From Candidatus Omnitrophota bacterium (lineage in GTDB: Bacteria > Omnitrophota > Omnitrophia > Omnitrophales > Aquincolibacteriaceae), in assembly GCA_035352955.1 (NCBI GenBank), contig DAOPYQ010000010.1, forward strand, positions 3,145 to 67,144: a DNA stretch of 64,000 bases. The letters run 5' to 3'. How positions within the stretch are numbered: the first letter of the stretch is position 1; the number at the start of each line of letters is the position of its first letter. The notes below the pieces were generated by a model, which had not been told where the DNA came from, ran no database searches, and worked only from the letters and a program-made list of their open reading frames with translations. This document shows, in pieces, positions 1 to 64,000 of the stretch. The position numbers and the translations under genes were made by a program.

Positions 1-103
1 TGGTATTTGACAATCTTTTCCTCAAATCTTCAAGCGGCAGATCAATTTCGTGTTTTTTAAAGCGCCCCGGTTAATTCAATGCGCCTTTATGTTTAAAGGT
101 AGA

Positions 104-143
104 CAGTTAACTGGTTGACATAATGCGAGTTGTCATCTATTAT
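104..143 (+). promoter_or_regulatory. Near-consensus sigma70-type promoter (TTGACA 115-120, 17-nt spacer, TATTAT 138-143). It overlaps a perfect 10-bp palindrome CAGTTAACTG (104-113), a candidate MarR auto-operator.
   Basis: Hexamers and spacing read directly from the sequence. The palindrome overlaps the -35 box immediately upstream of the MarR gene. Confidence 0.4.
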
Positions 144-182
144 TCAAATAGCTTTTTTATGCGCACGGAGCACGGAGACGAA

Positions 183-704
183 ATGGACAAACGCAAAGAA
201 ATCACCATTGACCAAAGAAGGGCTTATTACTGGGGTAAGGTCCGAAAATATTGCGAGCGGTACAAGGATTTTGATTGGCCTTCAACGGAATTAATCCTGA
301 ATTTTGCTTACACTCATGATGTTCTGGTTTCCCTCAAAGCGCATGCGGAATTCAATCTATCCCCCTCAGCAATGAACATTCTGATGATTCTTAATTTTGG
401 TGACGATAGGGGGTACATGCAGCAAGAACTGAGCGGCTTGCTTTTGGTGAGTCGGGCTAATGTGACGAAGGTCATTGATGGCATGGAAAAACAAAAGTTG
501 GTATTTCGAAGTTCGTCACAAGATGATCGAAGAGCAAGATTTGTAAAGCTTACAGACGCAGGCAAGACTTTAGCGCGCCGTGTTATCCCGATTCAAAATA
601 AAAAATTCGTTCGTATTACGGCAGGCTTATCCAAGAACGAAATTAAAACTTTAAATCAATTGCTGACAAAGTTCAGCGCATGGATTGTTGAAAGTCGGTC
701 ATGA
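183..704 (+). CDS. MarR-family transcriptional regulator. The ORF track starts it at 123. I use ATG 183, which has a GGAG 8 nt upstream and lies downstream of the putative promoter.
   Basis: Winged-helix MarR signature LLVSRANVTKVIDGMEKQKLVFRSSSQDDRRARFVKLTDAGK. It sits upstream of the RND operon. Confidence 0.75.
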   Translation: MDKRKEITIDQRRAYYWGKVRKYCERYKDFDWPSTELILNFAYTHDVLVSLKAHAEFNLSPSAMNILMILNFGDDRGYMQQELSGLLLVSRANVTKVIDGMEKQKLVFRSSSQDDRRARFVKLTDAGKTLARRVIPIQNKKFVRITAGLSKNEIKTLNQLLTKFSAWIVESRS

Positions 705-705
705 A

Positions 706-1932
706 ATGAAAACAAAAGAAACTGGAGTCTCGATTTCTAATCTTTGCGCTTTGATTTTTAAGGGTGTGTCTCATTGCTTTAGCGTCACGGCTCTTTGGAA
801 ATGGCCTGTTTTGATCCTGTTTTTGGGGACCACCGTTCTCATGGGCGTGGTTTCCGGATGCAAACCGAGGGACGCAATGCCCCCTCAGGGGGCGGAAGTA
901 GCCGTGGTCACTCTGCAAACCGAGAGGTTAGCTATTACAAACGAGTTGCCTGGCCGCACGAGCGCTTTTCTTGTTGCGGAAATCCGTCCCCAGGTTAATG
1001 GGATTGTCCTGAAGCGATTTTTTACCGAAGGTTCTGACGTTAAGGCGGGTGATGAACTTTATCAGATCGATCCTGCGCCATTTCAGGCAGTGCTCGAACG
1101 TTCCGAAGCGAATCTGGTGGCCCTTCGGGCACGGGTAAGCCGCTACAAGGAAGCTCTCGCGGACAAAGCCGTGAGCCAGCAGGCTTTTGATGACGCAAAC
1201 GCCGCTCTAAAACAGGCTGAAGCGGAACTTAAAGTAGCCCGCATCAACCTTGATTACACGCATATTGTTTCACCGATCAGCGGTCGCATCGGAGCTTCCA
1301 CCGTGACGGAAGGCGGTATTGTGACGGCGTATCAGCCCGTTGCTTTGGCCACCGTTCAGCAGCTGGATCCGATTTATGTGAACGTGCCTCAGTCCGCGAA
1401 TGATCTGCTTCGTTTTCAGCGTTCTTTTAAAAACGGAATTCTCAATCGCGATAAGACACAAAAGAGCACAGTTTTGCTCATTCTGGGAGACGGTACGCCG
1501 TATGCATTCCAAGGGACGCTTCAATTTAAAGATGTGACTGTGGATCCCACCACGGGGTCTGTGATTTTGCGCACCGTTTTCCCGAATCCGGAAAACATTC
1601 TTTTGCCGGGTATGTTCGTTCGTGCCATTATTACGGAGGGCGTCATGGAACAGGCGATTCTGGTCCCCCAGCAAGGCGTTGCTCAAACCCCGAAAGGAGA
1701 ATCCGTGGCGCTGGTGGTGGGTGACGGCGAGAAGGTGGAGCAGCGGATGCTCACGTTGGATCGCGCCGTCGGTGACAAATGGCTTGTGTCGTCCGGTCTT
1801 CAGCCGGGGGACCGGGTCATTGTCGAAGGCCTTCAACGGACCAGACCCGGCGCTGTTGTGAAGGTGGTTCCGTTTGAACCGGGTCAAAAAAATGATCCTG
1901 CGTATGGCAAAAACGTTTCATCGCCGCAATGA
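706..1932 (+). CDS. RND efflux membrane-fusion (periplasmic adaptor) lipoprotein, AcrA/MexA family.
   Basis: Lipobox LMGVVSGC. Long coiled-coil and beta-barrel adaptor sequence typical of HlyD_D23/AcrA. The ATG at 706 directly follows the MarR stop. The true start may be an internal alternative start. Confidence 0.8.
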   Translation: MKTKETGVSISNLCALIFKGVSHCFSVTALWKWPVLILFLGTTVLMGVVSGCKPRDAMPPQGAEVAVVTLQTERLAITNELPGRTSAFLVAEIRPQVNGIVLKRFFTEGSDVKAGDELYQIDPAPFQAVLERSEANLVALRARVSRYKEALADKAVSQQAFDDANAALKQAEAELKVARINLDYTHIVSPISGRIGASTVTEGGIVTAYQPVALATVQQLDPIYVNVPQSANDLLRFQRSFKNGILNRDKTQKSTVLLILGDGTPYAFQGTLQFKDVTVDPTTGSVILRTVFPNPENILLPGMFVRAIITEGVMEQAILVPQQGVAQTPKGESVALVVGDGEKVEQRMLTLDRAVGDKWLVSSGLQPGDRVIVEGLQRTRPGAVVKVVPFEPGQKNDPAYGKNVSSPQ

Positions 1933-1965
1933 CCCAGTAACATGACGCATTAGACGGAATACCCC

Positions 1966-4900
1966 ATGATATCGAAATTTTTTCTTGATCGGCCGGTGTT
2001 TGCCTGGGTCATTGCCATCATCCTGATGGTGCTGGGCGTATTGGCCATCACGCAACTTCCCATTTCGCAATATCCTCCTATTGCGCCGCCCTCCATTGCT
2101 ATTACGTCTTTTTACCCGGGGGCTTCCGCCGAGACTGTGGAAAACTCCGTGACCCAGATCATCGAACAAAAAATGACCGGGTTTGAAGACCTGATCTACA
2201 TGTCAGCGAAAAGCGATTCTGCCGGCGCCTCCCGTATCGAATTGACCTTTAAAGCAGGGACCGATCCGGATCTTGCCTGGTCCAAGGTTCAAAATAAACT
2301 CCAGCTTGCCATGGCTAGCTTGCCGGAGGTGGTCCAGCGTTCAGGTGTGACGGTCAGCAAATCCACGCGGAATTATCTGATTATTGTGGGGTTGATCTCG
2401 GATGACGGCAGTATGGACGGCATCGATTTGCGGGATTACGCCCAGTCCAATCTGGAAAAGGTCCTGGCGCGCGTCCCCGGAGTCGGGGAGGTCGAGAACT
2501 TTGGTTCTCAGTATTCAATGCGTGTTTGGGTGGATGTCGACAAGCTAACGAACTATAACCTCACCGTAGCCGACGTTGTCGCGGCGCTGAAGGCTTACAA
2601 CGTAGAAGTTTCCTCCGGGCAGTTCGGCGGGCTTCCGGCCGTGGAGGGCCAGCGTCTGAACGCCTCGATCATTGTTCAGAATTTACTTCAGACTCCGGAG
2701 GAATTTGCCAACATTCCCGTCCGTAGCAATCCGGACGGAGCCGTTGTCCGGATCAAGGATGTGGGGAGAACGGAGCTTGGGACCGAGTCCTACGATGTTG
2801 AAGGTTTCCACAACGGCAGACCTTCTGCGGGGTTAGCCATCCGCCAGGCTCCCGGCGCCAATGCGCTTGATACGGCAGATGCGGTCAAGGCGAAAATGAA
2901 GGAGATGAGCCAGTATTTTCCTCATGGCATGAAGGTCGTGTATCCTTACGATACGACACCCTTTGTGAAAGTCGCCATCGATGAAGTGGTGAAGACCCTT
3001 TTTGAAGCGATCCTGCTGGTTTTCCTGATCATGTATTTATTTATGGGGAACTTTCGGGCCACGTTGATTCCGACCATTGCGGTGCCTGTGGTTCTTTTAG
3101 GGACTTTTGCAGTGTTGAGCCTTTTCGGTTTTTCCATCAACATGCTGACCATGTTCGCCATGGTGCTGGCGATCGGCCTGTTGGTGGATGACGCTATCGT
3201 GGTCGTCGAGAATGTGGAGCGGATCATGGGCGAAGAGGGACTCTCTCCGCGGGCGGCGACGGCGAAGTCCATGGAGCAGATCACGAGCGCCTTGATCGGG
3301 ATTGGGTTGGTGCTCTCGGCGGTTTTCGGGCCGATGGCGTTTTTCCCGGGTTCGACCGGTGTGATTTACCGTCAGTTTTCTGTGACCGTTATCACGTCCA
3401 TGCTGTTGTCGGTGGCGGTCGCCTTGATCCTGACGCCCGTTCTTTGCGCTTCGCTGCTGAAGCCGGTACCGAAAGGGCATGAGCCGGCGGAAAATGCGAT
3501 CTGGTTCCTGCGCCCTTTTTTTCAGTGGTTCGACAGGACTTTTTTTAAAATTCGAGACGGATATATCAAGTTGGTGGGGCATTCTTTAGCCCAAAAATTG
3601 CGCTATTTGTTCCTCTATGGGGCGATCCTGTTTCTCATTGTTTTTCTGTTCGTGCGGCTCCCGACGGGGTATCTGCCGGATGAAGACCAGGGCATCTTGC
3701 TTTCTCAGATCATTATGCCGACAGGCGCGACGCTTGAGCAGACCAAAGCCGTCGCGAATGAAGTGAAGCAGTATTTCCAGGAAAAGGAAAAAGAGACCGT
3801 TGAATCGTGCATGGTGATCGTGGGAGTGGGGTTCTCGGGCAGGTCGCAAAATAACAGCATGGTGTTTGTTAAACTGAAGGACTGGGAATTGCGTCATCGG
3901 AAGGATCAGAAGGCCAAGGCGATCGCCGGAAGGGCCATGCGGTATTTCTCGGCCAATCGCAAAGCCATGATTTTTGTTTTTCCTCCTCCGGCTGTCGTCG
4001 AACTCGGCAATGCTCAGGGTGTGGATTTCCAGCTGGTGGACCGCGGCGGCCTCGGTCACGCGGCTCTCATGAACGCCCGAAATCAGCTGTTGGGTATGGC
4101 GGCTCAGGACAAAAGGCTCGCCAGCGTTCGACCCAACGGCATGGAAGACGTGCCGCAATTTCGGGTGGATGTGGATTGGGAGAAAGCCGGCGCGTTGGGA
4201 TTGCCGATCAGTTCGATCCACAACACCATTTCGGCGGCGTTTGGTGGCACGTATGTGAACAATTTCATTCAGAACGGCCGGGTTAAACGGGTTTATGTCC
4301 AAGCGGACGCCTCATATCGCATGCTCCCCAAGGATCTGGAAAAACTTTATGTGCGCAACAATGCCGGAAAGATGACCCCCTTTGATTCGTTTGCATTGAC
4401 GCGCTGGGATTTCGGATCTCCTCAGCTAGAACGTTTCAACGGATTCTCGTCCCTGAATATTTGGGCGGAGCCGGCGGCGCATCACAGTTCCGGCGAAGCC
4501 ATGCGGGCTCTGGAAGAGATTATCTCGAAATTGCCAAAAGGATTCGGCTATGACTGGGCGGGGCTTTCTTATCAGGAACGCATGGCAACGGCCCAGGGGC
4601 CTATCCTTTATATCTTTTCCATTCTTGTGATCTTTCTTTGCGTAGCGGCACTGTATGAAAGTTGGAGCATCCCTTTTGTCAACCTGTTGATGCTTCCGCT
4701 CGGCGTGCTTGGCGCGCTCACGGCTACTTTTTTGCGGGGATTTCCTAATGATGTTTACTTCCAGATCGGATTTTTGACGACGATGGGGCTTTCGACCAAG
4801 AACGCCATTTTGATTATTCAGTTCATCAAAGAACAGATGCAACAAGGCTTGGGACTTGTCGAGGCCACCCTGGCATCGGTCAAGATCCGGTTCCGGCCCG

Positions 4901-5142
4901 TCATCATGACGTCGTTGGCGTTTTTCTTCGGCACGTTGCCTTTGGCCATCGCCACTGGTGCCGGTGCCGGTGCCATGAATGCCATCGGGACGGCCGTGAC
5001 CGGCGGAATGATCTCAGCGACATTCATCGACCTCGTTTTCATTCCGTTGTTCTTTGTTCTTATCTCGCGCCTTTTTCGCAAGCGTCAGCCGAAAATCGTC
5101 GCAGACGACGCGAAAGCTCCGGTTTTACCGGGGGGCAATTGA
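1966..5142 (+). CDS. RND multidrug efflux transporter, HAE1 family (AcrB/MexB-like), 1058 aa.
   Basis: Twelve-TM RND architecture. Conserved N-terminus MISKFFLDRPVFAWVIAIILML and the typical ~1050-aa length. Confidence 0.9.
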   Translation: MISKFFLDRPVFAWVIAIILMVLGVLAITQLPISQYPPIAPPSIAITSFYPGASAETVENSVTQIIEQKMTGFEDLIYMSAKSDSAGASRIELTFKAGTDPDLAWSKVQNKLQLAMASLPEVVQRSGVTVSKSTRNYLIIVGLISDDGSMDGIDLRDYAQSNLEKVLARVPGVGEVENFGSQYSMRVWVDVDKLTNYNLTVADVVAALKAYNVEVSSGQFGGLPAVEGQRLNASIIVQNLLQTPEEFANIPVRSNPDGAVVRIKDVGRTELGTESYDVEGFHNGRPSAGLAIRQAPGANALDTADAVKAKMKEMSQYFPHGMKVVYPYDTTPFVKVAIDEVVKTLFEAILLVFLIMYLFMGNFRATLIPTIAVPVVLLGTFAVLSLFGFSINMLTMFAMVLAIGLLVDDAIVVVENVERIMGEEGLSPRAATAKSMEQITSALIGIGLVLSAVFGPMAFFPGSTGVIYRQFSVTVITSMLLSVAVALILTPVLCASLLKPVPKGHEPAENAIWFLRPFFQWFDRTFFKIRDGYIKLVGHSLAQKLRYLFLYGAILFLIVFLFVRLPTGYLPDEDQGILLSQIIMPTGATLEQTKAVANEVKQYFQEKEKETVESCMVIVGVGFSGRSQNNSMVFVKLKDWELRHRKDQKAKAIAGRAMRYFSANRKAMIFVFPPPAVVELGNAQGVDFQLVDRGGLGHAALMNARNQLLGMAAQDKRLASVRPNGMEDVPQFRVDVDWEKAGALGLPISSIHNTISAAFGGTYVNNFIQNGRVKRVYVQADASYRMLPKDLEKLYVRNNAGKMTPFDSFALTRWDFGSPQLERFNGFSSLNIWAEPAAHHSSGEAMRALEEIISKLPKGFGYDWAGLSYQERMATAQGPILYIFSILVIFLCVAALYESWSIPFVNLLMLPLGVLGALTATFLRGFPNDVYFQIGFLTTMGLSTKNAILIIQFIKEQMQQGLGLVEATLASVKIRFRPVIMTSLAFFFGTLPLAIATGAGAGAMNAIGTAVTGGMISATFIDLVFIPLFFVLISRLFRKRQPKIVADDAKAPVLPGGN

Positions 5143-5143
5143 C

Positions 5144-6610
5144 ATGAGGCGATCATTTGTCGTGACCCTGACGCTGGTTTTGGGGTTGAGCGGCTGCACC
5201 ATGGTCCCGAAATATAAGCGGCCCGACGCTCCGGTCCCGAGCCAGTGGCCTAGCGGCGCTGCTTACCCGGTGGCGGTAATACCGCCCGAGGGCAGTCCCG
5301 AGGTTCCTCAACTGAAATGGCAGGAATTTTTCACTGATCCCAAATTAAAAAAGGTCATCGAAACGGCCCTCCAAAATAATCGGGACCTGCGGCTTGCCAC
5401 TCTGAACATGGAGAGGGTGCGCGCCCTTTACGACATTCAACGGAGTGAGTTGCTTCCCAAGGTCTATGCGGACGCGGGAGGAGGGGAACAACAAGTTTCT
5501 GCTGATTTTGTGGCGCCCGGCGTTAAAAGAACGTCTAAGACTTATGATGTTAATCTGGGAATTGTTGCTTGGGAGATCGATTTTTTCGGCCGCATCCGAA
5601 GCTTGAGCCAAAAGGCTTTGGAGGAATATCTGGGTACGGAGGCGGCCCGGAGGAGCGCGCAGATCGCGTTGGTGTCTTCCGTGGCCAGCACGTATCTGTC
5701 CTTGGCCGCGGATCGGGAGAATCTTGCTTTGTCGGAGGAGACGCTCCAAAGTCAGACATCTGCCTGCAAACTGATCGAGCGGCAGTATGACCTTGGGGTG
5801 GTGAGCAAGCTAGACTTTCAACGCGCTCAAATACCGGTGGAAGTTGCCCGACGCGACGTTGCCTTGTACAGGCAACTCGTTGCACAGAGTCAAAATGCAT
5901 TGGATCTTTTGGCGGGTTCGTCGGTTCCGGAAGATCTCTTGCCGGTTGACCTAGCTAGCATTCAACCTACTACGGATATTTTTCCCGGACTTTCTTCCGA
6001 AGTGCTTCTCAGGAGGCCGGATATTATGGTTGCGGAGCACCAGCTAAAAGGGGCCTATGCCAATATTGGAGCGGCTCGGGCTGCCTTTTTCCCTCAGATT
6101 TCACTGACGACCACGCTCGGTTCTGCCAGCAATGATCTTTCGCATTTGTTCAAGACCGGCACGGCCACTTGGCTCTACGGGGCGCAAGCGACGATGCCGA
6201 TTTTCGATGCGCGCACGTGGTTCGCTTATCGGGTGAGCAAGGCAGATCGTGAAATTGCGGTAACTCAGTATGAAAAGGCCATCCAGACGGCGTTCAGAGA
6301 AGTTGCCGATGCTCTCGCCGTCTACGGAACCGTGGGACAACAGGTGGCGGCACAGCAATCCCTGGTCGATACGGCCGCTGAGACCTACCGGCTTTCGAAT
6401 TTCCGTTATGAGAAAGGCATTGACGATTATTTGGGCGTTCTGGATGCGCAACGCTCTCTCTTTGCCGCACAGCAGGTACTGGTTTCCCTCCGGCGGGCCA
6501 AGCTTGCTAATCAGGTACGTCTTTATGTCGTGTTGGGCGGAGGCGGGGAAGATGTGGCGGAGGCTAGGACTTCTCTGACAAAACGGATTCTCCGGTTTCT
6601 TCATATCTGA
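5144..6610 (+). CDS. Outer-membrane efflux lipoprotein, NodT/OprM family (OMF).
   Basis: ATG at 5144 follows the RND stop. Lipoprotein signal LVLGLSGCTMVP. Two-repeat TolC-like sequence. Confidence 0.85.
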   Translation: MRRSFVVTLTLVLGLSGCTMVPKYKRPDAPVPSQWPSGAAYPVAVIPPEGSPEVPQLKWQEFFTDPKLKKVIETALQNNRDLRLATLNMERVRALYDIQRSELLPKVYADAGGGEQQVSADFVAPGVKRTSKTYDVNLGIVAWEIDFFGRIRSLSQKALEEYLGTEAARRSAQIALVSSVASTYLSLAADRENLALSEETLQSQTSACKLIERQYDLGVVSKLDFQRAQIPVEVARRDVALYRQLVAQSQNALDLLAGSSVPEDLLPVDLASIQPTTDIFPGLSSEVLLRRPDIMVAEHQLKGAYANIGAARAAFFPQISLTTTLGSASNDLSHLFKTGTATWLYGAQATMPIFDARTWFAYRVSKADREIAVTQYEKAIQTAFREVADALAVYGTVGQQVAAQQSLVDTAAETYRLSNFRYEKGIDDYLGVLDAQRSLFAAQQVLVSLRRAKLANQVRLYVVLGGGGEDVAEARTSLTKRILRFLHI

Positions 6611-7068
6611 TGCCGATGAAAAATTCAGAAAGGAGAGCCGCAGTGAAAGAAAAATCTTCCGATTATTTCAAGGATCCTTTCGTATGCATCAAAGCATTCA
6701 TGGTAAAAGAGCATAAGATTTTTCTTCGAAGTGGGGTTATGTTTTTCGATGGTCTTGCATTGGCAGAGTTGAACGAAACTCCTCGTTTAAAAATGTCCGA
6801 TATTGCAGAAAAGACATTTTCGACTCGCCCCGCAACAACCTTTTGCGTGAATCGTCTGATCATGAACGGTCTTGTAAAACGGTACCGCTCCCAAGAGGAT
6901 GACCGGAGGGTCGTTTGGGTAAAAATTACTCCCAAAGGTAAACGATTATTCAAATCCATCCAGAAAAAATGGGAATTATTTCGTGGGGACATTTCAGCGG
7001 GGAAGTTTCGGGAAAATGGTAATCCTTTCGTTTGTTTCTCTCCTGTCAATGACTCGTATGGGGTGTAA
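6610..7068 (+). CDS. MarR-like winged-helix regulator (divergent sequence).
   Basis: Its start overlaps the OMF stop (TGATG). The motif MSDIAEKTFSTRPATTFCVNRLIMNGLVKRYRSQEDDRRVVWVKITPKGKRLF is MarR wHTH-like. Confidence 0.55.
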   Translation: MPMKNSERRAAVKEKSSDYFKDPFVCIKAFMVKEHKIFLRSGVMFFDGLALAELNETPRLKMSDIAEKTFSTRPATTFCVNRLIMNGLVKRYRSQEDDRRVVWVKITPKGKRLFKSIQKKWELFRGDISAGKFRENGNPFVCFSPVNDSYGV

Positions 7069-7109
7069 GCGCATCCAATCTGATCTTTGTCTCCCTATGA
7101 CATAAGGAG

Positions 7110-7290
7110 ATACGATAAAAATAAATCCCAAGTTGCTGATGAACGAGCGGGTCTAGGCCTATAACCTTCGGCGCTATGATAAGTAGAGGAATTTCAAACC
7201 TCATCGCCTTGAATCCTACATCTGGAGATTTATCGATGGTTTGGTTCTGGCGTCATTTAAAAAAAGAATTCCATTGTGAACGATCCCACA
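7110..7290 (+). pseudogene. Decayed remnant of the small sigma-region-2-like gene family. The intact copy is at 62326..62763.
   Basis: Nucleotide and peptide matches: GCCTATAACCTTCGGCGCTATGA...AATTTCAAACC encodes AYNLRRYDK*RNFKP, against KTYNLRYYDVQGNFKP in the intact copy. TCCTACATCTGGA and TTAAAAAAAGA are also shared. It contains stops. Confidence 0.5.
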
Positions 7291-7863
7291 ATCATGCTAT
7301 GCCGATGGGGGAAGGCTGCCAGTTGAAGAATTTGTTAAGGCTTGATAGGGTTCCACGTCTGCCCTTACTTTTTATGTCTATCTCTGATTTCAGGCTTTCA
7401 CCAAACTCGTTAATGATATATAAGGCGACATCAAAAATGATTACTACCGCATTCTTGTAGTATCACGAGGCCATTCTGGGACTGTTGGAAGAAGCTGCCA
7501 GTAAAACGCTCCCGAAGGGATCATTGACAGCCTTCATTTTCTGCAATAACATGCATTAATGTTCATATAAGCATATATGAAGAAAGCCGTATGCATGAAT
7601 TGTAGCGTCTGAAATGTGATTTTGCGTTAGAATGCCCTCCCGAAAAATGATCGTGAAGTTGGAAAGGGGGGGACCCGCCAATTTTCAAAGCAGGCAAGCT
7701 ATCTCGGTCCTCGGCGGAGCTTTAAGCGCGTTTTTGCCCGGCGGTTTTCTAAAGTGATAAAACACAGCATGATGCGGACATGTTTTGCGTCGGCAGCTTT
7801 TTTGAAAAATGGTTCCAATTTAAAAAAAACTTTTCTTTAACTTAATTATACGAAAGAGACCTC

Positions 7864-9528
7864 ATGTTTTCCCCCAAATTAGTGACTTGTCTTAAGGACT
7901 ATTCAAAAGAGAAATTTTTCACAGATTGCATTGCGGGATTCATTGTCGGGGTGGTTGCAATTCCCCTGGCGATTGCCTTCGCCATTGCCTCAGGAGTTTC
8001 TCCCGATAGAGGTCTTTTTACGGCGATCATTGCCGGTTTTCTTGTTTCTGTGCTGGGCGGGAGTCGTGTGCAGATCGGCGGTCCGACAGGCGCTTTTGTG
8101 GTCATTGTTTACGGAGTGGTACAGAAGTATGGGATTGACGGACTTATTATTGCCACCTTGATGGCGGGCGCTCTGCTTGTGATCATGGGGTTCGCAAAAC
8201 TCGGGACGGCGATCAAATTTATTCCCCATTCAGTGATCGTGGGTTTTACGAGCGGTATTGCGGTCATTATCTTTTCATCCCAGGTTAAAGATTTCCTGGG
8301 TTTGAGTATTGATAAAGTTCCGGCCGAATTTGTGGAAAAGTGGCATATTTTTATCCAGCATCTCGGTACGGTTAATTATGCAGCGTTGATCCTAGGCCTT
8401 GTCACGGTTTTTATTATTACCATAACCCCCATGATCTCCAAGCGCGTCCCGGGCGCCCTTGTGGCTCTTATCTCAGTCACGGCTATTGCGGCATTTTTTC
8501 ATCTGCCCGTTGAGACGATCGGCAGTCGTTTCGGGGAACTGCCTCACGGGTTGCCTGTACCGCACTTTCCTCTTTTAAGCTTTTCAAGGATCCGGGAACT
8601 CTTTCAGCCGGCGGTGACGATCGCTCTTTTGGGAGCGATCGAGTCTTTGCTTTCCGCGGTTGTCGCCGACGGTATGATCGGCGCCCGACATCGTCCGAAT
8701 ACTGAGCTGATTGGACAGGGGATCGCGAACCTCGGCTCAGCTTTTTTTGGCGGCATGCCCGCGACGGGAGCAATCGCTAGAACCGTTACCAATATTAAAA
8801 ATGGCGGAAGAACGCCCATCGCCGGTATCGTTCATGCGATTACGGTCCTCCTCATTATGCTGTTTTTGGGCGGTTTGATTAAATTTGTTCCTCTGGCTTG
8901 TTTGGCCGGTATTTTGGTCGTCGTCTCCTATCATATGAGCGAGTGGCGGTCGTTTTATGATCTCTTCAAGGGGTCTAAGGGAGCTAAGATCGTCTTGGGG
9001 CTGACGTTTCTTCTCACGGTTCTTGTCGATCTCAATGTCGCCATTGAGGTCGGGGTCGTGTTGTCCGCGTTCCTCTTCATGAAACGCATGTCGGATGTCA
9101 CGGATGTTAAAGTTTTTTCCAGAGAGTATGAAGAGGATGAGAGAATGGAGAAGGGAGAGGATCGACCGTTGTCTGCCTTTGTTCTTCCTCCGAAGGTTGA
9201 GGTCTATGAAGTTAACGGCCCACTGTTCTTTGGAGCAGCTAACAGTTTTGAAGAGGTTGAACGTGAGATTCATGAAAAACCCAAAGTGCGGATCCTGCGA
9301 TTCCGGGATGTGCCTTTGATTGATTCTACGGGGATGCACGCACTTAAAAGTTTTTATAACAAGAATAAAAGGGAAGGCATCCGTCTCGTTGTGACCGGGC
9401 TACATGTGCAACCGCTCAATGAAATGGTCAAATCGAATCTTTACGATCTTGTGGGCGAGGAGAATGTTTTTGCTAGCATGAAAGAGTCGATCGCGCGCGC
9501 GGAAGAATTGTTGAAAGAAAAAAAATAA
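7864..9528 (+). CDS. SulP-family inorganic anion transporter (sulfate/bicarbonate permease) with a C-terminal STAS domain.
   Basis: N-terminus FTDCIAGFIVGVVAIPLAIAFAIASGVSP is SulP-like. The C-terminus is a STAS domain. Confidence 0.85.
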   Translation: MFSPKLVTCLKDYSKEKFFTDCIAGFIVGVVAIPLAIAFAIASGVSPDRGLFTAIIAGFLVSVLGGSRVQIGGPTGAFVVIVYGVVQKYGIDGLIIATLMAGALLVIMGFAKLGTAIKFIPHSVIVGFTSGIAVIIFSSQVKDFLGLSIDKVPAEFVEKWHIFIQHLGTVNYAALILGLVTVFIITITPMISKRVPGALVALISVTAIAAFFHLPVETIGSRFGELPHGLPVPHFPLLSFSRIRELFQPAVTIALLGAIESLLSAVVADGMIGARHRPNTELIGQGIANLGSAFFGGMPATGAIARTVTNIKNGGRTPIAGIVHAITVLLIMLFLGGLIKFVPLACLAGILVVVSYHMSEWRSFYDLFKGSKGAKIVLGLTFLLTVLVDLNVAIEVGVVLSAFLFMKRMSDVTDVKVFSREYEEDERMEKGEDRPLSAFVLPPKVEVYEVNGPLFFGAANSFEEVEREIHEKPKVRILRFRDVPLIDSTGMHALKSFYNKNKREGIRLVVTGLHVQPLNEMVKSNLYDLVGEENVFASMKESIARAEELLKEKK

Positions 9529-9557
9529 ATTCACCTCAATTTTGCGAGGAAGGGTTT

Positions 9558-9893
9558 ATGAAAAAAATAGACAGCATGGTGTTCAAGATCAAAGCGGATT
9601 TTTTAAAAGCTTTGGCGCATCCGGCCCGTCTCCAGGTCGTGGAATATCTTAAGGGCGGAGAGGCCAGCGTGGGAAAGCTTGTCGCGGCGTTGGGGGTCGA
9701 ACAGTCCAGTTTGTCGCGGCATTTAGCCACCCTTCGGGATCTCGGAGTGCTGGAGGCTCGCCAGGAAAAGACAAATGTTTATTACGCTTTGCATGATCAT
9801 GATATTTTTAAGGTGTTGAAGCCGATCGCCGAGCTTCTCCGGAAAAAATTAAGAAAAAGCGAAAAGATGCTGGAGAGTCTTGGTGAGGATTAA
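9558..9893 (+). CDS. ArsR/SmtB-family metalloregulatory transcriptional repressor.
   Basis: LKALAHPARLQVVEYLKGGEASVGKLVAALGVEQSSLSRHLATLRDLGVL is a canonical ArsR HTH. Confidence 0.85.
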   Translation: MKKIDSMVFKIKADFLKALAHPARLQVVEYLKGGEASVGKLVAALGVEQSSLSRHLATLRDLGVLEARQEKTNVYYALHDHDIFKVLKPIAELLRKKLRKSEKMLESLGED

Positions 9894-9961
9894 GGATTGT
9901 TCGATAAGACGAAATAGTTTTTAGTCATCTTTTTTCGCGTTTTTCTAAGGCTGGAAAGAAT

Positions 9962-10645
9962 ATGCAAAAAACATTCCGTGAAATAGTAAAAGCCTTTGAA
10001 GTTGAAGAGAAAACGCTTTATCAGTGGCTGAATGATCGGAGTATGCCGGCGGTTAAGGCCAATGGCCAGTATTATTTTAATTCTGTCGAGGTTTTGGAGT
10101 GGGCTCTTAAATATAAGATTCCTTTAACGCTCGGAGCCTTAAAACTCTGCGGAAAGAGTCGTTCGAGCCAGGACATTATCACCCCAGCTCTTATCCGCGG
10201 GGGAGTTCATTTTGGGATTAAAGGAAATCGTCGCGAGGAGATTTTTGGGGAAGTCTTAGGTGTTCTGCCTCTCCCGGGCCATTTGGACCGGTCTTCTTTA
10301 AAAGATATGCTGATTTCCCGCGAACAAGCGGGCACGACAGGTATTGGGAACGGGATCGCTATCCCGCACGTCAAGCACCCCGTGATCTTTGCCGGTCTCG
10401 ATCCGGTAATCGGGCTTTTTTTTCTGGAAACCCCCGTTGATTTTGCTGCGCTGGATGGACAAAGGGTCCATACGCTATTTGTGATATTGTCCGGTTCTTT
10501 CAAAGGACATTTGTCGCTTTTGGCGCGCTTGGCGTTTTGTTTGCAAAATGAAAGCGTTCAATCGGTCTTAAAACGTCAAGCGAATGCCGAAGAGATCCTC
10601 GCGACATTCCAGGTTGCGGAAGCAAAAACCGCGCAGGCCGGCTAA
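9962..10645 (+). CDS. Two-domain regulator: an N-terminal excisionase/MerR-type HTH fused to a PTS EIIA type-2 (fructose/Ntr, PtsN-like) domain.
   Basis: HTH: KTLYQWLNDRSMPAVKANGQYYFNSVEVLEWA. EIIA active-site motif GIGNGIAIPHVKHP. The stop abuts the first gene of the Ehr-like operon. Confidence 0.7.
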   Translation: MQKTFREIVKAFEVEEKTLYQWLNDRSMPAVKANGQYYFNSVEVLEWALKYKIPLTLGALKLCGKSRSSQDIITPALIRGGVHFGIKGNRREEIFGEVLGVLPLPGHLDRSSLKDMLISREQAGTTGIGNGIAIPHVKHPVIFAGLDPVIGLFFLETPVDFAALDGQRVHTLFVILSGSFKGHLSLLARLAFCLQNESVQSVLKRQANAEEILATFQVAEAKTAQAG

Positions 10646-12496
10646 GTGGAAAAATTACTTCGTACGCCTTGGTTTGTTCCTCTCGGTGAATTCTCTTTTA
10701 GACTGGATCCCCTGGGCCTTGTATTCCTTGCCGCGATCACGATCCTCGCTTTATGTGCCGGAGTTTATGGTTTTGGATACATGCGTCCTTATCAGGGAAA
10801 GAAATCTCTGGGGATGCATGCCTTTTTTTATCTGATCTTCGTGCTCGATCTTGTTTTGATCACCACAGCCAACAATGCGATCCTTTTTTTGGGGGCGTGG
10901 GAGATCATGACTATTTCTACGTTTTTCCTGATTATCTTTAACGATGAAAAATCCGCGGTGCGCAAGGCCGGATTTATTTATTTGATAGCGTCCCATTGCG
11001 CGACATTTTTTCTTTTCCTGATGTTCTTTTTGATGGCGCATGCCGCAGGGTCCATGAGTTTTGATGTGATGGCGCAGACGGGTTTTTCGCCAGCCTTTGC
11101 GGGGGTGGTATTTCTCCTGGCTTTAGCCGGCTTTGGGGTTAAGGCGGGATGCCTGCCGATGCATATTTGGTTGCCGCATGCCCATCCGGCGGCACCCTCC
11201 CATGTCTCAGCCATCCTGTCGGGGGTCGCGATCAAGATGGGGATTTACGGAATCTGCCGCGTATTGTGGATCGTGAAAGTTCTTCCAGATTGGTGCGGGT
11301 ACGTTCTTTTGGTGATCGGTGTTACCTCTGGCCTCATGGGCGTTTTATATGCGCTTGGCCAGCATGAGCTTAAAAAGCTATTGGCGTATCACAGTATTGA
11401 AAATATCGGCATTATTGCTCTTGGTCTCGGGGTGGGGTTAGTGGGACGGAGTCATCAGGTTCCCTTTCTCGCGGTCCTCGGGTTTGGCGGAGGGCTCCTG
11501 CATGTTTTGAATCACTCGCTTTTTAAAGGGCTTTTGTTTTTGGGAGCGGGTTCCGTTATTCAAAAGACGCACTCCGGAGAGATGGATCATCTCGGGGGTT
11601 TGGCAAAGACATTGCCAGTCACCAGCGCTTTTTTCCTGGTGGGGGCGATCTCGATCTGCGGTTTGCCTCTCTTCAACGGGTTTATTAGCGAATTCATTAT
11701 TTATTTCGGACTCTTTCAAGGACTTTTCGGGCTTCCTGTTTCGGGAGTGATCTTTTGTTCGTTGGGGATCTTGTCTCTGGCTCTCATGGGCGCTCTTGCC
11801 TTGGCCTGTTTTAGCAAGGTCTATGGAACCGTTTTTTTGGGAAAGCCCCGCGTGGATTTAAAAGAATCTTCCCGAGGATCCGGGGCGCAGAAAGGGATAT
11901 GCGGCGAGGAGACATCCAAGTGGATGCTTGTCCCCATGATGATCCTAACGGGATTATGTGCATGGATCGGACTTGTTCCTCAAACCGTAACCGGTTTGGT
12001 TTTCCGCGGCGGGGCCTATCTAACGCATGTGGATTTTTCAACACTCCAACTTGAACAGGTTCTCATGCCCCTAACGCTGGTTGTTTTGATCGCATTTCTG
12101 TTCCTCCTGATCGTGTTGTGTTTGATCTTTATCCGGCGACTTCTTTTGGGGGGAGCGCCTATGCCGATTCGGGAAACATGGAGTTGCGGTTTTTCGCAGG
12201 TCTCAGCGAGGTTTCAATACACCTCAGCGTCTTTTGCCCGAACAATCGTCGAATTGATGCGGCATGCGCTGTTTTTCCGCCGTCAGGGGGGACAAATTAC
12301 GGGCTCTTTCCCGGGGGAAACCCGCGTGGCTTCTTCGGTTCATGATGCCTCTGAAGAGATGATTTTTGGTCCGGGGTTGGCTTTTCTAAATAATCTTTCT
12401 AAAAGGCTAAATCGTAACCGCATGCGTCATACCCAGCTCTACTTGATGTACATTCTTTTATTTCTAGTTTTCTTGTTGATCTGGAAATTAAAATAA
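10646..12496 (+). CDS. NuoL/HyfB/HycC-like antiporter-type membrane subunit of an energy-converting hydrogenase-related (Ehr-like) complex.
   Basis: WLPHAHPAAPSHVSAILSGVAIKMGIYG and HSIENIGIIALGLG are NuoL/MrpA-family motifs. Confidence 0.85.
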   Translation: MEKLLRTPWFVPLGEFSFRLDPLGLVFLAAITILALCAGVYGFGYMRPYQGKKSLGMHAFFYLIFVLDLVLITTANNAILFLGAWEIMTISTFFLIIFNDEKSAVRKAGFIYLIASHCATFFLFLMFFLMAHAAGSMSFDVMAQTGFSPAFAGVVFLLALAGFGVKAGCLPMHIWLPHAHPAAPSHVSAILSGVAIKMGIYGICRVLWIVKVLPDWCGYVLLVIGVTSGLMGVLYALGQHELKKLLAYHSIENIGIIALGLGVGLVGRSHQVPFLAVLGFGGGLLHVLNHSLFKGLLFLGAGSVIQKTHSGEMDHLGGLAKTLPVTSAFFLVGAISICGLPLFNGFISEFIIYFGLFQGLFGLPVSGVIFCSLGILSLALMGALALACFSKVYGTVFLGKPRVDLKESSRGSGAQKGICGEETSKWMLVPMMILTGLCAWIGLVPQTVTGLVFRGGAYLTHVDFSTLQLEQVLMPLTLVVLIAFLFLLIVLCLIFIRRLLLGGAPMPIRETWSCGFSQVSARFQYTSASFARTIVELMRHALFFRRQGGQITGSFPGETRVASSVHDASEEMIFGPGLAFLNNLSKRLNRNRMRHTQLYLMYILLFLVFLLIWKLK

Positions 12497-12511
12497 AAAA
12501 CGAGGTCGTTT

Positions 12512-13447
12512 GTGATCTTGATGCTAAGTAATGCATTCCCGGTTTTGTTCCACTGGTTGATTCTTTGTCTTCTTTCGCCGTTTTTTCTCGGTGTAATCGC
12601 CAAAGTTAAAGCTTTTTTTTCTGGAAAAGTGGGCCCCTCGGTGTTTCAACCCTACTTTGATCTAGCGAAGCTTTTTCGTAAAAAATGTGTCTATAGCCAT
12701 ACCATCACATGGATCTTTCGTGTGGCGCCCGCGGTGGTCCTTGCCGTTATGCTGGTTTTTTCACTGCTGGTTCCTTTTGGTAGATTCACCGCTCCGGTGC
12801 AATTTTCGGGCGACATTCTACTGGCCGTCTATCTCCTGGCTTTGGGCAGGTTCTTTATGATCTTGGCCGCTTTGGACACGGGATCCAGCTTCGAGGGCAT
12901 GGGCGCCAGTCGTGAAGCGTTTTTTTCGTGTTTGTCAGAATTGGCGCTGTTCATGAATTTTATCACGCTTGCGCTGCTCGCCAAGAGCCTCTCTTTGTCT
13001 CAGATGATCGGCTCGGGCTTTTCTTTGTCCTTTGAAGGTTTTGATCCGGCACTATTTCTGGTCATCGCAAGTTTTTTTATCGTGCTGTTGGCCGAAAACT
13101 GCCGTATTCCGGTAGACGATCCGGAGACTCACTTGGAGCTTACGATGATCCATGAGGTGATGATATTGGATCATAGCGGCGTCGACCTGGCCTACATGCT
13201 CTATGCTGCGGCAATGAAATTATTTATTTTTTCCGGGATCCTGGTTTCTCTCATCATTCCGGTTCGGACCGGCCATCCGGTGACGGATACGGCGATTTTT
13301 CTTTGCGGGATTTTGGGGTTGGCGGTCTTCGTGGGGATCGTGGAGTCGTCGATGGCACGCCTGCGCCTTAATCGCGTAAGACTTTTATTGCTGATCTCAT
13401 TTGCTCTGGCGTTTTTCGGTCTTATTGTAAGTCTATGGAGGGCCTAG
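12512..13447 (+). CDS. NuoH/HycD/HyfC-like membrane subunit.
   Basis: Polytopic protein of 311 aa. Its operon position and the conserved stretch ENCRIPVDDPETHLELTMIHEVM resemble HycD/NuoH. Confidence 0.7.
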   Translation: MILMLSNAFPVLFHWLILCLLSPFFLGVIAKVKAFFSGKVGPSVFQPYFDLAKLFRKKCVYSHTITWIFRVAPAVVLAVMLVFSLLVPFGRFTAPVQFSGDILLAVYLLALGRFFMILAALDTGSSFEGMGASREAFFSCLSELALFMNFITLALLAKSLSLSQMIGSGFSLSFEGFDPALFLVIASFFIVLLAENCRIPVDDPETHLELTMIHEVMILDHSGVDLAYMLYAAAMKLFIFSGILVSLIIPVRTGHPVTDTAIFLCGILGLAVFVGIVESSMARLRLNRVRLLLLISFALAFFGLIVSLWRA

Positions 13448-13451
13448 GGGT

Positions 13452-14105
13452 ATGATGTCCTGGATCGATGTGAGTTGCATCCTGGCCGTGTTCCTGGCGC
13501 TCTCTCTTCTGGCAACTCATCGTATTGTGGGAATGATCAAGATCTTTGCATTGCAATCTTTCTTCCTGAGTCTTGTGCCGTTATTTATGAGTGCGGGTGC
13601 CATTTCGGGTCGCACTCTCACGCTTTCTCTCGTGACGATGGCGTTCAAAGCTGTGTTGGCACCCTCCATTTTATTCTGGACGATCCGGCACATCTCCATG
13701 CGTTCCGAGGTCAAACCTATTCTCGGGTTCGGAACCTCGATCCTCTGTGGGTCGGTATTGATCGCCGTTGCTTTCTGGATCTCTTTGTCTTTGAGATTGC
13801 CGGGAAAGTTGGTGCCAAGTTTGATTCTGCCATGTTCGCTGGCGACGATGCTTTTGGGTTTTATGACCATGGTGACCCGTACCCGCGCCATTACCCAAGT
13901 GCTGGGATATATGGTGATCGAGAACGGGATCTTTCTTTTTGCTCTATCACTACTGGATGCAATGCCGGTGTTTATTGAAATGGGCATCTTGCTGGATATT
14001 TTTGTCGCGGTTTTTGTCATGGCCATCGTGCTGAATCACATTAATGAAGAATTCGAACGGACCCGGGGATCTTCGAGTCGGCCTAAATGGGGGGAAAGTA
14101 ATTGA
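13452..14105 (+). CDS. HyfE-like small membrane subunit (NuoK-related).
   Basis: Hydrophobic protein of 217 aa, placed between the NuoH-like and NuoN-like genes as in the hyf operon. Confidence 0.55.
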   Translation: MMSWIDVSCILAVFLALSLLATHRIVGMIKIFALQSFFLSLVPLFMSAGAISGRTLTLSLVTMAFKAVLAPSILFWTIRHISMRSEVKPILGFGTSILCGSVLIAVAFWISLSLRLPGKLVPSLILPCSLATMLLGFMTMVTRTRAITQVLGYMVIENGIFLFALSLLDAMPVFIEMGILLDIFVAVFVMAIVLNHINEEFERTRGSSSRPKWGESN

Positions 14106-15514
14106 TTCTGTCTCTTTTAATTGTGATCCCGCTGGTGGGGGCGCTTGTCGTATGGTTGCCGGCGAAAGCCATGTTCAGGCTGTGGTTGCTATGGGCCATG
14201 TCTCTCGGTCACGCCCTGGTGGTGGCATCCTTTTGGTTGCGGCGGCCGGTCCCTGAATGGCAGGGTTATTTGGTGCTGGATCCCCTGGGACTTATCCTGC
14301 TTTCGGTTGTGAGTCTTCTTTTTCTGTTCGTGTCTTTTTTTATGATCGGTTATTTCCAGCATGAACACAGTGGCAACCGGACCTTTACCTCCTGTCTCTT
14401 TTGCCTTTTATCCATGATGACGTTGGTTTCGGTAAGCTATCATATGGGGCTTCTGTGGGTGGCGATTGAGACGACAACGCTCTTTAGCGCGCCTTTGATC
14501 AGTTTTCATCGTAATTGGGAAACTTTGGAAGCGACCTGGAAGTATTTGCTGGTCTGTTCTGTGGGGATCGCTTTGGCGCTTATGGGGACATTCTTTCTTG
14601 CAATCGCCGCGCATGATGCACACACTCTTCTGTTGCCGGCCATCCTTAACGGCGCTTCTTCGCTTTCCCTCAATTGGTTAAAATTGAGCGTTATCTTTCT
14701 CTTCGTGGGTTATGGCTGCAAGATGGGGCTTGCTCCGATGCACAGTTGGAAGCCGAAAGCTTACGGTCATGCGACCGGCATGGTGACGGTTTTGATGGCT
14801 GGGGGATTGACGCAGTGCTCTTTTTTGGCGCTTATCCGGGTGAGCCAGATTTGTTATAAATCAGGGTTAAGCGATTTTTACGCTTCCATCTTGATCTTCA
14901 CGGGTATTCTGTCGCTTGTGGTTCCGGCGATATTCCTGTTAGGCGAGAAAAACATTAAGAGATCTTTTGCCTTTTCTTCCGTCGAACATATGGGGCTATT
15001 GGTTTTGGGGCTTGGCTTAGGTGGGGTCGGGATCTTCGGCGCTTTATTCCATATGATCAATAATGCCCTGGCAAAGGTGGTGATGTTCCTTACGGCTGGA
15101 TCTATGGCGCAGAAATACGGGTCTTCCAACGCTCATGAGGTCCGGGGAGTCATCCACATCTATCCTGTGACGTGTGTTTTTCTATTATTGGGATTGCTGG
15201 CCGGAACCGGAATGTTCCCCTTCGCAACATTTCATAGCGAGCTTTTGATCATCAATGCCGCCATCATTACGAAACATTACACTTTGGCGGGGATCATCAT
15301 TTTGTGTTTGGCGGTCATTTTTATCGGGATTGCAAGGCTTGTGCTGGAATTTGTCTATGGCAAGCCGACGGAACCGGTGTTGGCTAAAAAAGAGAATCTG
15401 TTCATAAATATCACGATCGCATCAGCCGCCGTGATGCTTCTGGTGCTTGGGCTGTGGATGCCGGCTCCCTTGAATCGGGTGCTTCACGAGGCGGTGGCTC
15501 TGATCGGGGCTTGA
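14102..15514 (+). CDS. NuoN/NuoM/HyfF-like antiporter-type membrane subunit.
   Basis: FLFVGYGCKMGLAPMHSWKPKAYGHATG is a NuoM/N signature. It is 470 aa with about 14 TM segments. Confidence 0.8.
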   Translation: MILSLLIVIPLVGALVVWLPAKAMFRLWLLWAMSLGHALVVASFWLRRPVPEWQGYLVLDPLGLILLSVVSLLFLFVSFFMIGYFQHEHSGNRTFTSCLFCLLSMMTLVSVSYHMGLLWVAIETTTLFSAPLISFHRNWETLEATWKYLLVCSVGIALALMGTFFLAIAAHDAHTLLLPAILNGASSLSLNWLKLSVIFLFVGYGCKMGLAPMHSWKPKAYGHATGMVTVLMAGGLTQCSFLALIRVSQICYKSGLSDFYASILIFTGILSLVVPAIFLLGEKNIKRSFAFSSVEHMGLLVLGLGLGGVGIFGALFHMINNALAKVVMFLTAGSMAQKYGSSNAHEVRGVIHIYPVTCVFLLLGLLAGTGMFPFATFHSELLIINAAIITKHYTLAGIIILCLAVIFIGIARLVLEFVYGKPTEPVLAKKENLFINITIASAAVMLLVLGLWMPAPLNRVLHEAVALIGA

Positions 15515-15556
15515 AGAGGCCCCGGCCGGGCGTTCAGCTGGAACGAATGAGGATCT

Positions 15557-17068
15557 ATGGAACTGTTTAATGGCGGTCATGTTTCGTTAAGGGATATTCC
15601 GGTCTTGTCGGAAAAAGAATTTCGCGATGAGGTGCTTCTTGGCTGTCAGAAAGGCGCGAGGTTGGCGAACCTTTTTGGAAGTCCCGAAGGCGAGGGAGGC
15701 GTTCGCCTGATCGCGATCCTTGGGTTGGATGAAGAGTCCGAACTGCGGATATTATCGACAAAAATCTCAGCGGAATGTCCCCGCTACAAATCTTTGGCCA
15801 AGGAGCTTCCTCAGGCGCAGTTGTTTGAGCGTGAGATCGCGGAACAGTGGGCGATTACACCCGAAGGGCACCCCTGGCTTAAACCCGTGAGGTACCACCC
15901 CAATTATCGCGGGGTCCCGGATCTTTGGCAAGATGTGGCGCAGCGAACGATCCCGGGGGCCTATCCGTTTTATGCTGTGGGTGGCGAGGAAGTTCACGAG
16001 GTTGGTGTGGGGCCGGTGCATGCCGGAATTATCGAGCCCGGACATTTTCGTTTTCAATGTCATGGCGAAGAAGTGATACATCTGGAGATTCAACTAGGAT
16101 ACCAGCACCGCGGGATTGAGCCCATGATGTGCGGGAGGGATTTGAGGCAAGGAGTTCTTTTGAGTGAGTCCATTGCCGGGGATACTTCCATCGGCCATTC
16201 GACATCATTCTGTGAAGTGGTGGAGTCCCTGGCGGGTTGTACGGTTCCGCTCAAGGCACAGGCCATTCGCGCTATCGCATTGGAATTGGAACGGTTGGCG
16301 AATCATGTTGGGGATCTTGGAGCTTTGGGAATGGATGCGGGTTTTCTGCCGACCAGCGCGTATTTTGGCCGTATGCGGGGAGATTATCTGAATTTATTAC
16401 TGGAGTTGACGGGAAACCGTTTTGGCAAAGGCCTGTGCCGTCCGGGAGGCGTTCTTTTTGATATGGACGTATCGATGGCGGACAGTTTCTGCCGTAAACT
16501 CAAATGTTACAAAAAAGAATTTGAGGAGGTGAGCGATCTTTTGTTCACCCGGCCGTCGGTTCTTGCGCGTTTTGAAGGCATCGGAGGGATTTCCCCCAAG
16601 GACGCGAAGAATCTGGGGTTGGTCGGTCCCGTGGCGCGCGCGAGTCAAGTGGAACATGATGTACGTATCGATCACTCTTCGGGAGTTTGGCAATTTTATC
16701 ATGTTCCCATTTCTTTGGCCGCGACGGGGGATGTGTACGCGCGGGCTTTGGTTCGGCGTCAGGAGGTGATGCGCTCGCTGGAATTTTTGTTGAAATTTTT
16801 ACCATCCTTGCCCCAAGGAGAGATTTTCGTTTCTCCCGGGCCTTTGAAGACGGAAACGCTTGCAGTTTCTCTTGTGGAAGGATGGCGTGGCGAGATCATG
16901 CATGTCGGGATTACGGATAGCCAGGGGGCTCTTTGCCGGTACAAGATTAAAGACCCCTCGTTCCAAAATTGGTTTGCCCTGACCTTGGCGATGCGCAATC
17001 AGGAAATCTCTGATTTTCCGCTATGTAATAAAAGTTTTAATCTGTCTTATTGCGGGCATGATCTGTGA
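15557..17068 (+). CDS. NuoC-NuoD fusion homolog of the group-4 [NiFe]-hydrogenase large subunit (HycE/EchE-like) that lacks the NiFe-ligating cysteines. This is an Ehr-type 'large subunit'.
   Basis: The conserved block VGPVHAGIIEPGHFRFQCHGEEVIHLEIQLGYQHRGIE is present. Where hydrogenases carry R-x-C-G-x-C, this protein has ESIAGDTSIGH. The C-terminus ends PLCNKSFNLSYCGHDL, not DPCxxC. Confidence 0.8.
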   Translation: MELFNGGHVSLRDIPVLSEKEFRDEVLLGCQKGARLANLFGSPEGEGGVRLIAILGLDEESELRILSTKISAECPRYKSLAKELPQAQLFEREIAEQWAITPEGHPWLKPVRYHPNYRGVPDLWQDVAQRTIPGAYPFYAVGGEEVHEVGVGPVHAGIIEPGHFRFQCHGEEVIHLEIQLGYQHRGIEPMMCGRDLRQGVLLSESIAGDTSIGHSTSFCEVVESLAGCTVPLKAQAIRAIALELERLANHVGDLGALGMDAGFLPTSAYFGRMRGDYLNLLLELTGNRFGKGLCRPGGVLFDMDVSMADSFCRKLKCYKKEFEEVSDLLFTRPSVLARFEGIGGISPKDAKNLGLVGPVARASQVEHDVRIDHSSGVWQFYHVPISLAATGDVYARALVRRQEVMRSLEFLLKFLPSLPQGEIFVSPGPLKTETLAVSLVEGWRGEIMHVGITDSQGALCRYKIKDPSFQNWFALTLAMRNQEISDFPLCNKSFNLSYCGHDL

Positions 17069-17099
17069 GGTCGAATGATCCTATGAGTAAGGCGCTACT

Positions 17100-17777
17100 A
17101 TGTTGAAAATCCTGATGACGCGTTTCAAACAAGGCTGCCGCACCTTGCGTTTTCCAAGGGGCAAGCCGCCGGTCCTGCCAGCACGCTATCGGGGGCGGCC
17201 TATTGTCGCACGCAAGGAAGACAGTGTGGACTTGGGAAAAATAGCCTTTATTCCTGATAGCGGTATTCGACATTCCAATGATTTCCGGATGGGGGCATCC
17301 CGGCGCGAAGATCTTATGCTCAAGGGAGATGCGGAGGCCTTGGCGTTTACTTTAAATAAAAGGATTACGAAGATGTTTGGCCGATCCCTCAAGCTGCGGC
17401 AGGTGTCGGCAGGCGGGTGCAATGCCTGCGAGGCGGACATTAACGTTCTGAACACGCCTGTTTTTGATCTCAGCCGTTTCGGTATCCAATTTGTGGCGTC
17501 ACCGCGTCATGCCGACGGAATTGTTGTTACGGGGCCCATCACTCGCAACATGAAGGAAGCGCTTCTAAAAACCTACGAAGCCATACCGGATCCGAAGATC
17601 GTTGTTGCGATTGGAGCCTGCGCGATATCCGGAGGCATTTTTTCTAAAAGTGCCGAAGCCTCCAAAGGGTTGGATGCCCTAATCCCCGTGGACCTCTACA
17701 TCCCCGGTTGCCCCCCGCATCCTTTGACGATTCTTGACGGATTTCTAAGATTGATAGGGAGGCTGAAGAATGGGTGA
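17100..17777 (+). CDS. NuoB/HycG-like small subunit that retains the four Cys of the N2-type [4Fe-4S] cluster.
   Basis: GGCNACEAD ... GACAISGG ... IPGCPPHP give the CxxC...C...CPP pattern of group-4 small subunits. Confidence 0.85.
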   Translation: MLKILMTRFKQGCRTLRFPRGKPPVLPARYRGRPIVARKEDSVDLGKIAFIPDSGIRHSNDFRMGASRREDLMLKGDAEALAFTLNKRITKMFGRSLKLRQVSAGGCNACEADINVLNTPVFDLSRFGIQFVASPRHADGIVVTGPITRNMKEALLKTYEAIPDPKIVVAIGACAISGGIFSKSAEASKGLDALIPVDLYIPGCPPHPLTILDGFLRLIGRLKNG

Positions 17778-17848
17778 GATGGGTTCTTTCCAGAGGGCGT
17801 TGCGTTAGACGGTGTGTTCGGATCCTATGTTAAGTTAGACGGAGATTC

Positions 17849-18208
17849 ATGGATTTCCGCGATCTCACGAAGCATAAAGGCGTGGATGCATTTCAGGTGT
17901 CCGGGCCCTCTTTGATCGGACCTCTTCACATTTATGAAGAGGTGATGAAGATAGTAGCGAATAAACCCAAGATGCGAATTATCGATTTTTAAAAGGTCCC
18001 ATTCTTAACGCCATCTGATTTGAACCTTCTAGAGTCCTTCTATAAAAAATGCCACAAGGACAATGTTTGTCTGATCCTGCTCGGAATGCAGGCGCAGCCT
18101 TTCAGCATGATCAAGGGGAAGGGTGTGTATGACTCGATCGGCCCAAAAAATTTCGTAACGAGTATGGATGAGGCCGAAAAACGCATCCTCCAGATTTTAA
18201 CAAAATGA
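17849..18208 (+). pseudogene. Stand-alone STAS-domain gene, a paralog of the SulP C-terminus, interrupted by one in-frame TAA (17989-17991).
   Basis: The ORF track's 18020..18208 segment and the upstream peptide MDFRDL...KMRIIDF are in the same frame. Read together they align with the SulP STAS region (PKVRILRFRDVPLIDSTGMHALKSFYNKNKREGIRLVV). The TAA falls at the position of that Arg. Confidence 0.6.
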
Positions 18209-18370
18209 TAAAAGACGGCTCAAAATGAAAACCGTGATACCTTGGATTCGGATGGTGTCTGTCAAAGGTGCGGATAGTCTCGCTGTTATTGGATGCAAAA
18301 CATTTTCTGAAACTTATGGCCCCTACCCATTCCTCCGTCTAATTTAAAACCCCCAAGTCAGCTATCTTGT

Positions 18371-18490
18371 GTGAAAGTGACCGGGGATTCCATCATCGAT
18401 GCCAGGATCATGTCGGACAACCTTGTGATCGTGGAGCGCGGCCGTCAACTGCGGCACGGGGATATCGTGATCGCTTTGGTGAAACGATAA
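18371..18490 (+). pseudogene. Fragment of a LexA/UmuD-type S24 peptidase domain.
   Basis: The translation VKVTGDSIIDARIMSDNLVIVERGRQLRHGDIVIALVKR matches the conserved S24 block (GDSM...GI.DGD.V.V.R......GDIVVA). It is only 39 codons with no N-terminal domain. Confidence 0.5.
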
Positions 18491-19259
18491 CACCGCCTAT
18501 AGATGACATGATCCCGCCGCTCTCTACCGCAAGGTAGCGCAGACGCACTAAATCCTTCAGATTAAAAATGTCGTTTTTTTTCTCCAAAGTACGACATAAC
18601 GCCTCAAATATCCGGAGCTTTGAACCGGACATTTCCTATCGTATTCAGCAAGAATAGGTTGCAGAAATTGGTGTATATAATAGTAGCATCATCAACTCAT
18701 GACATAGTTCGTGGCGATTGCTGAGATCATGACGCGTACATGACGTAAGCGCGTCACAAAAACGTCTGGCACGAAAGTGGCAGGCGTTGTTGTGCTTGAG
18801 GGTGGAGGTAGCCGTACAGGACATCCATAGTCCTGACGGCGTTGTCTTTGCTTATCGGAAACAGGGGCGAATCCATCCGGGCTCACTTGTCCTCGTTGTA
18901 CAAGCGCGGCATCGTAACGGCTTAATGAAGGCCGTTTACGATGACCGCATTTCTCTTGCCCCAATCTCAGCTACGCTTCGATTGATTGGAATTGGGGCTA
19001 TCTCCAAAACGGCCTTCAGTTTCACCCAGCCAGTTTCAGTTCATCTCTGATTCATTTCGTTTTTGAACATCAAGATAACATTGCTGAAACTGGAATGCTG
19101 CCCAAAATGCGGCCATTTTGGATTGAGTCTTTCTAGTCAGGGGAGGCATTAGGCGAGAATTTGCTGTTAGGCGAAATTGTCACTTTTCCTCTCAAGGCAG
19201 TAAGTGTAGGTTCTTTTTTAAGGAGTGGCATTCGAATCATTCGATTAAATTATGCAAAC

Positions 19260-20153
19260 TTAATTAAGTTTGAAATTCTCAATGATCCGCGTGATAAGAG
19301 GGTGGGGGATTTTCCGTTCCCGGTTGATCAGATAGATGGTGTCATGGATCTTGAATTTTGATTTATCTTTCAATATGGTGAGATATTTTCTTTCCGGGGA
19401 ATTCAGGACGGCATAGGAATTAAGAAGCCCGATGCCTTTTCCCATCGCTACAAATATCCTGCCCAGCTCCAAGTCCTGAATTTCGGCGATGACCTTCGGT
19501 TTTATTTTGTTGGTGTGAATATAATTTTGCATCGCATGATAAGTTTGATCCGGTGCGGTCGGCAAAATCAAAGGGGCTCCGTTCAGATCCTTGGGAATGT
19601 TTTTGAATTTATGCGCCAGTTCTTTGCTGACGCAAAACACCATCGGAATCGTTCCCACTAAATGATTTTGGATCCCTTGCTCATGGGGTGTTTCGTAGGG
19701 GAAATCATTGATAACAAGGTCGAGCTTATGAACCATAAGATCTTCGATCATGTTGTCGATCTTATCCTGACGCAAAATCAGATTTGCCGTTGGTTTGCAT
19801 TGGTAAATAAACTGCACAAGCGCCTCGACGATCGCTTTAGGGACCGCGCTTGAAGCGCCAAGTTGGATCCTGAGATCTTCGGTGTGTTTGCGGTTGATGA
19901 CGGTGTCCGCTAGTTCTTGCCCCAGATCAAAAATCGCCTTCGCATAATTAAAAACCATCAAGCCGTCTTCGGTTAAAGTGAGGTTGCCCGGATCTCGGTT
20001 GAAAAGCTGATGGTCCCAATAGTTTTCCAGCTGTCTGAGTTGCGCGCTTAATGCGGGCTGAGAAACGCGAAGAGCTCTGGCCGCTTTCGAAAAGGAGCGC
20101 TCCTTGGCGACAACGTAAAAATAATAGAGATGGTGATAATTGAATGGAATCAT
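19260..20153 (-). CDS. LysR-family transcriptional regulator.
   Basis: N-terminal HTH YHHLYYFYVVAKERSFSKAARALRVSQPALSAQLRQLE. It is divergent from the downstream gene. Confidence 0.9.
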   Translation of the reverse strand: MIPFNYHHLYYFYVVAKERSFSKAARALRVSQPALSAQLRQLENYWDHQLFNRDPGNLTLTEDGLMVFNYAKAIFDLGQELADTVINRKHTEDLRIQLGASSAVPKAIVEALVQFIYQCKPTANLILRQDKIDNMIEDLMVHKLDLVINDFPYETPHEQGIQNHLVGTIPMVFCVSKELAHKFKNIPKDLNGAPLILPTAPDQTYHAMQNYIHTNKIKPKVIAEIQDLELGRIFVAMGKGIGLLNSYAVLNSPERKYLTILKDKSKFKIHDTIYLINRERKIPHPLITRIIENFKLN

Positions 20154-20170
20154 AATATAAATTTATAAGA

Positions 20171-20767
20171 ATGATAAATATTATATATTTTTATTATGAT
20201 CATGTCTATGGCATGCTCCTCCTAGAAATAGAAATCTTCAAGGAGCGGAGGCGAGGCATGTTGAAAGCGTTAGATGAGAGATTGAAGCGTCTCTCTAAAG
20301 ATCCCGGCGATGATTTTCATCATCAAATCCGTGGCAGGATTGGGAAAAAAGCCACGCATCTTTTTGAACAACGGTTAAAAAATCTGATTTGTCTCATGCC
20401 GCAGCTTTTGTCGCGGGGTCTGGCTTATTGCAATCGGGGGGAGGTCCCCACCGAAATTAAAAAGTCGATCGGATTTACGCTGACCTATCTCTACCACCCG
20501 AAAGATTTTCTTCTGGAAGATAATGAAAAGCTGTTCGGCTATTTGGATGATGCTTATTGCATGGCGCTTGTTTATGAAAAAGTTCTGAAAACTCTCCAAA
20601 AGGCGCGCGTCAAATTAACTTCGGCTGATGAGGATTTCTTAAGGCGATTCTCGTTGACGAAAAGGAGTATCAAGGCGGTTATTCCGGAGGAGGGGAAGGC
20701 TATATCGGAAATGGTCGTCGGTATGTTTAAAGGAAATTACAGTTCATTTCATGCCGTTTTTCAGTGA
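20171..20767 (+). CDS. Hypothetical protein, possibly DUF1232 (YkvA-like) family. The true start is probably the ATG at about 20249 (MLKALDERLK).
   Basis: Motif LTYLYHPKDFLLEDNEKLFGYLDDAYCMALV resembles the DUF1232 core. It is divergently arranged with the LysR gene. Confidence 0.4.
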   Translation: MINIIYFYYDHVYGMLLLEIEIFKERRRGMLKALDERLKRLSKDPGDDFHHQIRGRIGKKATHLFEQRLKNLICLMPQLLSRGLAYCNRGEVPTEIKKSIGFTLTYLYHPKDFLLEDNEKLFGYLDDAYCMALVYEKVLKTLQKARVKLTSADEDFLRRFSLTKRSIKAVIPEEGKAISEMVVGMFKGNYSSFHAVFQ

Positions 20768-21618
20768 ACGTTAATTTTTATCAAATCAAAGGAGCTGTTG
20801 TGGATATTGAAAAAATTCTGACCGAGATTCAAAAGAACATTGCAATTTATGGGCTGGATATTCTGGCAGCCCTGGTTATTTTTGTTGTCGGGAAATGGCT
20901 GGCGAGCCGGTTGTCCATTATTTTCGAAAAAATACTTTTGCGCGCCAAGATCGATGAAACGCTCGCGAAATTTTCTAAGCATCTTAGTTATGTGGGTTTA
21001 TTAGTCTTCGTCAGCATCACGGCGTTGGCCAAACTGGGAATTCAAACGGCTTCCTTTGTGGCCGTCCTGGGCGCTGCCGGATTTGCGGTCGGTATGGCCC
21101 TTCAAGGTTCCCTGTCAAATTTTGCGGCCGGAATTTTAATTTTAATTTTCCGGCCTTTTAAGGTCGGCGATACGGTCATTCTTGCGGGCGTTACGGGAAA
21201 AGTTCAGGAAATCCAAATATTTAATACCATTTTGTGTTCCGGGGACAATATCCAATACGTTATTCCGAACAGCCACGCTACGGGTGGATGTATCACGAAT
21301 ATGACGGCTCATAATAAACGGCGCATTGATATGGTGATAGGAGTTTCTTATTCAGATGATCTAAATAAGACCAAGCAAGTTTTGCGTTCCGTTCTTGATG
21401 CTGATCCCGACGTGCTTCAAGATCCAGCGCCCGTTGTTGCCGTAGGCGAACTTGCCGAAAGTAGTATTAATTTTTATGTTCGCCCATGGGTCGAAAATAA
21501 CGAGTATTGGAATGTGCGTTTTCGTTTAACGGAAAAAATCAAAGAAGCGTTTGATGCGAATAGTATCACGATTCCTTTTCCTCAACGAGAGGTGCGCATA
21601 AAAAACGGCACAACGTAG
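20764..21618 (+). CDS. MscS-family small-conductance mechanosensitive channel.
   Basis: GILILIFRPFKVGDTVILAGVTGKVQEIQIFNTIL is the MscS beta-domain signature. Three N-terminal TM helices. Confidence 0.85.
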   Translation: MNVNFYQIKGAVVDIEKILTEIQKNIAIYGLDILAALVIFVVGKWLASRLSIIFEKILLRAKIDETLAKFSKHLSYVGLLVFVSITALAKLGIQTASFVAVLGAAGFAVGMALQGSLSNFAAGILILIFRPFKVGDTVILAGVTGKVQEIQIFNTILCSGDNIQYVIPNSHATGGCITNMTAHNKRRIDMVIGVSYSDDLNKTKQVLRSVLDADPDVLQDPAPVVAVGELAESSINFYVRPWVENNEYWNVRFRLTEKIKEAFDANSITIPFPQREVRIKNGTT

Positions 21619-21669
21619 AAAGTTAATGGCGTTCGATTTGTGAAAATACAATAAGCCCGGAGGTGCTTT

Positions 21670-22086
21670 GTGGAAGAAAGAAAGATATTTGTTACCACCC
21701 ATGATGCGGAACGGCTTCGGCAACTGATTCGCGGGATGACAAATCCCGGGGATCACGAGCGGATTTATCTGAGAATGCTTGCGGAAGAGCTTCTTCGGGC
21801 GGAAATCGTGGATCCTTTGAAAATCCCAAGGGATGTCGTGACGATGAATTCGCTCGTTAAATTCAGGGATATGGATACCCGTGAGATCTGCATGTACAGC
21901 ATCGTTTATCCGGCAAACGCAGATTTCGAACACGGAAGAATTTCTGTGTTAGCTCCGATCGGCATGGCCTTATTGGGCTATCGCGTTGGCGATCTCGTGG
22001 AGTGGCCGGTTCCCGCAGGAATGAGGCGGCTCAAAGTCGAAGAGGTGTTGTATCAACCGGAGGCTGCGGGGCAGTACGAGCTCTGA
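21670..22086 (+). CDS. GreA/GreB C-terminal-domain protein, Rnk-like (regulator of nucleoside diphosphate kinase).
   Basis: ISVLAPIGMALLGYRVGDLVEWPVPAGMRRLKVEEVLYQPEAAG matches the GreA FKBP-like C-terminal domain (SPIGRALLGK.VGD). Confidence 0.7.
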   Translation: MEERKIFVTTHDAERLRQLIRGMTNPGDHERIYLRMLAEELLRAEIVDPLKIPRDVVTMNSLVKFRDMDTREICMYSIVYPANADFEHGRISVLAPIGMALLGYRVGDLVEWPVPAGMRRLKVEEVLYQPEAAGQYEL

Positions 22087-22138
22087 GCGAGTTTATCATT
22101 GGTAAAAGAGGTTTTTAGATAAACAAAGGAGGGTGATC

Positions 22139-23590
22139 ATGATGCAATTCAACCAAAAGGTGCTCTGCATCGGTTTCGGCTCTGTGGGGCGATGCACTTT
22201 ACCCGTACTTTTGGAACACATCCGCATCCCGTATAAAAATATTACAGTTCTTGATTTCGCTGATAAACGCAAGGAGCTTGCACTTTGGATCAAAAAAGGC
22301 GTCCGCTATGCCCAGGAAAGGATCAGTCCGGTCAACGTTGCAAGGACTCTTTCCAAGTACGTTTCGTCAGGGGGGATGATCATTGATCTGTCATGGAACA
22401 TCGATTCGCTCGATATGCTTAGCTGGTGCCATGACAACAAGGTCTTTTACATCAACACCTCGGTTGAGGAATGGGATCCCTATGCTAATATCGAGAGAAA
22501 AACGCCTTTTGAAAAATCGCTTTATTTCAAGCAAATGAAGATCCGGGAAATGACCGCCAAGTGGGCTGACGGTCATACCACGGCCGTTCTGGATCACGGC
22601 GCGAATCCGGGGCTTATTTCCCATTTTACGAAACAAGGTCTCTTGGATATTGCTGAAAAATCGGTTCATGACAAAACGACTCTCAAAAAAGACCGAAAAA
22701 TTCTCGAACACTTGATCCGGGGAGAGGATTTTGCTGCTTTAGCGATGAAGCTTGGCGTTAAAACGATCCATGTAAGCGAACGCGATACGCAGATTACCGA
22801 TCAGCCTAAAGAGGTCGACGAATTTGTCGGCACATGGTCGATCGAGGGGTTGCGTGAAGAAGGTGTTGCTCCCTCTGAAATGGGATGGGGCACCCATGAA
22901 AAAGAACTTCCTCCTTTTGCCGCGGTGCCGGAATTTGGCCCGAAGAATCAGATCTTCTTATCCCAAATGGGTATGAACACATGGATCCGGTCTTGGGTCC
23001 CGAATTATGAGATCGTCGGGATGGCGATCCGTCACGCGGAAGCGTTTTCGATTTCTGAAAAACTTACCGTTTGGCGGAATTCGAAGGCGGTTTATCGTCC
23101 GACAGTCCATTACGTCTATATGCCCTGCAATGAAACGCTCTCTTCGCTGCATGAGCTCCGGTGCCGCAACTACGAACTTCAACCGCGCTGCCGCATCATG
23201 TCGGATGAGATCATCCGGGGGAAGGATATCCTTGGGGCCCTTCTCATGGGACACAAATATACCTCTTGGTGGACGGGAAGCGTTCTGGATATCGAGGAAG
23301 CTCGAAAACTCGTGCCTCACCAGAATGCGACTACGATCCAGGTCGCGATCGGTGTGGTTGCGGCGGCGATGTGGATGATCAAAAATCCACAGAATGGGGT
23401 TTGCCTTCCGGATGATCTTCCCCACAAGGAAGTTCTTTCCGTTGCGAAGCCATACCTTGGCCAATTCGTTTCAGAGCCCTATAGCTGGACGCCTTTCAAA
23501 AATTACCAGGTGTTTTTTCCGGAAAATCCAAATTCGAACTTAGACAAAAAAAATCCGTGGAGCTTTCGGAATTTTCTTTTTAAGGATTGA
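22139..23590 (+). CDS. Homospermidine-synthase-like NAD-dependent enzyme (saccharopine-dehydrogenase fold).
   Basis: N-terminal Rossmann motif LCIGFGSVGRCTLPVLLEH. Length about 480 aa. AGGAGGG RBS 5 nt upstream of ATG 22139. The family assignment is from memory of bacterial HSS sequences. Confidence 0.5.
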   Translation: MMQFNQKVLCIGFGSVGRCTLPVLLEHIRIPYKNITVLDFADKRKELALWIKKGVRYAQERISPVNVARTLSKYVSSGGMIIDLSWNIDSLDMLSWCHDNKVFYINTSVEEWDPYANIERKTPFEKSLYFKQMKIREMTAKWADGHTTAVLDHGANPGLISHFTKQGLLDIAEKSVHDKTTLKKDRKILEHLIRGEDFAALAMKLGVKTIHVSERDTQITDQPKEVDEFVGTWSIEGLREEGVAPSEMGWGTHEKELPPFAAVPEFGPKNQIFLSQMGMNTWIRSWVPNYEIVGMAIRHAEAFSISEKLTVWRNSKAVYRPTVHYVYMPCNETLSSLHELRCRNYELQPRCRIMSDEIIRGKDILGALLMGHKYTSWWTGSVLDIEEARKLVPHQNATTIQVAIGVVAAAMWMIKNPQNGVCLPDDLPHKEVLSVAKPYLGQFVSEPYSWTPFKNYQVFFPENPNSNLDKKNPWSFRNFLFKD

Positions 23591-23594
23591 ATAT

Positions 23595-24062
23595 ATGAGA
23601 CACAAAAAAGAAAAAAAGAACGTCGAACCGGAAAATGTCACGGTTGAGGCAAATCCCAAAAAAAAGATATCAAAAAACGACCTCGATCGTTTGACGGAGG
23701 CGATTAGAATCGCCCGTGAAATCGGCGGGGGAAGGGATATCGTTTTAGGAAGGCTTAGAAAGGTTCTCCGAGATTCGGAGATTATGCCGGCTCAGAAAAT
23801 ACCTAAAAGTATCGTGACCATGAATTCGGCGGGAAAGATCTTGTGGCTAGACACACAGGAGGTTCGATTGTTCTGGCTCGGTTTTCCCGAAGCTATTAAT
23901 CACGACGGGAACAAAGTGTCGATTTTTTCGTCGTTGGGGATCGCGTTGTTGGGTGCCCGTGTGGGCGAGGACACCGCCCAGGAAGTCCCCACAGGACATC
24001 GATTGTTCAAGGTCATGAAGCTGCTGTATCAGCCGGAAGCGAAAAAAGATTTCCATCTTTGA
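23595..24062 (+). CDS. Second GreA/Rnk-like C-terminal-domain protein, a paralog of the gene at 21670..22086.
   Basis: SIFSSLGIALLGARVGEDTAQEVPTGHRLFKVMKLLYQPEA aligns with the first copy and with the GreA C-terminal domain. Confidence 0.65.
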   Translation: MRHKKEKKNVEPENVTVEANPKKKISKNDLDRLTEAIRIAREIGGGRDIVLGRLRKVLRDSEIMPAQKIPKSIVTMNSAGKILWLDTQEVRLFWLGFPEAINHDGNKVSIFSSLGIALLGARVGEDTAQEVPTGHRLFKVMKLLYQPEAKKDFHL

Positions 24063-24200
24063 GCCACCCTTAAAGTCGGAAGTTTTAACCGCCGGTGAAA
24101 TCTATTTTCTTTGTCTCCTCGGCTTAAGGGATCCTGACGGACACGGTTCCTTTTTAATTCGCCAAAGCTTATAATAACGAAAAAATGGAAGAGGGTATTT

Positions 24201-24755
24201 GTGACCGAATATAAAAAAATGATCGCGGGACAACTCTATAACGGAAACGATCCCGAATTGGTGCGCCTAAGGCGGAAAGCGAGAGCCCTTCTCGATCGGA
24301 TCAATGCCACGGTTCAAGACGTTAGGGAGGGGGAACGTCTGGCCTTGTGCCGGCGTCTTTTTGGAAAAACCGGGAAAGGACTGTGGCTGCAACCGCCCTT
24401 TTTTTGTGATTACGGTATCAACATTCAACTCGGGGACAATGTTTATTTCAATTTTAACTGTGTTCTTCTTGATGTCGCTAAAATAATGATCGGCTCTAAT
24501 GTGTTAATGGGGCCCAACGTCCAGATTTATACCGCCGGTCACCCGCTTAATTTTAAACAGAGACAACAAGGTCTCGAGTTTGGAAAACCTGTTAGGGTGG
24601 GCAATGACGTTTGGATCGGCGGCGGCGCGATCATATGCCCGGGGGTGAACATAGGGGAGAAAAGCGTGATCGCGGCCGGAGCGGTTGTCACCAAAGATGT
24701 ACCCCAGGGGTGCCTCGTGGGCGGAACTCCAGCGAAGATTATCAAAAAGCTATAA
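24201..24755 (+). CDS. Hexapeptide-repeat sugar O-acetyltransferase (maltose/galactoside O-acetyltransferase family).
   Basis: N-terminus MTEYKKMIAGQLYNGNDPELVRLRRKARALLDRINAT. Left-handed beta-helix repeats GDNVYFNFNCVLLDV...IGSNVLMGPNVQIY...VGNDVWIGGGAIICPGVNIGEKSVIAAGAVV. Confidence 0.85.
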   Translation: MTEYKKMIAGQLYNGNDPELVRLRRKARALLDRINATVQDVREGERLALCRRLFGKTGKGLWLQPPFFCDYGINIQLGDNVYFNFNCVLLDVAKIMIGSNVLMGPNVQIYTAGHPLNFKQRQQGLEFGKPVRVGNDVWIGGGAIICPGVNIGEKSVIAAGAVVTKDVPQGCLVGGTPAKIIKKL

Positions 24756-24758
24756 AGG

Positions 24759-24941
24759 ATGAGAATTCGAGAGGGGGGCATGATCAAAAAAATTCTTGTA
24801 GAGCTTGATAAAACGCCCGCTTCGGATTCGGTTATCAAATGCGCCGTTGAATTAGCCAAAACTCACAACGCGGAGCTTGCGGGCGTTACCCTGGTTGATT
24901 TAAGAAGTCGGGGATGCGGGTGTGATACTTCCGGGCGGTGA
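24759..24941 (+). pseudogene. Truncated universal-stress-protein (UspA) N-terminal fragment.
   Basis: IKKILVELDKTPASDSVIKCAVELAKTHNAELAGVTLVDL is a Usp N-terminus. The ORF stops after 60 aa, about 40% of a Usp domain. Confidence 0.4.
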
Positions 24942-25140
24942 TGCCCTTTGGGTGCTCGTTCATGCCGGTGATCTTTCGACGCCTCAGTGGATATCAGGCA
25001 GCTTAAAAACGATGAAAAAAAGAAAGCGGCGAATAATAGTTTTTTAAAATGTCATTATGCGTAAATTATGAACGACAAGATTTAATACTGGTTTTGTAAT
25101 GCTGTAACATGAACAATGCTCCGTTGTGTCGAAGACGTAT

Positions 25141-25440
25141 CGGAGTATTATCCGTAAGTATCCTAAAATATCCCTCCAAGAAGAGCGCTGATCGATTCGG
25201 GAAGCAAAACGCGGAGGCAAGGTGCAAGCCGAGGAGCTTGTCCTGCGGCACATCGGCTTCGTGATCTTCCGGATCCATAGGGGTGCTTTCCCGGTCTATG
25301 CCCGTCGTTTCGGGGAAGACATCCTGTCTCAGACGATCGTTGTTTTGTTTGAGTGTGTCCTGGCCTATAACCTTCGCTACTGTGACGAGCAGGGCATTTC
25401 AAGCCCGTCCGTTTTATGGGAACTGACATTTCATATCTAA
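25141..25440 (+). pseudogene. Decayed copy of the sigma-region-2-like gene (intact copy at 62326..62763). It carries a CGA->TGA nonsense change and a divergent, truncated C-terminus.
   Basis: About 80% nucleotide identity to 62340-62590. It encodes (I)RKYPKISLQEER*SIREAKRGGKVQAEELVLRHIGFVIFRIHRGAFPVYARRFGEDILSQ. Confidence 0.6.
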
Positions 25441-25675
25441 TCCATCAAGGGGTGTTGCGGAAAATTGTCACTCAAGAAAAAGGTCAGAACAGACGCTTTT
25501 CTATAACGTAAGTGAAGTTCCCCAGCAAGGGTATGATTGTTCCGGAATCGCGAGTTTGTGTGATAGCATCATGGCGCTGTTAGTCAGAGCGACACGTTCA
25601 ATGGTGTCTATAAATTTGGCGATTTCATCAACGATTAGAAAATCTGATCCAATCTCTTAAATCAAGGAGCACTAT

Positions 25676-26179
25676 ATGAAATCCATGTGGCTCGGTATTA
25701 TGTTGTTGGGGATTGTTTGTGTGCCGGCGCGGTTGGCGAACGCCGACGATCCGATTGTTTATCCGAAGAACGGCCAGAGCCCGGTTCAACAGGGGCAGGA
25801 CGCGAACGAGTGCCGGACTTGGGCGAAACGGGAGACCGGTGTAGATCCCGCGTATCTTCAGGGCGAACTTTCGGCAATGCAGTCACAACAGGGCGAATCT
25901 CCCCAAAAGAGACCCATTGCGCGCGGTGCGTTGCGGGGTGTTACGACGGGAGCGGCTTTGGGCGGTATCAGTGAGAATACGGATCCGGGCGCCGGACGGG
26001 GTGCCGCGATGGGCGTGACCGCGGGCGCGATGCGCGGCGTGGGACAGAGGATGGAAATGGCCCGCGAAGCGAAAACCCAGGAAGCTCAGAAACAAGTTCA
26101 GACTGTGCAGGCCCAATACGCCAGGTTCAACCGCGCCTTTTCGGCCTGTATGGACGGAAAAGGCTACAGCGTCAGCTAA
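25676..26179 (+). CDS. Secreted glycine-zipper protein (hypothetical).
   Basis: Signal peptide MKSMWLGIMLLGIVCVPARLANA. Gly-zipper GVTTGAALGGISENTDPGAGRGAAMGVTAGAMRGVG. Confidence 0.6.
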   Translation: MKSMWLGIMLLGIVCVPARLANADDPIVYPKNGQSPVQQGQDANECRTWAKRETGVDPAYLQGELSAMQSQQGESPQKRPIARGALRGVTTGAALGGISENTDPGAGRGAAMGVTAGAMRGVGQRMEMAREAKTQEAQKQVQTVQAQYARFNRAFSACMDGKGYSVS

Positions 26180-26207
26180 AACGACAAAGGAGGAAAGGGC
26201 AAGGGTC

Positions 26208-26957
26208 ATGAAAAGCGACTTGATCAAAACGAACTCCGGAATTTTAAACATGGTTTGCCTGCTGCTTGCCGTTACGACGGTTCCGTTCTTCGCCGTGGCG
26301 GGAGAGCCCAAATCGAGCGGATTCATGGACCAAAAGAACATGACGCTGCGCGGGGATCTCCCGTTTGAGATGTCCTGGATCAAGCCCGGCGTGAATTGGA
26401 AAAAATATCAAAAGGTCGTGATCGCTCCCGTGGACACGAGGCATCTGATGACCTCGAATTTCTGGCAGGAGTTCGGGAGGACCGGGGAGATCGAAAAGGA
26501 CATCGCCAAACTCGCGAAATACACCCGTGCGTCCTTCGAGCGGGCGTTCTTTGAGGATCCCCAAAAGCATTTCCGGGTGACTTTCAGCTCGCAACCCGAC
26601 CCCGGTGTGCTTCGGGTGGAGATGGCTCTTACGGAACTGACACCGAACAAGGTTCTTTTGAAGGCGGCCGGTTTTGTGCCGCTTTATGGATTGGCGGCCA
26701 CGGCTTTGAACCAGACCAATCCGAGCCGTGTTGCGATCGAGATCCGTTTGAAGGACGGCCGTACGGGCGAGATCGTTGCCAAATTTGCGGACAAGAAGAA
26801 CGAGCCGTTCACGCTCGTGAACGTCGATCAGTTGACCTGGTATGGGTTTGCCGAAAAACGGGTCGACGAATGGTCCGGAAAACTGGTGGAGACGCTGAAC
26901 CGGCGGCCGGGACAAGTGGTGGAGAAGTCTTCGAATTTCGACCTCAGCCCGGTATGA
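26208..26957 (+). CDS. Hypothetical exported protein. The start is possibly the ATG at 26250.
   Basis: N-terminal signal MVCLLLAVTTVPFFAVAG. Coding-like composition. No family recognised. Confidence 0.5.
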   Translation: MKSDLIKTNSGILNMVCLLLAVTTVPFFAVAGEPKSSGFMDQKNMTLRGDLPFEMSWIKPGVNWKKYQKVVIAPVDTRHLMTSNFWQEFGRTGEIEKDIAKLAKYTRASFERAFFEDPQKHFRVTFSSQPDPGVLRVEMALTELTPNKVLLKAAGFVPLYGLAATALNQTNPSRVAIEIRLKDGRTGEIVAKFADKKNEPFTLVNVDQLTWYGFAEKRVDEWSGKLVETLNRRPGQVVEKSSNFDLSPV

Positions 26958-27147
26958 TCCCCGGCGCGTTGTTTTGTTCTTGTCGCTTCAAATAGTCCTG
27001 TTTTTATTTTAGGAATGGAAGCGGTTTTTTCTCTTTGAATTTAAAGCACTTATGCATAGTATGGGAAAGTCCGGTGGGTTTTATATACGGGTTCATAGCT
27101 ACAGGCAATGATCAAATCTTTAAATCTCAACTATTAGGGAGTCTCCT

Positions 27148-28212
27148 ATGCCCGAAACTGTCTCCAAGAAAAAGTCTTTAAACCTGAAGTGGATCATTGT
27201 CCTGGCGGTGGTCCTGGCAGCGGCGTTCTTTGGTTATCAGTACTGGCAGGCGATGAAAACAGCGTTGCCGAAAGGGATCGCTTCGGGGAACGGCCGGATC
27301 GAGGCCAAGCTGGTGGACGCGGTGGCCAAGGATGCGTTGAGGGTCAAAGAGATCCTTGTGGATGAAGGTGACCTCGTCCAGCCGGGTCAGGTGCTGGTAC
27401 GTCTGGATACCGCGACGTTCGATTCCCAACTGAACGAAGCCAAGTTGAGAGTGACGGCCTTGCAGGAGAAGGTGGCAAGCGCCAACTTTGCCGTCGTCAG
27501 GCAAAAGAGCCTGCTCGAAAACGCCCAGCTTGAGTTTGACCGTACCCGGAAACTCGTCGATCAGAATGCCCTTTCTCAACAGGAGTTTGACGCGCGGAAC
27601 ACGTCATTGCAGACAAACACAGCGGCCCTTGCGGAGGCGGATGCGGCCCTGCGGACCGCCAAGCAGGAGGTTGAAGTCGCGCAGGCCAATGTGGCGACGA
27701 TTCAGACGCATATCGATGACGCAACGCTCAAGTCTCCCGTTACCGGAAGGGTGCTTTATCGTTTGGCAGAACCCGGTGAAATGCTCGCTGCCGGAGGGAA
27801 AGCGTTGACGGTTGTGAATCTCGAAGACGTTTACATGGAGATCTACCTTCCTTCCGAGCAGGCCGCGGGCCTAAAAGTCGGTGCCGAAGCGAGGTTGACC
27901 GTTGATTATGCTCCGGGACGTGCGGCTGCCGGCTATGTCACCTTCGTTTCTCCAGAAGCTCAGTTCACCCCCAAGCAGGTCGAGACGAAAAGCGAACGTG
28001 ACAAGTTGATGTTCCGCGTCAAGATCCAGGCGCCTCAGGAATTGGTGTCCGGGTACATCGAGCGTGTCAAGACAGGCGTTCGCGGCGTCGGGTATGTGAA
28101 GGTCAAAGAATCTGCCGTCTGGCCCAACTGGCTGCAGAATCTCGTCCAGCCCGCCGCTAAAAAACAGACTTCCGAACCGGTCAATCCCGCGCCTGCCGTG
28201 AAGGCCAATTAA
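27148..28212 (+). CDS. HlyD-family membrane-fusion protein (YhiI/YbhG-like adaptor for ABC-type efflux).
   Basis: N-terminal TM anchor, long coiled coils, and C-terminal beta-domain PKQVETKSERDKLMFRVKIQ. Confidence 0.8.
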   Translation: MPETVSKKKSLNLKWIIVLAVVLAAAFFGYQYWQAMKTALPKGIASGNGRIEAKLVDAVAKDALRVKEILVDEGDLVQPGQVLVRLDTATFDSQLNEAKLRVTALQEKVASANFAVVRQKSLLENAQLEFDRTRKLVDQNALSQQEFDARNTSLQTNTAALAEADAALRTAKQEVEVAQANVATIQTHIDDATLKSPVTGRVLYRLAEPGEMLAAGGKALTVVNLEDVYMEIYLPSEQAAGLKVGAEARLTVDYAPGRAAAGYVTFVSPEAQFTPKQVETKSERDKLMFRVKIQAPQELVSGYIERVKTGVRGVGYVKVKESAVWPNWLQNLVQPAAKKQTSEPVNPAPAVKAN

Positions 28213-28276
28213 AAGAGCGTGAAACGGGTGCGGTGACCTGAGTTTTAGTCACGGCATCATGTCGGAGATTTAAACC

Positions 28277-31072
28277 ATGGCGTCATCCGAAGCACAGGTG
28301 CCTTCAACCGCATCCGCCGGCAAGCCGGTGGTCTCCATCAAGGAAGTCACCCACCGCTATGGCAAGGTTGTAGCGCTCGACAGTATTTCCCTCGATATCC
28401 CAAGCGGTCTGATGGTCGGCATCATCGGTCCTGACGGCGTCGGAAAGTCGACGCTCATGGCTCTGATCGCGGGATCTAAAACGATCCAACAGGGGCAGGT
28501 GACCGCCCTCGGCGGGGAAATGACCGATGCCGTGCACCGCCGCCGTGCGTGCCCTCGGATCGCCTACATGCCGCAGGGGTTGGGTAAGAACCTTTACCTC
28601 GAGCTCAGCGTGTATGACAATGTCGATTTTATGGCGCAACTTTTCGGCCTTTCTGTGGCGGAGCGTCCGGTCCGCGTGAAGCAACTTCTCGAAGCTACGG
28701 GGCTCGCGCCGTTCGCGGATCGTCCCGCGGGGAAACTTTCCGGAGGGATGAAACAAAAGGTCGGACTTTGCGGCGCGTTGGTCCATGATCCCGACCTTTT
28801 GATCCTCGATGAGCCCACCACGGGGGTCGACCCTCTCTCGCGCCGGCAATTTTGGACGCTGATTAACGATATTCGCGCCAGTCGTTCCGGCATGAGCGTT
28901 CTTATTTCCACCGCTTACATGGACGAGGCGGCGCAGTGGGACTGGATCGTGGCGATGGATGCCGGACGCGTTCTGGCAACGGGAACGCCTGCGGAGTTGA
29001 TGAAACGGACGGGGACTGAGGACCTGGAAAAGTGTTTCATTGGGCTTCTTCCGGAAGAAAAAAGAATGGGGCATACGGAGCTTGCCATCCCGCCGCGCGC
29101 GGCGGGAAAAGCGGATATTGTGATCGACTCGAAAGGCCTGACCCGCCGTTTTGGCAGTTTCACCGCGGTCGATCACGTGACTCTTTCCATCGAGTGCGGT
29201 GAGATCTTTGGGTTTCTCGGTTCCAACGGTTGCGGCAAATCCACGACCATGAAGATGTTGACGGGACTCTTGCCCCCGACGGAGGGAACCGCCACGCTTT
29301 TTGGAAGCTCGGTCGAAGCGGGAAGCATGGAAGTGCGGAAGAACCTCGGTTACATGACGCAGGCGTTCTCGCTTTACGGCGAGTTGACGGTCCGGCAAAA
29401 CCTTGTCTTGGACGCGCTCCTCTATCATATTCCGGCAAAAAAGACAGAGGAACGCATCAAAGAGCTGGTGGAAAAATTCGGATTGGGTCCGCATCTCGAT
29501 TCGTTGGCCGATTCTCTGCCTATGGGGCTGCGTCAGAGGCTTTCGTTGGCGGTTGCGGTATTGCATGAACCCAAAATATTGATTCTGGATGAACCGACTT
29601 CCGGGGTCGATCCGGTCGCAAGGGACAGCTTTTGGGAGCTGCTGATCGATCTTTCGCGAAAGCAGGGTGTGACGATCTTTATCACCACGCACTTCATGAA
29701 CGAAGGGATGCGTTGCGACCGGATCTCGCTTATGAATGCGGGGAAGGTCCTGGCCTGTGACGCTCCTCAAAAGTTGATTGAAACGCGGGGAGCGGCCAAC
29801 CTCGAAGATGCGTTTATCGGTTACATGGAAGATGCCATGGCCGATGCCGGGTCCGCCGCCAAAGGCAAGGTCAAGAGCTCCGGCGGCGGGGTTGCAGCCG
29901 AGCGGCCGGAGGCTCCGAAAGATTTGAAGCAACCTTCCGGTTTTAAACTGCGGCTCGGCCGGACGCTCGCCTATGTCCGGAATGAAACCATGCAGATCCT
30001 TCGCGATCCCGTGAGGCTGGTTTTTTCCTTTGTCGGCTCTGCGCTACTGATGCTCGTTTTTGGTTTCGGCATCACCACGGACATTGAGCATATCCGCTAC
30101 GCCTCATTTGACCTCGATCAGTCGCCGGAAAGCCGCGCCTATCTCGAGCAATTCGCCGGAACCCCGCGATATTTCACGCCGACTGCGCCGGTTCGTTCTG
30201 CAGAGGAAGGCTTGCACCGGCTGCAGGCGGATGACGTGTCCGTGGTCCTTGAAATACCGCCCAACTTCGGCAGGGATTTCCGCCGGGGGAACGCCCCGGA
30301 GGTCCTGGCCCAGGTGGATGCCGCCATGACCTTCCGCGGTGAGACGGTCGCCCAGTATGTTCAGGCGGTCAATACGACCATGTTGCAGAATCCCGCGAAC
30401 GGGTTGCAGGTCGGTCCCCGGAAAGATACGGCGACCTTTGAAGAGCGTTACATGTACAATCCTACGTTTGAAAGCGTCTATTCGATCGTGCCGAGCATTC
30501 CGGCCCTGCTTCTGGTGCTCATTCCGGCGATCCTGATGGCGGTGAGTATTGTCCGTGAAAAAGAGCTTGGTTCCATGATCAACTTTTACGTGACGCCGAC
30601 GGGAAGGCTGGAATATCTTTTGGGGAAGCAGATCCCTTATATCGCGATCGCGATGATCAACTTTTTTATTTTAGCGGGCATGGCGCGATTCATTTTTGGG
30701 GTGCCGGTCAAAGGCAGTTTTTTGATGCTGGCCTTCACCACGTTGCTTTATGTCACCGCGACGACTGGGATCGGCATGATGATCTCAAGTTTTACCACGA
30801 GCCAGGTGGCAGCCGTTTTTGTCACCGCGATCCTTACGATCACGCCGACCATACAATTTTCGGGTCTGTTGCAGCCGGTGTCGACCCTGATGGGGAAGGC
30901 CAAGCTGATCGGTTCGATCTGGCCGACCACCTATTACATGCACTCAAGCGTGGGGGCCTATACCAAGGGGCTGAGCCCCGGGCTTATGATGCAGGACGTT
31001 GTTTTCCTGGCGTGCTGTATCCCGGTCTTCTGGGCGGTCAGCATGCTCGGACTCAGAAAGCAGGAGAAATAG
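28277..31072 (+). CDS. Fused ABC transporter with two ATP-binding domains and a C-terminal ABC-2 permease (RbbA/YhiH-like).
   Basis: Two Walker A motifs (GPDGVGKST, GSNGCGKST), two ABC signatures (LSGGMKQK, LPMGLRQR), two Walker B motifs (LLILDEPT, ILILDEPT), and a C-terminal 6-TM ABC-2 domain. Confidence 0.9.
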   Translation: MASSEAQVPSTASAGKPVVSIKEVTHRYGKVVALDSISLDIPSGLMVGIIGPDGVGKSTLMALIAGSKTIQQGQVTALGGEMTDAVHRRRACPRIAYMPQGLGKNLYLELSVYDNVDFMAQLFGLSVAERPVRVKQLLEATGLAPFADRPAGKLSGGMKQKVGLCGALVHDPDLLILDEPTTGVDPLSRRQFWTLINDIRASRSGMSVLISTAYMDEAAQWDWIVAMDAGRVLATGTPAELMKRTGTEDLEKCFIGLLPEEKRMGHTELAIPPRAAGKADIVIDSKGLTRRFGSFTAVDHVTLSIECGEIFGFLGSNGCGKSTTMKMLTGLLPPTEGTATLFGSSVEAGSMEVRKNLGYMTQAFSLYGELTVRQNLVLDALLYHIPAKKTEERIKELVEKFGLGPHLDSLADSLPMGLRQRLSLAVAVLHEPKILILDEPTSGVDPVARDSFWELLIDLSRKQGVTIFITTHFMNEGMRCDRISLMNAGKVLACDAPQKLIETRGAANLEDAFIGYMEDAMADAGSAAKGKVKSSGGGVAAERPEAPKDLKQPSGFKLRLGRTLAYVRNETMQILRDPVRLVFSFVGSALLMLVFGFGITTDIEHIRYASFDLDQSPESRAYLEQFAGTPRYFTPTAPVRSAEEGLHRLQADDVSVVLEIPPNFGRDFRRGNAPEVLAQVDAAMTFRGETVAQYVQAVNTTMLQNPANGLQVGPRKDTATFEERYMYNPTFESVYSIVPSIPALLLVLIPAILMAVSIVREKELGSMINFYVTPTGRLEYLLGKQIPYIAIAMINFFILAGMARFIFGVPVKGSFLMLAFTTLLYVTATTGIGMMISSFTTSQVAAVFVTAILTITPTIQFSGLLQPVSTLMGKAKLIGSIWPTTYYMHSSVGAYTKGLSPGLMMQDVVFLACCIPVFWAVSMLGLRKQEK

Positions 31073-31073
31073 C

Positions 31074-32198
31074 ATGGCGTCCCTTCTGAATATTTTCTGG
31101 CTCGGGCTCAAGGAGATCCGCAGTCTCATCAGCGATAAGGTGATGCTTCTGTTCGTCATTTATGCGTTTACCATGGCGATCTACGTCCAGGCGACGGGAA
31201 CCTCGAACGAAGTCAACAACGCCTCGATCGCTTTTGTGGATGAGAATAATTCGACCTTGTCCAAGGAGCTGATCAACGCGTTTTACCCTCCGCGTTTCCA
31301 GATCCCCAAAAAGATCACCGCGAGTGAAGTGGAAGATTCGATGGACCGGGGACTCTTCATGTTCGTGGTTGCGATCCCTCCGAGGTTTGAAGACGACCTC
31401 CGGTTTGGGCGGAATCCGGAGATCCAGATCAATATCGACGCCACAGCCATGCAGCAGGCCGGGATCGGTACGAACTACATCAAGAACATCATCAACGGCC
31501 GTATCTCGAACTATTTGAAACGCACCGATGAAAAGCAGTCGGCGCCGGTCACGTTGATCATTCGCAAGCTTTTTAATCCGAACGGAACGGCCTCCTGGTT
31601 TTTGAGCGTGGTGGCCATCATTAACCAGATCACGTTGCTTACGATCGTTCTGACGGGTGCCGCGGTGATCCGGGAGCGCGAACACGGGACGTTGGAGCAT
31701 CTGCTTGTCATGCCGCTCACCGCCTTTGAGATCGCTATGGCGAAGGTGTGGGCCAACGGGCTGGTGATCCTGATCGCGACCGGGATGTCTCTTTTCGGTG
31801 TGGTTCAGATGGCGTTGAAGGTGCCGTTTGCCGGCTCGCACCTGCTTTGGTTTTTTGGCGTGATCCTCTATCTGTTCTTTGCGACGGCGCTCGGGATATT
31901 CCTCGGGACGATCTCGCGGTCCATGGCGCAGTTCGCGCTTTTGAATATTTTGATGGTTCTCGTACTGATGCTCCTTTCCGGGGGATCGACGCCGGTCGAA
32001 AGCCAGCCGGAATGGCTCCAGCGCATTACGTTCTTTCTGCCTTCAAGGCATTTTGTCAGTTTTTCGCAGGTGATTATTTACCGGGGCGGCGGATTGAGCG
32101 CGGTCTGGCGCCAGTTTTTGATGGTGAGCGCGATTGGTCTCGGCTTCTTTGTTTACAGCCTTGGCTTTTTCCGGAAATCGATCGCGGTCACGAAATAA
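31074..32198 (+). CDS. ABC-2 family permease (YhhJ-like).
   Basis: ATG at 31074 follows the ABC stop. 374 aa with a large periplasmic loop then 6 TM segments. A paralog of the C-terminus of the preceding gene. Confidence 0.8.
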   Translation: MASLLNIFWLGLKEIRSLISDKVMLLFVIYAFTMAIYVQATGTSNEVNNASIAFVDENNSTLSKELINAFYPPRFQIPKKITASEVEDSMDRGLFMFVVAIPPRFEDDLRFGRNPEIQINIDATAMQQAGIGTNYIKNIINGRISNYLKRTDEKQSAPVTLIIRKLFNPNGTASWFLSVVAIINQITLLTIVLTGAAVIREREHGTLEHLLVMPLTAFEIAMAKVWANGLVILIATGMSLFGVVQMALKVPFAGSHLLWFFGVILYLFFATALGIFLGTISRSMAQFALLNILMVLVLMLLSGGSTPVESQPEWLQRITFFLPSRHFVSFSQVIIYRGGGLSAVWRQFLMVSAIGLGFFVYSLGFFRKSIAVTK

Positions 32199-32313
32199 TG
32201 CTCGCAACGCGTAAAGCTCAACGCACCATGTAAAAATAACTAGCGATTCGTTGCGCGTTGTGCGTGGCGCGCCGAACTGTTATTAATGTGGAAATGTTTA
32301 AAGGAGAATCGAT

Positions 32314-33717
32314 ATGAAAAAAACGACTTTATTGTGTTTGCTGACCCTGCTCGTTTCCGGTTGCGCGATCGGTCCCCGGTATCGCGAGCCTAAGATGGAG
32401 CTGCCTCAAAGTTACCGCAGTTACAAGACTCTTGAGCAGGGAGAGTCGATGGTCAACCTGCCGTGGTGGAAAGTTTTCGATGACAAGCAGCTGCAGGAGG
32501 TGATCCGCGAGACCCTGGTCAATAACTACGACTTGCGTGCTGCGGCGGCACGGGTGGACGAAGCGCGGGCCATGGTGGGCGTGACGCGGGCTCAGATCAT
32601 GCCTCAGACGGACCTGACGAGCGGCGTTTCACGCGATCGGAACTCACAGGTTCTTTATCCCGGTCTCGACCGGTTGACCTCGACCATGACCGGAGGATTC
32701 AGCACGGCGTGGGAGCTTGACGTTTGGGGAAAGATCCGCCAGTCGATCCGTGCCGCGCAGGCGCAGTATCTGGCAACGGAAGACGCCCGCCGCGGGGTCA
32801 TGGTCACGCTTGTGGCAGATGCCGCTCAGACTTATTTCACGCTTCTGGAACTGGATCTGGAACTTGATATTGCCCGGAAAACCCTCAAAACCCGCGGAGA
32901 CAACCTGGATCTTTTTCAGAAGCGACAAAAAGGGGGAGTGGCTTCGGGTCTTGAGGTGGCGCGGGCCGAGGCTGATTATGAACAGACGGCGGCCAATATT
33001 CCTGATATTGAACGCCAGATCGAGATTCAGGAAAACAAACTTTCGGCATTGCTTGGCCGGAACCCCGGCGCTGTTTCAAGGATTTCGGATATCGATAAAG
33101 AGACATTGGCCCTTGGGTTACCGGGCACAGGTCTTCCTTCCGAAGTGTTGAAGCGCCGGCCGGATATCATGGAAGCGGAGCAGCTTTTAAGGGCGGCGAA
33201 TGCGCAGGTAGGGGTCTCTGTCGGTGAATTCATGCCGAAGGTGAATTTGAATAATTTTGTCGGCGGCGGCGGAGAGAGGCCTTCCGAGATTTTTAATGGC
33301 AAGGGGTATACGTGGTCGATCGGCGGGGATGTGGATATGCCTGTTTTTAAGGGGGGAAAGAATGTTTACGGTTACAAGGCCGCCCAAGCCAAATGGCAGC
33401 AGTCCGTGGCGTCTTACAAGCAGGTGGTGATCGGTGCGTTCCAGGAGGTCGCTAATGCTTTGGCGGACATCGAAAAATATAAGGTTGTACGCGCGGCACA
33501 GGAAAAACAGGTCGCGGCCCTGGCTGAATCCGTGAAACTTTCCCTGGCGCGTTATGAGGGGGGGCTTTCCAGCTATACCGAGGTCCTGGACGCAGACCAG
33601 CAATATTACAGCGCTCAAAACACCCTCGCGCGAACGCAGGGCTCGCAGCTGGTCTCTTACGTCCAGCTTTACCGTGCGTTGGGCGGGGGATGGCAGCCTG
33701 AGGATATTAAGAAATAA
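32314..33717 (+). CDS. Outer-membrane efflux lipoprotein (NodT/OMF family).
   Basis: Lipoprotein signal LLTLLVSGCAIG. TolC-like repeats. Confidence 0.85.
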   Translation: MKKTTLLCLLTLLVSGCAIGPRYREPKMELPQSYRSYKTLEQGESMVNLPWWKVFDDKQLQEVIRETLVNNYDLRAAAARVDEARAMVGVTRAQIMPQTDLTSGVSRDRNSQVLYPGLDRLTSTMTGGFSTAWELDVWGKIRQSIRAAQAQYLATEDARRGVMVTLVADAAQTYFTLLELDLELDIARKTLKTRGDNLDLFQKRQKGGVASGLEVARAEADYEQTAANIPDIERQIEIQENKLSALLGRNPGAVSRISDIDKETLALGLPGTGLPSEVLKRRPDIMEAEQLLRAANAQVGVSVGEFMPKVNLNNFVGGGGERPSEIFNGKGYTWSIGGDVDMPVFKGGKNVYGYKAAQAKWQQSVASYKQVVIGAFQEVANALADIEKYKVVRAAQEKQVAALAESVKLSLARYEGGLSSYTEVLDADQQYYSAQNTLARTQGSQLVSYVQLYRALGGGWQPEDIKK

Positions 33718-34151
33718 AGCATTGAACGAAGTCTTTCTTGTCTCGGTTCTCCGGTAAGCAAGCCGGATTCTGAACCGGCGACATGTCTCATGTCCGGATT
33801 TCTCTGACGACCTCCCGCGCAGAACGATCGATCTCTACGGCTGGTTTCTGGAGGCAGCCCTTGTTTCGGCCGGCCAATCCCGTGTAATGCCGTCTTCCTG
33901 AAAAGCATTCCTCCCCAAAGGAAAAATTCGTATTTTCCTGTATTTGGACGACCTCTATGCAAAAGCGTATTTTATTTATCTGCTAAATCGATGCAACCTA
34001 TTGCAGCAAAATGAGTTACGATATTTTCCAAGAATTTGACGATTCGAGAAGCGTCGTGTATACTTCAGATAATTAGAAAACTTATAAAAAGGTATTACAT
34101 AGTAGGTCATTCCTGTAGGTCCCAGGTGCGCTCCTGGCTAAAAAAATAACT

Positions 34152-37100
34152 ATGAACAAACAATCCCGACCCTCGTGGATGTGTAGGGGAATTTCTTTTT
34201 TTGTGGCCGTCGTATTCTTGACGACCACGATCCTGTGGGATCCGTCCGCTGTGCTCGCGGCAGTAGGGGGAATGGCGCTGCGGGAGCAGGAACAATTTCG
34301 AAAAGATCTGCAAAGTTACCTCTATACGTTGCCGTCTGAGATCGGCACTTTACATGAAATAGTGGATGGCGGAGGGCGGAGGGCGGATGGAGCAAGCAGT
34401 GTTTCGCCAACCTCCAACCTCCAACCTCCATTCGAATTTGTTATTCATATCCAAGACGCTCACGCCAATCCCGAGGCTCAGCGGAATATCTATCGAACGC
34501 TGAAATTTCTTGCCGAAAAATATCCCGGTCTTTCCGTCGCTATCGAAGGCGCGGAGGGACCGCTTTACCCTGAGTATCTGGATCTTTTCCGGGAATTTCC
34601 GGCGGCGAATCAGGCCGTGATCGAAGACCTCCTTCAAAAAGGGGAATTGACCGGCGCGGAGCTTTTTGTATGGGACAATTACAGAGCAACGCGCAACGCG
34701 CAAGGCGCGACGGGAAAGACGAATGCGTTGAGCGTTGAGCGTGGTGCGTTGATCGCACCGAAGGTTCAGGGTGTTGAAAACACCGAACTCTACGCCTCCA
34801 ACCTCAGGGCCTACCGCGATCTGCTTTTTAAACGCGGCGATATTCAAAAACTCCTGATCCCCATTCGTGAGAGACTCGAAAAGGAAAGCTCGCGTGCGCT
34901 TAACCCCGGGCTTCGCGGGTTTCTGAAAGAGCGCGACCGCCGCAAAGAAGGCCGCTATGACGTGTCCGGTACGGTTTCGGACGCCAATCTCCAGGCCTAT
35001 GTTCGTACGCTTCGCAAGGAAATCTCAAAAACCCTTGCGATCGATCTGAATGATGCGATCGAGCAGCTGCGTTTCCCGAACCTGGTCCGTGTGGTTCTTC
35101 TTGAGAAGAACGGACAGGGATTCGACCGCGCGCGTGCCGCGGACGAATGGAAAAAACTGATCGAAGAGATCCGTCCGGCCGCTAAAACCGTCGCCGAGAA
35201 GCAGCTGGTCGAGGCTTTGTCGGTTTATGGAGCGGAAAAGGTGGGGCTGGAAAAAAACAGCGCAACGGAAAACTCTTCCGCGAAGGTTGGCCGTGGCATG
35301 TTGGGCGCGCCGGAAGCGCTTTATCCCCGCAAGCTCCTTGAACGCTTGTCTGTTTTCGCCCGGGGACACAAGATCGACCTGGCCGACCGCAAGGCGTTCC
35401 TCGAGAGCCTGAAGTTTTTGATCTTCCAATCCGAGATCGATGTGACGGGTCTTATGAGTGAAATGGATTCCCTGGAGTCGCAGCTCATCGCAAAGCTTTC
35501 GCGAACGGATGCGGAAAAAGAGTTCGTCCGGCAGTTAGAGAATTCCGGGCTTCTCGTTAAACTTCTTTCACTGGAACTTTCGCGTGCCGAGTACCGGAAG
35601 GCTCTTGAAGTCCGCGGAGATCTTGCGGTGTTGGTCAAAGGCAACAAGAATCTCCTGGCCGCGCTCGAAAAGGCCTTTTCCTTTTATGAAGGCACGCTCA
35701 AGCGTGACGGGGCCTTGGCGGAGAATACTCTTGCCCTTTCAAAACAGGATGGCGGAAGGCGGATGGCCGATGGAGCAAGCGGATTTTCGTCACCCTTCAT
35801 GCTCCATCCCTCATCCCGATTGGTGGTGCTGATCACCGGCGGCTTTCACTCCGAAGGCGTCCGCGAGGCCCTGGTCGAGCAAGGCGCCGGTTATGCGAGC
35901 CTGACACCGCGGATCTCGAAGACCGATCATGGCGAAATGTACCAGAGGGTCATGGCGGACGATAACGCGGACCTGAGCGCCTATTTCAAAGTGAAGAACC
36001 CGTTCCTCACGAAACAGGAAGCCCTTCTTTTCAAGGAAACCCTCGAAATTGCGGCTCCGGTCCTTTCTGGAACCTATCAGATCACAGGTGCCGACAAGGC
36101 TCGCCGGGTCCAGAACGCTTTTGCGGACAGTCCCGTTCTTTCCCGGGCGACCGCCGCGGAGAATTTGCAGGATCCTGCGGAGCTTCGTTTTTCTCCGAGA
36201 TCCGCCGGAGCCATGCTGCCCCAAAACGCCGCGATCCCGTCCGTTCCTGTGACCGCGGGCCAGGAATTTGCCGCCCATGTCGCGCGTGCCGGGTCCGTGG
36301 TTGTGTCGACTGTTCCCGCCGATGTTTCCTTTACCGGTCCTTCAGTGGTCACGGTTTCCGGGGCGCGTCAACTGTCCGGGACGTTCCCCGGATCGTCGAC
36401 GGCTACTACCCCAGTCGATTTCCGCGCGGAGAAACGGGAGAGTCCCCAGACCTCTTCGGTCGCTGAAGGCGTTGAATTTTCGGAGCTTCTTGCAGGGAAA
36501 GTGCTGTCCGAGGGGACGAAGAATCGTTGGCGGAGTTTGTTGGCATCGGATCCTGTTTTCCAGGAGTTTATCCGGCGGTACAGGGGGAGCCTTGAAATTT
36601 TGGTCCGATCGGGGCGCGGCGAGCAGGCGTTTGCCCGGGAGTTGCTCGAGAAGTTCCCGAAGACCGATTGGGGGGCGTCGGTTGCGGAAGGCATTGAGCT
36701 ATCAGCGTTGCTTGCGGGTGAGGCATTCTCCCCGGAGGCTAAAGATCGATGGAGAGCTTTGCTTGGATCGGATCCTGCATTCAAACAATTCATTTTAAAG
36801 TACCGGGATCGTCTTGAATTATTCGCCGGATCCCAAAGCCGTGGCGACCGTGAGTTTGCACGGGAGGTGCTGGGAAGGGTTTCCCGCGCTGAATTGCGTG
36901 CCATCGAGGAAACGAACGCAAAACTCGAAGCTTCGGATCGCGCGGAACGGCGGGGCGTTTCGTACGAAGCGGTATTCGGTGTAATGAACGCGGGGTTCCT
37001 CGACCGGGTGCGTTCCGGAAAAACCGTTTCGTCTGATGAACATATCTTGATGGATCTCCGTTCCAAAGCTTTAAGGGAACTCGGCGCCGCTTTTGACGAG

Positions 37101-40100
37101 GATAGCGCGGATGAGGCCGTCCGGAGGATCAGGGAAGAAGTGATCCCTTCGTTCCTTGTCGCCGCGGATGCCGGACAGCGCGAACTCCTGCGGGACCTGT
37201 TGCTGAAACAGGCGCGTCAATACCACGAGCTTGTGCGTGGTTTCGGGACGGTCGCCTTTGATAAAGACCGGGATACCCGGCAGACGCTTGGGGCCAAGGA
37301 AGACGTTCATGAGGATGTTCTCTACGCGAGCTTTCAGGCCATGGATATGCTGACCGTTTTGGGCGATGAGAAAGCTTTAACGGAACTCATCAATCTTTCC
37401 CGCGAAGGTCTCCAGGCCCACTCTCAAAGCCGCGGGCTTCAAAAACTTATCGACGGTGTGGACAAACTTGAAAAGGAACAACGTCAGGATGACGCTTGGA
37501 AAGCCCTCGTGGAACAGTCGAGCGTTTACGAAGCGGTCCGGCGCTGGACCGTCCAGCAATGCATGCTTTTGCAGAGCGTGAGCCGTATTGCCCGGCAACT
37601 ACCGCAGAGCGGTGCGCGAGACGCCGCGGTCCGGCTATTGGCGGATATTTTGCTGGATCATGACGCAACGGCGGAGGGATATTACTGGCTTCGCCAGCAG
37701 GCGGCTTACCGGCTCAGGGATTTCGACTCGGATGTCGCCGTGCAGGCGCTTGACCGGGAAGCTTCCAATAAAACGCGTCCGCCTGCGACGACGATCTTTA
37801 TCACACCCAATCTGGACGCCGCAAACGATGACACGATGAGTGTTCAGCTTCAGGCCGGGATGAGCCGGATGCATATTCACAGGACTCGCGCTTTTGTGTC
37901 GCTTCGCGATCACTCGGATGACTTCTTGAGTTCACCGGAGTTCGAATCTTCGCAGAACAGGTTCGCGCGGCTCGTCGGTATCCAGGACGCTCTGATCGAT
38001 CCGGTGATCAGCGAAGCGATCCGCATTAAAACGCTGGAGAGAATCGGAAAGGCCCAAGGCGATGCTTTCGCGCTGGCGGGGAATATCCTTCTCGACGCGC
38101 TGGAGGAAATGATGGCACAAAAGCCCGGCGAGATCTTTTCTTCGAAAGGACGTCAAGGCTTGTTGACCCCGGGTGTTAAAAAAGCCGCTCTTAAAGCTTT
38201 CATGAGAATCGCCGGAGCGGTCGGCAGCCGATTGGAAAATAATTCCAAGCTTTACGCCGGATTTCGATCGGCGATCGGAAGGGCGGCTGCGAACGGTAGC
38301 GGCATTGCCGAAGCTCTTCATCTGACGCATGTCGCTTTGGCGAATCTAGACCGGATCGCCCAACTTGCCAGTTTTGAAGAAGGGGCGACCCGTCTGGACC
38401 TTTCACGGAACATCATTATCGAATCGGGCGGCGGTGCAGCCGTGGCGATGGCGGGCGTGGTCCACCGGATGACGACTGACCCTGCGCTTGCGGTGATCAG
38501 CGGAACGGATAACGGAGGCGGAACGCTGCTCGTGCGGGGACGTAATGCCGCTCAATTCGGGGTGCCAACCACGGCGATGGGAGACACGACCCGGTTTGCG
38601 TGTGAAGCGGCCGTGATGGAAAGCGCTCCTGCGGCTTTGATTATCCGCGCGCTGATGTCCTACCGGTGCAGCAAAGGCGCAAAAAGTTTTGTGGATGAAC
38701 TGGGCCAGATCAAAGACGATCTTTTCAAAAAAGCGCGTCAAGCCAACGGGGAAGAGGCCTTCAAAAAGGTTTTTGACCGGGTGCTGGAGATCGCCAAGCG
38801 TGTGGATGCCACGGGACAGGCGGTTGAATTCAACAGTGTCCGGAACCTTGTGCATGACGGTCTTCAGCTCATGACAGAGGGGCAAGGCGAAGAATCGATG
38901 AACCTGGATGCCGTCTATGCCGGGTTCGGCTTGTTCCGGGACCTGGTCGGATCAAAGGGGTTTGCGGTGGTCGATACTCCTTATGGTAATGAAATGGTCG
39001 TCACGACGAATGACGGGCAGGAAAAAATAGGGCAGGATTTTTTCTCCCACACGCCTTCCGGCACCCGTTTCGGCCGCGAACGCCGCATCAGCCGGATGAA
39101 AGATGTCAGCAATTATTATCCCGATATTCCGCTGCACAGCCGCGTCAGTCCTACGATCAAAAATGCGGATCTCATTCTCTCCGGGCTTTCGAGCTGGGGG
39201 ACAAGCCTCGGGATCCTTTTCAAGAATCCCGGCATTGTCAGCGCGATGGAGGCCAATCATAAGGCGACAAAGATCCTTCTGGCGAATCCCGTCCGGGACG
39301 ATGAAACGCGCGGCATGATCTGGCGGGAAGCTGTCGATGATTTTATTCATCATATGGCCGGCGTCCCCGTGGAATCTTTGTGGAACCGGATCTTGACGAC
39401 CGCGAACACGGATCTGGATCTTCCGATCGATACGGCGATGCCTCAAATGGGAACGAAACGGGATGCCCATGACGGAAAAATGGGAGGGTATACGGGCGCC
39501 AACACGCCGACCAACGCGGATATCGAGGCATTGCAAAAACGCGGTATCCAGGTGAACGTTTCGCGCAACTGGACCGAAGTGAAAATGACGCCGCGCCGGA
39601 CCAATCCGGATCTTTTTAACGCGTCGATCCTTGCGGTCTCTGAAGAACTGGCGCAGGCCCTTTGGGAAATCATGAAGACAACCACGCAGAAAAAACTGAC
39701 GCCGCTTCCGATCTTCACGCTTATTGAGCGTCACGAAGAGCTCTCGGAGAAGCTGCAGCAGGCGGGTTTGACCCTCGAAATGCTCGGGCTTTCGGATGTT
39801 CACAAGCTTATTTTTCATCCGGGTCTTGTCAAAGAATTTACGGCTTGGCTGAATGAGGGAACGGTTCCGGCCTGGATCGCGGAAAAAGGACCCGAAGAAG
39901 GCTGGGTCGAATATACGCTTCGCCGAGCGATCGAAGAAACCACCGGGACGCGCATGGATCCCGGGGCCATTCGTCTGGACCGACCGCTCACGATACTGCA
40001 AAAGGGCGGCCGGACGGTTATGGTGGAGTTCCTTTCGAAAGAACGGACCGATCAGGTTTTTCATGCTAGTCGCGTTCCCATCGCAAGCGATCTTAATAAA

Positions 40101-43100
40101 CGCCGGGAGGAAGCGACGCACCGTCTTGGCAAAGTGGACTTCACCGACTATGTGACGAAAAAAACCGTCACGATCCTTTTTCCGAACGAGCTCTTGACCG
40201 TCGGACGGAATCCCAAGGATCGTTTGGATCGTCTCAAGGCGGTTCTTCAATTCCAGATCGAAAAAATGGACTGGATCCTTCAAGATAAGGACGCGGTCCG
40301 TTTGTCCGAAAGCAACCCGGAGGCTTTTGTGGGGGGGCTCGCCGCCGCCGGTTTTCGGATCGCGGAAAGTCTGACGGATGAGATCCGGATCCTAAATCTT
40401 GAGCAGGCAATCGCTCCAACAGGCGTCGGAGAAGCCCAGGATATCTTTCGAGGTCATCTCCTCAGCGTGGTGGAGCAGGGCTTGGGGCAAGCGGTTGCTG
40501 TCCGGAAAGAAGCGGCTTATCGTGAACATCTCGAGTTCCTCCTGCATCTTGAGTCTTTGGCGGAAAAGGATAAAGCCGCGGATGGCAAAGATGAAACGGT
40601 TGCGGGACGAAATGCCTTTTTGAAGTTGATCGGAGAGCTTTCGGTCGCGATCCCTTACCAGCGGTTCTTGAGGATCGCTCAAGCTCAGGGGAAAGTCCCT
40701 GTGACCATGACGGACATGGATGGAACGATGTCGGCCGCGGGAACGGAGCTGACCACGCCGATGGCGCATGCTCACCACGATGCGGCCACGAGCGAAACGA
40801 GCGCGATCCACTATATTACCGGGCAGGATTTCCGGGGTCCAAAAAAACAGATCATTGAACCGATGAAGCAGATCGAAAGGATCCTGTCATGGCTTAGCAT
40901 TCGGACGGGGGTCGCTCTTTCCCGCGAGGGAATGCACCAGATCTTTCAGAATATGTCCTTTGGAGCCTGCGCCGGAAGCGCCCTTTTTATCTATAAGAAG
41001 GGGGTTGGGTATATCAAGGTCAACCAGAGGAGCATTCCCAAGAAGCAGGTCGATCTGATCGTTCTAGCGTCCCGGCTCAGCATGCCGAAAGTTCCCTACG
41101 AGATCGAGGGATATCAGATCGAGCTCCGGGAACCGCAAATGGTACAGCGGCCGGATGGTTCCTGGAAAGCTCTTGGGTTCGCTTCCGTTGCCATCCTTCC
41201 GTCCGGGCGGTTTGACTCAAAACGGAATTGGGATTTGCCTCCCGAAGCCAAACTCCGCAAAAAGCAGGCCGCAATCATGGAAGCTTTGTTATCGGATCCG
41301 GGAGAGATGCTCAGGATCGTCAAGCAACTTCTTGGTAAGGGAAAGAACGCGGACTGGGAGTTTACCGTCCGCGGAAAAGATGGTGCCGAGAGGCGCATTA
41401 AGGTTCTGCCCGAGCAAAAAGAAGCGGTCCTGGAACTTTTTAAAAAGAACAAGGATAAGTGGGAAAATCCCGGACAGATCGCGCCTATTATCATTTCGGC
41501 CCAGGCCGGCGGCAGCACCACGACCGACGTTTCTGGAAGGAGCAAGGCCGAGGGCGTGGATTTTGCTCTGAGCGATCCTGATTTCAACGAAATACCGGCC
41601 ATTCAGGGCAGGGATGTTACGGTGGCGGCGATCGGGGACGAAATGCAGCAGTTTGAGTCGGAAGATCCGGACCGTCCGGGTGAAAAGATCCAGAGCCGGG
41701 GGAATGATTTTGCGATGGCGGAAGATCCCGTTGCTGAGATAGGACTTCTTGTTCATACGGGTTCGTGGGGAGGAACGTTGCCGAACACCGCGACGGCTTA
41801 TGATCCCCGCGGCATCGAGCCGTTTATCACGGTCGATCTTGTGACCTATTCCGGCCGGGCGGTCGCGCGCGGCGAGAACGTGAAGCGTGTCCTTGAGATG
41901 GAAAAAGAAGAGCCGGACAGATTTGGCGATATCTCGAAGTATCTGGTCACAAGTCTGGAAGATCTGAACGAAAGTCAGGCGTCCGAACTTTTGATCGCTC
42001 GCGGGGCCGGACGTTTGGAGATCCGCGCGAAAACGGGTGTTTCTTCTCTCGAAGCTTCGGATCGCGCGGAACGGCGTACGGCTGAAGATCTTGCCAGGGC
42101 CGTGATTGATCTGAAGATGACAGACCCCGCGGATGTTGAGGTTCTGCGTTACATCCAGGGCCGCCTTTTGGAAAAAGCCGAGAAGGGGCTCAAGGGGATC
42201 TCGGGCCTTTTGAGCCCGCAACAGAGTTTTAACGCTTCTGCCGGGATCGTCGCGGACATGATCGGCGCCGGGACCGAAGCAAGCGACAGGCCTCTCTTTG
42301 AGCGAATGGCGGCCTTTATTTTGAGGCCGACTCTCGACGGGAAATTTTCCCCAAGAGATGATCGTTTGTTCGAGGCGGTGAGGACCCTTTTCTCTTTCAC
42401 CGAGGGGGTTGCTCCCTCGAAACTGCGCTTTTCCGGGGCGGTTCGCGCTATCGGCGATCTTCTTCAGCCGGGGGTTTCCCTGACCGGAGGAAAACTCCGG
42501 GTTCATGAGAATATCCGGCAGCAGCAGGCGGAACATTTTCTCCGGTTGGTAAAGACCCTCGAAGGTCGGAACGAGAGGGCCGACCCGTCGATCGAGCAGA
42601 TGGTCATCAATTATTTGCTCTATACCGGAATGTCGCGCCTTTTCCGGGAACATCTTGTTCTGCACACGAGGGAATACTCCGGCGCTGCGGTCCAAAAGGC
42701 CTTTCTGATCCTTGATGCCGTGGATAAGGCCACCGGTCGTCGCGGCGAATTACGCGCCGATGCCGCCCGCGGTTTCGAACTCCGATACGATAAAGCGTCC
42801 GGGAACTACATTCTTGTTAAAAACAAAAGAGAGATCGAGCGAATTTCGTTCTACCGCGGCCCCATTGCCGTCGCGGGAGATCTCGTCCGGGCCTTGCAAT
42901 CCGAGGGGATCTCTGTTGTTCGCGATCCCGGCGATGTGAGCCGGATCATTTTCGGGGCCGGGCCGGAGGCTGTTGGCGAGTCGGTCTCGGTGTCGAATTT
43001 TCAAAAACTTCAGGAATGGGTTGCGTGTTCCCCGGCGCTTGCCGCAGGCGCGGCGGCCGCAAAAGAACCGCAGCATCCGATCAACTTTTTTCGCGACGGC

Positions 43101-46100
43101 CTTTTTGTACAGCATATTTTTCCGGAAGAAGCGGCGAAAAGCGGCCGGGGTGTCCGCGCCGAGAGGCGGGATGCTGTCGTCGAACCAGGACCTGCCGCGG
43201 AGGTCGAGGGACAGGAAGAGATCGTGATGAAGGCTAAAGCCCTGCCGATCAGCTCCGTCAGCGGGACCGTTCTTTTTATGCCCCGGACGAAGCTTTCCCT
43301 GTATTGGTACGTTGATGCCGAGAATCTGCCCGCGGCACTTGCGACCACCCTCCGGTTCACTGAAGAAATGTCCGAGGATCTCGGGGTCATGTTTCCCAAG
43401 TCGACCGGAGCCTACCGGCCGTTCGTCGATCTTGAATATTACAAACAGAAGGCTTCGACTCTGTTGAAAGAAGTTCTTGAACTTCCACTTCCGGACCAGG
43501 GACAGACGGGCAAGGGTTTGCAAAAAGTCAGGGAGCTTTTCAAATACCGTCACTTTTTACCGTTTGTCCGCATCGGGGTTTCCGAACGAGAAGTGTTGAT
43601 CGCAAAGTTCGAAAAGCTCGTCGCTGAAGAAGCGGACCGGCGGGATTCCGAGATCGTGAATTCCTTGATCCAGTTGCAGGGCCTGTCGTATGAGCATTGG
43701 CTCGAACTGAAACTTGTGCTTGCGACGGTTCAGCGAGAGGCGCTGCAAGGACAGGCTCTTTTGGAAAATATGCCTACGTTGAACACCGCTACGGCGGATC
43801 AATGGGGTTCTCCGGAGATGGTCCGCGAACTTGGGATACTGTTGTCGAATCTCGGTAAGTCCCATCCGGCACGGAGTCATCCCGCCCTGGTTCGTTTCCT
43901 CGAAGATTATCATGATGCCGATATTGCGTCATCCGGGGCGGAAGAAGGACGCGATCTCGAAGAACTGATCGTAGCGTTGAAAAAGAACGGGAAACCAGAA
44001 GCGACGCTCCTTCACCCGCTTGCCGCGATCTCGAATTTTTTGGTCGACGAAGAACCTCAACCGGAGCCGGGAGAGCTCGGAATGTGGAGGAACGGTTTCT
44101 TTATGGATCACGTGCGTGATCGTATCGCGTTGCTGAGTCACCGGGCCCGTGTTCAGCAGCAGAAAGAGCAGGGGGAAAACGGGGACGAACTGCTTGAAAA
44201 AGAATGGGCGCTTGCCCTTCGGGCGATCCAGGGTATTGAACGGCAGTTTATGGCGGAGGCACAATCCCTCGAGAGCCGGTTGCGCGGCTACCATGAGAGG
44301 GAGAAGAAAGTGGCGGAATATAAAGCGCGGCGTGCCAATCCTGTGGGGCTTAACGCTGAAGACCTTCGCAGTTTGGACCGTAAGATCAAGGACGGGGAGC
44401 AATTTCTTGAGGAATTTAAAGACCTCAGCAGTTCTTTGGCGAGGTCTCAGAGCAACATGGTGAATCTAAAAAGTAATTTTTTAAACGATCTCAATGATCC
44501 CGAGTTCAAGATACGGGCTTTTGCCGCCGTGAAGGTTTCCGGAGAAAGCTTGATCGAATACCTTTACCGGGAAAAGAGCGGGGATATGCGGATGGTTACC
44601 GGGCTCGCTCTGCGAACGTTGCTCGAAGAACTTCCGGAAGCCTCACGGGTGATGAAACGGGGGATGGCCGATCTCGTTAGTAATTATCACGTGGGCTTGC
44701 GCCGGATCCTGGAAACTTTTGATGACGAAGAGAAACCGGCGGCGGAAAAATCTCAAGGTTCGGAACGCGTGTGGGGGGACGGAAAAGGTCCGGTCGTGGT
44801 ACTGATCCGGGGATTTGTCGTCGATTCCCAGGTGGAAAATATCCGGAAGATCCTCGGGAAGCGTTTGGTCGGGATCTTTGCGACGCAAGGGGACAAGGGA
44901 ACGCATTGGGTCCAGCTTTTGCTTAGCCGGTCGAACCGTCCCGGGTTGGCGTTCCTGAGCGAGGGGAAATATAAGGATCTTCTCGACAATATCCGGGAAG
45001 GTGACACCGTGGCTCTCAAACTCCAGGAGGGATCGGAAGAGGCCGAGGTGATCCACCATCCGTCCGCCAAGACGCTTGCGGAAATTCACGCGGCTCAGCG
45101 GGAAGAAGCCTTATTGCGAGGCGGCGAAAAGATCCTCGAGGCCGCCCGCACGAGGGTGCCCGTTCGGGTGACGCTGGACACCCAGAACCCTGATGCGTTG
45201 AAGGCGGAAGGCTCCGCGGGGGCGGGGCTCGTGCGAGGGGACGTCATGAACCATGCCATGCGAAGGCGTTACTCCGCGGTTTTGGAGGCGATCGGAAGGA
45301 ACAAGTTTGATTTTGAGGGGTGGTTCCGTTTGTGGGGCACGGTCGATTTCAGGGGGATGAAGTCCGGGGCGGATCTGGACCATTTTCAGCAGGACCTGAC
45401 GAGGGTCCTGGACGTGGACGCCCTGATGGAGGTCCAGGGTTTTCTCGCGGAACTTGTGGCTGAGGATCTGGCGTTGCTCCGGAACGCCAGGGGGCGCGTG
45501 CCTTTCCGGACCATCGACCTTGTCAATGACGACAGCAAGGGACAGGAAATGGTCAACCTGATCCTCGAGATGCAGCGTCGTTATCCTCATTCGAATCTGG
45601 TCAGGGACCTCAACAAAGGTTTTTTTAGTTTCCATTTTTATGAGAACAGCCAAGCCGGCCTGTTTGTTTTGATCAAACAGCTGACGGCCGAGTTCATTGC
45701 GGCGCATCAGCTCGCGGAAGAGGGTGGGAGCCCGCAACTGGCCCCGCTTTTTCCGATGGTCGAATCCGCCGCGCAGATTGATTTTATCCAACGTGAGGTT
45801 CTTCCCGTCGCGACCCGCCTCGCGGTATGGAACATCGCTTCCCAGAAAATGAAAGAGCAGAACCTGTCGAACGGCGAAAGGTTCGAGCTTCTCCGCAAGA
45901 TCGAAGAATCGATGCGGGAGCAGGTGCTCGGCAAAACCCGGTTTGGGGTGATGGTGGAAACAAGGAGCCTTCTCAGGGATCCGGAAGAACGCAAAAAGAT
46001 CATCGCGCATCCGCTCGTCAGTTTCTTTAATTTTGGCACTAATGATCTGACACAGCAGGCGGCGTCGGATGCGATCGGGCATAACGTTCGGAGGGACGAC

Positions 46101-49100
46101 CCGGAAAGCTCCTACTTTTTTTCCCCGATGTACGGCGAGCTGGTCAATGAGGAAGACGCGCTTCTGACGGATCTGGCGGCGTATAACCGGGACAGGCCGG
46201 AATCTCAAAATAAAGACGCGGACATTTGCGGGCAGAAGGCGAGTGATGATAATTTTCTTAATCCGGTGACCCAATGGGACCGTCAGGGGATCCCGATTTC
46301 CGTGAGCGTTCCCCCGGCCGATATCCCGCATGTGAAGCACGTTCTTCTCCGTCTTCAACAGGTTCCGGCGGAGCGCCTCGATCAGACCACCAAACTTCCG
46401 CTTTCAGCCAGGGATATTGAACTGCTGGATCTCCGGGTGTCCGAGCTGAACGCGTCTCTTTTGGGGGAATCCCGGAAATTCCTGAAAACGGCCTACGAAT
46501 GGCACGACCGGTATCGTGAGGCGGGGTTCTACAGGAATTTTTACCGTTCGGACCTGAACCCTGTGGAGGGGCTCGGGAGTGTTCGGGAATTCTATTATCT
46601 GAGAAAGCTTATCCGGTCGAGGATGAGTGATTCGAGGAAGGATGATCCCGCAGAGCCGGTTACGAGCAAAACCGTGGCGGCGATGGTCAGGGTTCTTTCC
46701 AAAAACGGATTTTTGCTGCCTTACGAACAGGAAGGATTGATCCGGGGGTTCGTGTTTCTGGACGCTGTCCGGCGGGCGTATGGCAGGCTGGGGTTGACGG
46801 GATCTATCGATCCTTCCAGGCTTGAAGAATTGATCGCTGTTTTTTCCGAAGAAGAACCTGCGCCCTGGTTGCCGCCGCTTCCTCCGGATGCCACTGCGGA
46901 GGACCGGGCCAAAAGGGCGAACGCGTTTTACAAGCAGTATTTTTCCCATGCAAATCTTGTCTTTAATACGATGATACGGTACGTCCACGAGGGTTTCATG
47001 GAATTATTTCCGCCCGCGTCGGAAAATGTGCAGGTGATCGGAACGTTGAAGAGCGCGAACGGGCGCGAGATCCTGCTTCGCAGAGCCGATCGTTCCGGAG
47101 TCATGTTTGAGCGGGACGAAGGGTTCGTTTATAAAACGGCGGCGGAACTTTATGTCGAGCCTCAGGATATGGCCGCGCTGGATCAACTGCTCAAAGAGGA
47201 CCCCTCGGCGGTCATCGAACTTTTCAAAATGGTCGTGGGGCCGCGCGGAAGGCTGCGGATCGGCTATGGGATCCAGCGGGCGATCGTCAAAGCGGTTGCG
47301 ACCATGCCCGAGCGCCAGGATCTTTCTCCGGAGATGAGGTCCAAACTTGACCGGGCCTTGAAGGAATTTTTCACGATGCCCGAGGATATTTCGTACGCGT
47401 TTTGGCGCATGCACCGGTTCGGTTTTTTGAGAAAGTGTTGTCCGGGGTACGATGCCATGCGGGCGGATTTCCTGACGGGGGAAAACCGTTTTTCAGTTCA
47501 TATGGAGACGTTCCAGGCGATCGAATTCATGGAAGGACTGCCCAGACGCGGCGAGTTCGCCCTCGCGCATGCCAGGGAGGTTTCATTGAAGATCCGAAAA
47601 GACCAGGGCGAACACGCTTCCGGAATCCTCCGCCTGGCCGTATTTTTGGACGGGATCATGCGGAGTGTTTATAAGACCGCGCCGATGTCTCGCGATGAAG
47701 TCGCCGCGTTCGTGAATAAGGAGCTTGAATCCCGGGGATGGTCTGGGGAGGACCGCGCGAAGATCTCCTGGCTTATTTACGAGAAAAGGATCCTTGCGGA
47801 CCTCGATCCGATGTCGGACCAGGAAGTGGCCGAGACGCTTGCGAAAGTTCTCTCCGGATGGAACCAGAAATCCGGGATGATCGATCTTTTGTACATGATG
47901 CTTTTGGCGACGCGGATCGGTTCTATGAGGCCCAGCAAAATATTGCTGGCATTGCGCCAGGGCCCGGAATCGGGGCTTGCGGGCTGGGAGGAATTCCACC
48001 GGGTCGGGACCGCAGTCCTTGATAGCGGAACCCAAAAAAGTCCGTTGATTGACCTTTACCGTAGAGCGGGCGAAGTCCGCCAGTTCATGCTTGCGGAGGG
48101 GGCGGTCGGGGAGCTTGCGGGGGAACTTGCCGCGAGCATCAGGGATCCCAAGGTTTTTCAGCGGTTGTTCGATGAAGCGAACGTTGTGAATGTTCCTTTG
48201 TCGGCGGCAGAAAAGGGTCAGATCCTGGCTTTTCTGAGCGACCCGGATTTCTTTAAGGTTCTTTTCCAGAAATATGTTGAACGCTTCGGATGGCGTTATA
48301 TTCGTGCGCTCGACCTGGAGGAACACACGCGGGACCGCAAAACGATCCTGAAACAGCTTCTTTTTCTTGCGGCGCTGGAATTTTTGGCCGGGAAGGGTAA
48401 GTCGGATGCGCTGACGATCGCTGAATTTCCTCTTCCTTTGAGCGAGAACCGGGCGCCTTACGAGATCCTGATCGGGGTTCCTGTGGCGGATTCCGAGGTT
48501 CTGTCCGCCGTTCACCTTACCTCCAGGGCGCTTTACCAACACGGGTTTGTGATCGAAGATATGTCGGCATCGGTCCTTGGCACAGGGTCGGGGGTCGTGC
48601 TCCGGTTCCTCGGGGTTTTTCCCGCGAAAATTACGGATTCCGCCTCCGAGTTGCAAAAAGTCCGTACCGATCTACAGAAGATCTTTGAACGGCAAAAATG
48701 GTCGGTTGTCCGTTTCCTGAGTGGTTCTGACGAAAAACGGATCGTCGGTCGCCGGTATCATGCCATGGATAATTTGTTCCGCGGTCCCCTCCGCGTCTGG
48801 CGACGGGGTGCCGTGGGAGGCGCTGCTTCGCGGGTTAAATTGACACCGCACCGGTTTCGCAACAACGTGCTGGTCCTCAATGCCACGACGGTGGACTATC
48901 CGGGGCTGATCGCTTTTGTAAGTGGCATGCTCGCAAGAAATTATAAGCTGAACGGGCGCGATTTCAGCATGACGGACCTGAGCGGCGGGGTGACGCGTAT
49001 CATGGCCTACATTGAACGAGAAACAACCTCCGAAGAGCCGGGTTTTCAGCAGCGGATCGAAAAAGAGATGAAGGAACGGCTCGAGTATCCGGCGGCCGAG

Positions 49101-52100
49101 ATGGATGGATCGAAAATAAAGAATCTGAGTGAGGCCGACCGAGCTGAGAAACGGGGAGAGAAAAAGGAAGCGGTTGTTCGCGGAACAACGAAGGCCGGCG
49201 CCTCGGAAAGAAAGAAAGCTTCCGCGGAGAAAATCCAGAAGCCCACGGTCGATATGAATTGGAAAAAAATAAAAACGGATCAGGAGAGAACGCTTAAAAA
49301 CAGCGGCGTGAAATTCTATCCCGATGTCAGGGACGGCTCCGGTGCGGGATTTGAAGTCGAAATGGGTTCGGCGCGGTGGCAATACTGGCTCGAGACCGGG
49401 AAAGATCCGGTGTCCGAAAAGTCGTTCGTTCGGGTGATCAACTGGTTTGTGTCGCACGGGCGAAGGAGGGTCTTTCCCGAGCAATCAAGTTCGGATCGTT
49501 CCCTCAGCTTTCGTCCTCTCGAGAGTGCGGAGGGTCCGGTTCGTGCGATTGTGTCGGTCGGAATAAATGAAAAAGAAGGTATTTCCGTGACAATAGCGGA
49601 TGTAAGTCCCGCGGGATTTACGTCTCCGGTGGTCCGTTGGGCCGACAAGCCCGGAACTTCATCGGAAGAGATGCTTTTTGAGACTTCCAAGGGTTCTCCG
49701 ACATCATCTAAGGGTTCGGAAGGTTCTTCCGGGCTTCCCCAGCAATTGGGAGCTCCTGACGCGTTTCTTCCCGCGCACGCGGCTTCGCCATCGAGCGCAG
49801 AGCCGAGTTCGGGGGAGCTTTTGGCCAAAGATGATTCCAGCCTCGGAATGGCCGTCAGGGTTCCGAAAGACAGGCCTTTTTTAGTTGATGTCGGTCATCG
49901 AATCGTGACCCTTAATCCCGCGTTTGACAAGACTCGCTACCGGTTCCTGTCCGTTCCGGCCACGCGGTCTGAGGACGGAACGGTGATGACCGTTTACGAC
50001 CGGCTTGTGTGGGCCATGACGCAGGTTCTGGAAAACTGGGCTAAACTTCCCGAGGAAGTGAAATCCGGCGAGGAAAAACTGGTCTCCAGGCCGTCGGAGG
50101 CGGGCGTGATGACGCAGGCAAAAGGCGTGAAAATGACGGAGGACCCGGAATTGTTTGTGGCACGGAAAACAGCCGAACTTGGGAAGCTCTGGAAGATCCT
50201 CGGGGATTCCGGGCCTGATTTTGCGTGGGTGTTGGATGAAGATGCGCTGAAGGATTTTATGGCTGAAGCGGCTTATCGTAATCACCGGGGAGTTCGGGAA
50301 TTTATAAAAAAATATTTCGAGATGGTCCTTTTTTACGCGGAGGCCGGTCCGGAATTGCGCGGTGAGATGATGGCCGGTTTACGGGACAACCTGCCGGAAA
50401 AATTCCGGGGGAGGGTGTTTTCGTATACCGCGTTCGTAAAGGCCGCGCTTTTAAAAAACAGGCCCTTTTCCAAGACGGTCTTTCTCCGTGAACGTCCACC
50501 TTCTATTGTTGCATGGAAGGGAACCAAGGACGCGTCGTGGCAAAATTCAATGGCTTTCGAAAATTCGGTTTACCGTTTTGAACAAGGAGAAGATTGGTAC
50601 ATCGCGGCGTTTGCGGAATGGGCAGGGCGCACGTTCCTTTTCTACAAAACAACGCGTCTCCGTGACTGGCAGCATGCGGATTTTGTCCGTGAACTCGGAA
50701 GCCGTTACGAGCCCATGGCGGATGTCCCGGGGGGGATGACCCTTTTGTCGCCGCAACTTTCGGCCAAGATCGAAGCGCTTGTCGCCGGCACGCCCGGCGT
50801 GGTGAAAACGGTCGACAAGAGCGTTTTCGGGAATGTTGCCCGGGAAAAAGGGCTTGTTGGTTTTACGGATAATTCGGTGCTTGAAAAAGTCCTTGGCTCA
50901 AAAAAGCTGGAGGCCCTGAAACACGAGCTTGAAAACCTTTCGCTTGCGGACCGTCCGTATTTTGTCATGGTCTGGAAGCGGCCGCTTTTGGGAGCGTGGA
51001 TCGAAAAGCGGTTTGGCCGGTGGCTCGACAAGTGGCTGGGGAACAGTCTGTTGATTTGGTATAAAAAGTCCGCGAGCGCCCAGATCCGTCAGACGGTTGA
51101 ACGGATGGTTGCGATGCTGAAAGAGCGGGACCGTGTCTCAAAAGAGCGCGGGGTAAGCGCTGTCGCGTCCGGTCCCGATCTTGGGCAAACGGCTCCGAAG
51201 GACCGCGCAGAAAAGCGTGTAGGGGCGGTCACGAGGCCTCTTGAAATGTCCGCCGCAGAGGCGGCCCGGGTCCGCAAGATCTTCATTCTCGGCCACCAAG
51301 GGCAGGGTAACACGCAGCTGAGCTATGACGTTAAACACTTTTCGGTGCTGGTCCCGCTTCTTTTGACGCGGTTTCCGAACGCGCAGGTGGATATGGCGGT
51401 GGATTATGCCAACCTTTTTGCGGCGCGGCGTTTTGCCGACCGGGTCTCGATCGTGAGGGACCCCGCTTATTCCGAAAGGACAGAGCCACAGGAACCGGTC
51501 CGGGTGATCTATGTGCCTACGGGGGCGATCGCGGATGCCGTGGATCGCGGGAATTCCGCGGCCCTTGTCGATTGGCTCGCGGCCGGGGGTTATGATTACG
51601 TTCTGGATTTTGCGCAGTGCGGGGTGGGGCTTGAAGAATCCCTTTTTGAACTTTCTCAAAGACCGGCGCCCGCGGACGGTAGCGCCCGGCCGAAGCTTCC
51701 GGTGGCATTTCTCAATATGAGCCCGCTTCCCGGGACGAATCCTTCGATGACGGATGTGCCGGATCCCGTTTTTAGGGTCGATGTGAACCTTTCCGAGGGG
51801 GAGCATCTGTCCCGGGTCCGGGGGACTGAGGACCTTAACCGGACAACCCCGTTGGGCCGTGAGGCGCGGTATTGGGAGATGATCTTCCGGGTCTACCGGG
51901 AGATGGGGCTGTTGAGAGAAAGAATGGATCTTCAGCTGCTCGATCTCGGGAACTGGGGGCTGGATGATCTGGAGAAGGATTGGGTCAAGCCATCGCTGGA
52001 AGGAATGCTTCGTAGGAGTGGTCTTTCGGAATCGGAAGCCCGGGACGTTCTCGCCTCGGGGCGGAAATTCATTTATGTGAACGTTTTTTCGCACAGTTAT

Positions 52101-53945
52101 CCCGAGCTCGGAAGTCCGGAGATCTGGGAGCCGCTCCTCTCATGGGTTTTACGGAATACGGACAGTGTTCTTTTCTTTTCTCTGGGTGGCCGGAAGGATG
52201 AGGGCGATATCCGGCAACTCCGTGGGTTGACGCAGAAGCTTGCGGCCGAGAATCCGGAAGCGGCCAAGAGGATCGTGCTGGCGCCCGAGAATCTTTCGGT
52301 AACGCGTGTGATTCAATTGATGCGGGTTATGGACCTTGCGATGACGCCGGAACGTTCCGGTTTTTCGGACATTGCGACGGTGCTGAATGTTCCGCAGTTC
52401 GTGGTCGCTAAAGCAAACGATTCTCCCTACCTCACTTATCGGACGAATTCTGTGATCGCGGAACAGGGCGGTTTGCAAAAAACGGGAGAGATCGCGCAAA
52501 GTCTCTCCGCCCGGAAAGACCCGGTCCGGCTCCAGATCCTTGAAAACCGGACCAACAAAATGCCGAAGCATATTCTCCTGGTGGATGACGAACGCACGCT
52601 CCGTTACGTCACAGCGATGTTTTTGCGTGCGAAATACAGGGGAACGAAGGTCACCGAAGCGGGCGACGGGGAAGAGGCCCTGGCAATCCTCCGGGGGGAT
52701 CCTACGATCGATTTTCTTTTGACCGACCTGAAAATGCCGCGTGTCGACGGGATAGCCTTGTCGCGGCAGGCGAGTGATCTCCGGCCGGGGATGCCGATCC
52801 TTGTAATGTCGGCTTATCTGGGGACGGAGGATTCGTGGGCGAGGGAGCAGATTTCGGCGTTCCAGGTTTCCGGGATCCCGATTGCTTCGATCTTGAAGCC
52901 GTTTAAGGGCGAGGAGTTCGAGTCGGCGATCATTGACGTTCGTGCGGTTTCGGAAAATCAAAAATTGAAGGCACAAATCCCCGTTACGCCGGAAGAAGGG
53001 CTCCGGAAAGAGGGACGTGCGGAGCTGCGGTTGCAGGACCTGGACGGTTCGACGCCGGTGGCGAAGAGAATCCTCGGCAGAACGTTCCGGCCGGGGATCC
53101 TGGGTGTTGTGGACCGTTGGGTGCCCCAGGAATTTTTCCCGCAGATTTTTTCGGCTCGGGTTGTGACGGACGGCATGATGCATGCTCCGGGCGTGGCCTA
53201 TTACATGGCGGGCGGGGTCAATGAGGCAAACGTCGGAAAAGCGAATCTCTGGATCGCCGGGCAGTTGATCAGCGAAGAGCTTGCCGTCGCGCCGGGGATT
53301 TCGGACGCGCGGCTTGAAAAATTGCTGACGGTATTAAAAAGCGCTTTGCCGGCCGGCATTCAGCTGCTTTCGCTCGGGGAGCGGGAGGGACCTGAGGTTC
53401 ACGTGAATCTTTCCAATCTTACCGGAACGGACTGGACGGCGCTTTTAAGCGAAAAGAACTGGGTTCCGCTGGTTCCGGATTTTGGGGTCATGTTGGGTGC
53501 TTTGGCGGCCGTTCATGGAAAACTTCTGCTTAACGTGACCGCGGACGAACGGACGGCGCAGGTGATCGAACAAAAATTGCGCGGGGTGGCTGCGAAAAGC
53601 GGGATCTCGCTGGGGCGGAAAGAGCTTCGCTTGATCGCGACGGGCCGTCAGGATCCTTTCGCGTCGTTGTCCGGTGTGACGAAAGCGGATGCCCTGGTGG
53701 CGCAGAACCGGGGGATCCTGGAGCAGGTGGCCTATCGCAAGGGATTGGGATCGCGGTGGGTGACCGATGACGCCGGGGATATGAAGAGTCTTGTGGCCGG
53801 TATTACGACCATCCTCTACGCGGCGATGGACGAACGGGTCGACCGTTTCGGGATCCACCGTCCGTCGGAATATAACCACGGCGCCATGCTGAACGCCGTT
53901 CTCGACGCGATCAAGGGCTACGCCCAGCTCCTCATCGCGGCGTGA
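34152..53945 (+). CDS. Giant multidomain protein (6597 aa) with a signal/TM anchor at the N-terminus. The domains I could read are: a ChaN/TIKI-like region (~34.4-35.9 kb), internal tandem repeats (36.46-36.90 kb), a YvcK/CofD-like domain (~38.38-39.33 kb), a HAD-phosphatase DxDGT motif (~40.70 kb), a PTS-EI-like PEP-utilising phosphohistidine plus TIM module (~44.78-46.10 kb), a GlnD-like HD plus 2x ACT (~47.3-49.0 kb), a GT9-like glycosyltransferase (~51.27-52.41 kb) and a REC receiver (~52.57-52.94 kb).
   Basis: Single uninterrupted frame of 19.8 kb. Motifs: IQDAHANPEAQ / VVLITGGFHSEG; ESGGGAAV...GTDNGGGT...ADLILSGLSSWGTS; MTDMDGTM; GIFATQGDKGTHWVQLL + PLFPMVES + FGVMVETRS + FNFGTNDLTQ; ACT-like NNVLVLNATTVDYPGLIAFVSGMLARNYKLNGRDFSMTD; GT9-like RKIFILGHQGQGNTQLSYDVKHFSVLVPLL...YDYVLDF; HILLVDDERTLRYV...DFLLTDLKMPRVDG. 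Confidence 0.85.
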   Translation: MNKQSRPSWMCRGISFFVAVVFLTTTILWDPSAVLAAVGGMALREQEQFRKDLQSYLYTLPSEIGTLHEIVDGGGRRADGASSVSPTSNLQPPFEFVIHIQDAHANPEAQRNIYRTLKFLAEKYPGLSVAIEGAEGPLYPEYLDLFREFPAANQAVIEDLLQKGELTGAELFVWDNYRATRNAQGATGKTNALSVERGALIAPKVQGVENTELYASNLRAYRDLLFKRGDIQKLLIPIRERLEKESSRALNPGLRGFLKERDRRKEGRYDVSGTVSDANLQAYVRTLRKEISKTLAIDLNDAIEQLRFPNLVRVVLLEKNGQGFDRARAADEWKKLIEEIRPAAKTVAEKQLVEALSVYGAEKVGLEKNSATENSSAKVGRGMLGAPEALYPRKLLERLSVFARGHKIDLADRKAFLESLKFLIFQSEIDVTGLMSEMDSLESQLIAKLSRTDAEKEFVRQLENSGLLVKLLSLELSRAEYRKALEVRGDLAVLVKGNKNLLAALEKAFSFYEGTLKRDGALAENTLALSKQDGGRRMADGASGFSSPFMLHPSSRLVVLITGGFHSEGVREALVEQGAGYASLTPRISKTDHGEMYQRVMADDNADLSAYFKVKNPFLTKQEALLFKETLEIAAPVLSGTYQITGADKARRVQNAFADSPVLSRATAAENLQDPAELRFSPRSAGAMLPQNAAIPSVPVTAGQEFAAHVARAGSVVVSTVPADVSFTGPSVVTVSGARQLSGTFPGSSTATTPVDFRAEKRESPQTSSVAEGVEFSELLAGKVLSEGTKNRWRSLLASDPVFQEFIRRYRGSLEILVRSGRGEQAFARELLEKFPKTDWGASVAEGIELSALLAGEAFSPEAKDRWRALLGSDPAFKQFILKYRDRLELFAGSQSRGDREFAREVLGRVSRAELRAIEETNAKLEASDRAERRGVSYEAVFGVMNAGFLDRVRSGKTVSSDEHILMDLRSKALRELGAAFDEDSADEAVRRIREEVIPSFLVAADAGQRELLRDLLLKQARQYHELVRGFGTVAFDKDRDTRQTLGAKEDVHEDVLYASFQAMDMLTVLGDEKALTELINLSREGLQAHSQSRGLQKLIDGVDKLEKEQRQDDAWKALVEQSSVYEAVRRWTVQQCMLLQSVSRIARQLPQSGARDAAVRLLADILLDHDATAEGYYWLRQQAAYRLRDFDSDVAVQALDREASNKTRPPATTIFITPNLDAANDDTMSVQLQAGMSRMHIHRTRAFVSLRDHSDDFLSSPEFESSQNRFARLVGIQDALIDPVISEAIRIKTLERIGKAQGDAFALAGNILLDALEEMMAQKPGEIFSSKGRQGLLTPGVKKAALKAFMRIAGAVGSRLENNSKLYAGFRSAIGRAAANGSGIAEALHLTHVALANLDRIAQLASFEEGATRLDLSRNIIIESGGGAAVAMAGVVHRMTTDPALAVISGTDNGGGTLLVRGRNAAQFGVPTTAMGDTTRFACEAAVMESAPAALIIRALMSYRCSKGAKSFVDELGQIKDDLFKKARQANGEEAFKKVFDRVLEIAKRVDATGQAVEFNSVRNLVHDGLQLMTEGQGEESMNLDAVYAGFGLFRDLVGSKGFAVVDTPYGNEMVVTTNDGQEKIGQDFFSHTPSGTRFGRERRISRMKDVSNYYPDIPLHSRVSPTIKNADLILSGLSSWGTSLGILFKNPGIVSAMEANHKATKILLANPVRDDETRGMIWREAVDDFIHHMAGVPVESLWNRILTTANTDLDLPIDTAMPQMGTKRDAHDGKMGGYTGANTPTNADIEALQKRGIQVNVSRNWTEVKMTPRRTNPDLFNASILAVSEELAQALWEIMKTTTQKKLTPLPIFTLIERHEELSEKLQQAGLTLEMLGLSDVHKLIFHPGLVKEFTAWLNEGTVPAWIAEKGPEEGWVEYTLRRAIEETTGTRMDPGAIRLDRPLTILQKGGRTVMVEFLSKERTDQVFHASRVPIASDLNKRREEATHRLGKVDFTDYVTKKTVTILFPNELLTVGRNPKDRLDRLKAVLQFQIEKMDWILQDKDAVRLSESNPEAFVGGLAAAGFRIAESLTDEIRILNLEQAIAPTGVGEAQDIFRGHLLSVVEQGLGQAVAVRKEAAYREHLEFLLHLESLAEKDKAADGKDETVAGRNAFLKLIGELSVAIPYQRFLRIAQAQGKVPVTMTDMDGTMSAAGTELTTPMAHAHHDAATSETSAIHYITGQDFRGPKKQIIEPMKQIERILSWLSIRTGVALSREGMHQIFQNMSFGACAGSALFIYKKGVGYIKVNQRSIPKKQVDLIVLASRLSMPKVPYEIEGYQIELREPQMVQRPDGSWKALGFASVAILPSGRFDSKRNWDLPPEAKLRKKQAAIMEALLSDPGEMLRIVKQLLGKGKNADWEFTVRGKDGAERRIKVLPEQKEAVLELFKKNKDKWENPGQIAPIIISAQAGGSTTTDVSGRSKAEGVDFALSDPDFNEIPAIQGRDVTVAAIGDEMQQFESEDPDRPGEKIQSRGNDFAMAEDPVAEIGLLVHTGSWGGTLPNTATAYDPRGIEPFITVDLVTYSGRAVARGENVKRVLEMEKEEPDRFGDISKYLVTSLEDLNESQASELLIARGAGRLEIRAKTGVSSLEASDRAERRTAEDLARAVIDLKMTDPADVEVLRYIQGRLLEKAEKGLKGISGLLSPQQSFNASAGIVADMIGAGTEASDRPLFERMAAFILRPTLDGKFSPRDDRLFEAVRTLFSFTEGVAPSKLRFSGAVRAIGDLLQPGVSLTGGKLRVHENIRQQQAEHFLRLVKTLEGRNERADPSIEQMVINYLLYTGMSRLFREHLVLHTREYSGAAVQKAFLILDAVDKATGRRGELRADAARGFELRYDKASGNYILVKNKREIERISFYRGPIAVAGDLVRALQSEGISVVRDPGDVSRIIFGAGPEAVGESVSVSNFQKLQEWVACSPALAAGAAAAKEPQHPINFFRDGLFVQHIFPEEAAKSGRGVRAERRDAVVEPGPAAEVEGQEEIVMKAKALPISSVSGTVLFMPRTKLSLYWYVDAENLPAALATTLRFTEEMSEDLGVMFPKSTGAYRPFVDLEYYKQKASTLLKEVLELPLPDQGQTGKGLQKVRELFKYRHFLPFVRIGVSEREVLIAKFEKLVAEEADRRDSEIVNSLIQLQGLSYEHWLELKLVLATVQREALQGQALLENMPTLNTATADQWGSPEMVRELGILLSNLGKSHPARSHPALVRFLEDYHDADIASSGAEEGRDLEELIVALKKNGKPEATLLHPLAAISNFLVDEEPQPEPGELGMWRNGFFMDHVRDRIALLSHRARVQQQKEQGENGDELLEKEWALALRAIQGIERQFMAEAQSLESRLRGYHEREKKVAEYKARRANPVGLNAEDLRSLDRKIKDGEQFLEEFKDLSSSLARSQSNMVNLKSNFLNDLNDPEFKIRAFAAVKVSGESLIEYLYREKSGDMRMVTGLALRTLLEELPEASRVMKRGMADLVSNYHVGLRRILETFDDEEKPAAEKSQGSERVWGDGKGPVVVLIRGFVVDSQVENIRKILGKRLVGIFATQGDKGTHWVQLLLSRSNRPGLAFLSEGKYKDLLDNIREGDTVALKLQEGSEEAEVIHHPSAKTLAEIHAAQREEALLRGGEKILEAARTRVPVRVTLDTQNPDALKAEGSAGAGLVRGDVMNHAMRRRYSAVLEAIGRNKFDFEGWFRLWGTVDFRGMKSGADLDHFQQDLTRVLDVDALMEVQGFLAELVAEDLALLRNARGRVPFRTIDLVNDDSKGQEMVNLILEMQRRYPHSNLVRDLNKGFFSFHFYENSQAGLFVLIKQLTAEFIAAHQLAEEGGSPQLAPLFPMVESAAQIDFIQREVLPVATRLAVWNIASQKMKEQNLSNGERFELLRKIEESMREQVLGKTRFGVMVETRSLLRDPEERKKIIAHPLVSFFNFGTNDLTQQAASDAIGHNVRRDDPESSYFFSPMYGELVNEEDALLTDLAAYNRDRPESQNKDADICGQKASDDNFLNPVTQWDRQGIPISVSVPPADIPHVKHVLLRLQQVPAERLDQTTKLPLSARDIELLDLRVSELNASLLGESRKFLKTAYEWHDRYREAGFYRNFYRSDLNPVEGLGSVREFYYLRKLIRSRMSDSRKDDPAEPVTSKTVAAMVRVLSKNGFLLPYEQEGLIRGFVFLDAVRRAYGRLGLTGSIDPSRLEELIAVFSEEEPAPWLPPLPPDATAEDRAKRANAFYKQYFSHANLVFNTMIRYVHEGFMELFPPASENVQVIGTLKSANGREILLRRADRSGVMFERDEGFVYKTAAELYVEPQDMAALDQLLKEDPSAVIELFKMVVGPRGRLRIGYGIQRAIVKAVATMPERQDLSPEMRSKLDRALKEFFTMPEDISYAFWRMHRFGFLRKCCPGYDAMRADFLTGENRFSVHMETFQAIEFMEGLPRRGEFALAHAREVSLKIRKDQGEHASGILRLAVFLDGIMRSVYKTAPMSRDEVAAFVNKELESRGWSGEDRAKISWLIYEKRILADLDPMSDQEVAETLAKVLSGWNQKSGMIDLLYMMLLATRIGSMRPSKILLALRQGPESGLAGWEEFHRVGTAVLDSGTQKSPLIDLYRRAGEVRQFMLAEGAVGELAGELAASIRDPKVFQRLFDEANVVNVPLSAAEKGQILAFLSDPDFFKVLFQKYVERFGWRYIRALDLEEHTRDRKTILKQLLFLAALEFLAGKGKSDALTIAEFPLPLSENRAPYEILIGVPVADSEVLSAVHLTSRALYQHGFVIEDMSASVLGTGSGVVLRFLGVFPAKITDSASELQKVRTDLQKIFERQKWSVVRFLSGSDEKRIVGRRYHAMDNLFRGPLRVWRRGAVGGAASRVKLTPHRFRNNVLVLNATTVDYPGLIAFVSGMLARNYKLNGRDFSMTDLSGGVTRIMAYIERETTSEEPGFQQRIEKEMKERLEYPAAEMDGSKIKNLSEADRAEKRGEKKEAVVRGTTKAGASERKKASAEKIQKPTVDMNWKKIKTDQERTLKNSGVKFYPDVRDGSGAGFEVEMGSARWQYWLETGKDPVSEKSFVRVINWFVSHGRRRVFPEQSSSDRSLSFRPLESAEGPVRAIVSVGINEKEGISVTIADVSPAGFTSPVVRWADKPGTSSEEMLFETSKGSPTSSKGSEGSSGLPQQLGAPDAFLPAHAASPSSAEPSSGELLAKDDSSLGMAVRVPKDRPFLVDVGHRIVTLNPAFDKTRYRFLSVPATRSEDGTVMTVYDRLVWAMTQVLENWAKLPEEVKSGEEKLVSRPSEAGVMTQAKGVKMTEDPELFVARKTAELGKLWKILGDSGPDFAWVLDEDALKDFMAEAAYRNHRGVREFIKKYFEMVLFYAEAGPELRGEMMAGLRDNLPEKFRGRVFSYTAFVKAALLKNRPFSKTVFLRERPPSIVAWKGTKDASWQNSMAFENSVYRFEQGEDWYIAAFAEWAGRTFLFYKTTRLRDWQHADFVRELGSRYEPMADVPGGMTLLSPQLSAKIEALVAGTPGVVKTVDKSVFGNVAREKGLVGFTDNSVLEKVLGSKKLEALKHELENLSLADRPYFVMVWKRPLLGAWIEKRFGRWLDKWLGNSLLIWYKKSASAQIRQTVERMVAMLKERDRVSKERGVSAVASGPDLGQTAPKDRAEKRVGAVTRPLEMSAAEAARVRKIFILGHQGQGNTQLSYDVKHFSVLVPLLLTRFPNAQVDMAVDYANLFAARRFADRVSIVRDPAYSERTEPQEPVRVIYVPTGAIADAVDRGNSAALVDWLAAGGYDYVLDFAQCGVGLEESLFELSQRPAPADGSARPKLPVAFLNMSPLPGTNPSMTDVPDPVFRVDVNLSEGEHLSRVRGTEDLNRTTPLGREARYWEMIFRVYREMGLLRERMDLQLLDLGNWGLDDLEKDWVKPSLEGMLRRSGLSESEARDVLASGRKFIYVNVFSHSYPELGSPEIWEPLLSWVLRNTDSVLFFSLGGRKDEGDIRQLRGLTQKLAAENPEAAKRIVLAPENLSVTRVIQLMRVMDLAMTPERSGFSDIATVLNVPQFVVAKANDSPYLTYRTNSVIAEQGGLQKTGEIAQSLSARKDPVRLQILENRTNKMPKHILLVDDERTLRYVTAMFLRAKYRGTKVTEAGDGEEALAILRGDPTIDFLLTDLKMPRVDGIALSRQASDLRPGMPILVMSAYLGTEDSWAREQISAFQVSGIPIASILKPFKGEEFESAIIDVRAVSENQKLKAQIPVTPEEGLRKEGRAELRLQDLDGSTPVAKRILGRTFRPGILGVVDRWVPQEFFPQIFSARVVTDGMMHAPGVAYYMAGGVNEANVGKANLWIAGQLISEELAVAPGISDARLEKLLTVLKSALPAGIQLLSLGEREGPEVHVNLSNLTGTDWTALLSEKNWVPLVPDFGVMLGALAAVHGKLLLNVTADERTAQVIEQKLRGVAAKSGISLGRKELRLIATGRQDPFASLSGVTKADALVAQNRGILEQVAYRKGLGSRWVTDDAGDMKSLVAGITTILYAAMDERVDRFGIHRPSEYNHGAMLNAVLDAIKGYAQLLIAA
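36458..36900 (+). repeat. Intragenic tandem duplication of two ~219-nt (73-aa) units inside the giant ORF.
   Basis: VAEGVEFSELLAGKVLSEGTKNRWRSLLASDPVFQEFIRRYRGSLEIL... is followed immediately by VAEGIELSALLAGEAFSPEAKDRWRALLGSDPAFKQFILKYRDRLELF... Confidence 0.7.
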
Positions 53946-54013
53946 TCCGCTTAATCCGCTTGGCATTTTCACCAGAAACGGTATAATTCACCCTCTGTTC
54001 TCTCGAATTGCGC

Positions 54014-54091
54014 GTCCCCATCGTCTAGGTCGGCCTAGGACACTAGATTTTCATTCTAGTAACAGGGGTTCGAATCCCCTTGGGGACGCCA
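54014..54091 (+). tRNA. tRNA-Glu (anticodon UUC).
   Basis: Cloverleaf folds by hand: acceptor GTCCCCA/TGGGGAC, anticodon stem CTAGA/TCTAG with loop TTTTCAT (anticodon TTC, A37), T-arm GGGGTTCGAATCCCC, discriminator G, encoded CCA. Near-identical to canonical bacterial tRNA-Glu. Confidence 0.9.
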
Positions 54092-54092
54092 A

Positions 54093-54135
54093 TTATCGCA
54101 GGTGGCTTTTGCCGCCTGCGGTAATTGCTTTTATG
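54093..54135 (+). terminator. Hairpin (CGCAGGTGGC-TTTT-GCCGCCTGCG) followed by a T-rich tract immediately 3' of the tRNA.
   Basis: Inverted repeat with one mismatch, read directly. Downstream TTTTATGG. Confidence 0.4.
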
Positions 54136-54138
54136 GTT

Positions 54139-54305
54139 GGGGATTTGAAGGGAGTCCCGCTTTGAAATATGACTGACGTCATATTTTAGGGGCGGGTGGC
54201 CGACCCGGAACGAAGTGAAGGGCGCCAAATCCCTCCCAACGCTGATCGCCTTGGGACGTTAAACAAATCGAAACTTGTGGTTTCGATTTAACGTTGGGGA
54301 CGCCA
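54139..54305 (+). repeat. Copy A of a ~170-nt repeat element. It begins GGGGATTTGAAG, contains a 17-bp hairpin (CGTTAAACAAATCGAAAC-TTGTG-GTTTCGATTTAACG) and ends TTGGGGACGCCA, identical to the tRNA-Glu 3' end.
   Basis: Aligned by eye with copy B at 63662..63838. Shared blocks: GTGGCCGACC, GAAGGCGCC, CTCCCAA, TTGGGACGTTAAA.AAATCGAAACTTGTGG.TTCGATTTAACGTT.GGG. Confidence 0.6.
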
Positions 54306-54425
54306 TTCATTTCTATCTCTGGCCGACAGAGATAGTCCCAATACCTATCAATTTTAACGAAGTTGAAATTGGGGTAATCCTTGCCGACCATTTGAGAAAT
54401 CAAATATCAGGCAAGGATAGATAAA

Positions 54426-54470
54426 ACGGCCTTGGTTCGATAAACGAGCCAAGGCCGTCTTTATGTCTGC
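54426..54470 (+). terminator. Strong rho-independent-type hairpin (ACGGCCTTGG ... CCAAGGCCGT, 10-bp perfect stem) followed by CTTTATG.
   Basis: Perfect inverted repeat read directly. Confidence 0.45.
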
Positions 54471-54900
54471 ACGTTCTCGCGACTTACGCCAAGTCTAAAA
54501 TCCGAGCTATTCCGCAGATCCGCTGGTTTCAAAACCACAAACCAGTAGCAAACTACTTTGAGCCAATAATTCGCGATCTATCTCTAAATAGGACATAAAA
54601 GTGGTCAAGCTAGTTTTGCGTTCAATCATTGATTCATTAGCAATCCGTATGGATCTGAAACTGCAATGTTGGCTTGATTGACGACTGCAGACGAGGGTAT
54701 CTCTAGCTTTGGCAGTGCGTTAAACGGTGGAGATCAGCTGGGGGCAGGCTGATAGTTGCTTATCCCAGTCCATTTCGATCGATATTGCTTTTTGAATGTC
54801 TCTTTTCTAACCAATAACGTCATTAGGTGCGCTTTTCTTTCTATCTGGCTTTCTCATTCATAATTGACGTGATAGAGAAAGGTTGCTATGATTCCGCACC

Positions 54901-55188
54901 ATGCGTAAGAAATTTATTTGGATATTAGCCATTGTTGCTTTAATCGGCTTTGTGAATTGTGTGCTTGTGGAACCGGCGTTTGCCTATCAAGAACATGCTG
55001 CCGGTTCTTCAGTAAATGATTCTCACGGATGTATGATTTGCAATACCGGCGCGCATCAGTGGATCGCTCTGCAGCCTGTGCTGCCAATTGGGGTCCCTGA
55101 TTTTACGCATGCAGTCTATCTTCCCTCCATCAACATTCCCATAGACCCCTCTCTCGGGTCAATCTTTCATCCACCGACTCTTTTCTAA
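54901..55188 (+). CDS. Small exported hypothetical protein with a Cys/His cluster (HGCMICNTGAH). Possibly a metal-binding periplasmic protein of the czc island.
   Basis: Signal peptide MRKKFIWILAIVALIGFVNCVL. Sits at the head of the low-GC metal-resistance cluster. Confidence 0.4.
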   Translation: MRKKFIWILAIVALIGFVNCVLVEPAFAYQEHAAGSSVNDSHGCMICNTGAHQWIALQPVLPIGVPDFTHAVYLPSINIPIDPSLGSIFHPPTLF

Positions 55189-55280
55189 ACCCGCGCGTTA
55201 TCCGTCTGTAAATTTTCGATAACTTATTTACAGATATATTTCTGTCCCAATAGTGTCGCGTTTAGGAACGGAGTTCTTTC

Positions 55281-55772
55281 ATGAAACTAAAACATTTAAT
55301 CAACATTACTGTCCTATCAGGCATAGTCCTCTTTTTGAGCGGATGCGCCTTGATGCGTTATGACGTAATTCCGCAAACAAATAAAGGTCCTCATGGCGGG
55401 CAAATGATGCGTATCGATCAATGGTGTTCGCCCGGATATGTCGAATTTTTAGCCACGCCTACTGCTGAAGATGAGCAGCTATTTCAGATTTTTAGCTACG
55501 ATAAGAACGTGAATCCAAGAAACATTCACTATTCAAGCGCCGATGTCGAGATCGAAACTCCTGATGGAAAAACAACCTATGGAACTTTGTGGGATACGAA
55601 GCCTTTTTTTTGGAATCGGGGCCTCGGGATTCTTGAAGGCAAAGTGAAGATCAAAGAAAAAGCGTTTAAGATCCAAACCTATTTGTCCCACGGGAATACG
55701 GGCAGTGCAACTGTCGTTGAATTTTCTTATCCGTATTCCAGTTTTAAAGATAGTCCGAAGGCGGAATTATGA
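55281..55772 (+). CDS. Hypothetical lipoprotein.
   Basis: Lipobox VLFLSGCALM. The stop overlaps the start of the downstream czcC-like gene. Confidence 0.55.
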   Translation: MKLKHLINITVLSGIVLFLSGCALMRYDVIPQTNKGPHGGQMMRIDQWCSPGYVEFLATPTAEDEQLFQIFSYDKNVNPRNIHYSSADVEIETPDGKTTYGTLWDTKPFFWNRGLGILEGKVKIKEKAFKIQTYLSHGNTGSATVVEFSYPYSSFKDSPKAEL

Positions 55773-57058
55773 GATTAATGAAAATGGTCATTTGCATTCA
55801 AATGGTTTCTTGCATTTTTGTTCAGCCCATATTTGCTAATGAAATCGGATTTGATGCGTTGAGCCTCAATGATGCATTGCGGATCGCCTATATCAATCAT
55901 CCCAGGATGCAAGAAGCAAAACAGGAGATTTCTGCGGCAAAAGGAGCTTGGATTCAAGCCGAAGCATTGCCAGATCCAGAATTTTCATTGGATGTTGGCG
56001 GCTTGAAGAAACATGCTAAGGTGGAAGACGAAGCAGACTCCAACCAGATCCGAAAAGGAAATATCGATGCCTTTTCTATCAAACAACCGCTTGATCCTTT
56101 AGGGACAAGATTTCTTAGAGGAAGTGTTGCTCGGGATAATGTGAAAATCTCAAAAGGATCGCTTCAACTTGCATGGGCTGAAGTAAGAAAACAAGTTATC
56201 GAGGTTTATTCAAGGATTCTTGCACAGGAAAAAGCTCATGAAATCGCACAGGAAAATCTTAAGGCAACCAGACAGTTCTTTACACAGGTCGAAACTAAAT
56301 TCCAAGCCGGTAACGCCTTACAAAGCGACTCGTTACGCGCCCGAATTGAAGTTTCGCGTGCCGAAAACGATTTGCTCATTGCCCAGAAAAATCTCAAAGT
56401 GTCCAAGGGAGAGCTTAATCTCGCGCTTGGGCGGTCCGTAGAATCATCCTTTTCTCTGAAGGATTCTCTCGCCTATGACTCATTGCGTTATGAATATGAA
56501 AAAATTCGTGAAAGCGCAATCGTTCAGCGGGCCGATGTGGGGAATGAAAAGACGCTGCTTCGTTCAAAGAAAAAAGAACTTTGGAGTGCGATCTTAAAGA
56601 CCTTTTTTCCAAAAATGTCGATTGGGGTCGAACGAGTCACTACGGATTTTGACAACGATACGGCTATTTTGCTTGAGGCCTCCTATCCCTTATGGGGATT
56701 TAACTGGGGTGCCATCAAAGAAGCCAAGGCAAACAAGGAAAAACAAAACGTGCGTTTTGAGGCGCTCAAGCGACAAGTCGGGCTTGAAGTTTATCAGGCT
56801 TTTCTCGAAGCCGAATTAGCCGATAAGCAGGTTCTTCTTCAAAAGAAAGCGATTGAAGAAGCCAATGAACTATTAAGACAAGTGACCCTGCAATATGAGA
56901 CAGGAGAAGTTCAATTTTTAACATACCTTGAGAACATTAAAACAATAAAAGAAACACGTCTGGCTTACTTTACTGCACTTAAAGATTACAAAGAAAAGGT
57001 GGCAGAGCTTGAACGGGTTATTCAAGCCACGCCAACTCCCGGAAAGGAAAAAATATGA
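55769..57058 (+). CDS. czcC: Outer-membrane factor of a heavy-metal RND system (CzcC/CusC-like, TolC family).
   Basis: TolC-like repeats. Translationally coupled to the downstream MFP and HME-RND genes. Confidence 0.75.
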   Translation: MRLMKMVICIQMVSCIFVQPIFANEIGFDALSLNDALRIAYINHPRMQEAKQEISAAKGAWIQAEALPDPEFSLDVGGLKKHAKVEDEADSNQIRKGNIDAFSIKQPLDPLGTRFLRGSVARDNVKISKGSLQLAWAEVRKQVIEVYSRILAQEKAHEIAQENLKATRQFFTQVETKFQAGNALQSDSLRARIEVSRAENDLLIAQKNLKVSKGELNLALGRSVESSFSLKDSLAYDSLRYEYEKIRESAIVQRADVGNEKTLLRSKKKELWSAILKTFFPKMSIGVERVTTDFDNDTAILLEASYPLWGFNWGAIKEAKANKEKQNVRFEALKRQVGLEVYQAFLEAELADKQVLLQKKAIEEANELLRQVTLQYETGEVQFLTYLENIKTIKETRLAYFTALKDYKEKVAELERVIQATPTPGKEKI

Positions 57059-57969
57059 AACGAACGTTTATATTATGCTTAATCATGAGTTTTGTGCTTA
57101 TTGGATGCGGAGGCAAAAAAAATGAAGAAGCGAAAAAAAAAGAAAATCAATTACCGACCGTTCATTTGACCGTTGAGCAACAAAAATTAATCGACTTAAA
57201 AATTGAGAAAGTGAAAAAAGCGCCGCTTGAAAACAGGATACAGGTTATCGGGGAAATCGCCCAAGAAACTGAAAAAGCGCTACACCTTACATCTCCTGAA
57301 TCCGGAACCTTAAAATCGTTCTTTAAAGAGATTGGTGAGGCAGTTCAAAAAGATGAACCTCTTTTTGAAGTCACCGCGAAAGATGGCAAAACGATAAAAA
57401 TCCCGTCTCCTGATCACGGAGTTATCCTCGCACGCTATATCAAAGTGGGCGAATCTGTGGACAGCATCACTTCTGTTATGACGATCGTTAATCCGGATGT
57501 GCTTCGTGCAAGTTTTAATGTTTATGAAAAAGATATTGCCAGAGTGAAATTAGGGCAAAAAGTCATCGTGAAGTCCATCGCTTATCCGGATGAGGAATTC
57601 CAAGGAGTAGTGGCTTTCATTTCTCCGAACGTCGATGAGAAATCACGGACGATCAAGATCCGGGTGAATATCAATAATGAAAAAGATCTGCTTAAATTCG
57701 GGATGTTTGTGACGGGCGATGTTATCGAGACTTCAACTGAATCAGCGATTCTTGCACCAAGCAATTCGATCGTTTCCGTGGAGGATAAGCCCGGGGTGTT
57801 CGTTCCTTCTTCTCAAGAGGATTTTGTCTTAAAGGTTGTTAAAGTCGGGCGAGCCTCGGGAAATTTTACTGAAATCAAAGAAGGTCTATCCGAAAACGAC
57901 AACGTTGTATCTCAGGGGAGTTTTCAGCTTAAATCAGAACTCCTAAAAAGTACTTTCGGGGAGGATTGA
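57055..57969 (+). CDS. czcB: Membrane-fusion protein of the heavy-metal efflux system (CzcB/CusB-like).
   Basis: Lipoprotein-like signal LIMSFVLIGCGG. MFP beta-barrel and lipoyl motifs. Operon context. Confidence 0.75.
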   Translation: MKRTFILCLIMSFVLIGCGGKKNEEAKKKENQLPTVHLTVEQQKLIDLKIEKVKKAPLENRIQVIGEIAQETEKALHLTSPESGTLKSFFKEIGEAVQKDEPLFEVTAKDGKTIKIPSPDHGVILARYIKVGESVDSITSVMTIVNPDVLRASFNVYEKDIARVKLGQKVIVKSIAYPDEEFQGVVAFISPNVDEKSRTIKIRVNINNEKDLLKFGMFVTGDVIETSTESAILAPSNSIVSVEDKPGVFVPSSQEDFVLKVVKVGRASGNFTEIKEGLSENDNVVSQGSFQLKSELLKSTFGED

Positions 57970-57976
57970 GGATTTT

Positions 57977-60900
57977 ATGATTAATTGGCTCATTCAATTT
58001 AGTCTCAGGCAACGTTTATTAATCGTTATCATGGTACTTGTTGTCGTTGGAATCGGCATCCGTTCGATGAAAAGCTTGCCCATTGATGCTTTTCCTGACG
58101 TAACGCCTACGATGGTTCAAATCGTTACGGAGTCGGAAGGGCTTGCTCCTGAGGAAGTCGAACGTTTGATCACTTATCCTGTCGAGGTTTCGATCAACGG
58201 TATTCCCGGTGTAAAACAAGTAAAGTCAATTTCTGCATTTGGTTTGTCCATGGTGTCCGTTTATTTTAAAGACAACATCGATATCTATTTTGCCCGCCAG
58301 TTGATTCTCGAAAAATTGCAAAAGGCAAAAGAAGAAATTCCTCAGGGACTTGGCGAACCCGAGATGGGGCCCATCACGACAGGATTGGGGCAAGTTTATC
58401 AGTACGTGGTCGAGGGAAAAGGCAAGGATCTAACCGAACTTCGTAGTATCCAGGACTGGATTGTGAAGTTTAATCTGCGAACCGTTCCGGGCGTGACTGA
58501 AATATTGAGTTTCGGAGGAAAGGTAAAACAATATCAGGTGCAGATTAATCCCGATCTTTTAAGGAAATATGACATTCACCTTAACGAGGTCATCAACGCT
58601 TTGAAAGCGAATAATGCCAATGTCGGCGGAAGTTTTATTGAGAAAAATTCCGAAGAATATCTCGTCCGTGGATTGGGATGGGTCAAAGACATTGAAGATT
58701 TGCGCCGTATTGTTATCGGGACAAACGAACAAACACCTATTTACTTAAAAGATGTGGCCAATATTCAATTTGGCCCTGAAATCCGGAGAGGGGCCGTTTC
58801 GAGAAATGGTAATGGTGAAATAGTTACCGGCATCGTTTTAAAACTCATTCGAGAAAATACGGCAGAAGTTATCAAGGCCGTCAAAGAAAAAGTTTCTCAA
58901 ATTAATAAGATTTTGCCCGAAGGGGTCAAAATCGTTCCATTTTATGATCAGGCTGATCTTGTGGCGAAGTGTATCGAGACTGTTCGTGACGCCCTTATCA
59001 TCGGTATTGTTTTGGTTGTGATCATTCTTTTCCTCTTTTTGGGTAATGTTCGCACAGCGTTGATTGTTACTGCAATTCTGCCCCTTTCCTGTTTGGTTGC
59101 CTTTACTTTGATGAAGATCGGTGGTTTCTCCGCAAACCTCATGTCTTTGGGGGGGCTCGCCATTGGGATAGGTATGATGGTCGATGGCGGCGTTGTAATG
59201 GTGGAGAATATTTATCGCCATCTCTCGGAGCACAACGGAAATGATGAATCTGTGATTCACGTTGTATTGCGTGCGGCTCAAGAAATGGGAAAACCCATTG
59301 TTTTTGCCATCGGAATCATCGTTATTGTTTTTCTGCCTATTTTCACTTTTGAAGGTGTCGAAGGAAAACTCTTCACCCCGATGGCTTTCACAATCAGCTT
59401 TGCAATGCTTGGATCGCTTATCTTTTCTTTGACCGTTGTTCCAGTTCTGTGCGCTTTTTTCCTTAAAAAAGGAGGCTCAGAACATGAACCGAAAATCGTA
59501 AGTTGGATAAGGCAACGATACATCCCTCTTCTCAACAGCGCTTTGAACAACCGGAAAAGGGTTATTACAATCGCTTCGGCATGTCTTATTGGGAGCCTTT
59601 TGCTGATACCTTTTCTGGGAACGGAATTTGTTCCTGTTTTGGATGAAGGAACATTTATGGTGCGGGCAACAATGGCACCGAGTACATCGCTGAATGAAGC
59701 TATTGCGATCAGTGGAAAAATCGAAAAACTCCTTCTAGGATTCCCAGAAGTCAAGAATGCTATTTCAAGGGTTGGGCGTGCTGAAATCGGCGGCGATCCT
59801 GAACCCGTTAACAATGTCGAAATATTTGTAGATGTAAAACCTCAAAAGGAATGGAAGACCGCCCACTCGCGGGATGAATTTATTAAAAAATTGGAGGAGA
59901 AGATTTCGCAGTACCCTGGCATTTCACTCAATATTTCCCAACCTATTGCAATTCGTGTCGACGAATTGATTTCAGGGGTTAAAGCCCAGCTTGCCATAAA
60001 TCTTTTTGGTGATGATCTTGATATTCTTGTCCAAAAGGGAAATGAAATTGCCAAAATTATTCAATCGATACGTGGGGCAGCGGATGTCCAGACCGAACAA
60101 GTCACGGGTCAGCCTCAGTTAGTCATCGCGATTGACCGCGAGAAAATCGCAAGATACGGAATCAATGTGGCCGATGTTCAAGAAATTATTCGCACGGCTA
60201 TCGGTGGAGAGGCGGCAGGAGAAGTATTCGAGGGCCAGAAACGGTTTAATATTTTTGTTCGGTTGCAGGAATCCTTCAGGAATGATGTGAAAGCTATTGG
60301 CAATTTACTTGTTCATGCCCCGGTGGGAGGTGAAATTCCGCTTGCTCAGCTTGCCGATATAAAGATCCTTACAGGCCCAAAACAGATTAGCAGAGATGAC
60401 AATCAGCGGCGTATTGTCATCCAGGCGAACATCCGTGGTCGCGACATGGGCGGATTCGTCAGTGAGGCTCAGCAGAGGATCGAAAAGCAGGTCAAGCTTC
60501 CAACCGGCTATTTCGTGACCTGGGGCGGCCAGTTTGAAAATCAACAACGCGCCATGAAACGACTCATGTTGATTGTGCCAGTCACAATCGCGATTATTTT
60601 CTTTTTGCTATTCCTGAGTTTTAATTCGCTAAAAAACGCATCTTTGATTATCTTGAATGTTCCTTTCTCAATGGTAGGCGGTATCGTGGCACTATGGATT
60701 TCAAGGCTTTATTTAAGCGTTCCTGCCTCAGTTGGTTTTATTGCGCTTTTCGGCGTTGCCGTGTTGAACGGTGTTGTGCTTGTTACCTGTATCAATCAGC
60801 TGAGACAAGAAGGAACGCCTTTAAATGAAGCTATTACTCAAGGCTGCATGTTGAGATTGAGGCCGGTTTTAATGACAGCTCTTGTAGCAAGTCTTGGCCT

Positions 60901-61057
60901 TGTACCTCTTTTATTTTCGACAGGAACCGGCTCAGAAGTCCAAAAACCGCTAGCAACCGTTGTTGTTGGTGGCTTATTCACGTCAACCATCCTAACTTTA
61001 CTTGTTTTGCCTGTATTGTATGGGTGGTTTCAAAAAGATGAGGAGGAGTACCAGTGA
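57977..61057 (+). CDS. czcA: Heavy-metal efflux RND transporter (HME family, CzcA/CusA-like), 1026 aa.
   Basis: N-terminus MINWLIQFSLRQRLLIVIMVLVV matches CzcA/CusA-type N-termini. Twelve-TM RND architecture. Confidence 0.85.
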   Translation: MINWLIQFSLRQRLLIVIMVLVVVGIGIRSMKSLPIDAFPDVTPTMVQIVTESEGLAPEEVERLITYPVEVSINGIPGVKQVKSISAFGLSMVSVYFKDNIDIYFARQLILEKLQKAKEEIPQGLGEPEMGPITTGLGQVYQYVVEGKGKDLTELRSIQDWIVKFNLRTVPGVTEILSFGGKVKQYQVQINPDLLRKYDIHLNEVINALKANNANVGGSFIEKNSEEYLVRGLGWVKDIEDLRRIVIGTNEQTPIYLKDVANIQFGPEIRRGAVSRNGNGEIVTGIVLKLIRENTAEVIKAVKEKVSQINKILPEGVKIVPFYDQADLVAKCIETVRDALIIGIVLVVIILFLFLGNVRTALIVTAILPLSCLVAFTLMKIGGFSANLMSLGGLAIGIGMMVDGGVVMVENIYRHLSEHNGNDESVIHVVLRAAQEMGKPIVFAIGIIVIVFLPIFTFEGVEGKLFTPMAFTISFAMLGSLIFSLTVVPVLCAFFLKKGGSEHEPKIVSWIRQRYIPLLNSALNNRKRVITIASACLIGSLLLIPFLGTEFVPVLDEGTFMVRATMAPSTSLNEAIAISGKIEKLLLGFPEVKNAISRVGRAEIGGDPEPVNNVEIFVDVKPQKEWKTAHSRDEFIKKLEEKISQYPGISLNISQPIAIRVDELISGVKAQLAINLFGDDLDILVQKGNEIAKIIQSIRGAADVQTEQVTGQPQLVIAIDREKIARYGINVADVQEIIRTAIGGEAAGEVFEGQKRFNIFVRLQESFRNDVKAIGNLLVHAPVGGEIPLAQLADIKILTGPKQISRDDNQRRIVIQANIRGRDMGGFVSEAQQRIEKQVKLPTGYFVTWGGQFENQQRAMKRLMLIVPVTIAIIFFLLFLSFNSLKNASLIILNVPFSMVGGIVALWISRLYLSVPASVGFIALFGVAVLNGVVLVTCINQLRQEGTPLNEAITQGCMLRLRPVLMTALVASLGLVPLLFSTGTGSEVQKPLATVVVGGLFTSTILTLLVLPVLYGWFQKDEEEYQ

Positions 61058-61392
61058 AGGAAATCAAAGCTTATATTCAGCCCTTTATGTTGCAAAAAGT
61101 CACGGATGCTTTGCATAAAATTCACATTCGCGGCATGAGTGTTTCGGAGATAAAAGGCTTTGGTAGAGAAAAAGATGCGGCCTTCCCGCAGCATTCAAAA
61201 AATGATGTGACCGAGTTTAGCCCCAAAACAAAAATAGAGATTATCTGTAATGACGATGAAGTTGATCTCATCATTGAAACCATCCCAAAAAATGCGCATA
61301 CCGGTCATAAGGGGGATGGTAAAATTATTGTTACGGAAGTGCTAGAAGCCATCAGCATTCTTTCCGGAGAAAAAGGGTCGAAAGCTATTTAG
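61054..61392 (+). CDS. P-II-like (GlnB-fold) small protein of the type found inside czc/cus operons.
   Basis: MKEIKAYIQPFMLQKVTDALHKIHIRGMSVSEIKGFGREKD has the GlnB-like fold pattern. It overlaps the czcA stop. Confidence 0.6.
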   Translation: MKEIKAYIQPFMLQKVTDALHKIHIRGMSVSEIKGFGREKDAAFPQHSKNDVTEFSPKTKIEIICNDDEVDLIIETIPKNAHTGHKGDGKIIVTEVLEAISILSGEKGSKAI

Positions 61393-61399
61393 GTATATT

Positions 61400-62299
61400 A
61401 TGTCGCACGAATTGTCCGCTTCAAAAGAGAATAGCAAGAAACTCATTGTGGTTTTTTCAGTCACTACAATTTATATGGTGATTGAAGCGGTTGCCGGTTT
61501 CTTGACCAAAAGTCTCGCGCTTTTAGCCGATGCGGGACACATGCTGACAGATGCGGGAGGGTTGGGGCTCGCTTTGTTGGCTGTTTGGTTTTCATCTCGT
61601 CCGGCAACCAAAAGAAACAGCTTTGGTTTTTATCGTATGGAAATCCTTGCTGCCTTTATCAATGCGCTCGTGCTTCTTGGGATTTCTTTTTTTATTCTTT
61701 ATGAGGCATGGAAACGCTTTGCAAATCCGCCCCAAATTCAAAGCAAGCAGATGCTTCTTGTTGCTATTGCCGGTTTTGCGGTTAATCTCTTCAGCATGTT
61801 TGTTTTGCACCGTTCTTCAGAAAAAAGTTTAAATCTGAAGGGAGCATATCTTGAGGTCCTTAGCGATATGCTCGCATCTGTGGGTGTTATTGCTGCTGGC
61901 GTCATTATGCTTCTGACGGGTTGGTATTACGCCGATCCCATTATTAGTGCCTTAATTGGGGTTTTTATTTTGCCCAGAACATGGAACCTGTTAAGTGATG
62001 CTGCCCATATTCTTTTGGAGGGAACGCCGGAGCACATTGACCTTAACGCCGTGGAACAGGCGGTGCTTAAGATAAACGGTGTTTTAGGTATTCACGATCT
62101 TCATATTTGGACAATTACTTCCGGGATTGATTCATTGAGCGCTCATATTAGTATTGAAAATGATTTTGATAGTGGAAAGATTCAGACGAAATTAGAAGGT
62201 CTTTTCAAAAAGCAATTTCAAATTACTCATACAACAATTCAGTTCGAGATAGGATCTCACGCTGATAAGGGCTGCCATATATATGAACGAAAACAGTAG
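61400..62299 (+). CDS. czcD: Cation-diffusion-facilitator metal exporter (CzcD/ZitB-like).
   Basis: CDF signature SLALLADAGHMLTDAGGLGLAL. Six TM segments. C-terminal cytoplasmic domain with LHIWTITSG. Confidence 0.85.
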   Translation: MSHELSASKENSKKLIVVFSVTTIYMVIEAVAGFLTKSLALLADAGHMLTDAGGLGLALLAVWFSSRPATKRNSFGFYRMEILAAFINALVLLGISFFILYEAWKRFANPPQIQSKQMLLVAIAGFAVNLFSMFVLHRSSEKSLNLKGAYLEVLSDMLASVGVIAAGVIMLLTGWYYADPIISALIGVFILPRTWNLLSDAAHILLEGTPEHIDLNAVEQAVLKINGVLGIHDLHIWTITSGIDSLSAHISIENDFDSGKIQTKLEGLFKKQFQITHTTIQFEIGSHADKGCHIYERKQ

Positions 62300-62325
62300 G
62301 ATTTTAAAATTTAAAATGTTGCGGG

Positions 62326-62763
62326 ATGTGGAAGTCTTATCGAGACATTAACCGTAAATATCCCAAAATTTCCCTCCAAGAAGAACGACGATTAATCCGT
62401 GAAGCTAAGCGCGGCGGCAAGGCGCAAGCTGAAGAATTAGTGCTTCGGCATATCGGATTCGTGATCTTCCGAATCAATAAACGTGCTTTTCCGGCCTATG
62501 CCCGTCGATTCGGCGAAGACTTACTCTCTCAGGGGATTTTCCTTCTTTACGACAAGATCAAAACCTATAACCTCCGTTATTATGACGTGCAGGGGAATTT
62601 CAAGCCTGTCCGATTTGTCTCCTACATCTGGAAAGCCGTGGACGGTCTTATCCTCGCTTCGCTTAAAAAAGAGCTTCGACACGAGAAACTTCAAAGACAA
62701 CCAAACTGGGAGAGGTGGAGGTATGAAGATCCTGTGCAGCAGTTGCAAGAAGCTAATGGGTGA
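62326..62763 (+). CDS. Small sigma-70 region-2-like protein (145 aa). Region 2.1-2.4-like, with no region 4.
   Basis: AEELVLRHIGFVIFRINKRAFPAYARRFGEDLLSQGIFLLYDKIKTYN parallels sigma-70 region 2 (LVESNLRLVVSIAKKY...DLIQEGNIGLMKAVDKFD). YIWKAVDGLILASLKK is region 2.3/2.4-like. This is the intact member of a three-copy family in this window. Confidence 0.55.
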   Translation: MWKSYRDINRKYPKISLQEERRLIREAKRGGKAQAEELVLRHIGFVIFRINKRAFPAYARRFGEDLLSQGIFLLYDKIKTYNLRYYDVQGNFKPVRFVSYIWKAVDGLILASLKKELRHEKLQRQPNWERWRYEDPVQQLQEANG

Positions 62764-63352
62764 ACAAAAACCGTTTGAAGATCAATCTGAAGTGCATGCC
62801 AAATGTGCTGATTGCGCACAGAGAGAAAAAGATGCGGAGATTGAAAGAGTCGCTAAAGAACCTTTGCCCGGATCTAAAAAGCAGCGGGTTGTTGAGCTAG
62901 AGAATGGATTGCAGGGGTTAATCACGATTGGAGGAAAGGAAACGCCGAATCTTTCATTTTGGGATGTTCTTTTTGCAGATAAACAGTTCTTCTGCTGCAA
63001 GGACAAGCGGAAAGAATTCGATGGGTATTTAGGCAGTCTTCGGGGTGATCTGATAGATATTACATTCCTGCATTCTATGGAGGCTTATCTTGATCTTCCG
63101 AAGCGTGGAAAGCGGAAGAAGCTAAATGCTGAAGAGCCAAAAGCGGAGGAGGGGAAGAGGGAATCAATTAATTATAATTGCACGATCCGGGTTCCCAAAG
63201 AGTATGCCGTCCATGTTTTTGAGACCAAGACAAGACAGAACATGGAGATCATAGGTATTCTTGCGGAGGGTATTGAAAAGCAGTACTGGAAGGAGAAAGA
63301 AGCAGAGAAAGCCGCTGCCTCTCCAAGCCCCTCTTTTGATGTCGGTCTATGA
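62723..63352 (+). CDS. Hypothetical zinc-ribbon protein (CxxC...CxxC N-terminus), overlapping the end of the sigma-like gene.
   Basis: GGAGGT RBS then ATG 62723. MKILCSSCKKLMGEQKPFEDQSEVHAKCADCAQ. Confidence 0.45.
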   Translation: MKILCSSCKKLMGEQKPFEDQSEVHAKCADCAQREKDAEIERVAKEPLPGSKKQRVVELENGLQGLITIGGKETPNLSFWDVLFADKQFFCCKDKRKEFDGYLGSLRGDLIDITFLHSMEAYLDLPKRGKRKKLNAEEPKAEEGKRESINYNCTIRVPKEYAVHVFETKTRQNMEIIGILAEGIEKQYWKEKEAEKAAASPSPSFDVGL

Positions 63353-63609
63353 AAATGTCCACTTCGACGAGGTTGGACAAACGCATCTCATTTATCAATA
63401 ATAAGTTAAGTATAAATCAACCTCTCTAAAACTGGACAAATTGGACAAAATTCGGCTCATTTTGCCTCATGATGACCTCAAGACATGGGCAAAGAGTCGG
63501 ATAATCTGGCATCTCCGATCTCCCATAATTGCTGGATATAATGTAGCGCTTCGATTATAATTTCGCCCATTCGTCCCGAGAGGATCGCGGTTCCATGACA
63601 TCCTAGGGA

Positions 63610-63650
63610 CGCCAAAAATACCCGATGGTTTTAAATCATCGGGTATTTTT
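63610..63650. terminator. Perfect 13-bp hairpin AAAATACCCGATG-GTTTTAAATC-CATCGGGTATTTT followed by a T-run. Looks like a bidirectional terminator.
   Basis: Read directly. It is preceded by TAGGGACGCCA, which resembles the tRNA-Glu 3' end. Confidence 0.45.
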
Positions 63651-63661
63651 GTTTCTACGGC

Positions 63662-63838
63662 GGGGATTTGAAGAGAGCGCTTGTGTACAATAATGACTCA
63701 TGTCATGATCGTAAGTACGAGTGGCCGACCTGAAGTGAGTGAAACGAACGGAAGGCGCCGAATTCTCTCCCAAAGCCAATTGTTTTGGGACGTTAAAGAA
63801 ATCGAAACTTGTGGCTTCGATTTAACGTTAGGGGCACT
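63662..63838 (+). repeat. Copy B of the ~175-nt repeat element (see 54139..54305).
   Basis: About 70% identity to copy A in ordered blocks, including the long hairpin TTGGGACGTTAAAGAAATCGAAACTTGTGGCTTCGATTTAACGTTAGGGG. Confidence 0.6.
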
Positions 63839-63891
63839 TGATTTCGTCCGCCTCGACTGATTTCATTTGAACTTTAAGCAGGTAAAACATT

Positions 63892-64000
63892 ATGAAGCAA
63901 TGGTATGAAGCATTATTTGAGAATTACGCCCACAAATATGATAAAGAGTGTTTTGTCCAAGGCACATTGGGCGAATGTGATTTTATTGAAGGTGAGATTG
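63892..64000 (+). CDS. 5' end of a gene (MKQWYEALFENYAHKYDKECFVQGTLGECDFIEGEI...), likely a SAM-dependent methyltransferase. Truncated by the window edge.
   Basis: ORF continues to the window end. The N-terminus resembles class-I methyltransferase N-termini. Confidence 0.3.
   Translation, partial: MKQWYEALFENYAHKYDKECFVQGTLGECDFIEGEI

Follow-up and report, generated by a model that had tools for sequence, protein, structure and literature searches.

The window, i.e., the whole 64-kb stretch of DNA that was analysed, belongs to Candidatus Omnitrophota bacterium and carries six contiguous genes on its + strand (10646-17777), the orientation shared by all features described below. A check of the ORFs returned the same coordinates as the first-pass annotation, which had recognised NuoL-, NuoH-, HyfE-, NuoN-, NuoCD(HycE)- and NuoB(HycG)-like proteins, and the Pfam and NCBIfam assignments agree with it. 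In this order, the genes encode EhrA, a HyfB/HycC/NuoL-type antiporter-like subunit with a GTG start codon (10646..12496; Proton_antipo_M 1.3e-52, NCBIfam hydrogenase 4 subunit B 3.9e-159), EhrB, a NuoH/HyfC/HycD-like membrane subunit (12512..13447; Pfam NADHdh 1.7e-34), EhrC, a HyfE-like, NuoK-related membrane subunit (13452..14105; NCBIfam hydrogenase 4 membrane subunit 2.5e-21, Pfam Oxidored_q2 5e-4), EhrD, a HyfF/NuoN/MbhH-type antiporter-like subunit (14102..15514, overlapping ehrC by 4 nt; NCBIfam hydrogenase 4 subunit F 3e-83), EhrL, a NuoC-NuoD/HycE-like large subunit (15557..17068; Complex1_30kDa and Complex1_49kDa in one ORF) and the small subunit EhrS (17100-17777; Pfam Oxidored_q6/NuoB 8.7e-32 for the whole ORF).

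The operon had at first been drawn too small. A gene for an HTH_17 and PTS-EIIA(2)/PtsN-like protein, hereafter HTH-EIIA (9962..10645; Pfam PTS_EIIA_2 1.4e-20 plus HTH_17), belongs with the unit, its stop codon immediately abutting the ehrA start. Directly upstream follow genes for an ArsR/SmtB-family transcriptional regulator (9558..9893; Pfam HTH_5 2.6e-12, NCBIfam HTH_metalloreg 2.4e-23) and, 30 nt further 5' on the same strand, an anion transporter of the SulP family whose C-terminus carries a STAS domain (7864..9528; Pfam Sulfate_transp 1.5e-86 and STAS). The latter two genes are possibly co-transcribed.

Affiliation with the Ehr family

Ehr (energy-converting / Ech-hydrogenase-related) is a family of hydrogenase-like membrane complexes, the name of which was introduced with Geobacter sulfurreducens GSU0739-0745 (Coppi; Marreiros et al. 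2013). Published Ehr clusters consist of six genes, with HyfB, HyfF, NuoH, HyfE and a NuoC-NuoD fusion, and are devoid of the NiFe cysteines (PMC6349859 Suppl. Note 4; PMC3569383; PMC7894505); their NuoI is fused to NuoB (PMC6349859 Suppl. Note 4). The family itself is known already, and what is new is its cluster-poor form in Omnitrophota.

The initial assignment of the locus to Ehr was borne out, as the set and order of subunits (antiporter-like, NuoH-like, HyfE-like, large and small, according to Pfam/NCBIfam) match the literature. NuoC and NuoD are fused, the NuoB-like ORF starts with a NuoI-derived region whose Fe-S sites are lost here, and the large subunit has no CxxC...CxxC ligands in alignments with HycE (7z0s_E) and with the family. 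The same gene order was found in at least 598 species from many phyla, with collinear six-gene relatives in Omnitrophota, Planctomycetota, Verrucomicrobiota, Gemmatimonadota, Geobacteraceae, Acidobacteriota, Spirochaetota and others; the large subunits without ligand cysteines form one monophyletic clade in a neighbour-joining tree. The comparison on the Geobacter side covered loci from Geobacter sp., Geomonas limicola, Pelobacter and Geobacteraceae, which are collinear with 46-50% identity. The Ehr type is made up of the same six proteins in the same sequence, among them the NuoC-NuoD and NuoI-NuoB subunits. In contrast to that type, the fused NuoI domain here is about 30 residues shorter and none of its eight cysteines remains, which leaves one Fe-S cluster, and EhrA is without TM1-2. 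There is also a single EhrA, whereas Geobacteraceae apparently have two, judging by L042 and L046, where an additional gene of ca. 2.2 kb is present.

The large subunit and the former NiFe site

The closest solved homolog of EhrL is E. coli HycE (7z0s_E, E 6.3e-50). Residue by residue, 'sesiagdtsighs' lies under 'sdrvcgicgfahs', and the alignment stops at 'nksfnlsy' under 'igsldpcy', which places S497 beneath the third ligand Cys; the fourth position, G500, was assigned by extrapolating the register beyond the alignment end, with support from the family alignment. The NiFe-ligand positions are thus A207, T210, S497 and G500, none of them Cys. As had been read from the sequence at the outset, the block GYQHRGIE (residues 181-188) is kept, SIAGDTSIGH (205-214) stands in for RxCGxC (SIAGDT against RvCGiC of HycE), and there is no C-terminal DPCxxC (NLSYCG against DPCYSC). 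The group 4 [NiFe] motifs L1 RxCGxCxxxH and L2 DPCxxCxxH/R are therefore missing, with SIAGDTSIGH and the C-terminal NLSYCGHDL (495-503) in their places. These substitutions characterise the family: AGD[TS] and LSY[C/S/A]GxDL occur in about 100 of the 111 full-length representatives in the alignment, and D209, S497, G500, D502 and L503 are conserved. Since C499 is one position off and varies between C, S and A, it is no shifted ligand, and the proviso that the ligands might be present but displaced found no support. From these alignments, EhrL is predicted to be incapable of holding a NiFe centre.

A true but unusual [NiFe]-hydrogenase or formate hydrogenlyase, with the metals bound at displaced positions or by other residues, is hardly credible in this light. 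The closest solved homolog is indeed HycE, and the locus has kept a Hyf-like gene order, the hydrogenase-type β1-β2 loop glutamate (Glu160) and the CxxC spacing of the small subunit; Geobacter Ehr subunits are, moreover, more abundant on formate (PMC7894505). However, all four ligand positions are without Cys, and the expression of Nitrospira Ehr did not respond to H2 (PMC12342949). The Pfam-scanned ORFs of the window contained no Hyp, HycB/HyfA or formate dehydrogenase domains, which agrees with the earlier remark that no HycB/HyfA-like gene lies beside the operon, and neither hyp, fdh nor HycB/HyfA recurs as a partner in the flanks of the relatives. At the sequence level, the [NiFe]-hydrogenase reading of the locus is refuted.

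The complex is descended from Hyf/Hyc-type group-4 [NiFe]-hydrogenases. E. coli Hyc/Hyf (group 4a, PDB 7Z0S) provides the best solved matches for EhrL and EhrA (HycC, 1.6e-59), and HycG (2.4e-36) comes just behind MbhJ (2.1e-37) for EhrS; the gene order is that of hyfB-C-E-F-G-(H)-I, and both the loop Glu and the CxxC-type proximal-cluster motif persist. Unlike Hyc/Hyf, the Omnitrophota Ehr has no NiFe ligands, HycB/HyfA, formate dehydrogenase partner or HyfD, and HycF is cut down to a cluster-less N-terminal tail of EhrS.

Complex I (Nuo/Nqo/NDH-1) resembles the locus in the homologous core folds of NuoB, C, D, H and L/M/N and in having an N2-like cluster, and the NuoB, C, D, H and L/N homologs of the locus match Pfam complex-I families. 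Surveys based on PF00346 would score it as a minimal respiratory complex I, i.e., an NADH or ferredoxin:quinone oxidoreductase, and this family was used by Seymour et al. to count complex I in Omnitrophota (PMC10066038). Such an identity is very improbable. A full complex I has 11-14 subunits, whereas six genes are present here, with unrelated genes on either side; the cluster has no NuoA or NuoJ and, without NuoE, F and G, no N-module, and the NuoI clusters are gone. For each subunit, Hyf/Hyc/Mbh references outscore those of Nuo. Ile159 and Ala207 stand where Thermus thermophilus Nqo4 has its quinone ligands, His38 of the β1-β2 loop and Tyr87, and the quinone-ligating residues of complex I are accordingly scored as absent from EhrL by alignment. 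The locus is neither a hydrogenase nor complex I.

A hydrogenase-derived complex without H2 chemistry has a precedent in the MBS of Pyrococcus furiosus. MBH and MBS/Mbx (PDB 6CFW, 6U8Y) possess a peripheral module and antiporter-like subunits homologous to those found here. They differ in having 13-14 subunits, among them a complete Mrp module and a NuoI-type subunit that is still intact. The MBS/Mbx sulfane reductase is defined by a 13-subunit Mrp-Mbx architecture in which the NuoI-like subunit is intact and MbsL retains part of its Cys. This candidate was rejected, as the subunit set differs and MbsL is the weakest and most distant PDB relative of EhrL among the matches (4.5e-18).

The small subunit and the lost ferredoxin clusters

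The NuoB/HycG/MbhJ-like domain of EhrS (17385..17777; MbhJ 6cfw_J, HycG 7z0s_G) was correctly credited with four cluster cysteines: C107, C110, C174 and C204 are the ligands of the proximal [4Fe-4S] cluster, in a hydrogenase-type pattern (GGCNAC...GACAISGG...PGCPP) with CxxC spacing. They are invariant in all 120 close homologs of the Omnitrophota type.

The N-terminal region (17100..17384, residues 1-95) is free of Cys, and its sole PDB matches are NuoI and HycF. In a profile search with the family, the HycF NCBIfam model was found in 20 of 25 members (best 4.3e-6) and HyfH in 14, and the region is collinear with relatives that retain both CxxCxxCxxxCP motifs. We interpret it, on the strength of these matches and alignments, as the remnant of a fused HycF/HyfH/NuoI 2x[4Fe-4S] domain with both sites lost. 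The claim that the operon is devoid of a NuoI-type gene therefore stands in part: there is no separate gene, NuoI being normally fused to NuoB in Ehr, yet a Cys-free HycF/NuoI remnant sits at the EhrS N-terminus. The lack of a NuoI-type subunit can also not be counted as a match to Ehr, because the NuoI-NuoB fusion is the rule in this family and eight or nine cysteines of the ferredoxin domain are kept in 53 of 74 relatives.

None of these cysteines is left in the Omnitrophota clade, where the domain is reduced to a conserved Cys-free remnant of 36-38 residues. The CxxCxxCxxxC motif is absent from all six frames of the whole window. Partial losses of ferredoxin-domain clusters were observed in Gemmatimonadota and Desulfobacterales/Geobacterales as well; the full loss is a derived peculiarity of the Omnitrophota clade. 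The three-cluster electron path of group 4 hydrogenases is thus not present, the ligands of the proximal cluster alone remaining, and the complex is predicted to retain one Fe-S cluster, with the NiFe site and two further clusters gone.

Two observations count against the explanation that we favour below. Most family members possess an unbroken three-cluster wire, which argues for true electron transfer as the ancestral task, one that this complex may in some form still have to perform. In a few relatives (L024, L037 and L073), it is the proximal cluster that has been lost instead, so that no single cluster is universally required.

Membrane arm, regulation and anion transport

EhrA starts without the first 55-60 or so residues (TM1-2) present in relatives and reference models: it aligns with positions 64-665 of the NCBIfam hydrogenase 4 subunit B model and, in HycC (7z0s_C), from chain residue 66 onwards. 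Aligned with HycC, EhrA has retained the Glu of TM5, the Lys of TM7 and the Glu of TM12; EhrD, compared with MbhH (6cfw_H), still has the Glu of TM5 and the Lys of TM7, and the position of the TM12 Lys is occupied by Glu. Judged from these alignments, the canonical buried Glu/Lys residues are retained in both antiporter-like subunits.

The whole region is best explained as an ion-translocating Ehr complex of Candidatus Omnitrophota bacterium, a reading that we hold to be probable, though far from certain. As predicted from its genes, this is probably a PTS-regulated, single-cluster, ion-translocating complex. It would still translocate cations or protons, the membrane arm being driven or gated from the single remaining cluster and a polar ex-NiFe pocket made of E160, D209, T210, S497 and the C-terminal D502-L503. 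With no relay clusters left, electrons would have to reach this cluster directly from a soluble one-electron carrier, e.g., ferredoxin; alternatively, the cluster may act as a redox sensor. The loss of two N-terminal helices in EhrA counts against this explanation.

A redox-independent, Mrp-like secondary cation/proton antiporter seems to us unlikely, though it deserves serious weighing. Its peripheral NuoBCD-like arm would be no more than a cap that stabilises or regulates the complex, the cluster would have a structural part or sense the redox state, and the PtsN-like EIIA would regulate ion (K+/Na+) homeostasis, as E. coli PtsN does. This reading would accommodate the independent losses of Fe-S sites in several lineages (Omnitrophota, Gemmatimonadota, Desulfobacterales/Geobacterales and the three loci named above), the lack of any conserved partner oxidoreductase across 80 loci, the intact antiporter-like residues, the conserved PtsN-like partner gene and the adjacent SulP ion-coupled transporter. 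However, Mrp antiporters function without a NuoB/D/H module, the proximal-cluster cysteines are invariant in the Omnitrophota-type homologs, and all three clusters are maintained in 53 of the 74 relatives, which would be costly if purely structural. Nor does the locus hold an MrpA-G set: two antiporter-like subunits and one HyfE/NuoK-like subunit are attached to a NuoBCDH-like module, and MrpB, E, F and G were not found at the cluster.

As to regulation of the Ehr complex, gene neighbourhood shows the PtsN-like HTH-EIIA gene to be a conserved upstream partner of the operon, which it precedes in 35 of 55 loci spread over many phyla; in L001 and L003, it lies directly 5' of ehrA with a 4-nt overlap, and the ArsR-EIIA-Ehr arrangement recurs in a Fibrobacteres MAG (L081, 57% identity). 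The protein matches the NCBIfam PtsN model (4e-19) with 68.9 bits, under the equivalog cut-off of 138.7, and is therefore referred to as PtsN-like and not as PtsN. It shares with PtsN (EIIA-Ntr) the EIIA domain and the motif GIGNGIAIPH, which we take to be the phosphorylation motif of the E. coli protein, but adds an N-terminal HTH_17 DNA-binding domain and genetic coupling to the Ehr operon. His136 within this motif, of which GIAIPH is conserved in all orthologs shown (the first 20 alignment rows), is the putative phospho-acceptor. Given this neighbourhood, EIIA phosphorylation via a PTS(Ntr)-type relay may control expression, and possibly activity, of the complex.

The SulP transporter may likewise be functionally tied to the Ehr complex in this genome. 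SulP genes adjoin the cluster also in L003, L005, L030, L063 and L066, and this adjacency spans Omnitrophota, Verrucomicrobiota and Gemmatimonadota; its frequency of about one locus in ten (ca. 6 of 55-60) counts against the tie. NuoL-like subunits power CO2 hydration in DAB and NDH-1MS, and by analogy with DAB or cyanobacterial NDH-1/CupA, the complex might energise inorganic-carbon or anion uptake through a BicA-like SulP. This proposal, to which the SulP neighbours in three phyla and the SulP relic downstream lend some colour, carries little weight with us. The transporter is nearer to DauA, its best NCBIfam model (518 bits, cut-off 614), than to BicA (287 bits), its adjacency is rare, and neither the cluster nor its recurrent neighbours showed a carbonic-anhydrase-like, DabA or CupA domain.

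Downstream of ehrS, the segment 17882..18205 aligns in blastx with residues 445-552 of the upstream SulP (31% identity, E 7e-20), with an in-frame stop inside the alignment, and matches the 3' ends of the SulP genes of L003 and L005 in tblastx. Such similarity identifies it as a pseudogene fragment of a second SulP gene, of which the STAS domain alone is left.

The Ehr operon and its relatives

Six contiguous open reading frames on the forward strand (10646-17777) were assigned with Pfam and NCBIfam: the HyfB/NuoL-type antiporter-like EhrA (616 aa, 10646-12496; hydrogenase 4 subunit B, 3.9e-159), NuoH-like EhrB (311 aa), HyfE-like EhrC (217 aa, 2.5e-21), the HyfF/NuoN-type antiporter-like EhrD (470 aa, 3e-83), EhrL, which joins NuoC- and NuoD/HycE-like parts (503 aa), and NuoB/HycG-like EhrS (225 aa). 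The names on close homologs are those of Candidatus Omnitrophota. EhrA and EhrD both retain the Glu of transmembrane helix (TM) 5, the Lys of TM7 and a Glu of TM12. EhrA starts some 55-60 residues ‘late’ relative to the HyfB, HycC and NuoL models and to the proteins of five relatives (L001, L003, L007, L008 and L015; L numbers denote relatives’ Ehr loci, L001-L006 being from Omnitrophota), whose two additional N-terminal transmembrane helices it lacks. The short form recurs in the Omnitrophota locus L005 and is thus probably real rather than an assembly error. Six loci (L017, L020, L034, L042, L046 and L076) carry an extra stretch of ~2.2 kb between the first antiporter-like and the NuoH-like genes, which would fit another gene of the EhrA type, like that of the seven-gene Geobacter cluster.

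[quoted passage not shown] Ehr complexes were named about twenty years ago. They were first identified in Geobacter (GSU0739-45) with a NuoL-like EhrA, a HyfE-like EhrC, EhrL and EhrS, and most members miss the NiFe cysteines (PMC7894505; PMC3569383; PMC12342949; PMC10284858; PMC10432482). The family, the absence of NiFe ligands and the subunit fusions are already known.

Searched exhaustively, the 50%-identity representatives yielded 915 proteins below 1e-30, and the family alignment was built from 111 full-length representatives drawn from the best 150 of them. About 100 of the 111 share xE[ST]IAGD[TS]xxGH and a C-terminal NKSFNLSY[C/S/A]GxDL; seven, at 33-38% identity, retain CGxC and CYxCxDR, and the remaining few are frameshifted or truncated. 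A neighbour-joining tree without support values, with a HycE sequence used solely as outgroup, placed 103 cysteine-less tips in one clade and the seven CGxC-bearing ones outside it. Relatives occur in at least 598 species (one genome scanned per species). The 80 loci retrieved came from Omnitrophota, Planctomycetota, Verrucomicrobiota, Gemmatimonadota, Geobacteraceae, Desulfobacterota, Acidobacteriota, Spirochaetota, Myxococcota, Riflebacteria, Fibrobacterota and others, with identical six-gene order in nearly all.

Genes adjoining the operon

The first-pass annotation had limited the unit to six genes, which proved too narrow: a conserved gene lies directly upstream. It encodes a protein with HTH_17 and PTS-EIIA(2) Pfam domains (HTH-EIIA; 9962-10645, forward strand), its stop codon immediately preceding the GTG start of ehrA; the two genes overlap by 4 nt in two relatives, at 75% and 61% identity. 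By tblastn, 35 of the 55 loci with enough upstream sequence, across many phyla, have HTH-EIIA on the upstream side of the cluster. All orthologs listed (the first 20 alignment rows) keep GIGNGIAIPH, with His136 in the protein from the window. We take this to be the PtsN motif, from visual comparison with a PtsN reference sequence.

Further upstream on the same strand are genes for a SulP/STAS transporter (7864-9528) and an ArsR regulator (9558-9893). SulP also adjoins the Ehr cluster in five other loci of three phyla (L003, L005, L030, L063 and L066), and the ArsR-EIIA-Ehr arrangement is repeated in a Fibrobacteres MAG. Just downstream of ehrS, a STAS-domain fragment with an in-frame stop (17882-18205, forward strand) matches residues 445-552 of the upstream SulP (31% identity, E 7e-20). 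It has no transmembrane part and resembles the decayed remains of a second SulP gene. When the ORFs flanking 80 loci were clustered without supervision, no neighbour recurred except EIIA, SulP and the six core genes; other recurrent clusters were antisense shadow ORFs produced by a naive ORF caller in high-GC genomes. A promoter and terminator scan of 7000-19500 gave counts no better than shuffles and so sets no operon boundaries. In the searchable literature we found neither the PtsN-like partner gene nor SulP as a recurrent neighbour of Ehr.

Metal centres and possible function of the complex

The sequence statements of the first-pass annotation were all borne out. In the alignment of EhrL to the solved E. 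coli HycE (7z0s_E, E 6.3e-50), on which the ligand comparison is based, GYQHRGIE is present at residues 181-188, ‘SIAGDT’ stands opposite ‘RvCGiC’ in place of the N-terminal ligand motif, and ‘NLSY’ stands within the alignment opposite ‘DPCY’ of the lost C-terminal one, G500 taking the fourth ligand position by register. A shift of the ligands, the alternative that would have overturned the first-pass reading, fails on the HycE and family alignments: the only nearby cysteine, C499, is one position off register and varies between C, S and A across the family. EhrL is thereby shown, at the level of aligned residues, to have no NiFe site. The quinone-ligating His and Tyr are also absent, Ile159 and Ala207 standing opposite His38 and Tyr87 of Nqo4. 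The hydrogenase-type beta1-beta2 loop is kept, H155 and E160-P161 are conserved, and so is a polar set at the former metal site (G208-D209, S497, G500 and D502), together with L503.

In EhrS, the four N2-type cysteines reported earlier (C107, C110, C174 and C204) follow the hydrogenase-type pattern when aligned to MbhJ and HycG, and do not vary in any of 120 close homologs. The protein carries an N-terminal extension of ~95 residues, which in the PDB matches nothing but E. coli NuoI and HycF, in two collinear pieces: EhrS 16-42 with NuoI 31-56, the PPRYRGR motif included, and EhrS 52-75 with NuoI 110-133. When 25 family members were compared singly with NCBIfam, the HycF model matched 20 (best 4.3e-6), HyfH 14 and NuoI 10. 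At 53 of 74 loci this region comprises 62-71 residues with both ferredoxin Cys motifs and eight or nine cysteines; in EhrS of the window and of Omnitrophota L001-L006 it is reduced to 36-38 residues with zero cysteines, as in the pair VDLGRCLFCxxCxxxCPxGAIxF (cysteine-bearing) versus VDLGKIAFIPDSGIRH (cysteine-free). We regard this alignment with cysteine-bearing relatives as the decisive evidence for a NuoI/HycF remnant in EhrS.

The claim that the complex has no NuoI-type subunit, and matches Ehr in this, needs amending. No separate ferredoxin gene was found in the 64-kb window, all six frames of which lack the CxxCxxCxxxC motif, but relatives carry a cysteine-bearing NuoI-type region fused to NuoB, and Ehr therefore normally has a NuoI-type ferredoxin. 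Supplementary Note 4 of PMC6349859, citing Marreiros 2013, already describes NuoI-NuoB and NuoC-NuoD fusions in Ehr. Genes for hyp, fdh or HycB/HyfA-type proteins were not found among the Pfam-scanned ORFs of the window (the main ORFs and two 2,000-residue stretches of a giant one). In the Omnitrophota remnant, column identity averages 74% and 21 positions are invariant; the peculiarity of this lineage is that both ferredoxin-domain clusters are gone while the remnant is still conserved. The complex lacks the relay clusters and is left with one strictly conserved [4Fe-4S] cluster.

Fe-S losses are scattered elsewhere in the family. Six Gemmatimonadota loci (L013, L017, L022, L023, L030 and L033) have one to five ferredoxin-domain cysteines left, and several of Desulfobacterales/Geobacterales five to seven; a partly degenerate fused NuoI occurs in L036, L045, L051, L053, L054, L075 and L077 of the latter orders. 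These domains retain their length with one to seven of eight cysteines, as if one cluster or both had been lost independently. The pattern is opposite to that of Omnitrophota in L024, L037 and L073 (Planctomycetota and Opitutae), which keep all eight ferredoxin-domain cysteines and have lost two to three of the four of the proximal cluster (e.g., GGSGACE, PGWPP). Neither such mosaic losses nor the complete loss of the fused-ferredoxin clusters with the proximal cluster kept, as in Omnitrophota, was found in the searchable literature.

For each of the readings as a hydrogenase, as complex I and as a CO2-hydration system, a defining feature was tested and contradicts it. We tentatively propose, at well short of even chances, a specific mechanism in which the membrane arm would retain ion translocation, with the single cluster and the polar pocket as its driver or gate. 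Electrons, if there are any, would come straight from a soluble carrier, entering at the surface that the HycF core has left free; alternatively, the cluster may act as a sensor. HTH-EIIA would tie expression, and possibly activity as well, to a phosphorelay of the PTS(Ntr) type, and the association with SulP points to a role in ion homeostasis or in the ion-coupled transport of anions. As the main rival we see an Mrp-like antiporter that works entirely without redox chemistry; the repeated, independent Fe-S losses speak for it. Still less likely, Ehr would be no oxidoreductase but a PTS(Ntr)-controlled ion translocator that has retained a hydrogenase/complex-I-like cap. Fe-S sites have gone independently in several lineages: Omnitrophota lack both ferredoxin-domain clusters, Gemmatimonadota and Desulfobacterales lack part of these, and the proximal cluster is missing from certain Planctomycetota and Verrucomicrobiota. 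On this reading, these losses would be a natural experiment showing the electron wire to be dispensable, and complex-I-type coupling machinery could run or be gated without net redox chemistry.

The system is not new in kind, but the locus provides concrete handles for working out the function of a very widespread complex. A lineage with the electron-input wire deleted and the proximal cluster strictly constrained narrows the range of possible Ehr activities; the conserved PtsN-like HTH-EIIA partner is a regulatory entry point testable in cultivable Geobacteraceae or Planctomycetota; the recurrent SulP neighbour is another handle.

Annotation and surroundings

Ehr is routinely labelled ‘hydrogenase’, ‘formate hydrogenlyase’ or ‘complex I’. 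Database annotations of the Geobacteraceae homologs do not use the name ‘Ehr’, giving just ‘hydrogenase’ or ‘NuoC’. Metabolic reconstructions of Omnitrophota would miscall it if they took PF00346 as the mark of complex I, or homology as that of a hydrogenase. A survey of this phylum scored ‘respiratory complex I’ on PF00346 alone (PMC10066038); since EhrL matches this model (1.7e-36), Ehr may have been counted there as complex I.

Efflux pumps, regulators and a 6,597-aa ORF surround the Ehr region. The giant ORF is a single frame (34152-53945, forward strand); its two scanned 2,000-residue stretches yielded only a response-regulator receiver domain near the C-terminal end (9.1e-14) and a sub-threshold CofD-like match. 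The sole Rfam match in the whole window is a tRNA gene (54014-54088, forward strand), at which, right after the giant ORF, GC content falls from ~0.57 to ~0.43. The low-GC block (~54000-64000) encodes an OEP/HlyD/AcrB RND efflux system and a CDF cation-efflux protein; given the GC drop at the tRNA and this gene content, it may be an acquired island. Three efflux systems, two RND and one ABC-2 with HlyD and OEP, crowd the window around the operon (123-7068, 27148-33717 and 55769-61057), accompanied by MarR-type regulators. At 21670-24062 (forward strand), a saccharopine-dehydrogenase-family gene lies between genes for two proteins with GreA/GreB C-terminal domains, one of them Rnk-like.

Follow-up and report, generated by a model that had tools for sequence, protein, structure and literature searches.

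Giant proteins of the Omnitrophota pose a puzzle, namely whether each operates as one working chain or is cut up, and how cytoplasmic-type enzymes come to stand behind export signals. The locus analyzed here raises both questions in a mid-sized, tractable member, whose family keeps its modules in a clear and conserved order. It consists of a single ORF of 6597 aa, extending from ATG to stop at 34152..53945 (GenBank HNX69265.1) of a 64,000-nucleotide stretch of DNA (the window, in whose numbering all positions are given; every feature described below lies on the forward strand), and the database records assign its host to uncultivated Candidatus Omnitrophota. This ORF is a genuine single gene. 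The original prediction of one uninterrupted frame held in its exact coordinates, and all the motifs it quoted were recovered in the order given. Calculated from the base composition of the ORF itself, the probability that 6597 codons lack a stop by chance is ~1e-119, and the codon-position GC (~0.62/0.41/0.63) is uniform in every 900-nt tile and the same as that of the neighboring AcrB, ABC, and OEP genes. Three database records contain the protein: P0044 and P0045 are identical to it, and P0005 differs at 1 position in 6580 aa. In each of them it is one gene call of 6557–6588 aa, and the expectation that gene callers would fragment or mis-strand the gene was thus mistaken. An artefact, be it a mis-assembly, a chimera of several genes, or a non-coding open frame of high GC, can practically be dismissed: it has in its favor nothing but the unusual length and the tendency of high-GC DNA to yield long spurious ORFs in other frames, whereas those found in the other frames or on the opposite strand across this gene reach 468 aa at most, the three records are carried by several samples, the coding signal is as described, and full-length-type homologues retain the same module order.

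The genomic setting is composed of efflux pumps and a tRNA, and no type II/IV secretion or pilus genes were observed among the flanking genes inspected. In the 434-nt gap located 5' of the ORF, a promoter-like TTGACG-17-TATACT (34036..34064) matches the consensus, and this match suggests that the giant gene may be transcribed apart from the upstream efflux operon. The contrast in GC that had been described for both flanks is present only on the downstream side, past the tRNA-Glu at 54014, as the 8 kb upstream have a GC equal to that of the gene.

The search for homologous giants in related genomes was productive: the N-domain, the Enzyme I (EI)/GlnD-like block, the GT9-REC pair, and the C-domain recur in approximately 20 giant proteins of Omnitrophota, in the order signal peptide or anchor, N-domain of ~700 aa, EI, NTase/HD/2xACT, GT9-REC, and C-domain of ~300 aa. 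The statement that no described protein has this combination was therefore overturned, both by these ~20 giants and by the GenBank entry of the protein itself. The window protein is thus a modular, envelope-targeted member of a group of ~20 giant paralogues and orthologues. Reading its modules from sequence, we consider the chances about even that they constitute a regulatory phosphorelay resembling PTS-Ntr, fused to sugar/glycan enzymes. Below, we describe the modules from the N-terminus onward, along with the features that bear on this possibility.

A Kyte–Doolittle scan revealed a Sec-type signal peptide or signal anchor at aa 1–40 (34152..34271), which is the sole hydrophobic segment of the 6597-aa protein. 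This segment is kept across the family (...RGISLFVAxAFxVTTLIWDPSxALAA), with positive charges preceding the hydrophobic stretch. Because the segment is alone and preceded by such charges, the positive-inside rule would place the remaining body of ~6500 aa outside the cytoplasm. Neither PEP nor nucleotide sugars would be expected there, and this predicted topology speaks against a phosphorelay. It is followed by the family-defining N-domain (aa 41–757; 34272..36422), which exhibits 40–52% identity in ~15 family members and in which QDxH, EG, E, and GGxH are invariant across the family. The proposal of a ChaN/TIKI-like region at this position was not borne out: neither the window protein nor five homologous N-domains produced a Pfam match to ChaN/TIKI/TraB, and the family profile was likewise without a match in the PDB. 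Within the N-domain there is an in-frame insert formed by a 78-nt imperfect palindrome (34364..34441, encoding DGGGRRADGAS...), which is missing from the homologues and has a predicted hairpin of -38.2 kcal/mol (z -3.65); a second copy of this element (35747..35824) is 77% identical to the first. The tandem repeat reported earlier as 2x73 aa is real, comprising two units of ~74 aa (aa 769–915; 36456..36896) with 49% identity (E 4e-23).

The next region is a CofD/YvcK-like and HAD-like cassette of ~1700 aa (aa 935–2637; 36954..42062), which homology reveals to be common to other giant ORFs of Omnitrophota and Endomicrobia and which is missing from the EI-family paralogues. Two perfect 29-nt direct repeats of the repeat family D8 bracket the cassette, the left one at 36924..36952 (encoding LEASDRAERR, with a junction motif at aa 930–934) and the right one at 42048..42076 (junction motif at aa 2638–2642); both copies are identical and 5124 nt, or 1708 codons, apart. 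The CofD/YvcK-like domain (aa ~1421–1800; 38412..39551) carries the motifs SGGG, DNGGG, and GLSSWGTS. Its earlier assignment stands as to the motifs, since SGGG, DNGG, and the S-W-x-T-S block are invariant in five homologues, four of which match PF01933; the domain of the window protein itself remains under the PF01933 gathering score of 30 (27.5 bits, E 2e-6). TIGR04357 produced 27 bits against a cut-off of 340, with model positions 4–302 of 368 aligned. Similarly, the motif I DMDGT (aa 2188–2192) of the HAD-like domain (aa ~2180–2560; 40689..41831) is invariant in alignment A1, and the acidic residues of motif IV are present at GD (aa 2495–2496) and ND (aa 2518–2519). The HAD assignment is therefore upheld by its motifs, yet no Pfam match was obtained for this domain, and its best profile match was a weak one to phosphomannomutase 2 (E 0.21, 50 residues). 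Downstream of the cassette, a module at aa 2643–3001 (42078..43154) is without a family match and shares 37% identity over 250 aa with P0015.

The assignment of an EI-like module, as had been proposed, is supported. The phosphohistidine (swivel) domain (44790..45221) aligns to EI residues 155–302, and His3585 aligns with the active-site His of EI and is invariant in 12 sequences. The PEP-binding TIM barrel (45222..46376) was matched by PF02896 with 31.8 bits (gathering score 22.8), and R3695, R3786, D3789, K3796, E3936, N3964, D3965, and C4026 are invariant in the same 12 sequences. When compared with the PDB, the family profile matched EI with E 2e-26 across both the swivel and the PEP-binding domains, PEP synthase (PPS) with 2e-16, and PPDK with 6e-11. 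The EI equivalog model TIGR01417 reached only 15 bits (E 0.006) on the window protein, below its cut-off of 341.7. The preceding ~540 aa (aa 3007–3546; 43170..44789) are divergent, with no PDB match to a seven-sequence profile and no Pfam or NCBIfam match; neither the HPr-binding subdomain of EI nor an ATP-grasp domain was recognizable there by profile search. No PF01326 (PPDK_N) match was found in the window protein, and one of 10 family members scanned has such a match. The swivel His is located 400–580 aa past the preceding junction, a spacing nearer to PPS/PPDK than to EI. Searches with Pfam and NCBIfam detected no EIIA/B/C domains in the window protein.

As for HPr, no such domain was found in the window protein, and the G-x-H-x-R-P signature occurs nowhere in the window; along with a pre-swivel region that is not a recognizable HPr-binding subdomain, this counts against a phosphorelay. 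By contrast, in P0007, P0012, P0013, P0017, and P0023 the EI/ACT block is immediately followed by an HPr domain, and a family scan of 10 members recovered PTS-HPr in 4, REC in 8, and PEP-utilizers_C in 7. The fused HPr domains of the five paralogues strengthen the phosphorelay reading, and since the window protein lacks one, HPr would have to act there in trans. The PEP-driven phosphorelay with sugar chemistry envisaged by the original prediction is therefore reasonable, although the protein is not self-contained as had been claimed.

The block that follows EI comprises a GlnD/GlnE/CCA-enzyme-like NTase with an HD-like helical region (aa 4080–4750; 46389..48401) and two ACT-like domains (aa 4755–4992; 48414..49127). 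The folds thus appear in the order NTase-like, HD-like, ACT-like, and ACT-like, as had been anticipated, with the ACT-like assignment being predicted from one modelled structure. What did not hold is the catalytic equipment: in a 12-sequence alignment, no acidic or His residue of the NTase/HD region is invariant, the window protein has LLDGI where GlnD-type HD enzymes have LFHDIGK, and the curated GlnD profile scored 13 bits, its cut-off being 519. This catalytically degenerate region is probably a pseudo-enzyme serving as a sensor or scaffold, and since the catalytic residues of both domains are not conserved, a sensor role for the GlnD-like/ACT region is only a guess. A partly low-complexity module (aa 5002–5684; 49155..51203), largely unique to the window protein, separates this block from the C-terminal modules.

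The GT9-like glycosyltransferase domain (aa 5690–6135; 51219..52556) was recognized through orthologous segments, of which five out of nine (33–50% identical) match PF01075 with a best E of 1.5e-6, supporting the earlier assignment at the level of the family. The corresponding region of the window protein has no Pfam match itself, and its only PDB profile matches are to WaaC (E ~0.1), in an alignment that covers the GT9 signature region. The CofD, HAD, and GT9 assignments in the window all remain under the curated thresholds, which also weighs against a phosphorelay. Immediately after GT9, the receiver domain (aa 6137–6260; 52560..52931) is well above threshold (PF00072, 53 bits; gathering score 30.2), matches PDB receivers with E as low as 3e-10, and has an intact active site (D6145, D6146, D6192, S6220, and K6249). 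The receiver was correctly predicted, except that it does not end the protein: a conserved, family-defining C-domain of ~300 aa (aa 6294–6597; 53031..53942), with no credible PDB match, comes after it and is always found at the extreme C-terminus across the family, terminating in ...AA or ...SA.

If the module identities are taken at face value and the chain is assumed to be intact, a putative relay can be outlined. PEP would phosphorylate His3585, and the GlnD-like/ACT region might sense a small metabolite and gate this phosphorylation. The phosphoryl group would then pass to an HPr-type carrier, acting in trans for the window protein and fused in the five paralogues, and its onward transfer, possibly to the receiver Asp6192, could control the sugar-nucleotide and glycan enzymes of the chain, which are presumed to be the GT9-like, CofD/YvcK-like, and HAD-like domains.

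The same modules could also be accounted for without a relay, as a metabolic enzyme of the PPS/PPDK type. Through the interconversion of pyruvate and PEP, such an enzyme would supply or consume PEP for the sugar enzymes fused to it, one example being a phospho-transfer of the CofD type with a donor derived from PEP. The significant PPS and PPDK profile matches, the PPS/PPDK-like spacing between the His and the junction, and the PPDK_N domain of one family member are consistent with it, and PPDK-type domains are known in Omnitrophota giants, the same role having been proposed for the 'PPDK domains' of the Archaeovorins. We nevertheless judge this option very improbable, given that the EI match leads the others by ten orders of magnitude, that neither the window protein nor the seven-sequence pre-swivel profile exhibits an ATP-grasp or PPDK_N signal, and that the HPr fusions favor protein phosphotransfer. 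Improbable as well is a secreted or injected predation effector resembling the Archaeovorins, which would leave the producer by way of the signal peptide and, on the surface of a host or prey cell or inside it, rewire the sugar or nitrogen metabolism of that cell. Such an effector would resolve the paradox of topology, as PEP and nucleotide sugars would be at hand in the host or prey, and it agrees with the conserved Sec-type N-terminus lacking any further TM segment. The literature describes Omnitrophota as host-dependent or predatory, and for 8.6–13% of their giants of at least 10 kaa a signal peptide alone is predicted. On the other hand, Pfam and NCBIfam revealed no glycoside hydrolase, peptidase, dockerin, C39, or SecA-like domain, the flanks consist of the efflux pumps and tRNA rather than type II/IV secretion or pilus genes, and a set of EI, HPr, REC, and ACT domains is typical of intracellular regulation.

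A further explanation deals with how the chain matures and can stand alongside the phosphorelay reading. Between the modules lies a junction pentapeptide with the consensus R-[S/A]-E-hydrophobic-R, which in the window protein takes the form RAE[K/R/L]R. It occurs 8 times in this protein against 0.08 expected and 154 times in the family against 3.7 expected. Besides the two copies encoded by the 29-nt repeats, a motif scan located RAEKR at aa 758–762 (36423..36437), where the N-domain homology of the paralogues stops; a junction-type RAELR at aa 912–916 (36885..36899), ending the second tandem-repeat unit; RAERR at aa 3002–3006 (43155..43169); RAEKR at aa 4997–5001 (49140..49154), whose equivalent precedes the HPr start in the five paralogues; RAEKR at aa 5685–5689 (51204..51218), preceding the GT9 module; and RAELR at aa 6289–6293 (53016..53030), with the E and the final R invariant in 12 family members. 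The motif may represent a junction code, used for proteolytic processing as in a bacterial polyprotein and/or for the in-frame exchange of cassettes between giant genes, and we hold such a code to be rather doubtful. The exchange role is suggested by the CofD-HAD cassette, which has an identical 29-nt copy of the junction at either end, with 1708 codons from one copy to the other. In its strict form, the processing role would render the gene an operon in one reading frame, cut at the junctions by a dedicated protease to free ~8 separate proteins that act independently. This is possible, if on the unlikely side. The motif is over-represented by ~40–100x, lies in low-complexity flanks and at the boundaries of homology blocks (17% of block ends fall within 15 aa of a motif vs 4.4% at random), keeps its position across the family ahead of the GT9 module and the C-domain, and is restricted to the giant gene in two loci. 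Furthermore, at the locus L006, one ORF encodes the N-domain protein and a separate, adjacent one the CofD-HAD cassette, and post-translational cleavage of Omnitrophota giants has earlier been proposed on other grounds. The protease could possibly be the N-domain with its invariant His and Glu residues or the conserved C-domain; however, Pfam and NCBIfam detected no protease domain in the window protein, and profile searches related the N-domain to no TIKI/TraB protease. As a conserved linker, the motif might just as well be a docking, flexibility, or recombination element, and the cassette-bearing giants of L003, L004, L007, and L008 are without the motif.

The motif leads to a concrete prediction, in that neo-termini or recombination breakpoints should map to RSE(V/M/L/I)R. 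Were it a processing site, a polyprotein-style gene organization would be established in bacteria; otherwise, the window protein would be an ordinary though elaborate member of a described class. The complete Enzyme-I/HPr/receiver logic of the family suggests a concrete biochemical function.

Among known systems, PTS Enzyme I is comparable in the swivel phospho-His domain and in a PEP barrel with every catalytic residue. The window protein differs from it in a ~540-aa pre-swivel region with no recognizable relation to the HPr-binding subdomain, in an insertion of ~100 aa in the TIM barrel, and in the location of the module inside a signal-peptide-bearing giant. EI-Ntr (PtsP) likewise fuses an EI module to a small-molecule sensor region, which in EI-Ntr is an N-terminal GAF domain and in the window protein is C-terminal and GlnD-like/ACT. 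Multiphosphoryl transfer proteins, which are EI-HPr-EIIA fusions, resemble the paralogues in having a fused HPr. With GlnD/GlnE, the likeness consists of the fold order and a weak sequence signal at MHRFGFL...PGY...SVHMETF, whereas neither the HD dyad nor the G[GS]...DxD motif of the NTase is conserved. The YvcK/GlmR-CofD family (PF01933) is approached through a full-model match and three glycine-rich motifs, with GLSSWGTS replacing GPGSLYTS in a domain that forms part of a cassette of 1700 aa and has large flanks of unrecognized fold. YvcK/GlmR binds UDP-GlcNAc and in Bacillus shares an operon with the HPr-like Crh, which gives precedent to an association of YvcK with the PTS. From the GT9 heptosyltransferases (WaaC/WaaF), with whose WaaC the C-terminal signature region of the window domain aligns, the protein is distinguished by the direct fusion to a receiver. 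By analogy, unrelated modules split by a short conserved motif recall viral polyproteins and the MARTX toxins, which are autoprocessed multi-effector proteins, yet the window protein is without an identified processing protease domain and its motif is, to our knowledge, unlike any known processing site.

The protein is also close to the Omnitrophota multi-enzyme giants (class 1 of the preprint of Nielsen & Lui 2026; 'Archaeovorins' of West-Roberts et al. 2023), which belong to the same phylum and likewise unite many unrelated domains in one polypeptide. Their repertoire, for which frequent PPDK-type, HAD, receiver, and HATPase_c domains have been reported, overlaps with the window protein in PEP/pyruvate-utilizing, HAD, and receiver domains and glycosyltransferases, and they also share signal-peptide or membrane targeting as well as a mostly unique sequence with conserved architecture. 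Nonetheless, the window protein, at 6.6 kaa, lies below both the 10 and 30 kaa cut-offs of the catalogues and has one N-terminal hydrophobic segment where the catalogued giants have tens of TM helices. It has none of the hallmarks of the Archaeovorins (at least 30 kaa, C39/S8 peptidase, SecA-like domain, and T2SS/T4P and PilZ neighbors), and the glycoside hydrolases and dockerins of the catalogued giants were not found in it. Neither Nielsen & Lui 2026 nor West-Roberts et al. 2023 mentions the EI-HPr-REC logic, the N- and C-domains, or the junction pentapeptide. We regard the window protein as an Omnitrophota multi-enzyme giant, of an already known kind, with these differences.

The frame that runs on the forward strand from an ATG at position 34152 to a stop at 53945 was found to be one uninterrupted ORF encoding 6597 aa, exactly as in the original prediction, and the chance of meeting no stop in 6597 codons, computed with the ORF's own base composition, is ~1e-119. 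The GC content by codon position (~0.62/0.41/0.63) was constant over all 900-nt tiles and equals that of the AcrB, ABC, and OEP neighbors. The long ORFs on the opposite strand, previously regarded as a high-GC artefact, are present; since no ORF in the other frames or on the opposite strand exceeds 468 aa, they represent the expected by-product of high GC. The giant protein is also found in three database records: HNX69265.1, named "response regulator [Candidatus Omnitrophota bacterium]" (6580 aa, 1 mismatch to the window protein), a 6588-aa record found on three contigs, and a GEM record of 6557 aa. Each of the three aligns collinearly with the ORF in the window and, besides that one mismatch, differs from it solely in the choice of start codon. 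The anticipated fragmentation by gene callers is thus not seen, each record carrying one gene of 6557–6588 aa. Mis-assembly is ruled out by the uniform codon-position signal together with the collinear records, and an artefact is effectively excluded.

A gap of 434 nt, with a promoter-like site inside, lies 5' of the gene and separates it from the end of the second of three tripartite efflux systems in the 64 kb (685-6610, 27148-33717, and 55769-61057; two RND-type and one HlyD/ABC-2/OEP). No sign that this second system exports the giant protein was found. The adjoining OEP protein was matched to CAYPJP010000013.1 (GCA_964411105.1) and to one JGI metagenome contig; among the samples with the contig are those from anaerobic digesters (JGI 3300009692). 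On the other side, a tRNA-Glu (54014-54091) starts 69 nt past the stop codon, and downstream of it GC falls from ~0.57 to 0.42–0.45; this low-GC stretch (54014-64000), possibly an island flanked by the tRNA, includes an efflux operon (OEP/HlyD/AcrB) as well as genes for P-II and a CDF transporter.

No homologues were returned when aa 2575-4700 and aa 5002-6135 served as queries in word-indexed searches. With aa 3500-4699 as the query, exhaustive HMMER searching retrieved 39 proteins, ~20 of them 2.5–7.8 kaa long, which supplied the related giant genes whose existence the original prediction had left to be checked. Since homologues came up only in the exhaustive search, the "orphan" appearance of the C-terminal 4000 aa is a sensitivity artefact. 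The named proteins among the 39 matches belong to Candidatus Omnitrophota. BLAST of all matches against the giant protein revealed a common module order, namely the signal and N-domain (aa 41-757; 40–52% identity), a block combining modules like PTS Enzyme I (EI), GlnD, and ACT domains (22–37%), the GT9-like and REC modules (29–45%), and a C-domain (aa 6294-6597), always at the extreme end and finishing in AA or SA. Over ten members, Pfam detected REC in 8, PEP-utilizers_C in 7, PTS-HPr in 4, and ACT, HATPase_c, PPDK_N, and GT9 in 1 each. All family members (P0007-P0025 and P0035; aa 6590-6597 in the giant protein) end in A-I-Q-x-x-x-x-I/L-x-x-A/S-A, and the -AA terminus is reminiscent of C-terminal degradation or recognition tags.

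The EI-like module, predicted as a phosphohistidine swivel followed by a PEP-binding barrel, proved to be well supported. PF02896 scored over its gathering threshold in the giant protein, and a 12-sequence family profile matched Enzyme I (E 2e-26), PEP synthase (2e-16), and PPDK (6e-11) in PDB, the Enzyme I match taking in both the swivel and the PEP-binding domain. The catalytic residues are invariant, the conserved set comprising H3585, R3695, R3786, D3789, K3796, E3936, N3964, D3965, and C4026. The ~540 aa preceding the swivel gave no PDB match by profile, and an ATP-grasp or EI-N subdomain there found no support. For aa 4080-5010, a confident AlphaFold model (12 sequences; pLDDT 82.2, pTM 0.83) was matched by Foldseek to class-II CCA/poly(A) polymerase (E 2e-4) and to the ACT-like IlvA regulatory domain (probability 0.98). 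The predicted folds thus follow the GlnD order (NTase-like, HD-like, and two ACT-like domains), so that the proposed GlnD-like block stands in its architecture but not in its catalysis, as no conservation of the NTase/HD catalytic residues was found. In five family members, an HPr with the signature G-[I/L]-H-x-R-P-A directly follows the EI/ACT block. A local HMM built from these HPr domains found none in the giant protein, and the signature was absent throughout the six-frame translation of the 64-kb window. Placement of HPr varies among family members, since in P0018 an HPr-like segment (GLHAEPTA, aa ~2500-2600) lies upstream of the EI-like module instead of downstream. The sole PTS-type component seen in the window besides the giant gene is an HTH-fused EIIA-2 (PtsN-like) gene at 9962-10645, adjoining an Mrp/complex-I-like membrane module.

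Toward the C-terminus, the REC domain was recovered as predicted (53 bits, active site intact), and single-sequence phmmer against PDB returned receivers only. The protein does not end there, as had been supposed: the conserved ~300-aa C-domain follows, for which no relatives with known structure were detectable. The C-domain profile yielded a single, dubious GntR-like match (E 0.009), and single-sequence AlphaFold of aa 5686-6597 yielded no usable model (pLDDT 36.8). The predicted GT9 fold gains support through the orthologues, 5/9 of whose segments matched PF01075 (best E 1.5e-6), but the giant protein's own region had no Pfam match; in PDB, profile matches of this region were to WaaC only, across the GT9 signature.

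The sole hydrophobic segment of the protein (aa ~10-38) is conserved in family members, where it has the n/h/c layout of a Sec-like signal and terminates in ALA-A. The N-domain behind it is genuine, with invariant QDxH, EG, E, and GGxH residues, but its assignment as ChaN/TIKI-like found no support: neither Pfam nor NCBIfam matched it in the giant protein, Pfam did not match it in five homologous N-domains, and the family profile had no match in PDB. Two copies of a 78-nt imperfect palindrome (34364-34441 and 35747-35824; 77% identity) lie in frame within the N-domain, each shortly before one of the two strands that bear His motifs. For copy 1, folding gives an extended hairpin (-38.2 kcal/mol, z -3.65), and its site is a gap in 4/4 aligned homologues; the site of copy 2 is a gap in 2/4, with a shorter unrelated stretch in the other two, L011 and L012. 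The pair resembles the in-frame palindromic mini-insertions known as Rickettsia RPEs. The predicted tandem repeat was found as 2 x ~74 aa with 49% identity (E 4e-23).

The CofD-HAD block (aa 933-2614) is missing from the EI-family paralogues. PF01933 (CofD) matched with 27.5 bits (E 2e-6), slightly under the gathering score of 30, TIGR04357 aligned over positions 4-302 of 368, 4/5 homologues had a CofD match, and the glycine-rich motifs are invariant; on these results, we accept the originally proposed CofD/YvcK-like region as a predicted divergent CofD-fold domain. In the HAD-like region, the DMDGT motif is invariant; phosphomannomutase 2 was the single profile signal, and a weak one (E 0.21). 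The block occurs in ten other loci (seven Omnitrophota-named MAGs, one named Planctomycetales, and two Endomicrobia-type), in 4/10 of which, on loci of 16–25 kb, it lies within ORFs open at both ends. One Omnitrophota MAG (L006, 3004-14974) has a split version of what is fused in the window, with adjacent ORFs that separately encode the N-domain protein (1493 aa), a protein of 606 aa, and the CofD-HAD cassette (1771 aa). In L003, REC comes directly after the cassette, with HATPase_c further along.

A short peptide recurs between modules. Where 0.08 copies of RAE[K/R/L]R would be expected in the giant protein, 8 were observed; the generalized R-[S/A]-E-[LVIMKR]-R reaches 154 copies over the family (3.7 expected), and P0012 by itself has 20. 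The copies have low-complexity flanks and are located at homology-block ends when the family is compared with the giant protein by BLAST; 17% of internal alignment ends fall within 15 aa of a motif, against 4.4% of random positions. The positions ahead of the GT9-like module and ahead of the C-domain are conserved, and both loci inspected for the motif have it in the giant gene and nowhere else. The eight copies are encoded by differing codons, which rules out a DNA-level repeat and indicates selection on the peptide, with the exception of two perfect 29-nt direct repeats (36924-36952 and 42048-42076) encoding LEASDRAERR. Spaced 5124 nt (1708 codons) apart, these flank the CofD-HAD cassette, and their recombination would excise it in frame. 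The motif is not a trait of all Omnitrophota giants, as L003, L004, L007, and L008 have 0–1 copies; L003 and L004, CofD-HAD giants without RSE-x-R whose ORFs are open at both locus ends, carry 3–4 copies of the pentapeptide (R)SGSPV, which may be a different lineage-specific junction.

The intact EI-type catalytic apparatus, the intact receiver, the GlnD-like/ACT fold fused to EI, and the HPr fused in paralogues are the basis on which we infer that the giant protein would act like a regulatory nitrogen-PTS. His3585 would take the phosphoryl group from PEP, the ACT-bearing pseudo-GlnD region would sense a metabolite, and an HPr-type carrier, necessarily in trans for the giant protein, would take the phosphoryl group away. 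The final effect would be to modulate the GT9-like transferase linked to the receiver, together with the CofD/YvcK-like and HAD chemistry, envisaged as sugar-phosphate or nucleotide-sugar, at the envelope. In Bacillus, YvcK/GlmR and the HPr-like Crh are encoded in one operon, which provides a precedent for coupling YvcK-type and PTS systems.

Topology is the main difficulty of this phosphorelay reading: an exported body is predicted from the signal-peptide-like N-terminus and the absence of other transmembrane segments, and PEP is not expected where such a body would lie. The same N-terminus would suit an exported effector working inside a host cell, which we consider improbable. Still somewhat less probable is a metabolic enzyme of the PPS/PPDK type, families that the module also matched, behind Enzyme I and with no ATP-grasp match ahead of the swivel. 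The main alternative view concerns maturation, in which a polyprotein would be cut at the junctions; with the motif standing at block ends, this is a possible though not a favored view, and it is compatible with the phosphorelay.

In described Omnitrophota giants, signal peptides or transmembrane helices are combined with a mixture of PEP/pyruvate-utilising, HAD, receiver, histidine-kinase, and glycosyltransferase domains (Nielsen & Lui 2026; West-Roberts et al. 2023), so that, for this phylum, a multi-enzyme ORF of great length is unsurprising by itself. Neither of these preprints mentions the junction motif, and literature searches on the motif (RSELR, RSEVR, RSEMR), on polyproteins, and on PTS in Omnitrophota returned nothing relevant. 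Unlike the Archaeovorins (West-Roberts et al. 2023), the giant protein has only 6.6 kaa and one hydrophobic segment, lacks C39, S8, or SecA-like domains, and has no secretion-system neighbors; it is not an Archaeovorin. As far as could be checked, what is new relative to the described giants is a defined family architecture that includes N- and C-domains of its own, an EI/HPr/REC logic joined to a degenerate GlnD-like sensor, and the junction pentapeptide with a cassette between identical junction copies, and the interest of the giant protein lies chiefly in the testable junction hypothesis.

Follow-up and report, generated by a model that had tools for sequence, protein, structure and literature searches.

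We put a probability of roughly 0.6 on the reading that a PEP-utilizing module of the Enzyme I (EI) type forms the N-terminal half of a ~1,450-aa core in giant proteins of Candidatus Omnitrophota, with a GlnD-like sensor behind it. The protein studied here is encoded by a giant ORF in the window, i.e., the whole 64-kb stretch of DNA that was analyzed (Table 1). The same protein is deposited at NCBI (HNX69265.1), where it is labeled 'response regulator [Candidatus Omnitrophota bacterium]'; its gene is also present on independent NCBI and JGI contigs, and the cluster of this protein has three contigs on record (NCBI, JGI, Logan, ENA). Proteins of 2–8 thousand residues here join a GlnD-derived sensor to an EI-type module that keeps the full catalytic set; they come from a phylum that is uncultured and probably dependent on hosts. 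Should the module be active, a phosphorelay would be tied to the availability of PEP and to an amino-acid signal by an architecture that was not found in the literature searched.

Table 1. Positions of the features discussed in the text (nucleotide numbering of the window; residue numbering of the giant protein)
Feature	Residues (aa)	Nucleotides	Strand	Basis
HTH + EIIA(Ntr)-like protein, 227 aa, stand-alone		9962..10645	+	Pfam, PDB matches
Giant ORF, 6,597 aa		34152..53945	+	ORF list, translation
RAERR pentapeptide, N-terminal delimiter of core segment	3002-3006	43155..43169	+	Motif search
Mostly uncharacterized region between RAERR motif and swivel	3007-3540	43170..44771	+	Pfam, NCBIfam: nothing
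Swivel phosphohistidine domain	3541-3638	44772..45065	+	Profile alignment to EI, AF2 model
Linker helix, swivel to barrel	3639-3663	45066..45140	+	AF2 helix 99-123; aligns to EI linker region
PEP-binding TIM barrel	3664-4100	45141..46451	+	PF02896 at aa 3913-4068; AF2 and fold matches
GlnD-like block without nucleotidyltransferase head	4129-4995	46536..49136	+	A2 profile search, hhalign, AF2
GlnD_UR_UTase-type helical domain		about 46536-47021	+	Alignment to GlnD
Degenerate HD domain, His and HD dyad replaced		about 47481-47786	+	Alignment to GlnD
ACT-like domain 1	4755-4846	48414..48689	+	AF2 fold; aligned to first GlnD ACT region
ACT-like domain 2	4894-4993	48831..49130	+	AF2 beta-alpha-beta-beta-alpha-beta at model residues 795-893
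RAEKR pentapeptide, C-terminal delimiter, directly after ACT-like domain 2	4997-5001	49140..49154	+	Motif search
Response-regulator receiver domain	6141-6229	52572..52838	+	PF00072 51.8 bits; PDB receiver-domain structures matched

Most of the giant protein is without domains recognizable by Pfam or NCBIfam. Outside the core, the receiver domain and a stretch with a weak CofD likeness are the only parts that are not dark to NCBIfam and the PDB. In the receiver sequence, the acidic pocket is of the usual kind, and the aspartate of TDLKMP, the Ser, and the Lys are visible. Only one stretch of the giant protein is hydrophobic, an N-terminal helix (aa 10–28) that is preceded by positive charges and resembles a signal or an anchor. 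If this helix were a signal and the bulk of the protein exported, a PEP-dependent relay of the cytoplasmic type would make little sense. As a separate observation, a high-GC segment that ends at a tRNA-Glu gene was examined for the att repeat of an island; the 3′ end of the tRNA is not repeated anywhere in the 64-kb window.

Searches with the single module sequence were nearly blind, with phmmer against the PDB returning EI alone at E 0.72 and a word-indexed protein search returning nothing, so an exhaustive search of representative proteins was needed to obtain homologues. This HMMER search yielded 36 relatives, mostly of 2–8 kaa, although some, among them P0021, P0025, and P0026, have ~900 aa; all relatives with a named source are from Candidatus Omnitrophota. 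The core (aa 3541–4950) is conserved as a single block in about 18 of the 36, which are giant proteins. A scan of genome contigs with the single protein gave one locus only.

The EI-like module (aa 3541–4100, nt 44772–46451) consists of a swivel phosphohistidine domain and a complete PEP-binding TIM barrel; its boundaries were also delimited as aa 3541–4148. An earlier note on this DNA had located it at 44780–46100, where it does lie, but that interval stops short of the barrel's end and leaves Cys4026 (codon nt 46227–46229) outside. The peptides quoted in the earlier note for the swivel and the barrel all occur in the translation of the giant ORF, namely LVGIFATQGDKGTHWVQLLLSRSNRPGLAF (aa 3572–3601, nt 44865–44954), PLFPMVESAAQ (aa 3865–3875), GVMVETRS (aa 3932–3939), and SFFNFGTNDLTQ (aa 3957–3968). 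In the AF2 model, the swivel is an alpha/beta domain. Pfam PF00391 has no match in the giant protein, and this domain was recognized only through the profile alignment and the structure model. Its predicted phospho-acceptor, His3585 (codon 44904–44906), lies in the family motif (T/S)HWV, is invariant in the family alignment (A1), and falls in the same column as the His of EI GGRTSH (His189/191; S. carnosus, E. coli EI).

The barrel carries the counterparts of the E. coli EI residues R296 (R3695), R332 (R3786), D335 (D3789), K340 (K3796), E431 (E3936), N454/D455 (N3964/D3965), R465 (R3981), and C502 (C4026). Across the 17 sequences of A1, which share 21–40% identity, columns H45, R155, R246, D249, K256, E396, N424, D425, and R441 are invariant, and column C486 is conserved in at least 90%. 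The expectation that the His of GTHW would align with EI His189 and that the PEP-binding Arg and Cys residues would be conserved was thus borne out. Retention of the catalytic positions at such low identity is the signature of selection on catalysis. The module looks intact and is predicted from these residues to be catalytically active. It is highly improbable that it is a catalytically dead structural remnant in a scaffold protein: one might think so from its extreme divergence from curated EI models, from the degenerate domains next to it (the HD motif is lost), and from the lack of recognizable domains in most of the giant protein, but every known EI catalytic position has been kept, invariant or nearly so.

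When the 17-sequence family profile was compared with the PDB, EI scored highest (E 5e-29, 104.6 bits), ahead of PEP synthase (PEPS; 2.7e-19, 72.5 bits) and PPDK (about 3e-11, 46 bits). Over the swivel part, the profile matches EI only; PPDK and PEPS match the barrel alone. A word-indexed search with the same profile gave EI/PtsP-type architectures as best matches, with many PPDKs also matched. Pfam PEP-utilizers_C (PF02896) recognizes the barrel at 33 bits (E 4.6e-8) against a gathering score of 22.8. Matches of this kind lie well above chance. The NCBIfam EI model TIGR01417 reaches 15.5 bits (E 0.004) versus a cut-off of 341.7, which marks the module as very divergent from bona fide EI, and the barrel has helical insertions relative to EI. 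The AF2 model of the module (pLDDT 87.4, pTM 0.89) was matched by Foldseek to PPDK and to full-length EI structures over ~560–580 columns covering both domains, with PPDK (E 4e-12) ranked slightly above EI, so that the fold alone does not discriminate between them.

This ranking, together with the PPDKs among the profile matches, could suggest a metabolic enzyme of the PPDK/PEP-synthase type that interconverts pyruvate and PEP; the module would then be its PEP/pyruvate half, with a nucleotide-binding domain that is too divergent to be seen or supplied in trans. In the passages retrieved from two papers on Omnitrophota giant proteins, PPDK-type and receiver domains are described as frequent, and the PEP-utilizing domains are interpreted as PPDK (West-Roberts et al. 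2023; 10.64898/2026.06.07.730766). The profile scores and the restriction of PPDK and PEPS to the barrel argue against this interpretation, as do the HPr domains found behind the core in relatives (below) and the lack of any PPDK_N/ATP-grasp signal in the giant protein or its 36 relatives by Pfam, custom HMM, and hhalign. Specifically, PPDK_N (PF01326) has no Pfam match at E≤1 over the whole giant protein and none in any of the 36 relatives, a custom HMM gave a best E of 0.46 in the giant protein, and hhalign of aa 3340–3540 with the PPDK N-terminus gave E 0.57. An upstream ATP-grasp domain was rejected on the lack of signal from hhalign and the custom HMM, in agreement with the earlier note, which had seen none. 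We regard the metabolic interpretation as very unlikely. Judged by its sequence, the module is of the Enzyme I type and not PPDK- or PEPS-like, keeping all known EI catalytic positions, and the EI/PtsP assignment of the earlier note stands.

The region upstream of the swivel (aa 3007–3540) is partly conserved in three relatives (P0002, P0003, and P0007). The HPr-binding alpha subdomain (PEP-utilisers_N, PF05524), which in EI is a defining part inserted in the N-terminal domain, was sought in the giant protein with Pfam and a custom HMM, neither of which gave a match. A joint hhalign alignment of the module plus the upstream sequence reaches EI residue 41; it was dropped as evidence because the upstream region alone (aa 3340–3540) is not significant against the EI N-terminus (E 0.19, probability 0.3%). 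As far as these profile methods reach, an HPr-binding alpha subdomain is not independently detectable in the giant protein.

The GlnD-type ACT domains noticed in the earlier note are real, and the likeness is wider than these domains: the entire block behind the module is collinear with GlnD residues 226–911. Searched against 5.8 billion sequences, the profile of the block (A2) had three GlnD proteins as its only database matches (E 3.6e-8 to 1.8e-5). Alignment by hhalign paired A2 columns 30–891 with GlnD 226–911 over 670 collinear columns (probability 95.7%, E 1e-8). The GlnD likeness came out solely through the profile search and hhalign; the block has no match in the PDB by sequence and essentially none in Pfam, where one of 11 members gave ACT at E 0.097. 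Foldseek with the AF2 model of the block (pLDDT 82.6) matched structures of a class II nucleotidyltransferase, the A-adding enzyme, and of IlvA regulatory domains. In this model, ACT-like domain 1 comprises strands 656–661, 668–677, 701–709, and 716–724 and helices 684–697 and 731–746. For ACT-like domain 2, the hhalign match extends across the second ACT region of GlnD (836–887) up to A2 column 891 (GlnD 911), and Foldseek retrieves threonine deaminase regulatory domains with probabilities of 0.92–0.98.

What the block lacks is the nucleotidyltransferase head (NTP_transf_2, GlnD 100–176), the GlnD alignment starting only at residue 226. The end of the EI-like barrel and the start of the GlnD-aligned block are separated by only ~30 aa, and the EI-like module, as placed by this alignment, sits exactly where GlnD has its head. 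The HD motif is lost as well: hhalign places 'VHMETF' (family consensus mQTL) opposite 'vdeHtl' of GlnD and 'FLDGIMR' opposite 'flHDigk', and A2 has no invariant His or Asp column. With the head missing and the HD metal-binding residues lost, neither GlnD activity is to be expected in the block.

Domains of the HPr type follow the core in the relatives. At least eight carry one to three HPr domains with a GIHARP His, located 60–400 aa past the second ACT domain. Both the GIHARP motif and a family-HMM match were found right after the core in P0003, P0005, P0006, P0008, P0009, P0010, P0012, and P0016; in P0007, the match is weak and covers part of the domain (29 residues, E 9.4e-6). The domain of P0005 is also recognized by Pfam PF00381 (26.1 bits, gathering score 23), that of P0009 (residues 2947–3037) has HPr as its best PDB matches, and a member of the P0008 cluster is labeled 'HPr family phosphocarrier protein' by NCBI. 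In many relatives, both HPr and receiver domains come after the core. The giant protein itself, including aa 5002–5684, and the whole 64-kb window contain no recognizable HPr or NPr, a regex search included, leaving the search for such genes that the earlier note had proposed empty at this locus. An HPr family HMM run on the six-frame translation of the window gave a best E of 2.2.

The missing HPr, the position of the module in the slot of the GlnD head, and the degenerate HD domain, which makes a removal activity unlikely, would also suit a module that replaced the uridylyltransferase head of GlnD and acts as a PEP-driven phosphotransferase on a PII-like or other protein or on a small molecule, with no HPr intermediate. 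We consider this unlikely: the same-core relatives with HPr directly downstream argue for the classical EI-to-HPr step, and a PII gene, sought in the 64-kb window, is not present there. No precedent is known for a PEP-dependent modification of PII, which also weighs against this idea.

In the preferred EI-to-HPr reading, PEP would be bound in the barrel by Arg3695, Arg3786, Lys3796, and Arg3981, with Mg2+ coordinated via Glu3936 and Asp3965 and with Cys4026 as the proton donor. The phosphoryl group of PEP would be transferred onto His3585 of the swivel domain, which would in turn pass it to an HPr-type carrier, probably the one encoded in cis in those relatives that have it. For the giant protein, the acceptor would have to be a free HPr/NPr or an HPr domain from a paralogous giant protein, acting in trans in either case, or else something of another kind. 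The ACT pair is most likely, by analogy with the GAF domain of PtsP, a small-molecule sensor (for an amino acid, possibly glutamine) that gates the EI-like activity, and the purpose of the relay may accordingly be regulatory rather than metabolic.

The earlier note had also tied the module to the stand-alone HTH-EIIA(Ntr)-like protein of the window. That protein is genuine, with PTS_EIIA_2 at 74 bits, HTH_17 at 26.9 bits (just below its gathering score of 27), and PtsN proteins as its best solved relatives. Its motif GIGNGIAIPH is identical to that of E. coli PtsN around His73, and the phosphorylatable His136 (codon 10367–10369) is conserved. The gene is the first of a hydrogenase/complex-I-like (Mbh/Nuo-like) operon (10646..17777). 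A nitrogen-PTS-like relay composed of the EI-like module, an unseen NPr, and this protein has some appeal, given that an EIIA(Ntr)-like protein with a conserved GIAIPH His needs an EI/HPr-type phosphodonor, that the module looks catalytically intact, that a GlnD-like block with ACT domains hints at the sensing of nitrogen or amino acids, and that the two genes share a contig, with 24 kb between them. Those 24 kb hold unrelated genes, however, no HPr/NPr lies within the window, and the relatives of the giant protein are all without an EIIA-like domain. Moreover, wherever sequence downstream of the HTH-EIIA gene is available, in 21 related metagenome loci and down to 66% identity, the gene lies directly 5′ of the Mbh/Nuo-like operon, which ties it to that operon and leaves a link to the giant gene unsupported. 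Such a three-part relay appears quite improbable, and the HTH-EIIA gene is probably not part of the system of the giant protein. Of the relay first envisaged, the PTS-like character gains independent support from the HPr domains in cis in relatives, but the tie to HTH-EIIA is not, its synteny pointing elsewhere.

A domain-delimiting motif, R(S/A)E(M/V/L)R, was noticed, and in the giant protein the pentapeptides RAERR and RAEKR bracket the core segment on its two sides; a search of the literature for the pentapeptide strings found nothing relevant. A tentative and rather doubtful extension is that the giant proteins are polyproteins cut at this motif, releasing a self-contained signaling cassette encoded in one frame. 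Its parts would be a PEP-driven EI-like enzyme that has taken over the catalytic slot of GlnD and is gated by the ACT sensors, one or more HPr carriers, and a receiver, with the HPr-less copy in the window served in trans by HPr units cut from a paralogue. If true, this would be a new way to build a PTS(Ntr)-like nutrient-sensing relay, and the motif would be the first concrete candidate for a cleavage site in giant proteins of Omnitrophota. The bracketing pentapeptide offers a testable answer to whether, and where, these proteins are cut into smaller pieces.

PTS Enzyme I has been described as a free protein of ~570 aa and in a few compact fusions, with PtsP as the only well-known sensor-fused form. 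The module described here shares with EI and PtsP the swivel His in the His189 column, the linker helix, and a TIM barrel with the same set of Arg/Asp/Lys/Glu/Asn-Asp/Arg/Cys residues, and it shares with PtsP the fusion to a putative small-molecule sensor. In contrast to both, it has no detectable HPr-binding alpha subdomain or GAF domain in its protein, has large helical insertions in the barrel, carries (T/S)HWV in place of GGxTSH, and lies ~3,500 residues into a protein of 6.6 kaa; its sensor, unlike that of PtsP, lies C-terminal and is GlnD-derived. With GlnD, the block has in common the helical domain (xxDPxxGxGs on GlnD EPNxKxGxGG), the HD fold, and two C-terminal ACT domains in the same order. 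It differs in having the EI-like module in the slot of the nucleotidyltransferase head and in its HD residues, the metal-binding His being replaced by E/Q and the HD dyad by DG or other residues. In the literature searched, an EI-type module fused to a GlnD-type sensor region was not found, nor was anything relevant on Omnitrophota with a PTS.

EI and HPr are joined in one polypeptide in the multiphosphoryl transfer proteins and other PTS fusion proteins (EI-HPr-EIIA, FPr, DTP). The relatives likewise combine EI-like and HPr domains in one chain, but they are without EIIA, place ~870 aa of GlnD-like sequence between the two, and house them in hosts of 2–8 kaa, and the giant protein itself has no HPr. 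Other Omnitrophota giant proteins ('Archaeovorins') are comparable as well: they belong to the same phylum and are similarly multi-enzyme, membrane-anchored (here by a putative anchor), and largely Pfam-dark, yet measure at least 30 kaa as opposed to 6.6 kaa here (West-Roberts et al. 2023; 10.64898/2026.06.07.730766). Term searches of these two papers for HPr, PTS, or a response regulator found none. If the module is active, the 'PPDK domains' earlier reported in such proteins could be reread as signaling modules.

The giant protein is encoded by a single ORF of 6,597 codons (34152..53945, + strand), within which the interval singled out by the earlier note (44780-46100) corresponds to approximately aa 3544-3983, and all of the peptides quoted there were found in the translation. 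A Pfam scan of the whole protein returned only four matches (CofD-like, DUF1421, PEP-utilizers_C, and receiver), with DUF1421 probably representing a chance match; swivel, ATP-grasp, HD, and ACT domains were not detected by Pfam. The CofD-like stretch was also matched by the NCBIfam model "GAK system CofD-like" (E 2e-4), the surrounding middle of the protein being otherwise dark. Single-sequence searches of PDB, NCBIfam, and a word-indexed protein database were practically blind to the relationships of the module. When 1.84 billion cluster representatives were searched exhaustively with HMMER, 36 relatives were retrieved (25 with E≤1e-10), nearly all of 2,000-7,800 aa, among them the giant protein itself with a later start codon (P0001). 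The identical protein HNX69265.1 carries the NCBI name "response regulator [Candidatus Omnitrophota bacterium]", named relatives, likewise from Omnitrophota, are called "putative PEP-binding protein", and the giant gene is also present on contigs of GCA_964411105.1 and JGI metagenome 3300009692. Comparison with the relatives delineated conserved blocks at aa 1-750, 3541-4950, 5685-6106, the receiver domain, and 6340-6597, separated by variable or unique stretches. Local phmmer placed the limits of the conserved module at aa 3541-4148; given the conserved block at aa 3541-4950, the module makes up the N-terminal ~600 aa of a unit of ~1,450 aa inherited together, referred to here as the core block.

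Positions of features in the giant protein and its gene
Feature	Window (nt)	Strand	Giant protein (aa)	Remark
DUF1421			1542-1571	Pfam, weak, sub-threshold, E 0.026
CofD/YvcK-like stretch	39090-39554		~1647-1801	Pfam CofD 26.6 bits, under gathering score 30
GTHW stretch			3572-3601	
His	44904-44906	+	H3585	EI His189 equivalent
Conserved EI catalytic positions			R3695, R3786, D3789, K3796, E3936, N3964, D3965, R3981	
PLFPMVESAAQ			3865-3875	
PEP-utilizers_C			3913-4068	Pfam 33 bits on shorter piece, gathering score 22.8; profile's C-terminal half only
GVMVETRS			3932-3939	
SFFNFGTNDLTQ			3957-3968	
Cys	46227-46229	+	C4026	EI C502 equivalent; past the earlier note's end coordinate
Response-regulator receiver domain			6141-6229	Pfam
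Pentapeptide copies 1-4	36423-36437, 36885-36899, 36939-36953, 42063-42077		758, 912, 930, 2638	
Pentapeptide copies 5-8	43155-43169, 49140-49154, 51204-51218, 53016-53030		3002, 4997, 5685, 6289	

An alignment of 17 module sequences (A1), 21-40% identical to the window sequence, contains the invariant columns H45, R155, R246, D249, K256, E396, N424, D425, and R441 and a near-invariant C486. Against all PDB sequences, the A1 profile ranked EI first (S. carnosus EI, E 5e-29, 104.6 bits; E. coli EI, 1e-25), PEP synthase second (2.7e-19), and PPDK third (about 3e-11), with the swivel part covered in the EI matches alone. When A1 was used on the word-indexed database, canonical EI and PtsP architectures ranked first, followed by hundreds of PPDKs. 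These rankings uphold the original placement of the module with EI/PtsP rather than PEP synthase/PPDK. The proposed catalytic His, in the (T/S)HWV motif of the family, aligns with the His of GGRTSH, which is His189 of E. coli EI, and the columns of the PEP-binding candidates R3695, R3786, and R3981 are invariant and that of C4026 near-invariant. Counted along the sequence, conserved columns fall on R296, E431, N454, D455, R465, and C502 of E. coli EI, with the equivalents of R332, D335, and K340 placed from the RTLDxxxDK stretch. Such invariance of catalytic residues makes it unlikely that the module is a dead remnant. AlphaFold2 with A1 as its alignment confidently predicted a complete barrel connected through a long linker helix to an alpha/beta swivel domain (pLDDT 87.4, pTM 0.89). 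In Foldseek comparisons spanning ~560-580 alignment columns, this model matched PPDK at E 4e-12 and full-length EI at 2e-10 to 4e-10. The predicted fold confirms a two-domain unit, yet does not separate EI from PPDK; at the sequence level, the profile tells the two apart.

The region upstream of the swivel domain also bears on whether the module could be a metabolic enzyme of the PPDK/PEP synthase type. In agreement with the earlier note, Pfam at E≤1 identified no ATP-grasp domain in the giant protein or the relatives scanned, an HMM of PPDK N-termini found nothing (best E 0.46), and hhalign of the 200 aa upstream of the module with the PPDK N-terminus gave E 0.57; the alignment to PPDK begins exactly at the swivel domain. 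A metabolic enzyme of this type is unlikely given this lack of ATP-grasp, the preference of the profile for EI, and the HPr domains of relatives described below. A joint alignment with EI reaches back to EI residue 41, the upstream piece alone attaining only E 0.19, and the presence of the EI-specific HPr-binding helical subdomain in the giant protein is not established. Several shorter relatives of 800-1,100 aa (P0021, P0025, P0026, P0028, P0030, P0032, and P0035) display the same divergent swivel (THWV) and PEP barrel, with an unassigned stretch of ~300-550 aa, reaching ~780 in P0032, N-terminal to the barrel; neither ATP-grasp nor PF05524 was found in them. They may represent stand-alone ancestors or cousins of the module in the giant proteins.

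A second alignment (A2), comprising aa 4100-4995 and ten relatives, yielded no PDB sequence match and practically no Pfam match. Searched against 5.8 billion sequences, its profile retrieved exactly three matches, all GlnD-type [protein-PII] uridylyltransferases (E 3.6e-8 to 1.8e-5). For one of these, in which Pfam maps the nucleotidyltransferase head to 100-176, GlnD_UR_UTase to 208-346, HD to 487-580, and ACT to 836-887, hhalign gave a probability of 95.7% (E 1e-8, 670 columns), placing A2 30-891 on GlnD 226-911. The alignment thus begins past the catalytic head, rendering the block a head-less GlnD, and ~30 residues lie between the end of the EI barrel and its start. The His of the GlnD HD domain stands opposite Glu (family consensus Gln), the HD dyad stands opposite DG, and A2 has zero invariant His or Asp columns; judged by these residues, activity of the HD domain is improbable. 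The AlphaFold2 model of the block (pLDDT 82.6) displays a C-terminal pair of beta-alpha-beta-beta-alpha-beta units, and Foldseek matched the block to a class II nucleotidyltransferase (A-adding enzyme, E 5e-4) and to threonine-deaminase regulatory (ACT-like) domains. The GlnD-type ACT domains proposed earlier were therefore borne out, with the likeness covering the whole GlnD body.

With three relatives scanned, Pfam identified a PTS-HPr domain directly behind the core block of P0005 (26.1 bits, gathering score 23). Motif and HMM searches located 1-3 HPr-like domains 60-400 aa past the core block in P0003, P0005, P0006, P0008, P0009, P0010, P0012, and P0016, most displaying the G(I/L)HxRP(A/S) phosphorylation motif, and a weak partial match in P0007 (E 9.4e-6, 29 residues). 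The domain of P0009 matches solved HPr structures with His15 aligned, and a member of the P0008 cluster is named "HPr family phosphocarrier protein" by NCBI. These domains independently support transfer from EI to HPr as a step in this family, and they argue against the PPDK reading of such domains in the Omnitrophota literature. In the window, an HMM of the relatives' HPr domains reached a best E of 2.2 on the six-frame translation, a regex search for the motif around the HPr His found none, and aa 5002-5684 of the giant protein, after the core block, are unique and matched nothing in the databases or in PDB. JGI contig Ga0172380_10000152 (L016), whose HTH-EIIA gene is 86% identical to that of the window, measures 147,658 bp, as does the NCBI contig with P0005, a relative that has HPr and whose module is only ~32% identical. 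Should these be the same contig, close relatives of this organism would carry paralogous rather than orthologous giant genes of this family, and HPr could come in trans. A possible but less likely reading of the HPr-less copy is a GlnD-style enzyme with its head exchanged for a PEP-driven phosphotransferase, acting straight on a PII-like target.

The HTH-EIIA(Ntr)-like ORF at 9962..10645 proved genuine (PTS_EIIA_2, 74 bits; best PDB matches PtsN), with GIGNGIAIPH conserved and His136 at nt 10367-10369. It adjoins a membrane-bound hydrogenase/complex-I-like operon (10646..17777); 24 metagenome loci hold related genes (66-89% identity), and the operon directly follows the EIIA gene in 21/21 of those with downstream sequence, at identities as low as 66%. 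HTH-EIIA is the first gene of this hydrogenase/Mrp/complex-I-like cluster, which encodes NuoL/M/H-like, 49-kDa/30-kDa fusion, and 20-kDa subunits, and SulP and/or ArsR genes lie upstream in most loci (L004-L027). It is unusual in itself for a PTS(Ntr)-type EIIA fused to a DNA-binding domain to precede an operon for an energy-converting hydrogenase. EIIA domains are missing from all relatives of the giant protein, and Pfam found no further PTS genes among the other window ORFs scanned. Given the synteny with the hydrogenase-like operon and the lack of EIIA in giant relatives, the link between HTH-EIIA and the giant protein was not supported, though it stays conceivable, since the HTH-EIIA protein must receive its phosphoryl group from some donor; the full N-PTS relay of the earlier note has low support.

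From the observed domain identities and residue conservation, we infer an activity, a transfer direction, and small-molecule sensing for the core block. PEP would bind in the barrel and phosphorylate His3585, and the swivel domain would hand the phosphoryl group on to a carrier of the HPr type, which relatives encode in cis; for the giant protein this carrier would act in trans or be missing. The GlnD-derived ACT pair may sense a small molecule and modulate the EI-like activity, much as the GAF domain of PtsP senses a small molecule and modulates activity. The giant protein has one hydrophobic segment only, a helix at its N-terminus that resembles a signal or anchor; were most of the protein exported, it would be difficult to account for a function that depends on PEP.

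Most giant relatives contain 3-18 copies of a pentapeptide, R(S/A)E(M/V/L)R, in the forms RSEMR, RSEVR, and RSELR (seven contain none and two a single copy), against 0.05-0.2 expected from shuffles; the giant protein possesses 8 copies of the variant RAE(K/R/L)R versus 0.14 expected, and the other window ORFs none. Copies are almost always located at boundaries of conserved blocks or domains, often ≤10 residues from an HPr domain, and bracket the HPr domains of P0006, P0008, and P0010. In the giant protein, one copy immediately follows ACT domain 2 and another immediately precedes block 5685-6106. Neither flanks nor codons are conserved, and no literature on the pentapeptide was found. It looks like a candidate domain delimiter or proteolytic processing site; in the latter case, giant proteins would be polyproteins.

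G+C amounts to 54-58% from ~25.5 kb to the end of the giant gene (window ~25500-54000) versus 42-51% in the flanks. A tRNA-Glu(TTC) gene (54014-54091), 69 bp past the stop codon, ends the high-GC segment; no repeat of its 3' end occurs within the window, and integration as an island is thus not demonstrated. HlyD, a fused double-ATPase/ABC-2 permease, an ABC-2 permease, and a TolC-like OEP are encoded upstream (27148-33717), OEP, HlyD, and an AcrB-type RND pump downstream (55769-61057), and a third RND set at 685-6610. None of these efflux-type sets, which flank the giant gene or lie farther upstream, includes the ABC transporter with a C39 peptidase that typically serves large proteins in type I secretion.

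The domains described here are individually known and in part caught by automated annotation. In the literature passages searched, PPDK-type and receiver domains are reported in Omnitrophota giant proteins (West-Roberts et al. 2023; 10.64898/2026.06.07.730766), with no mention of the module as EI instead of PPDK, of its fusion with a head-less GlnD body as one conserved core, or of HPr domains behind it.
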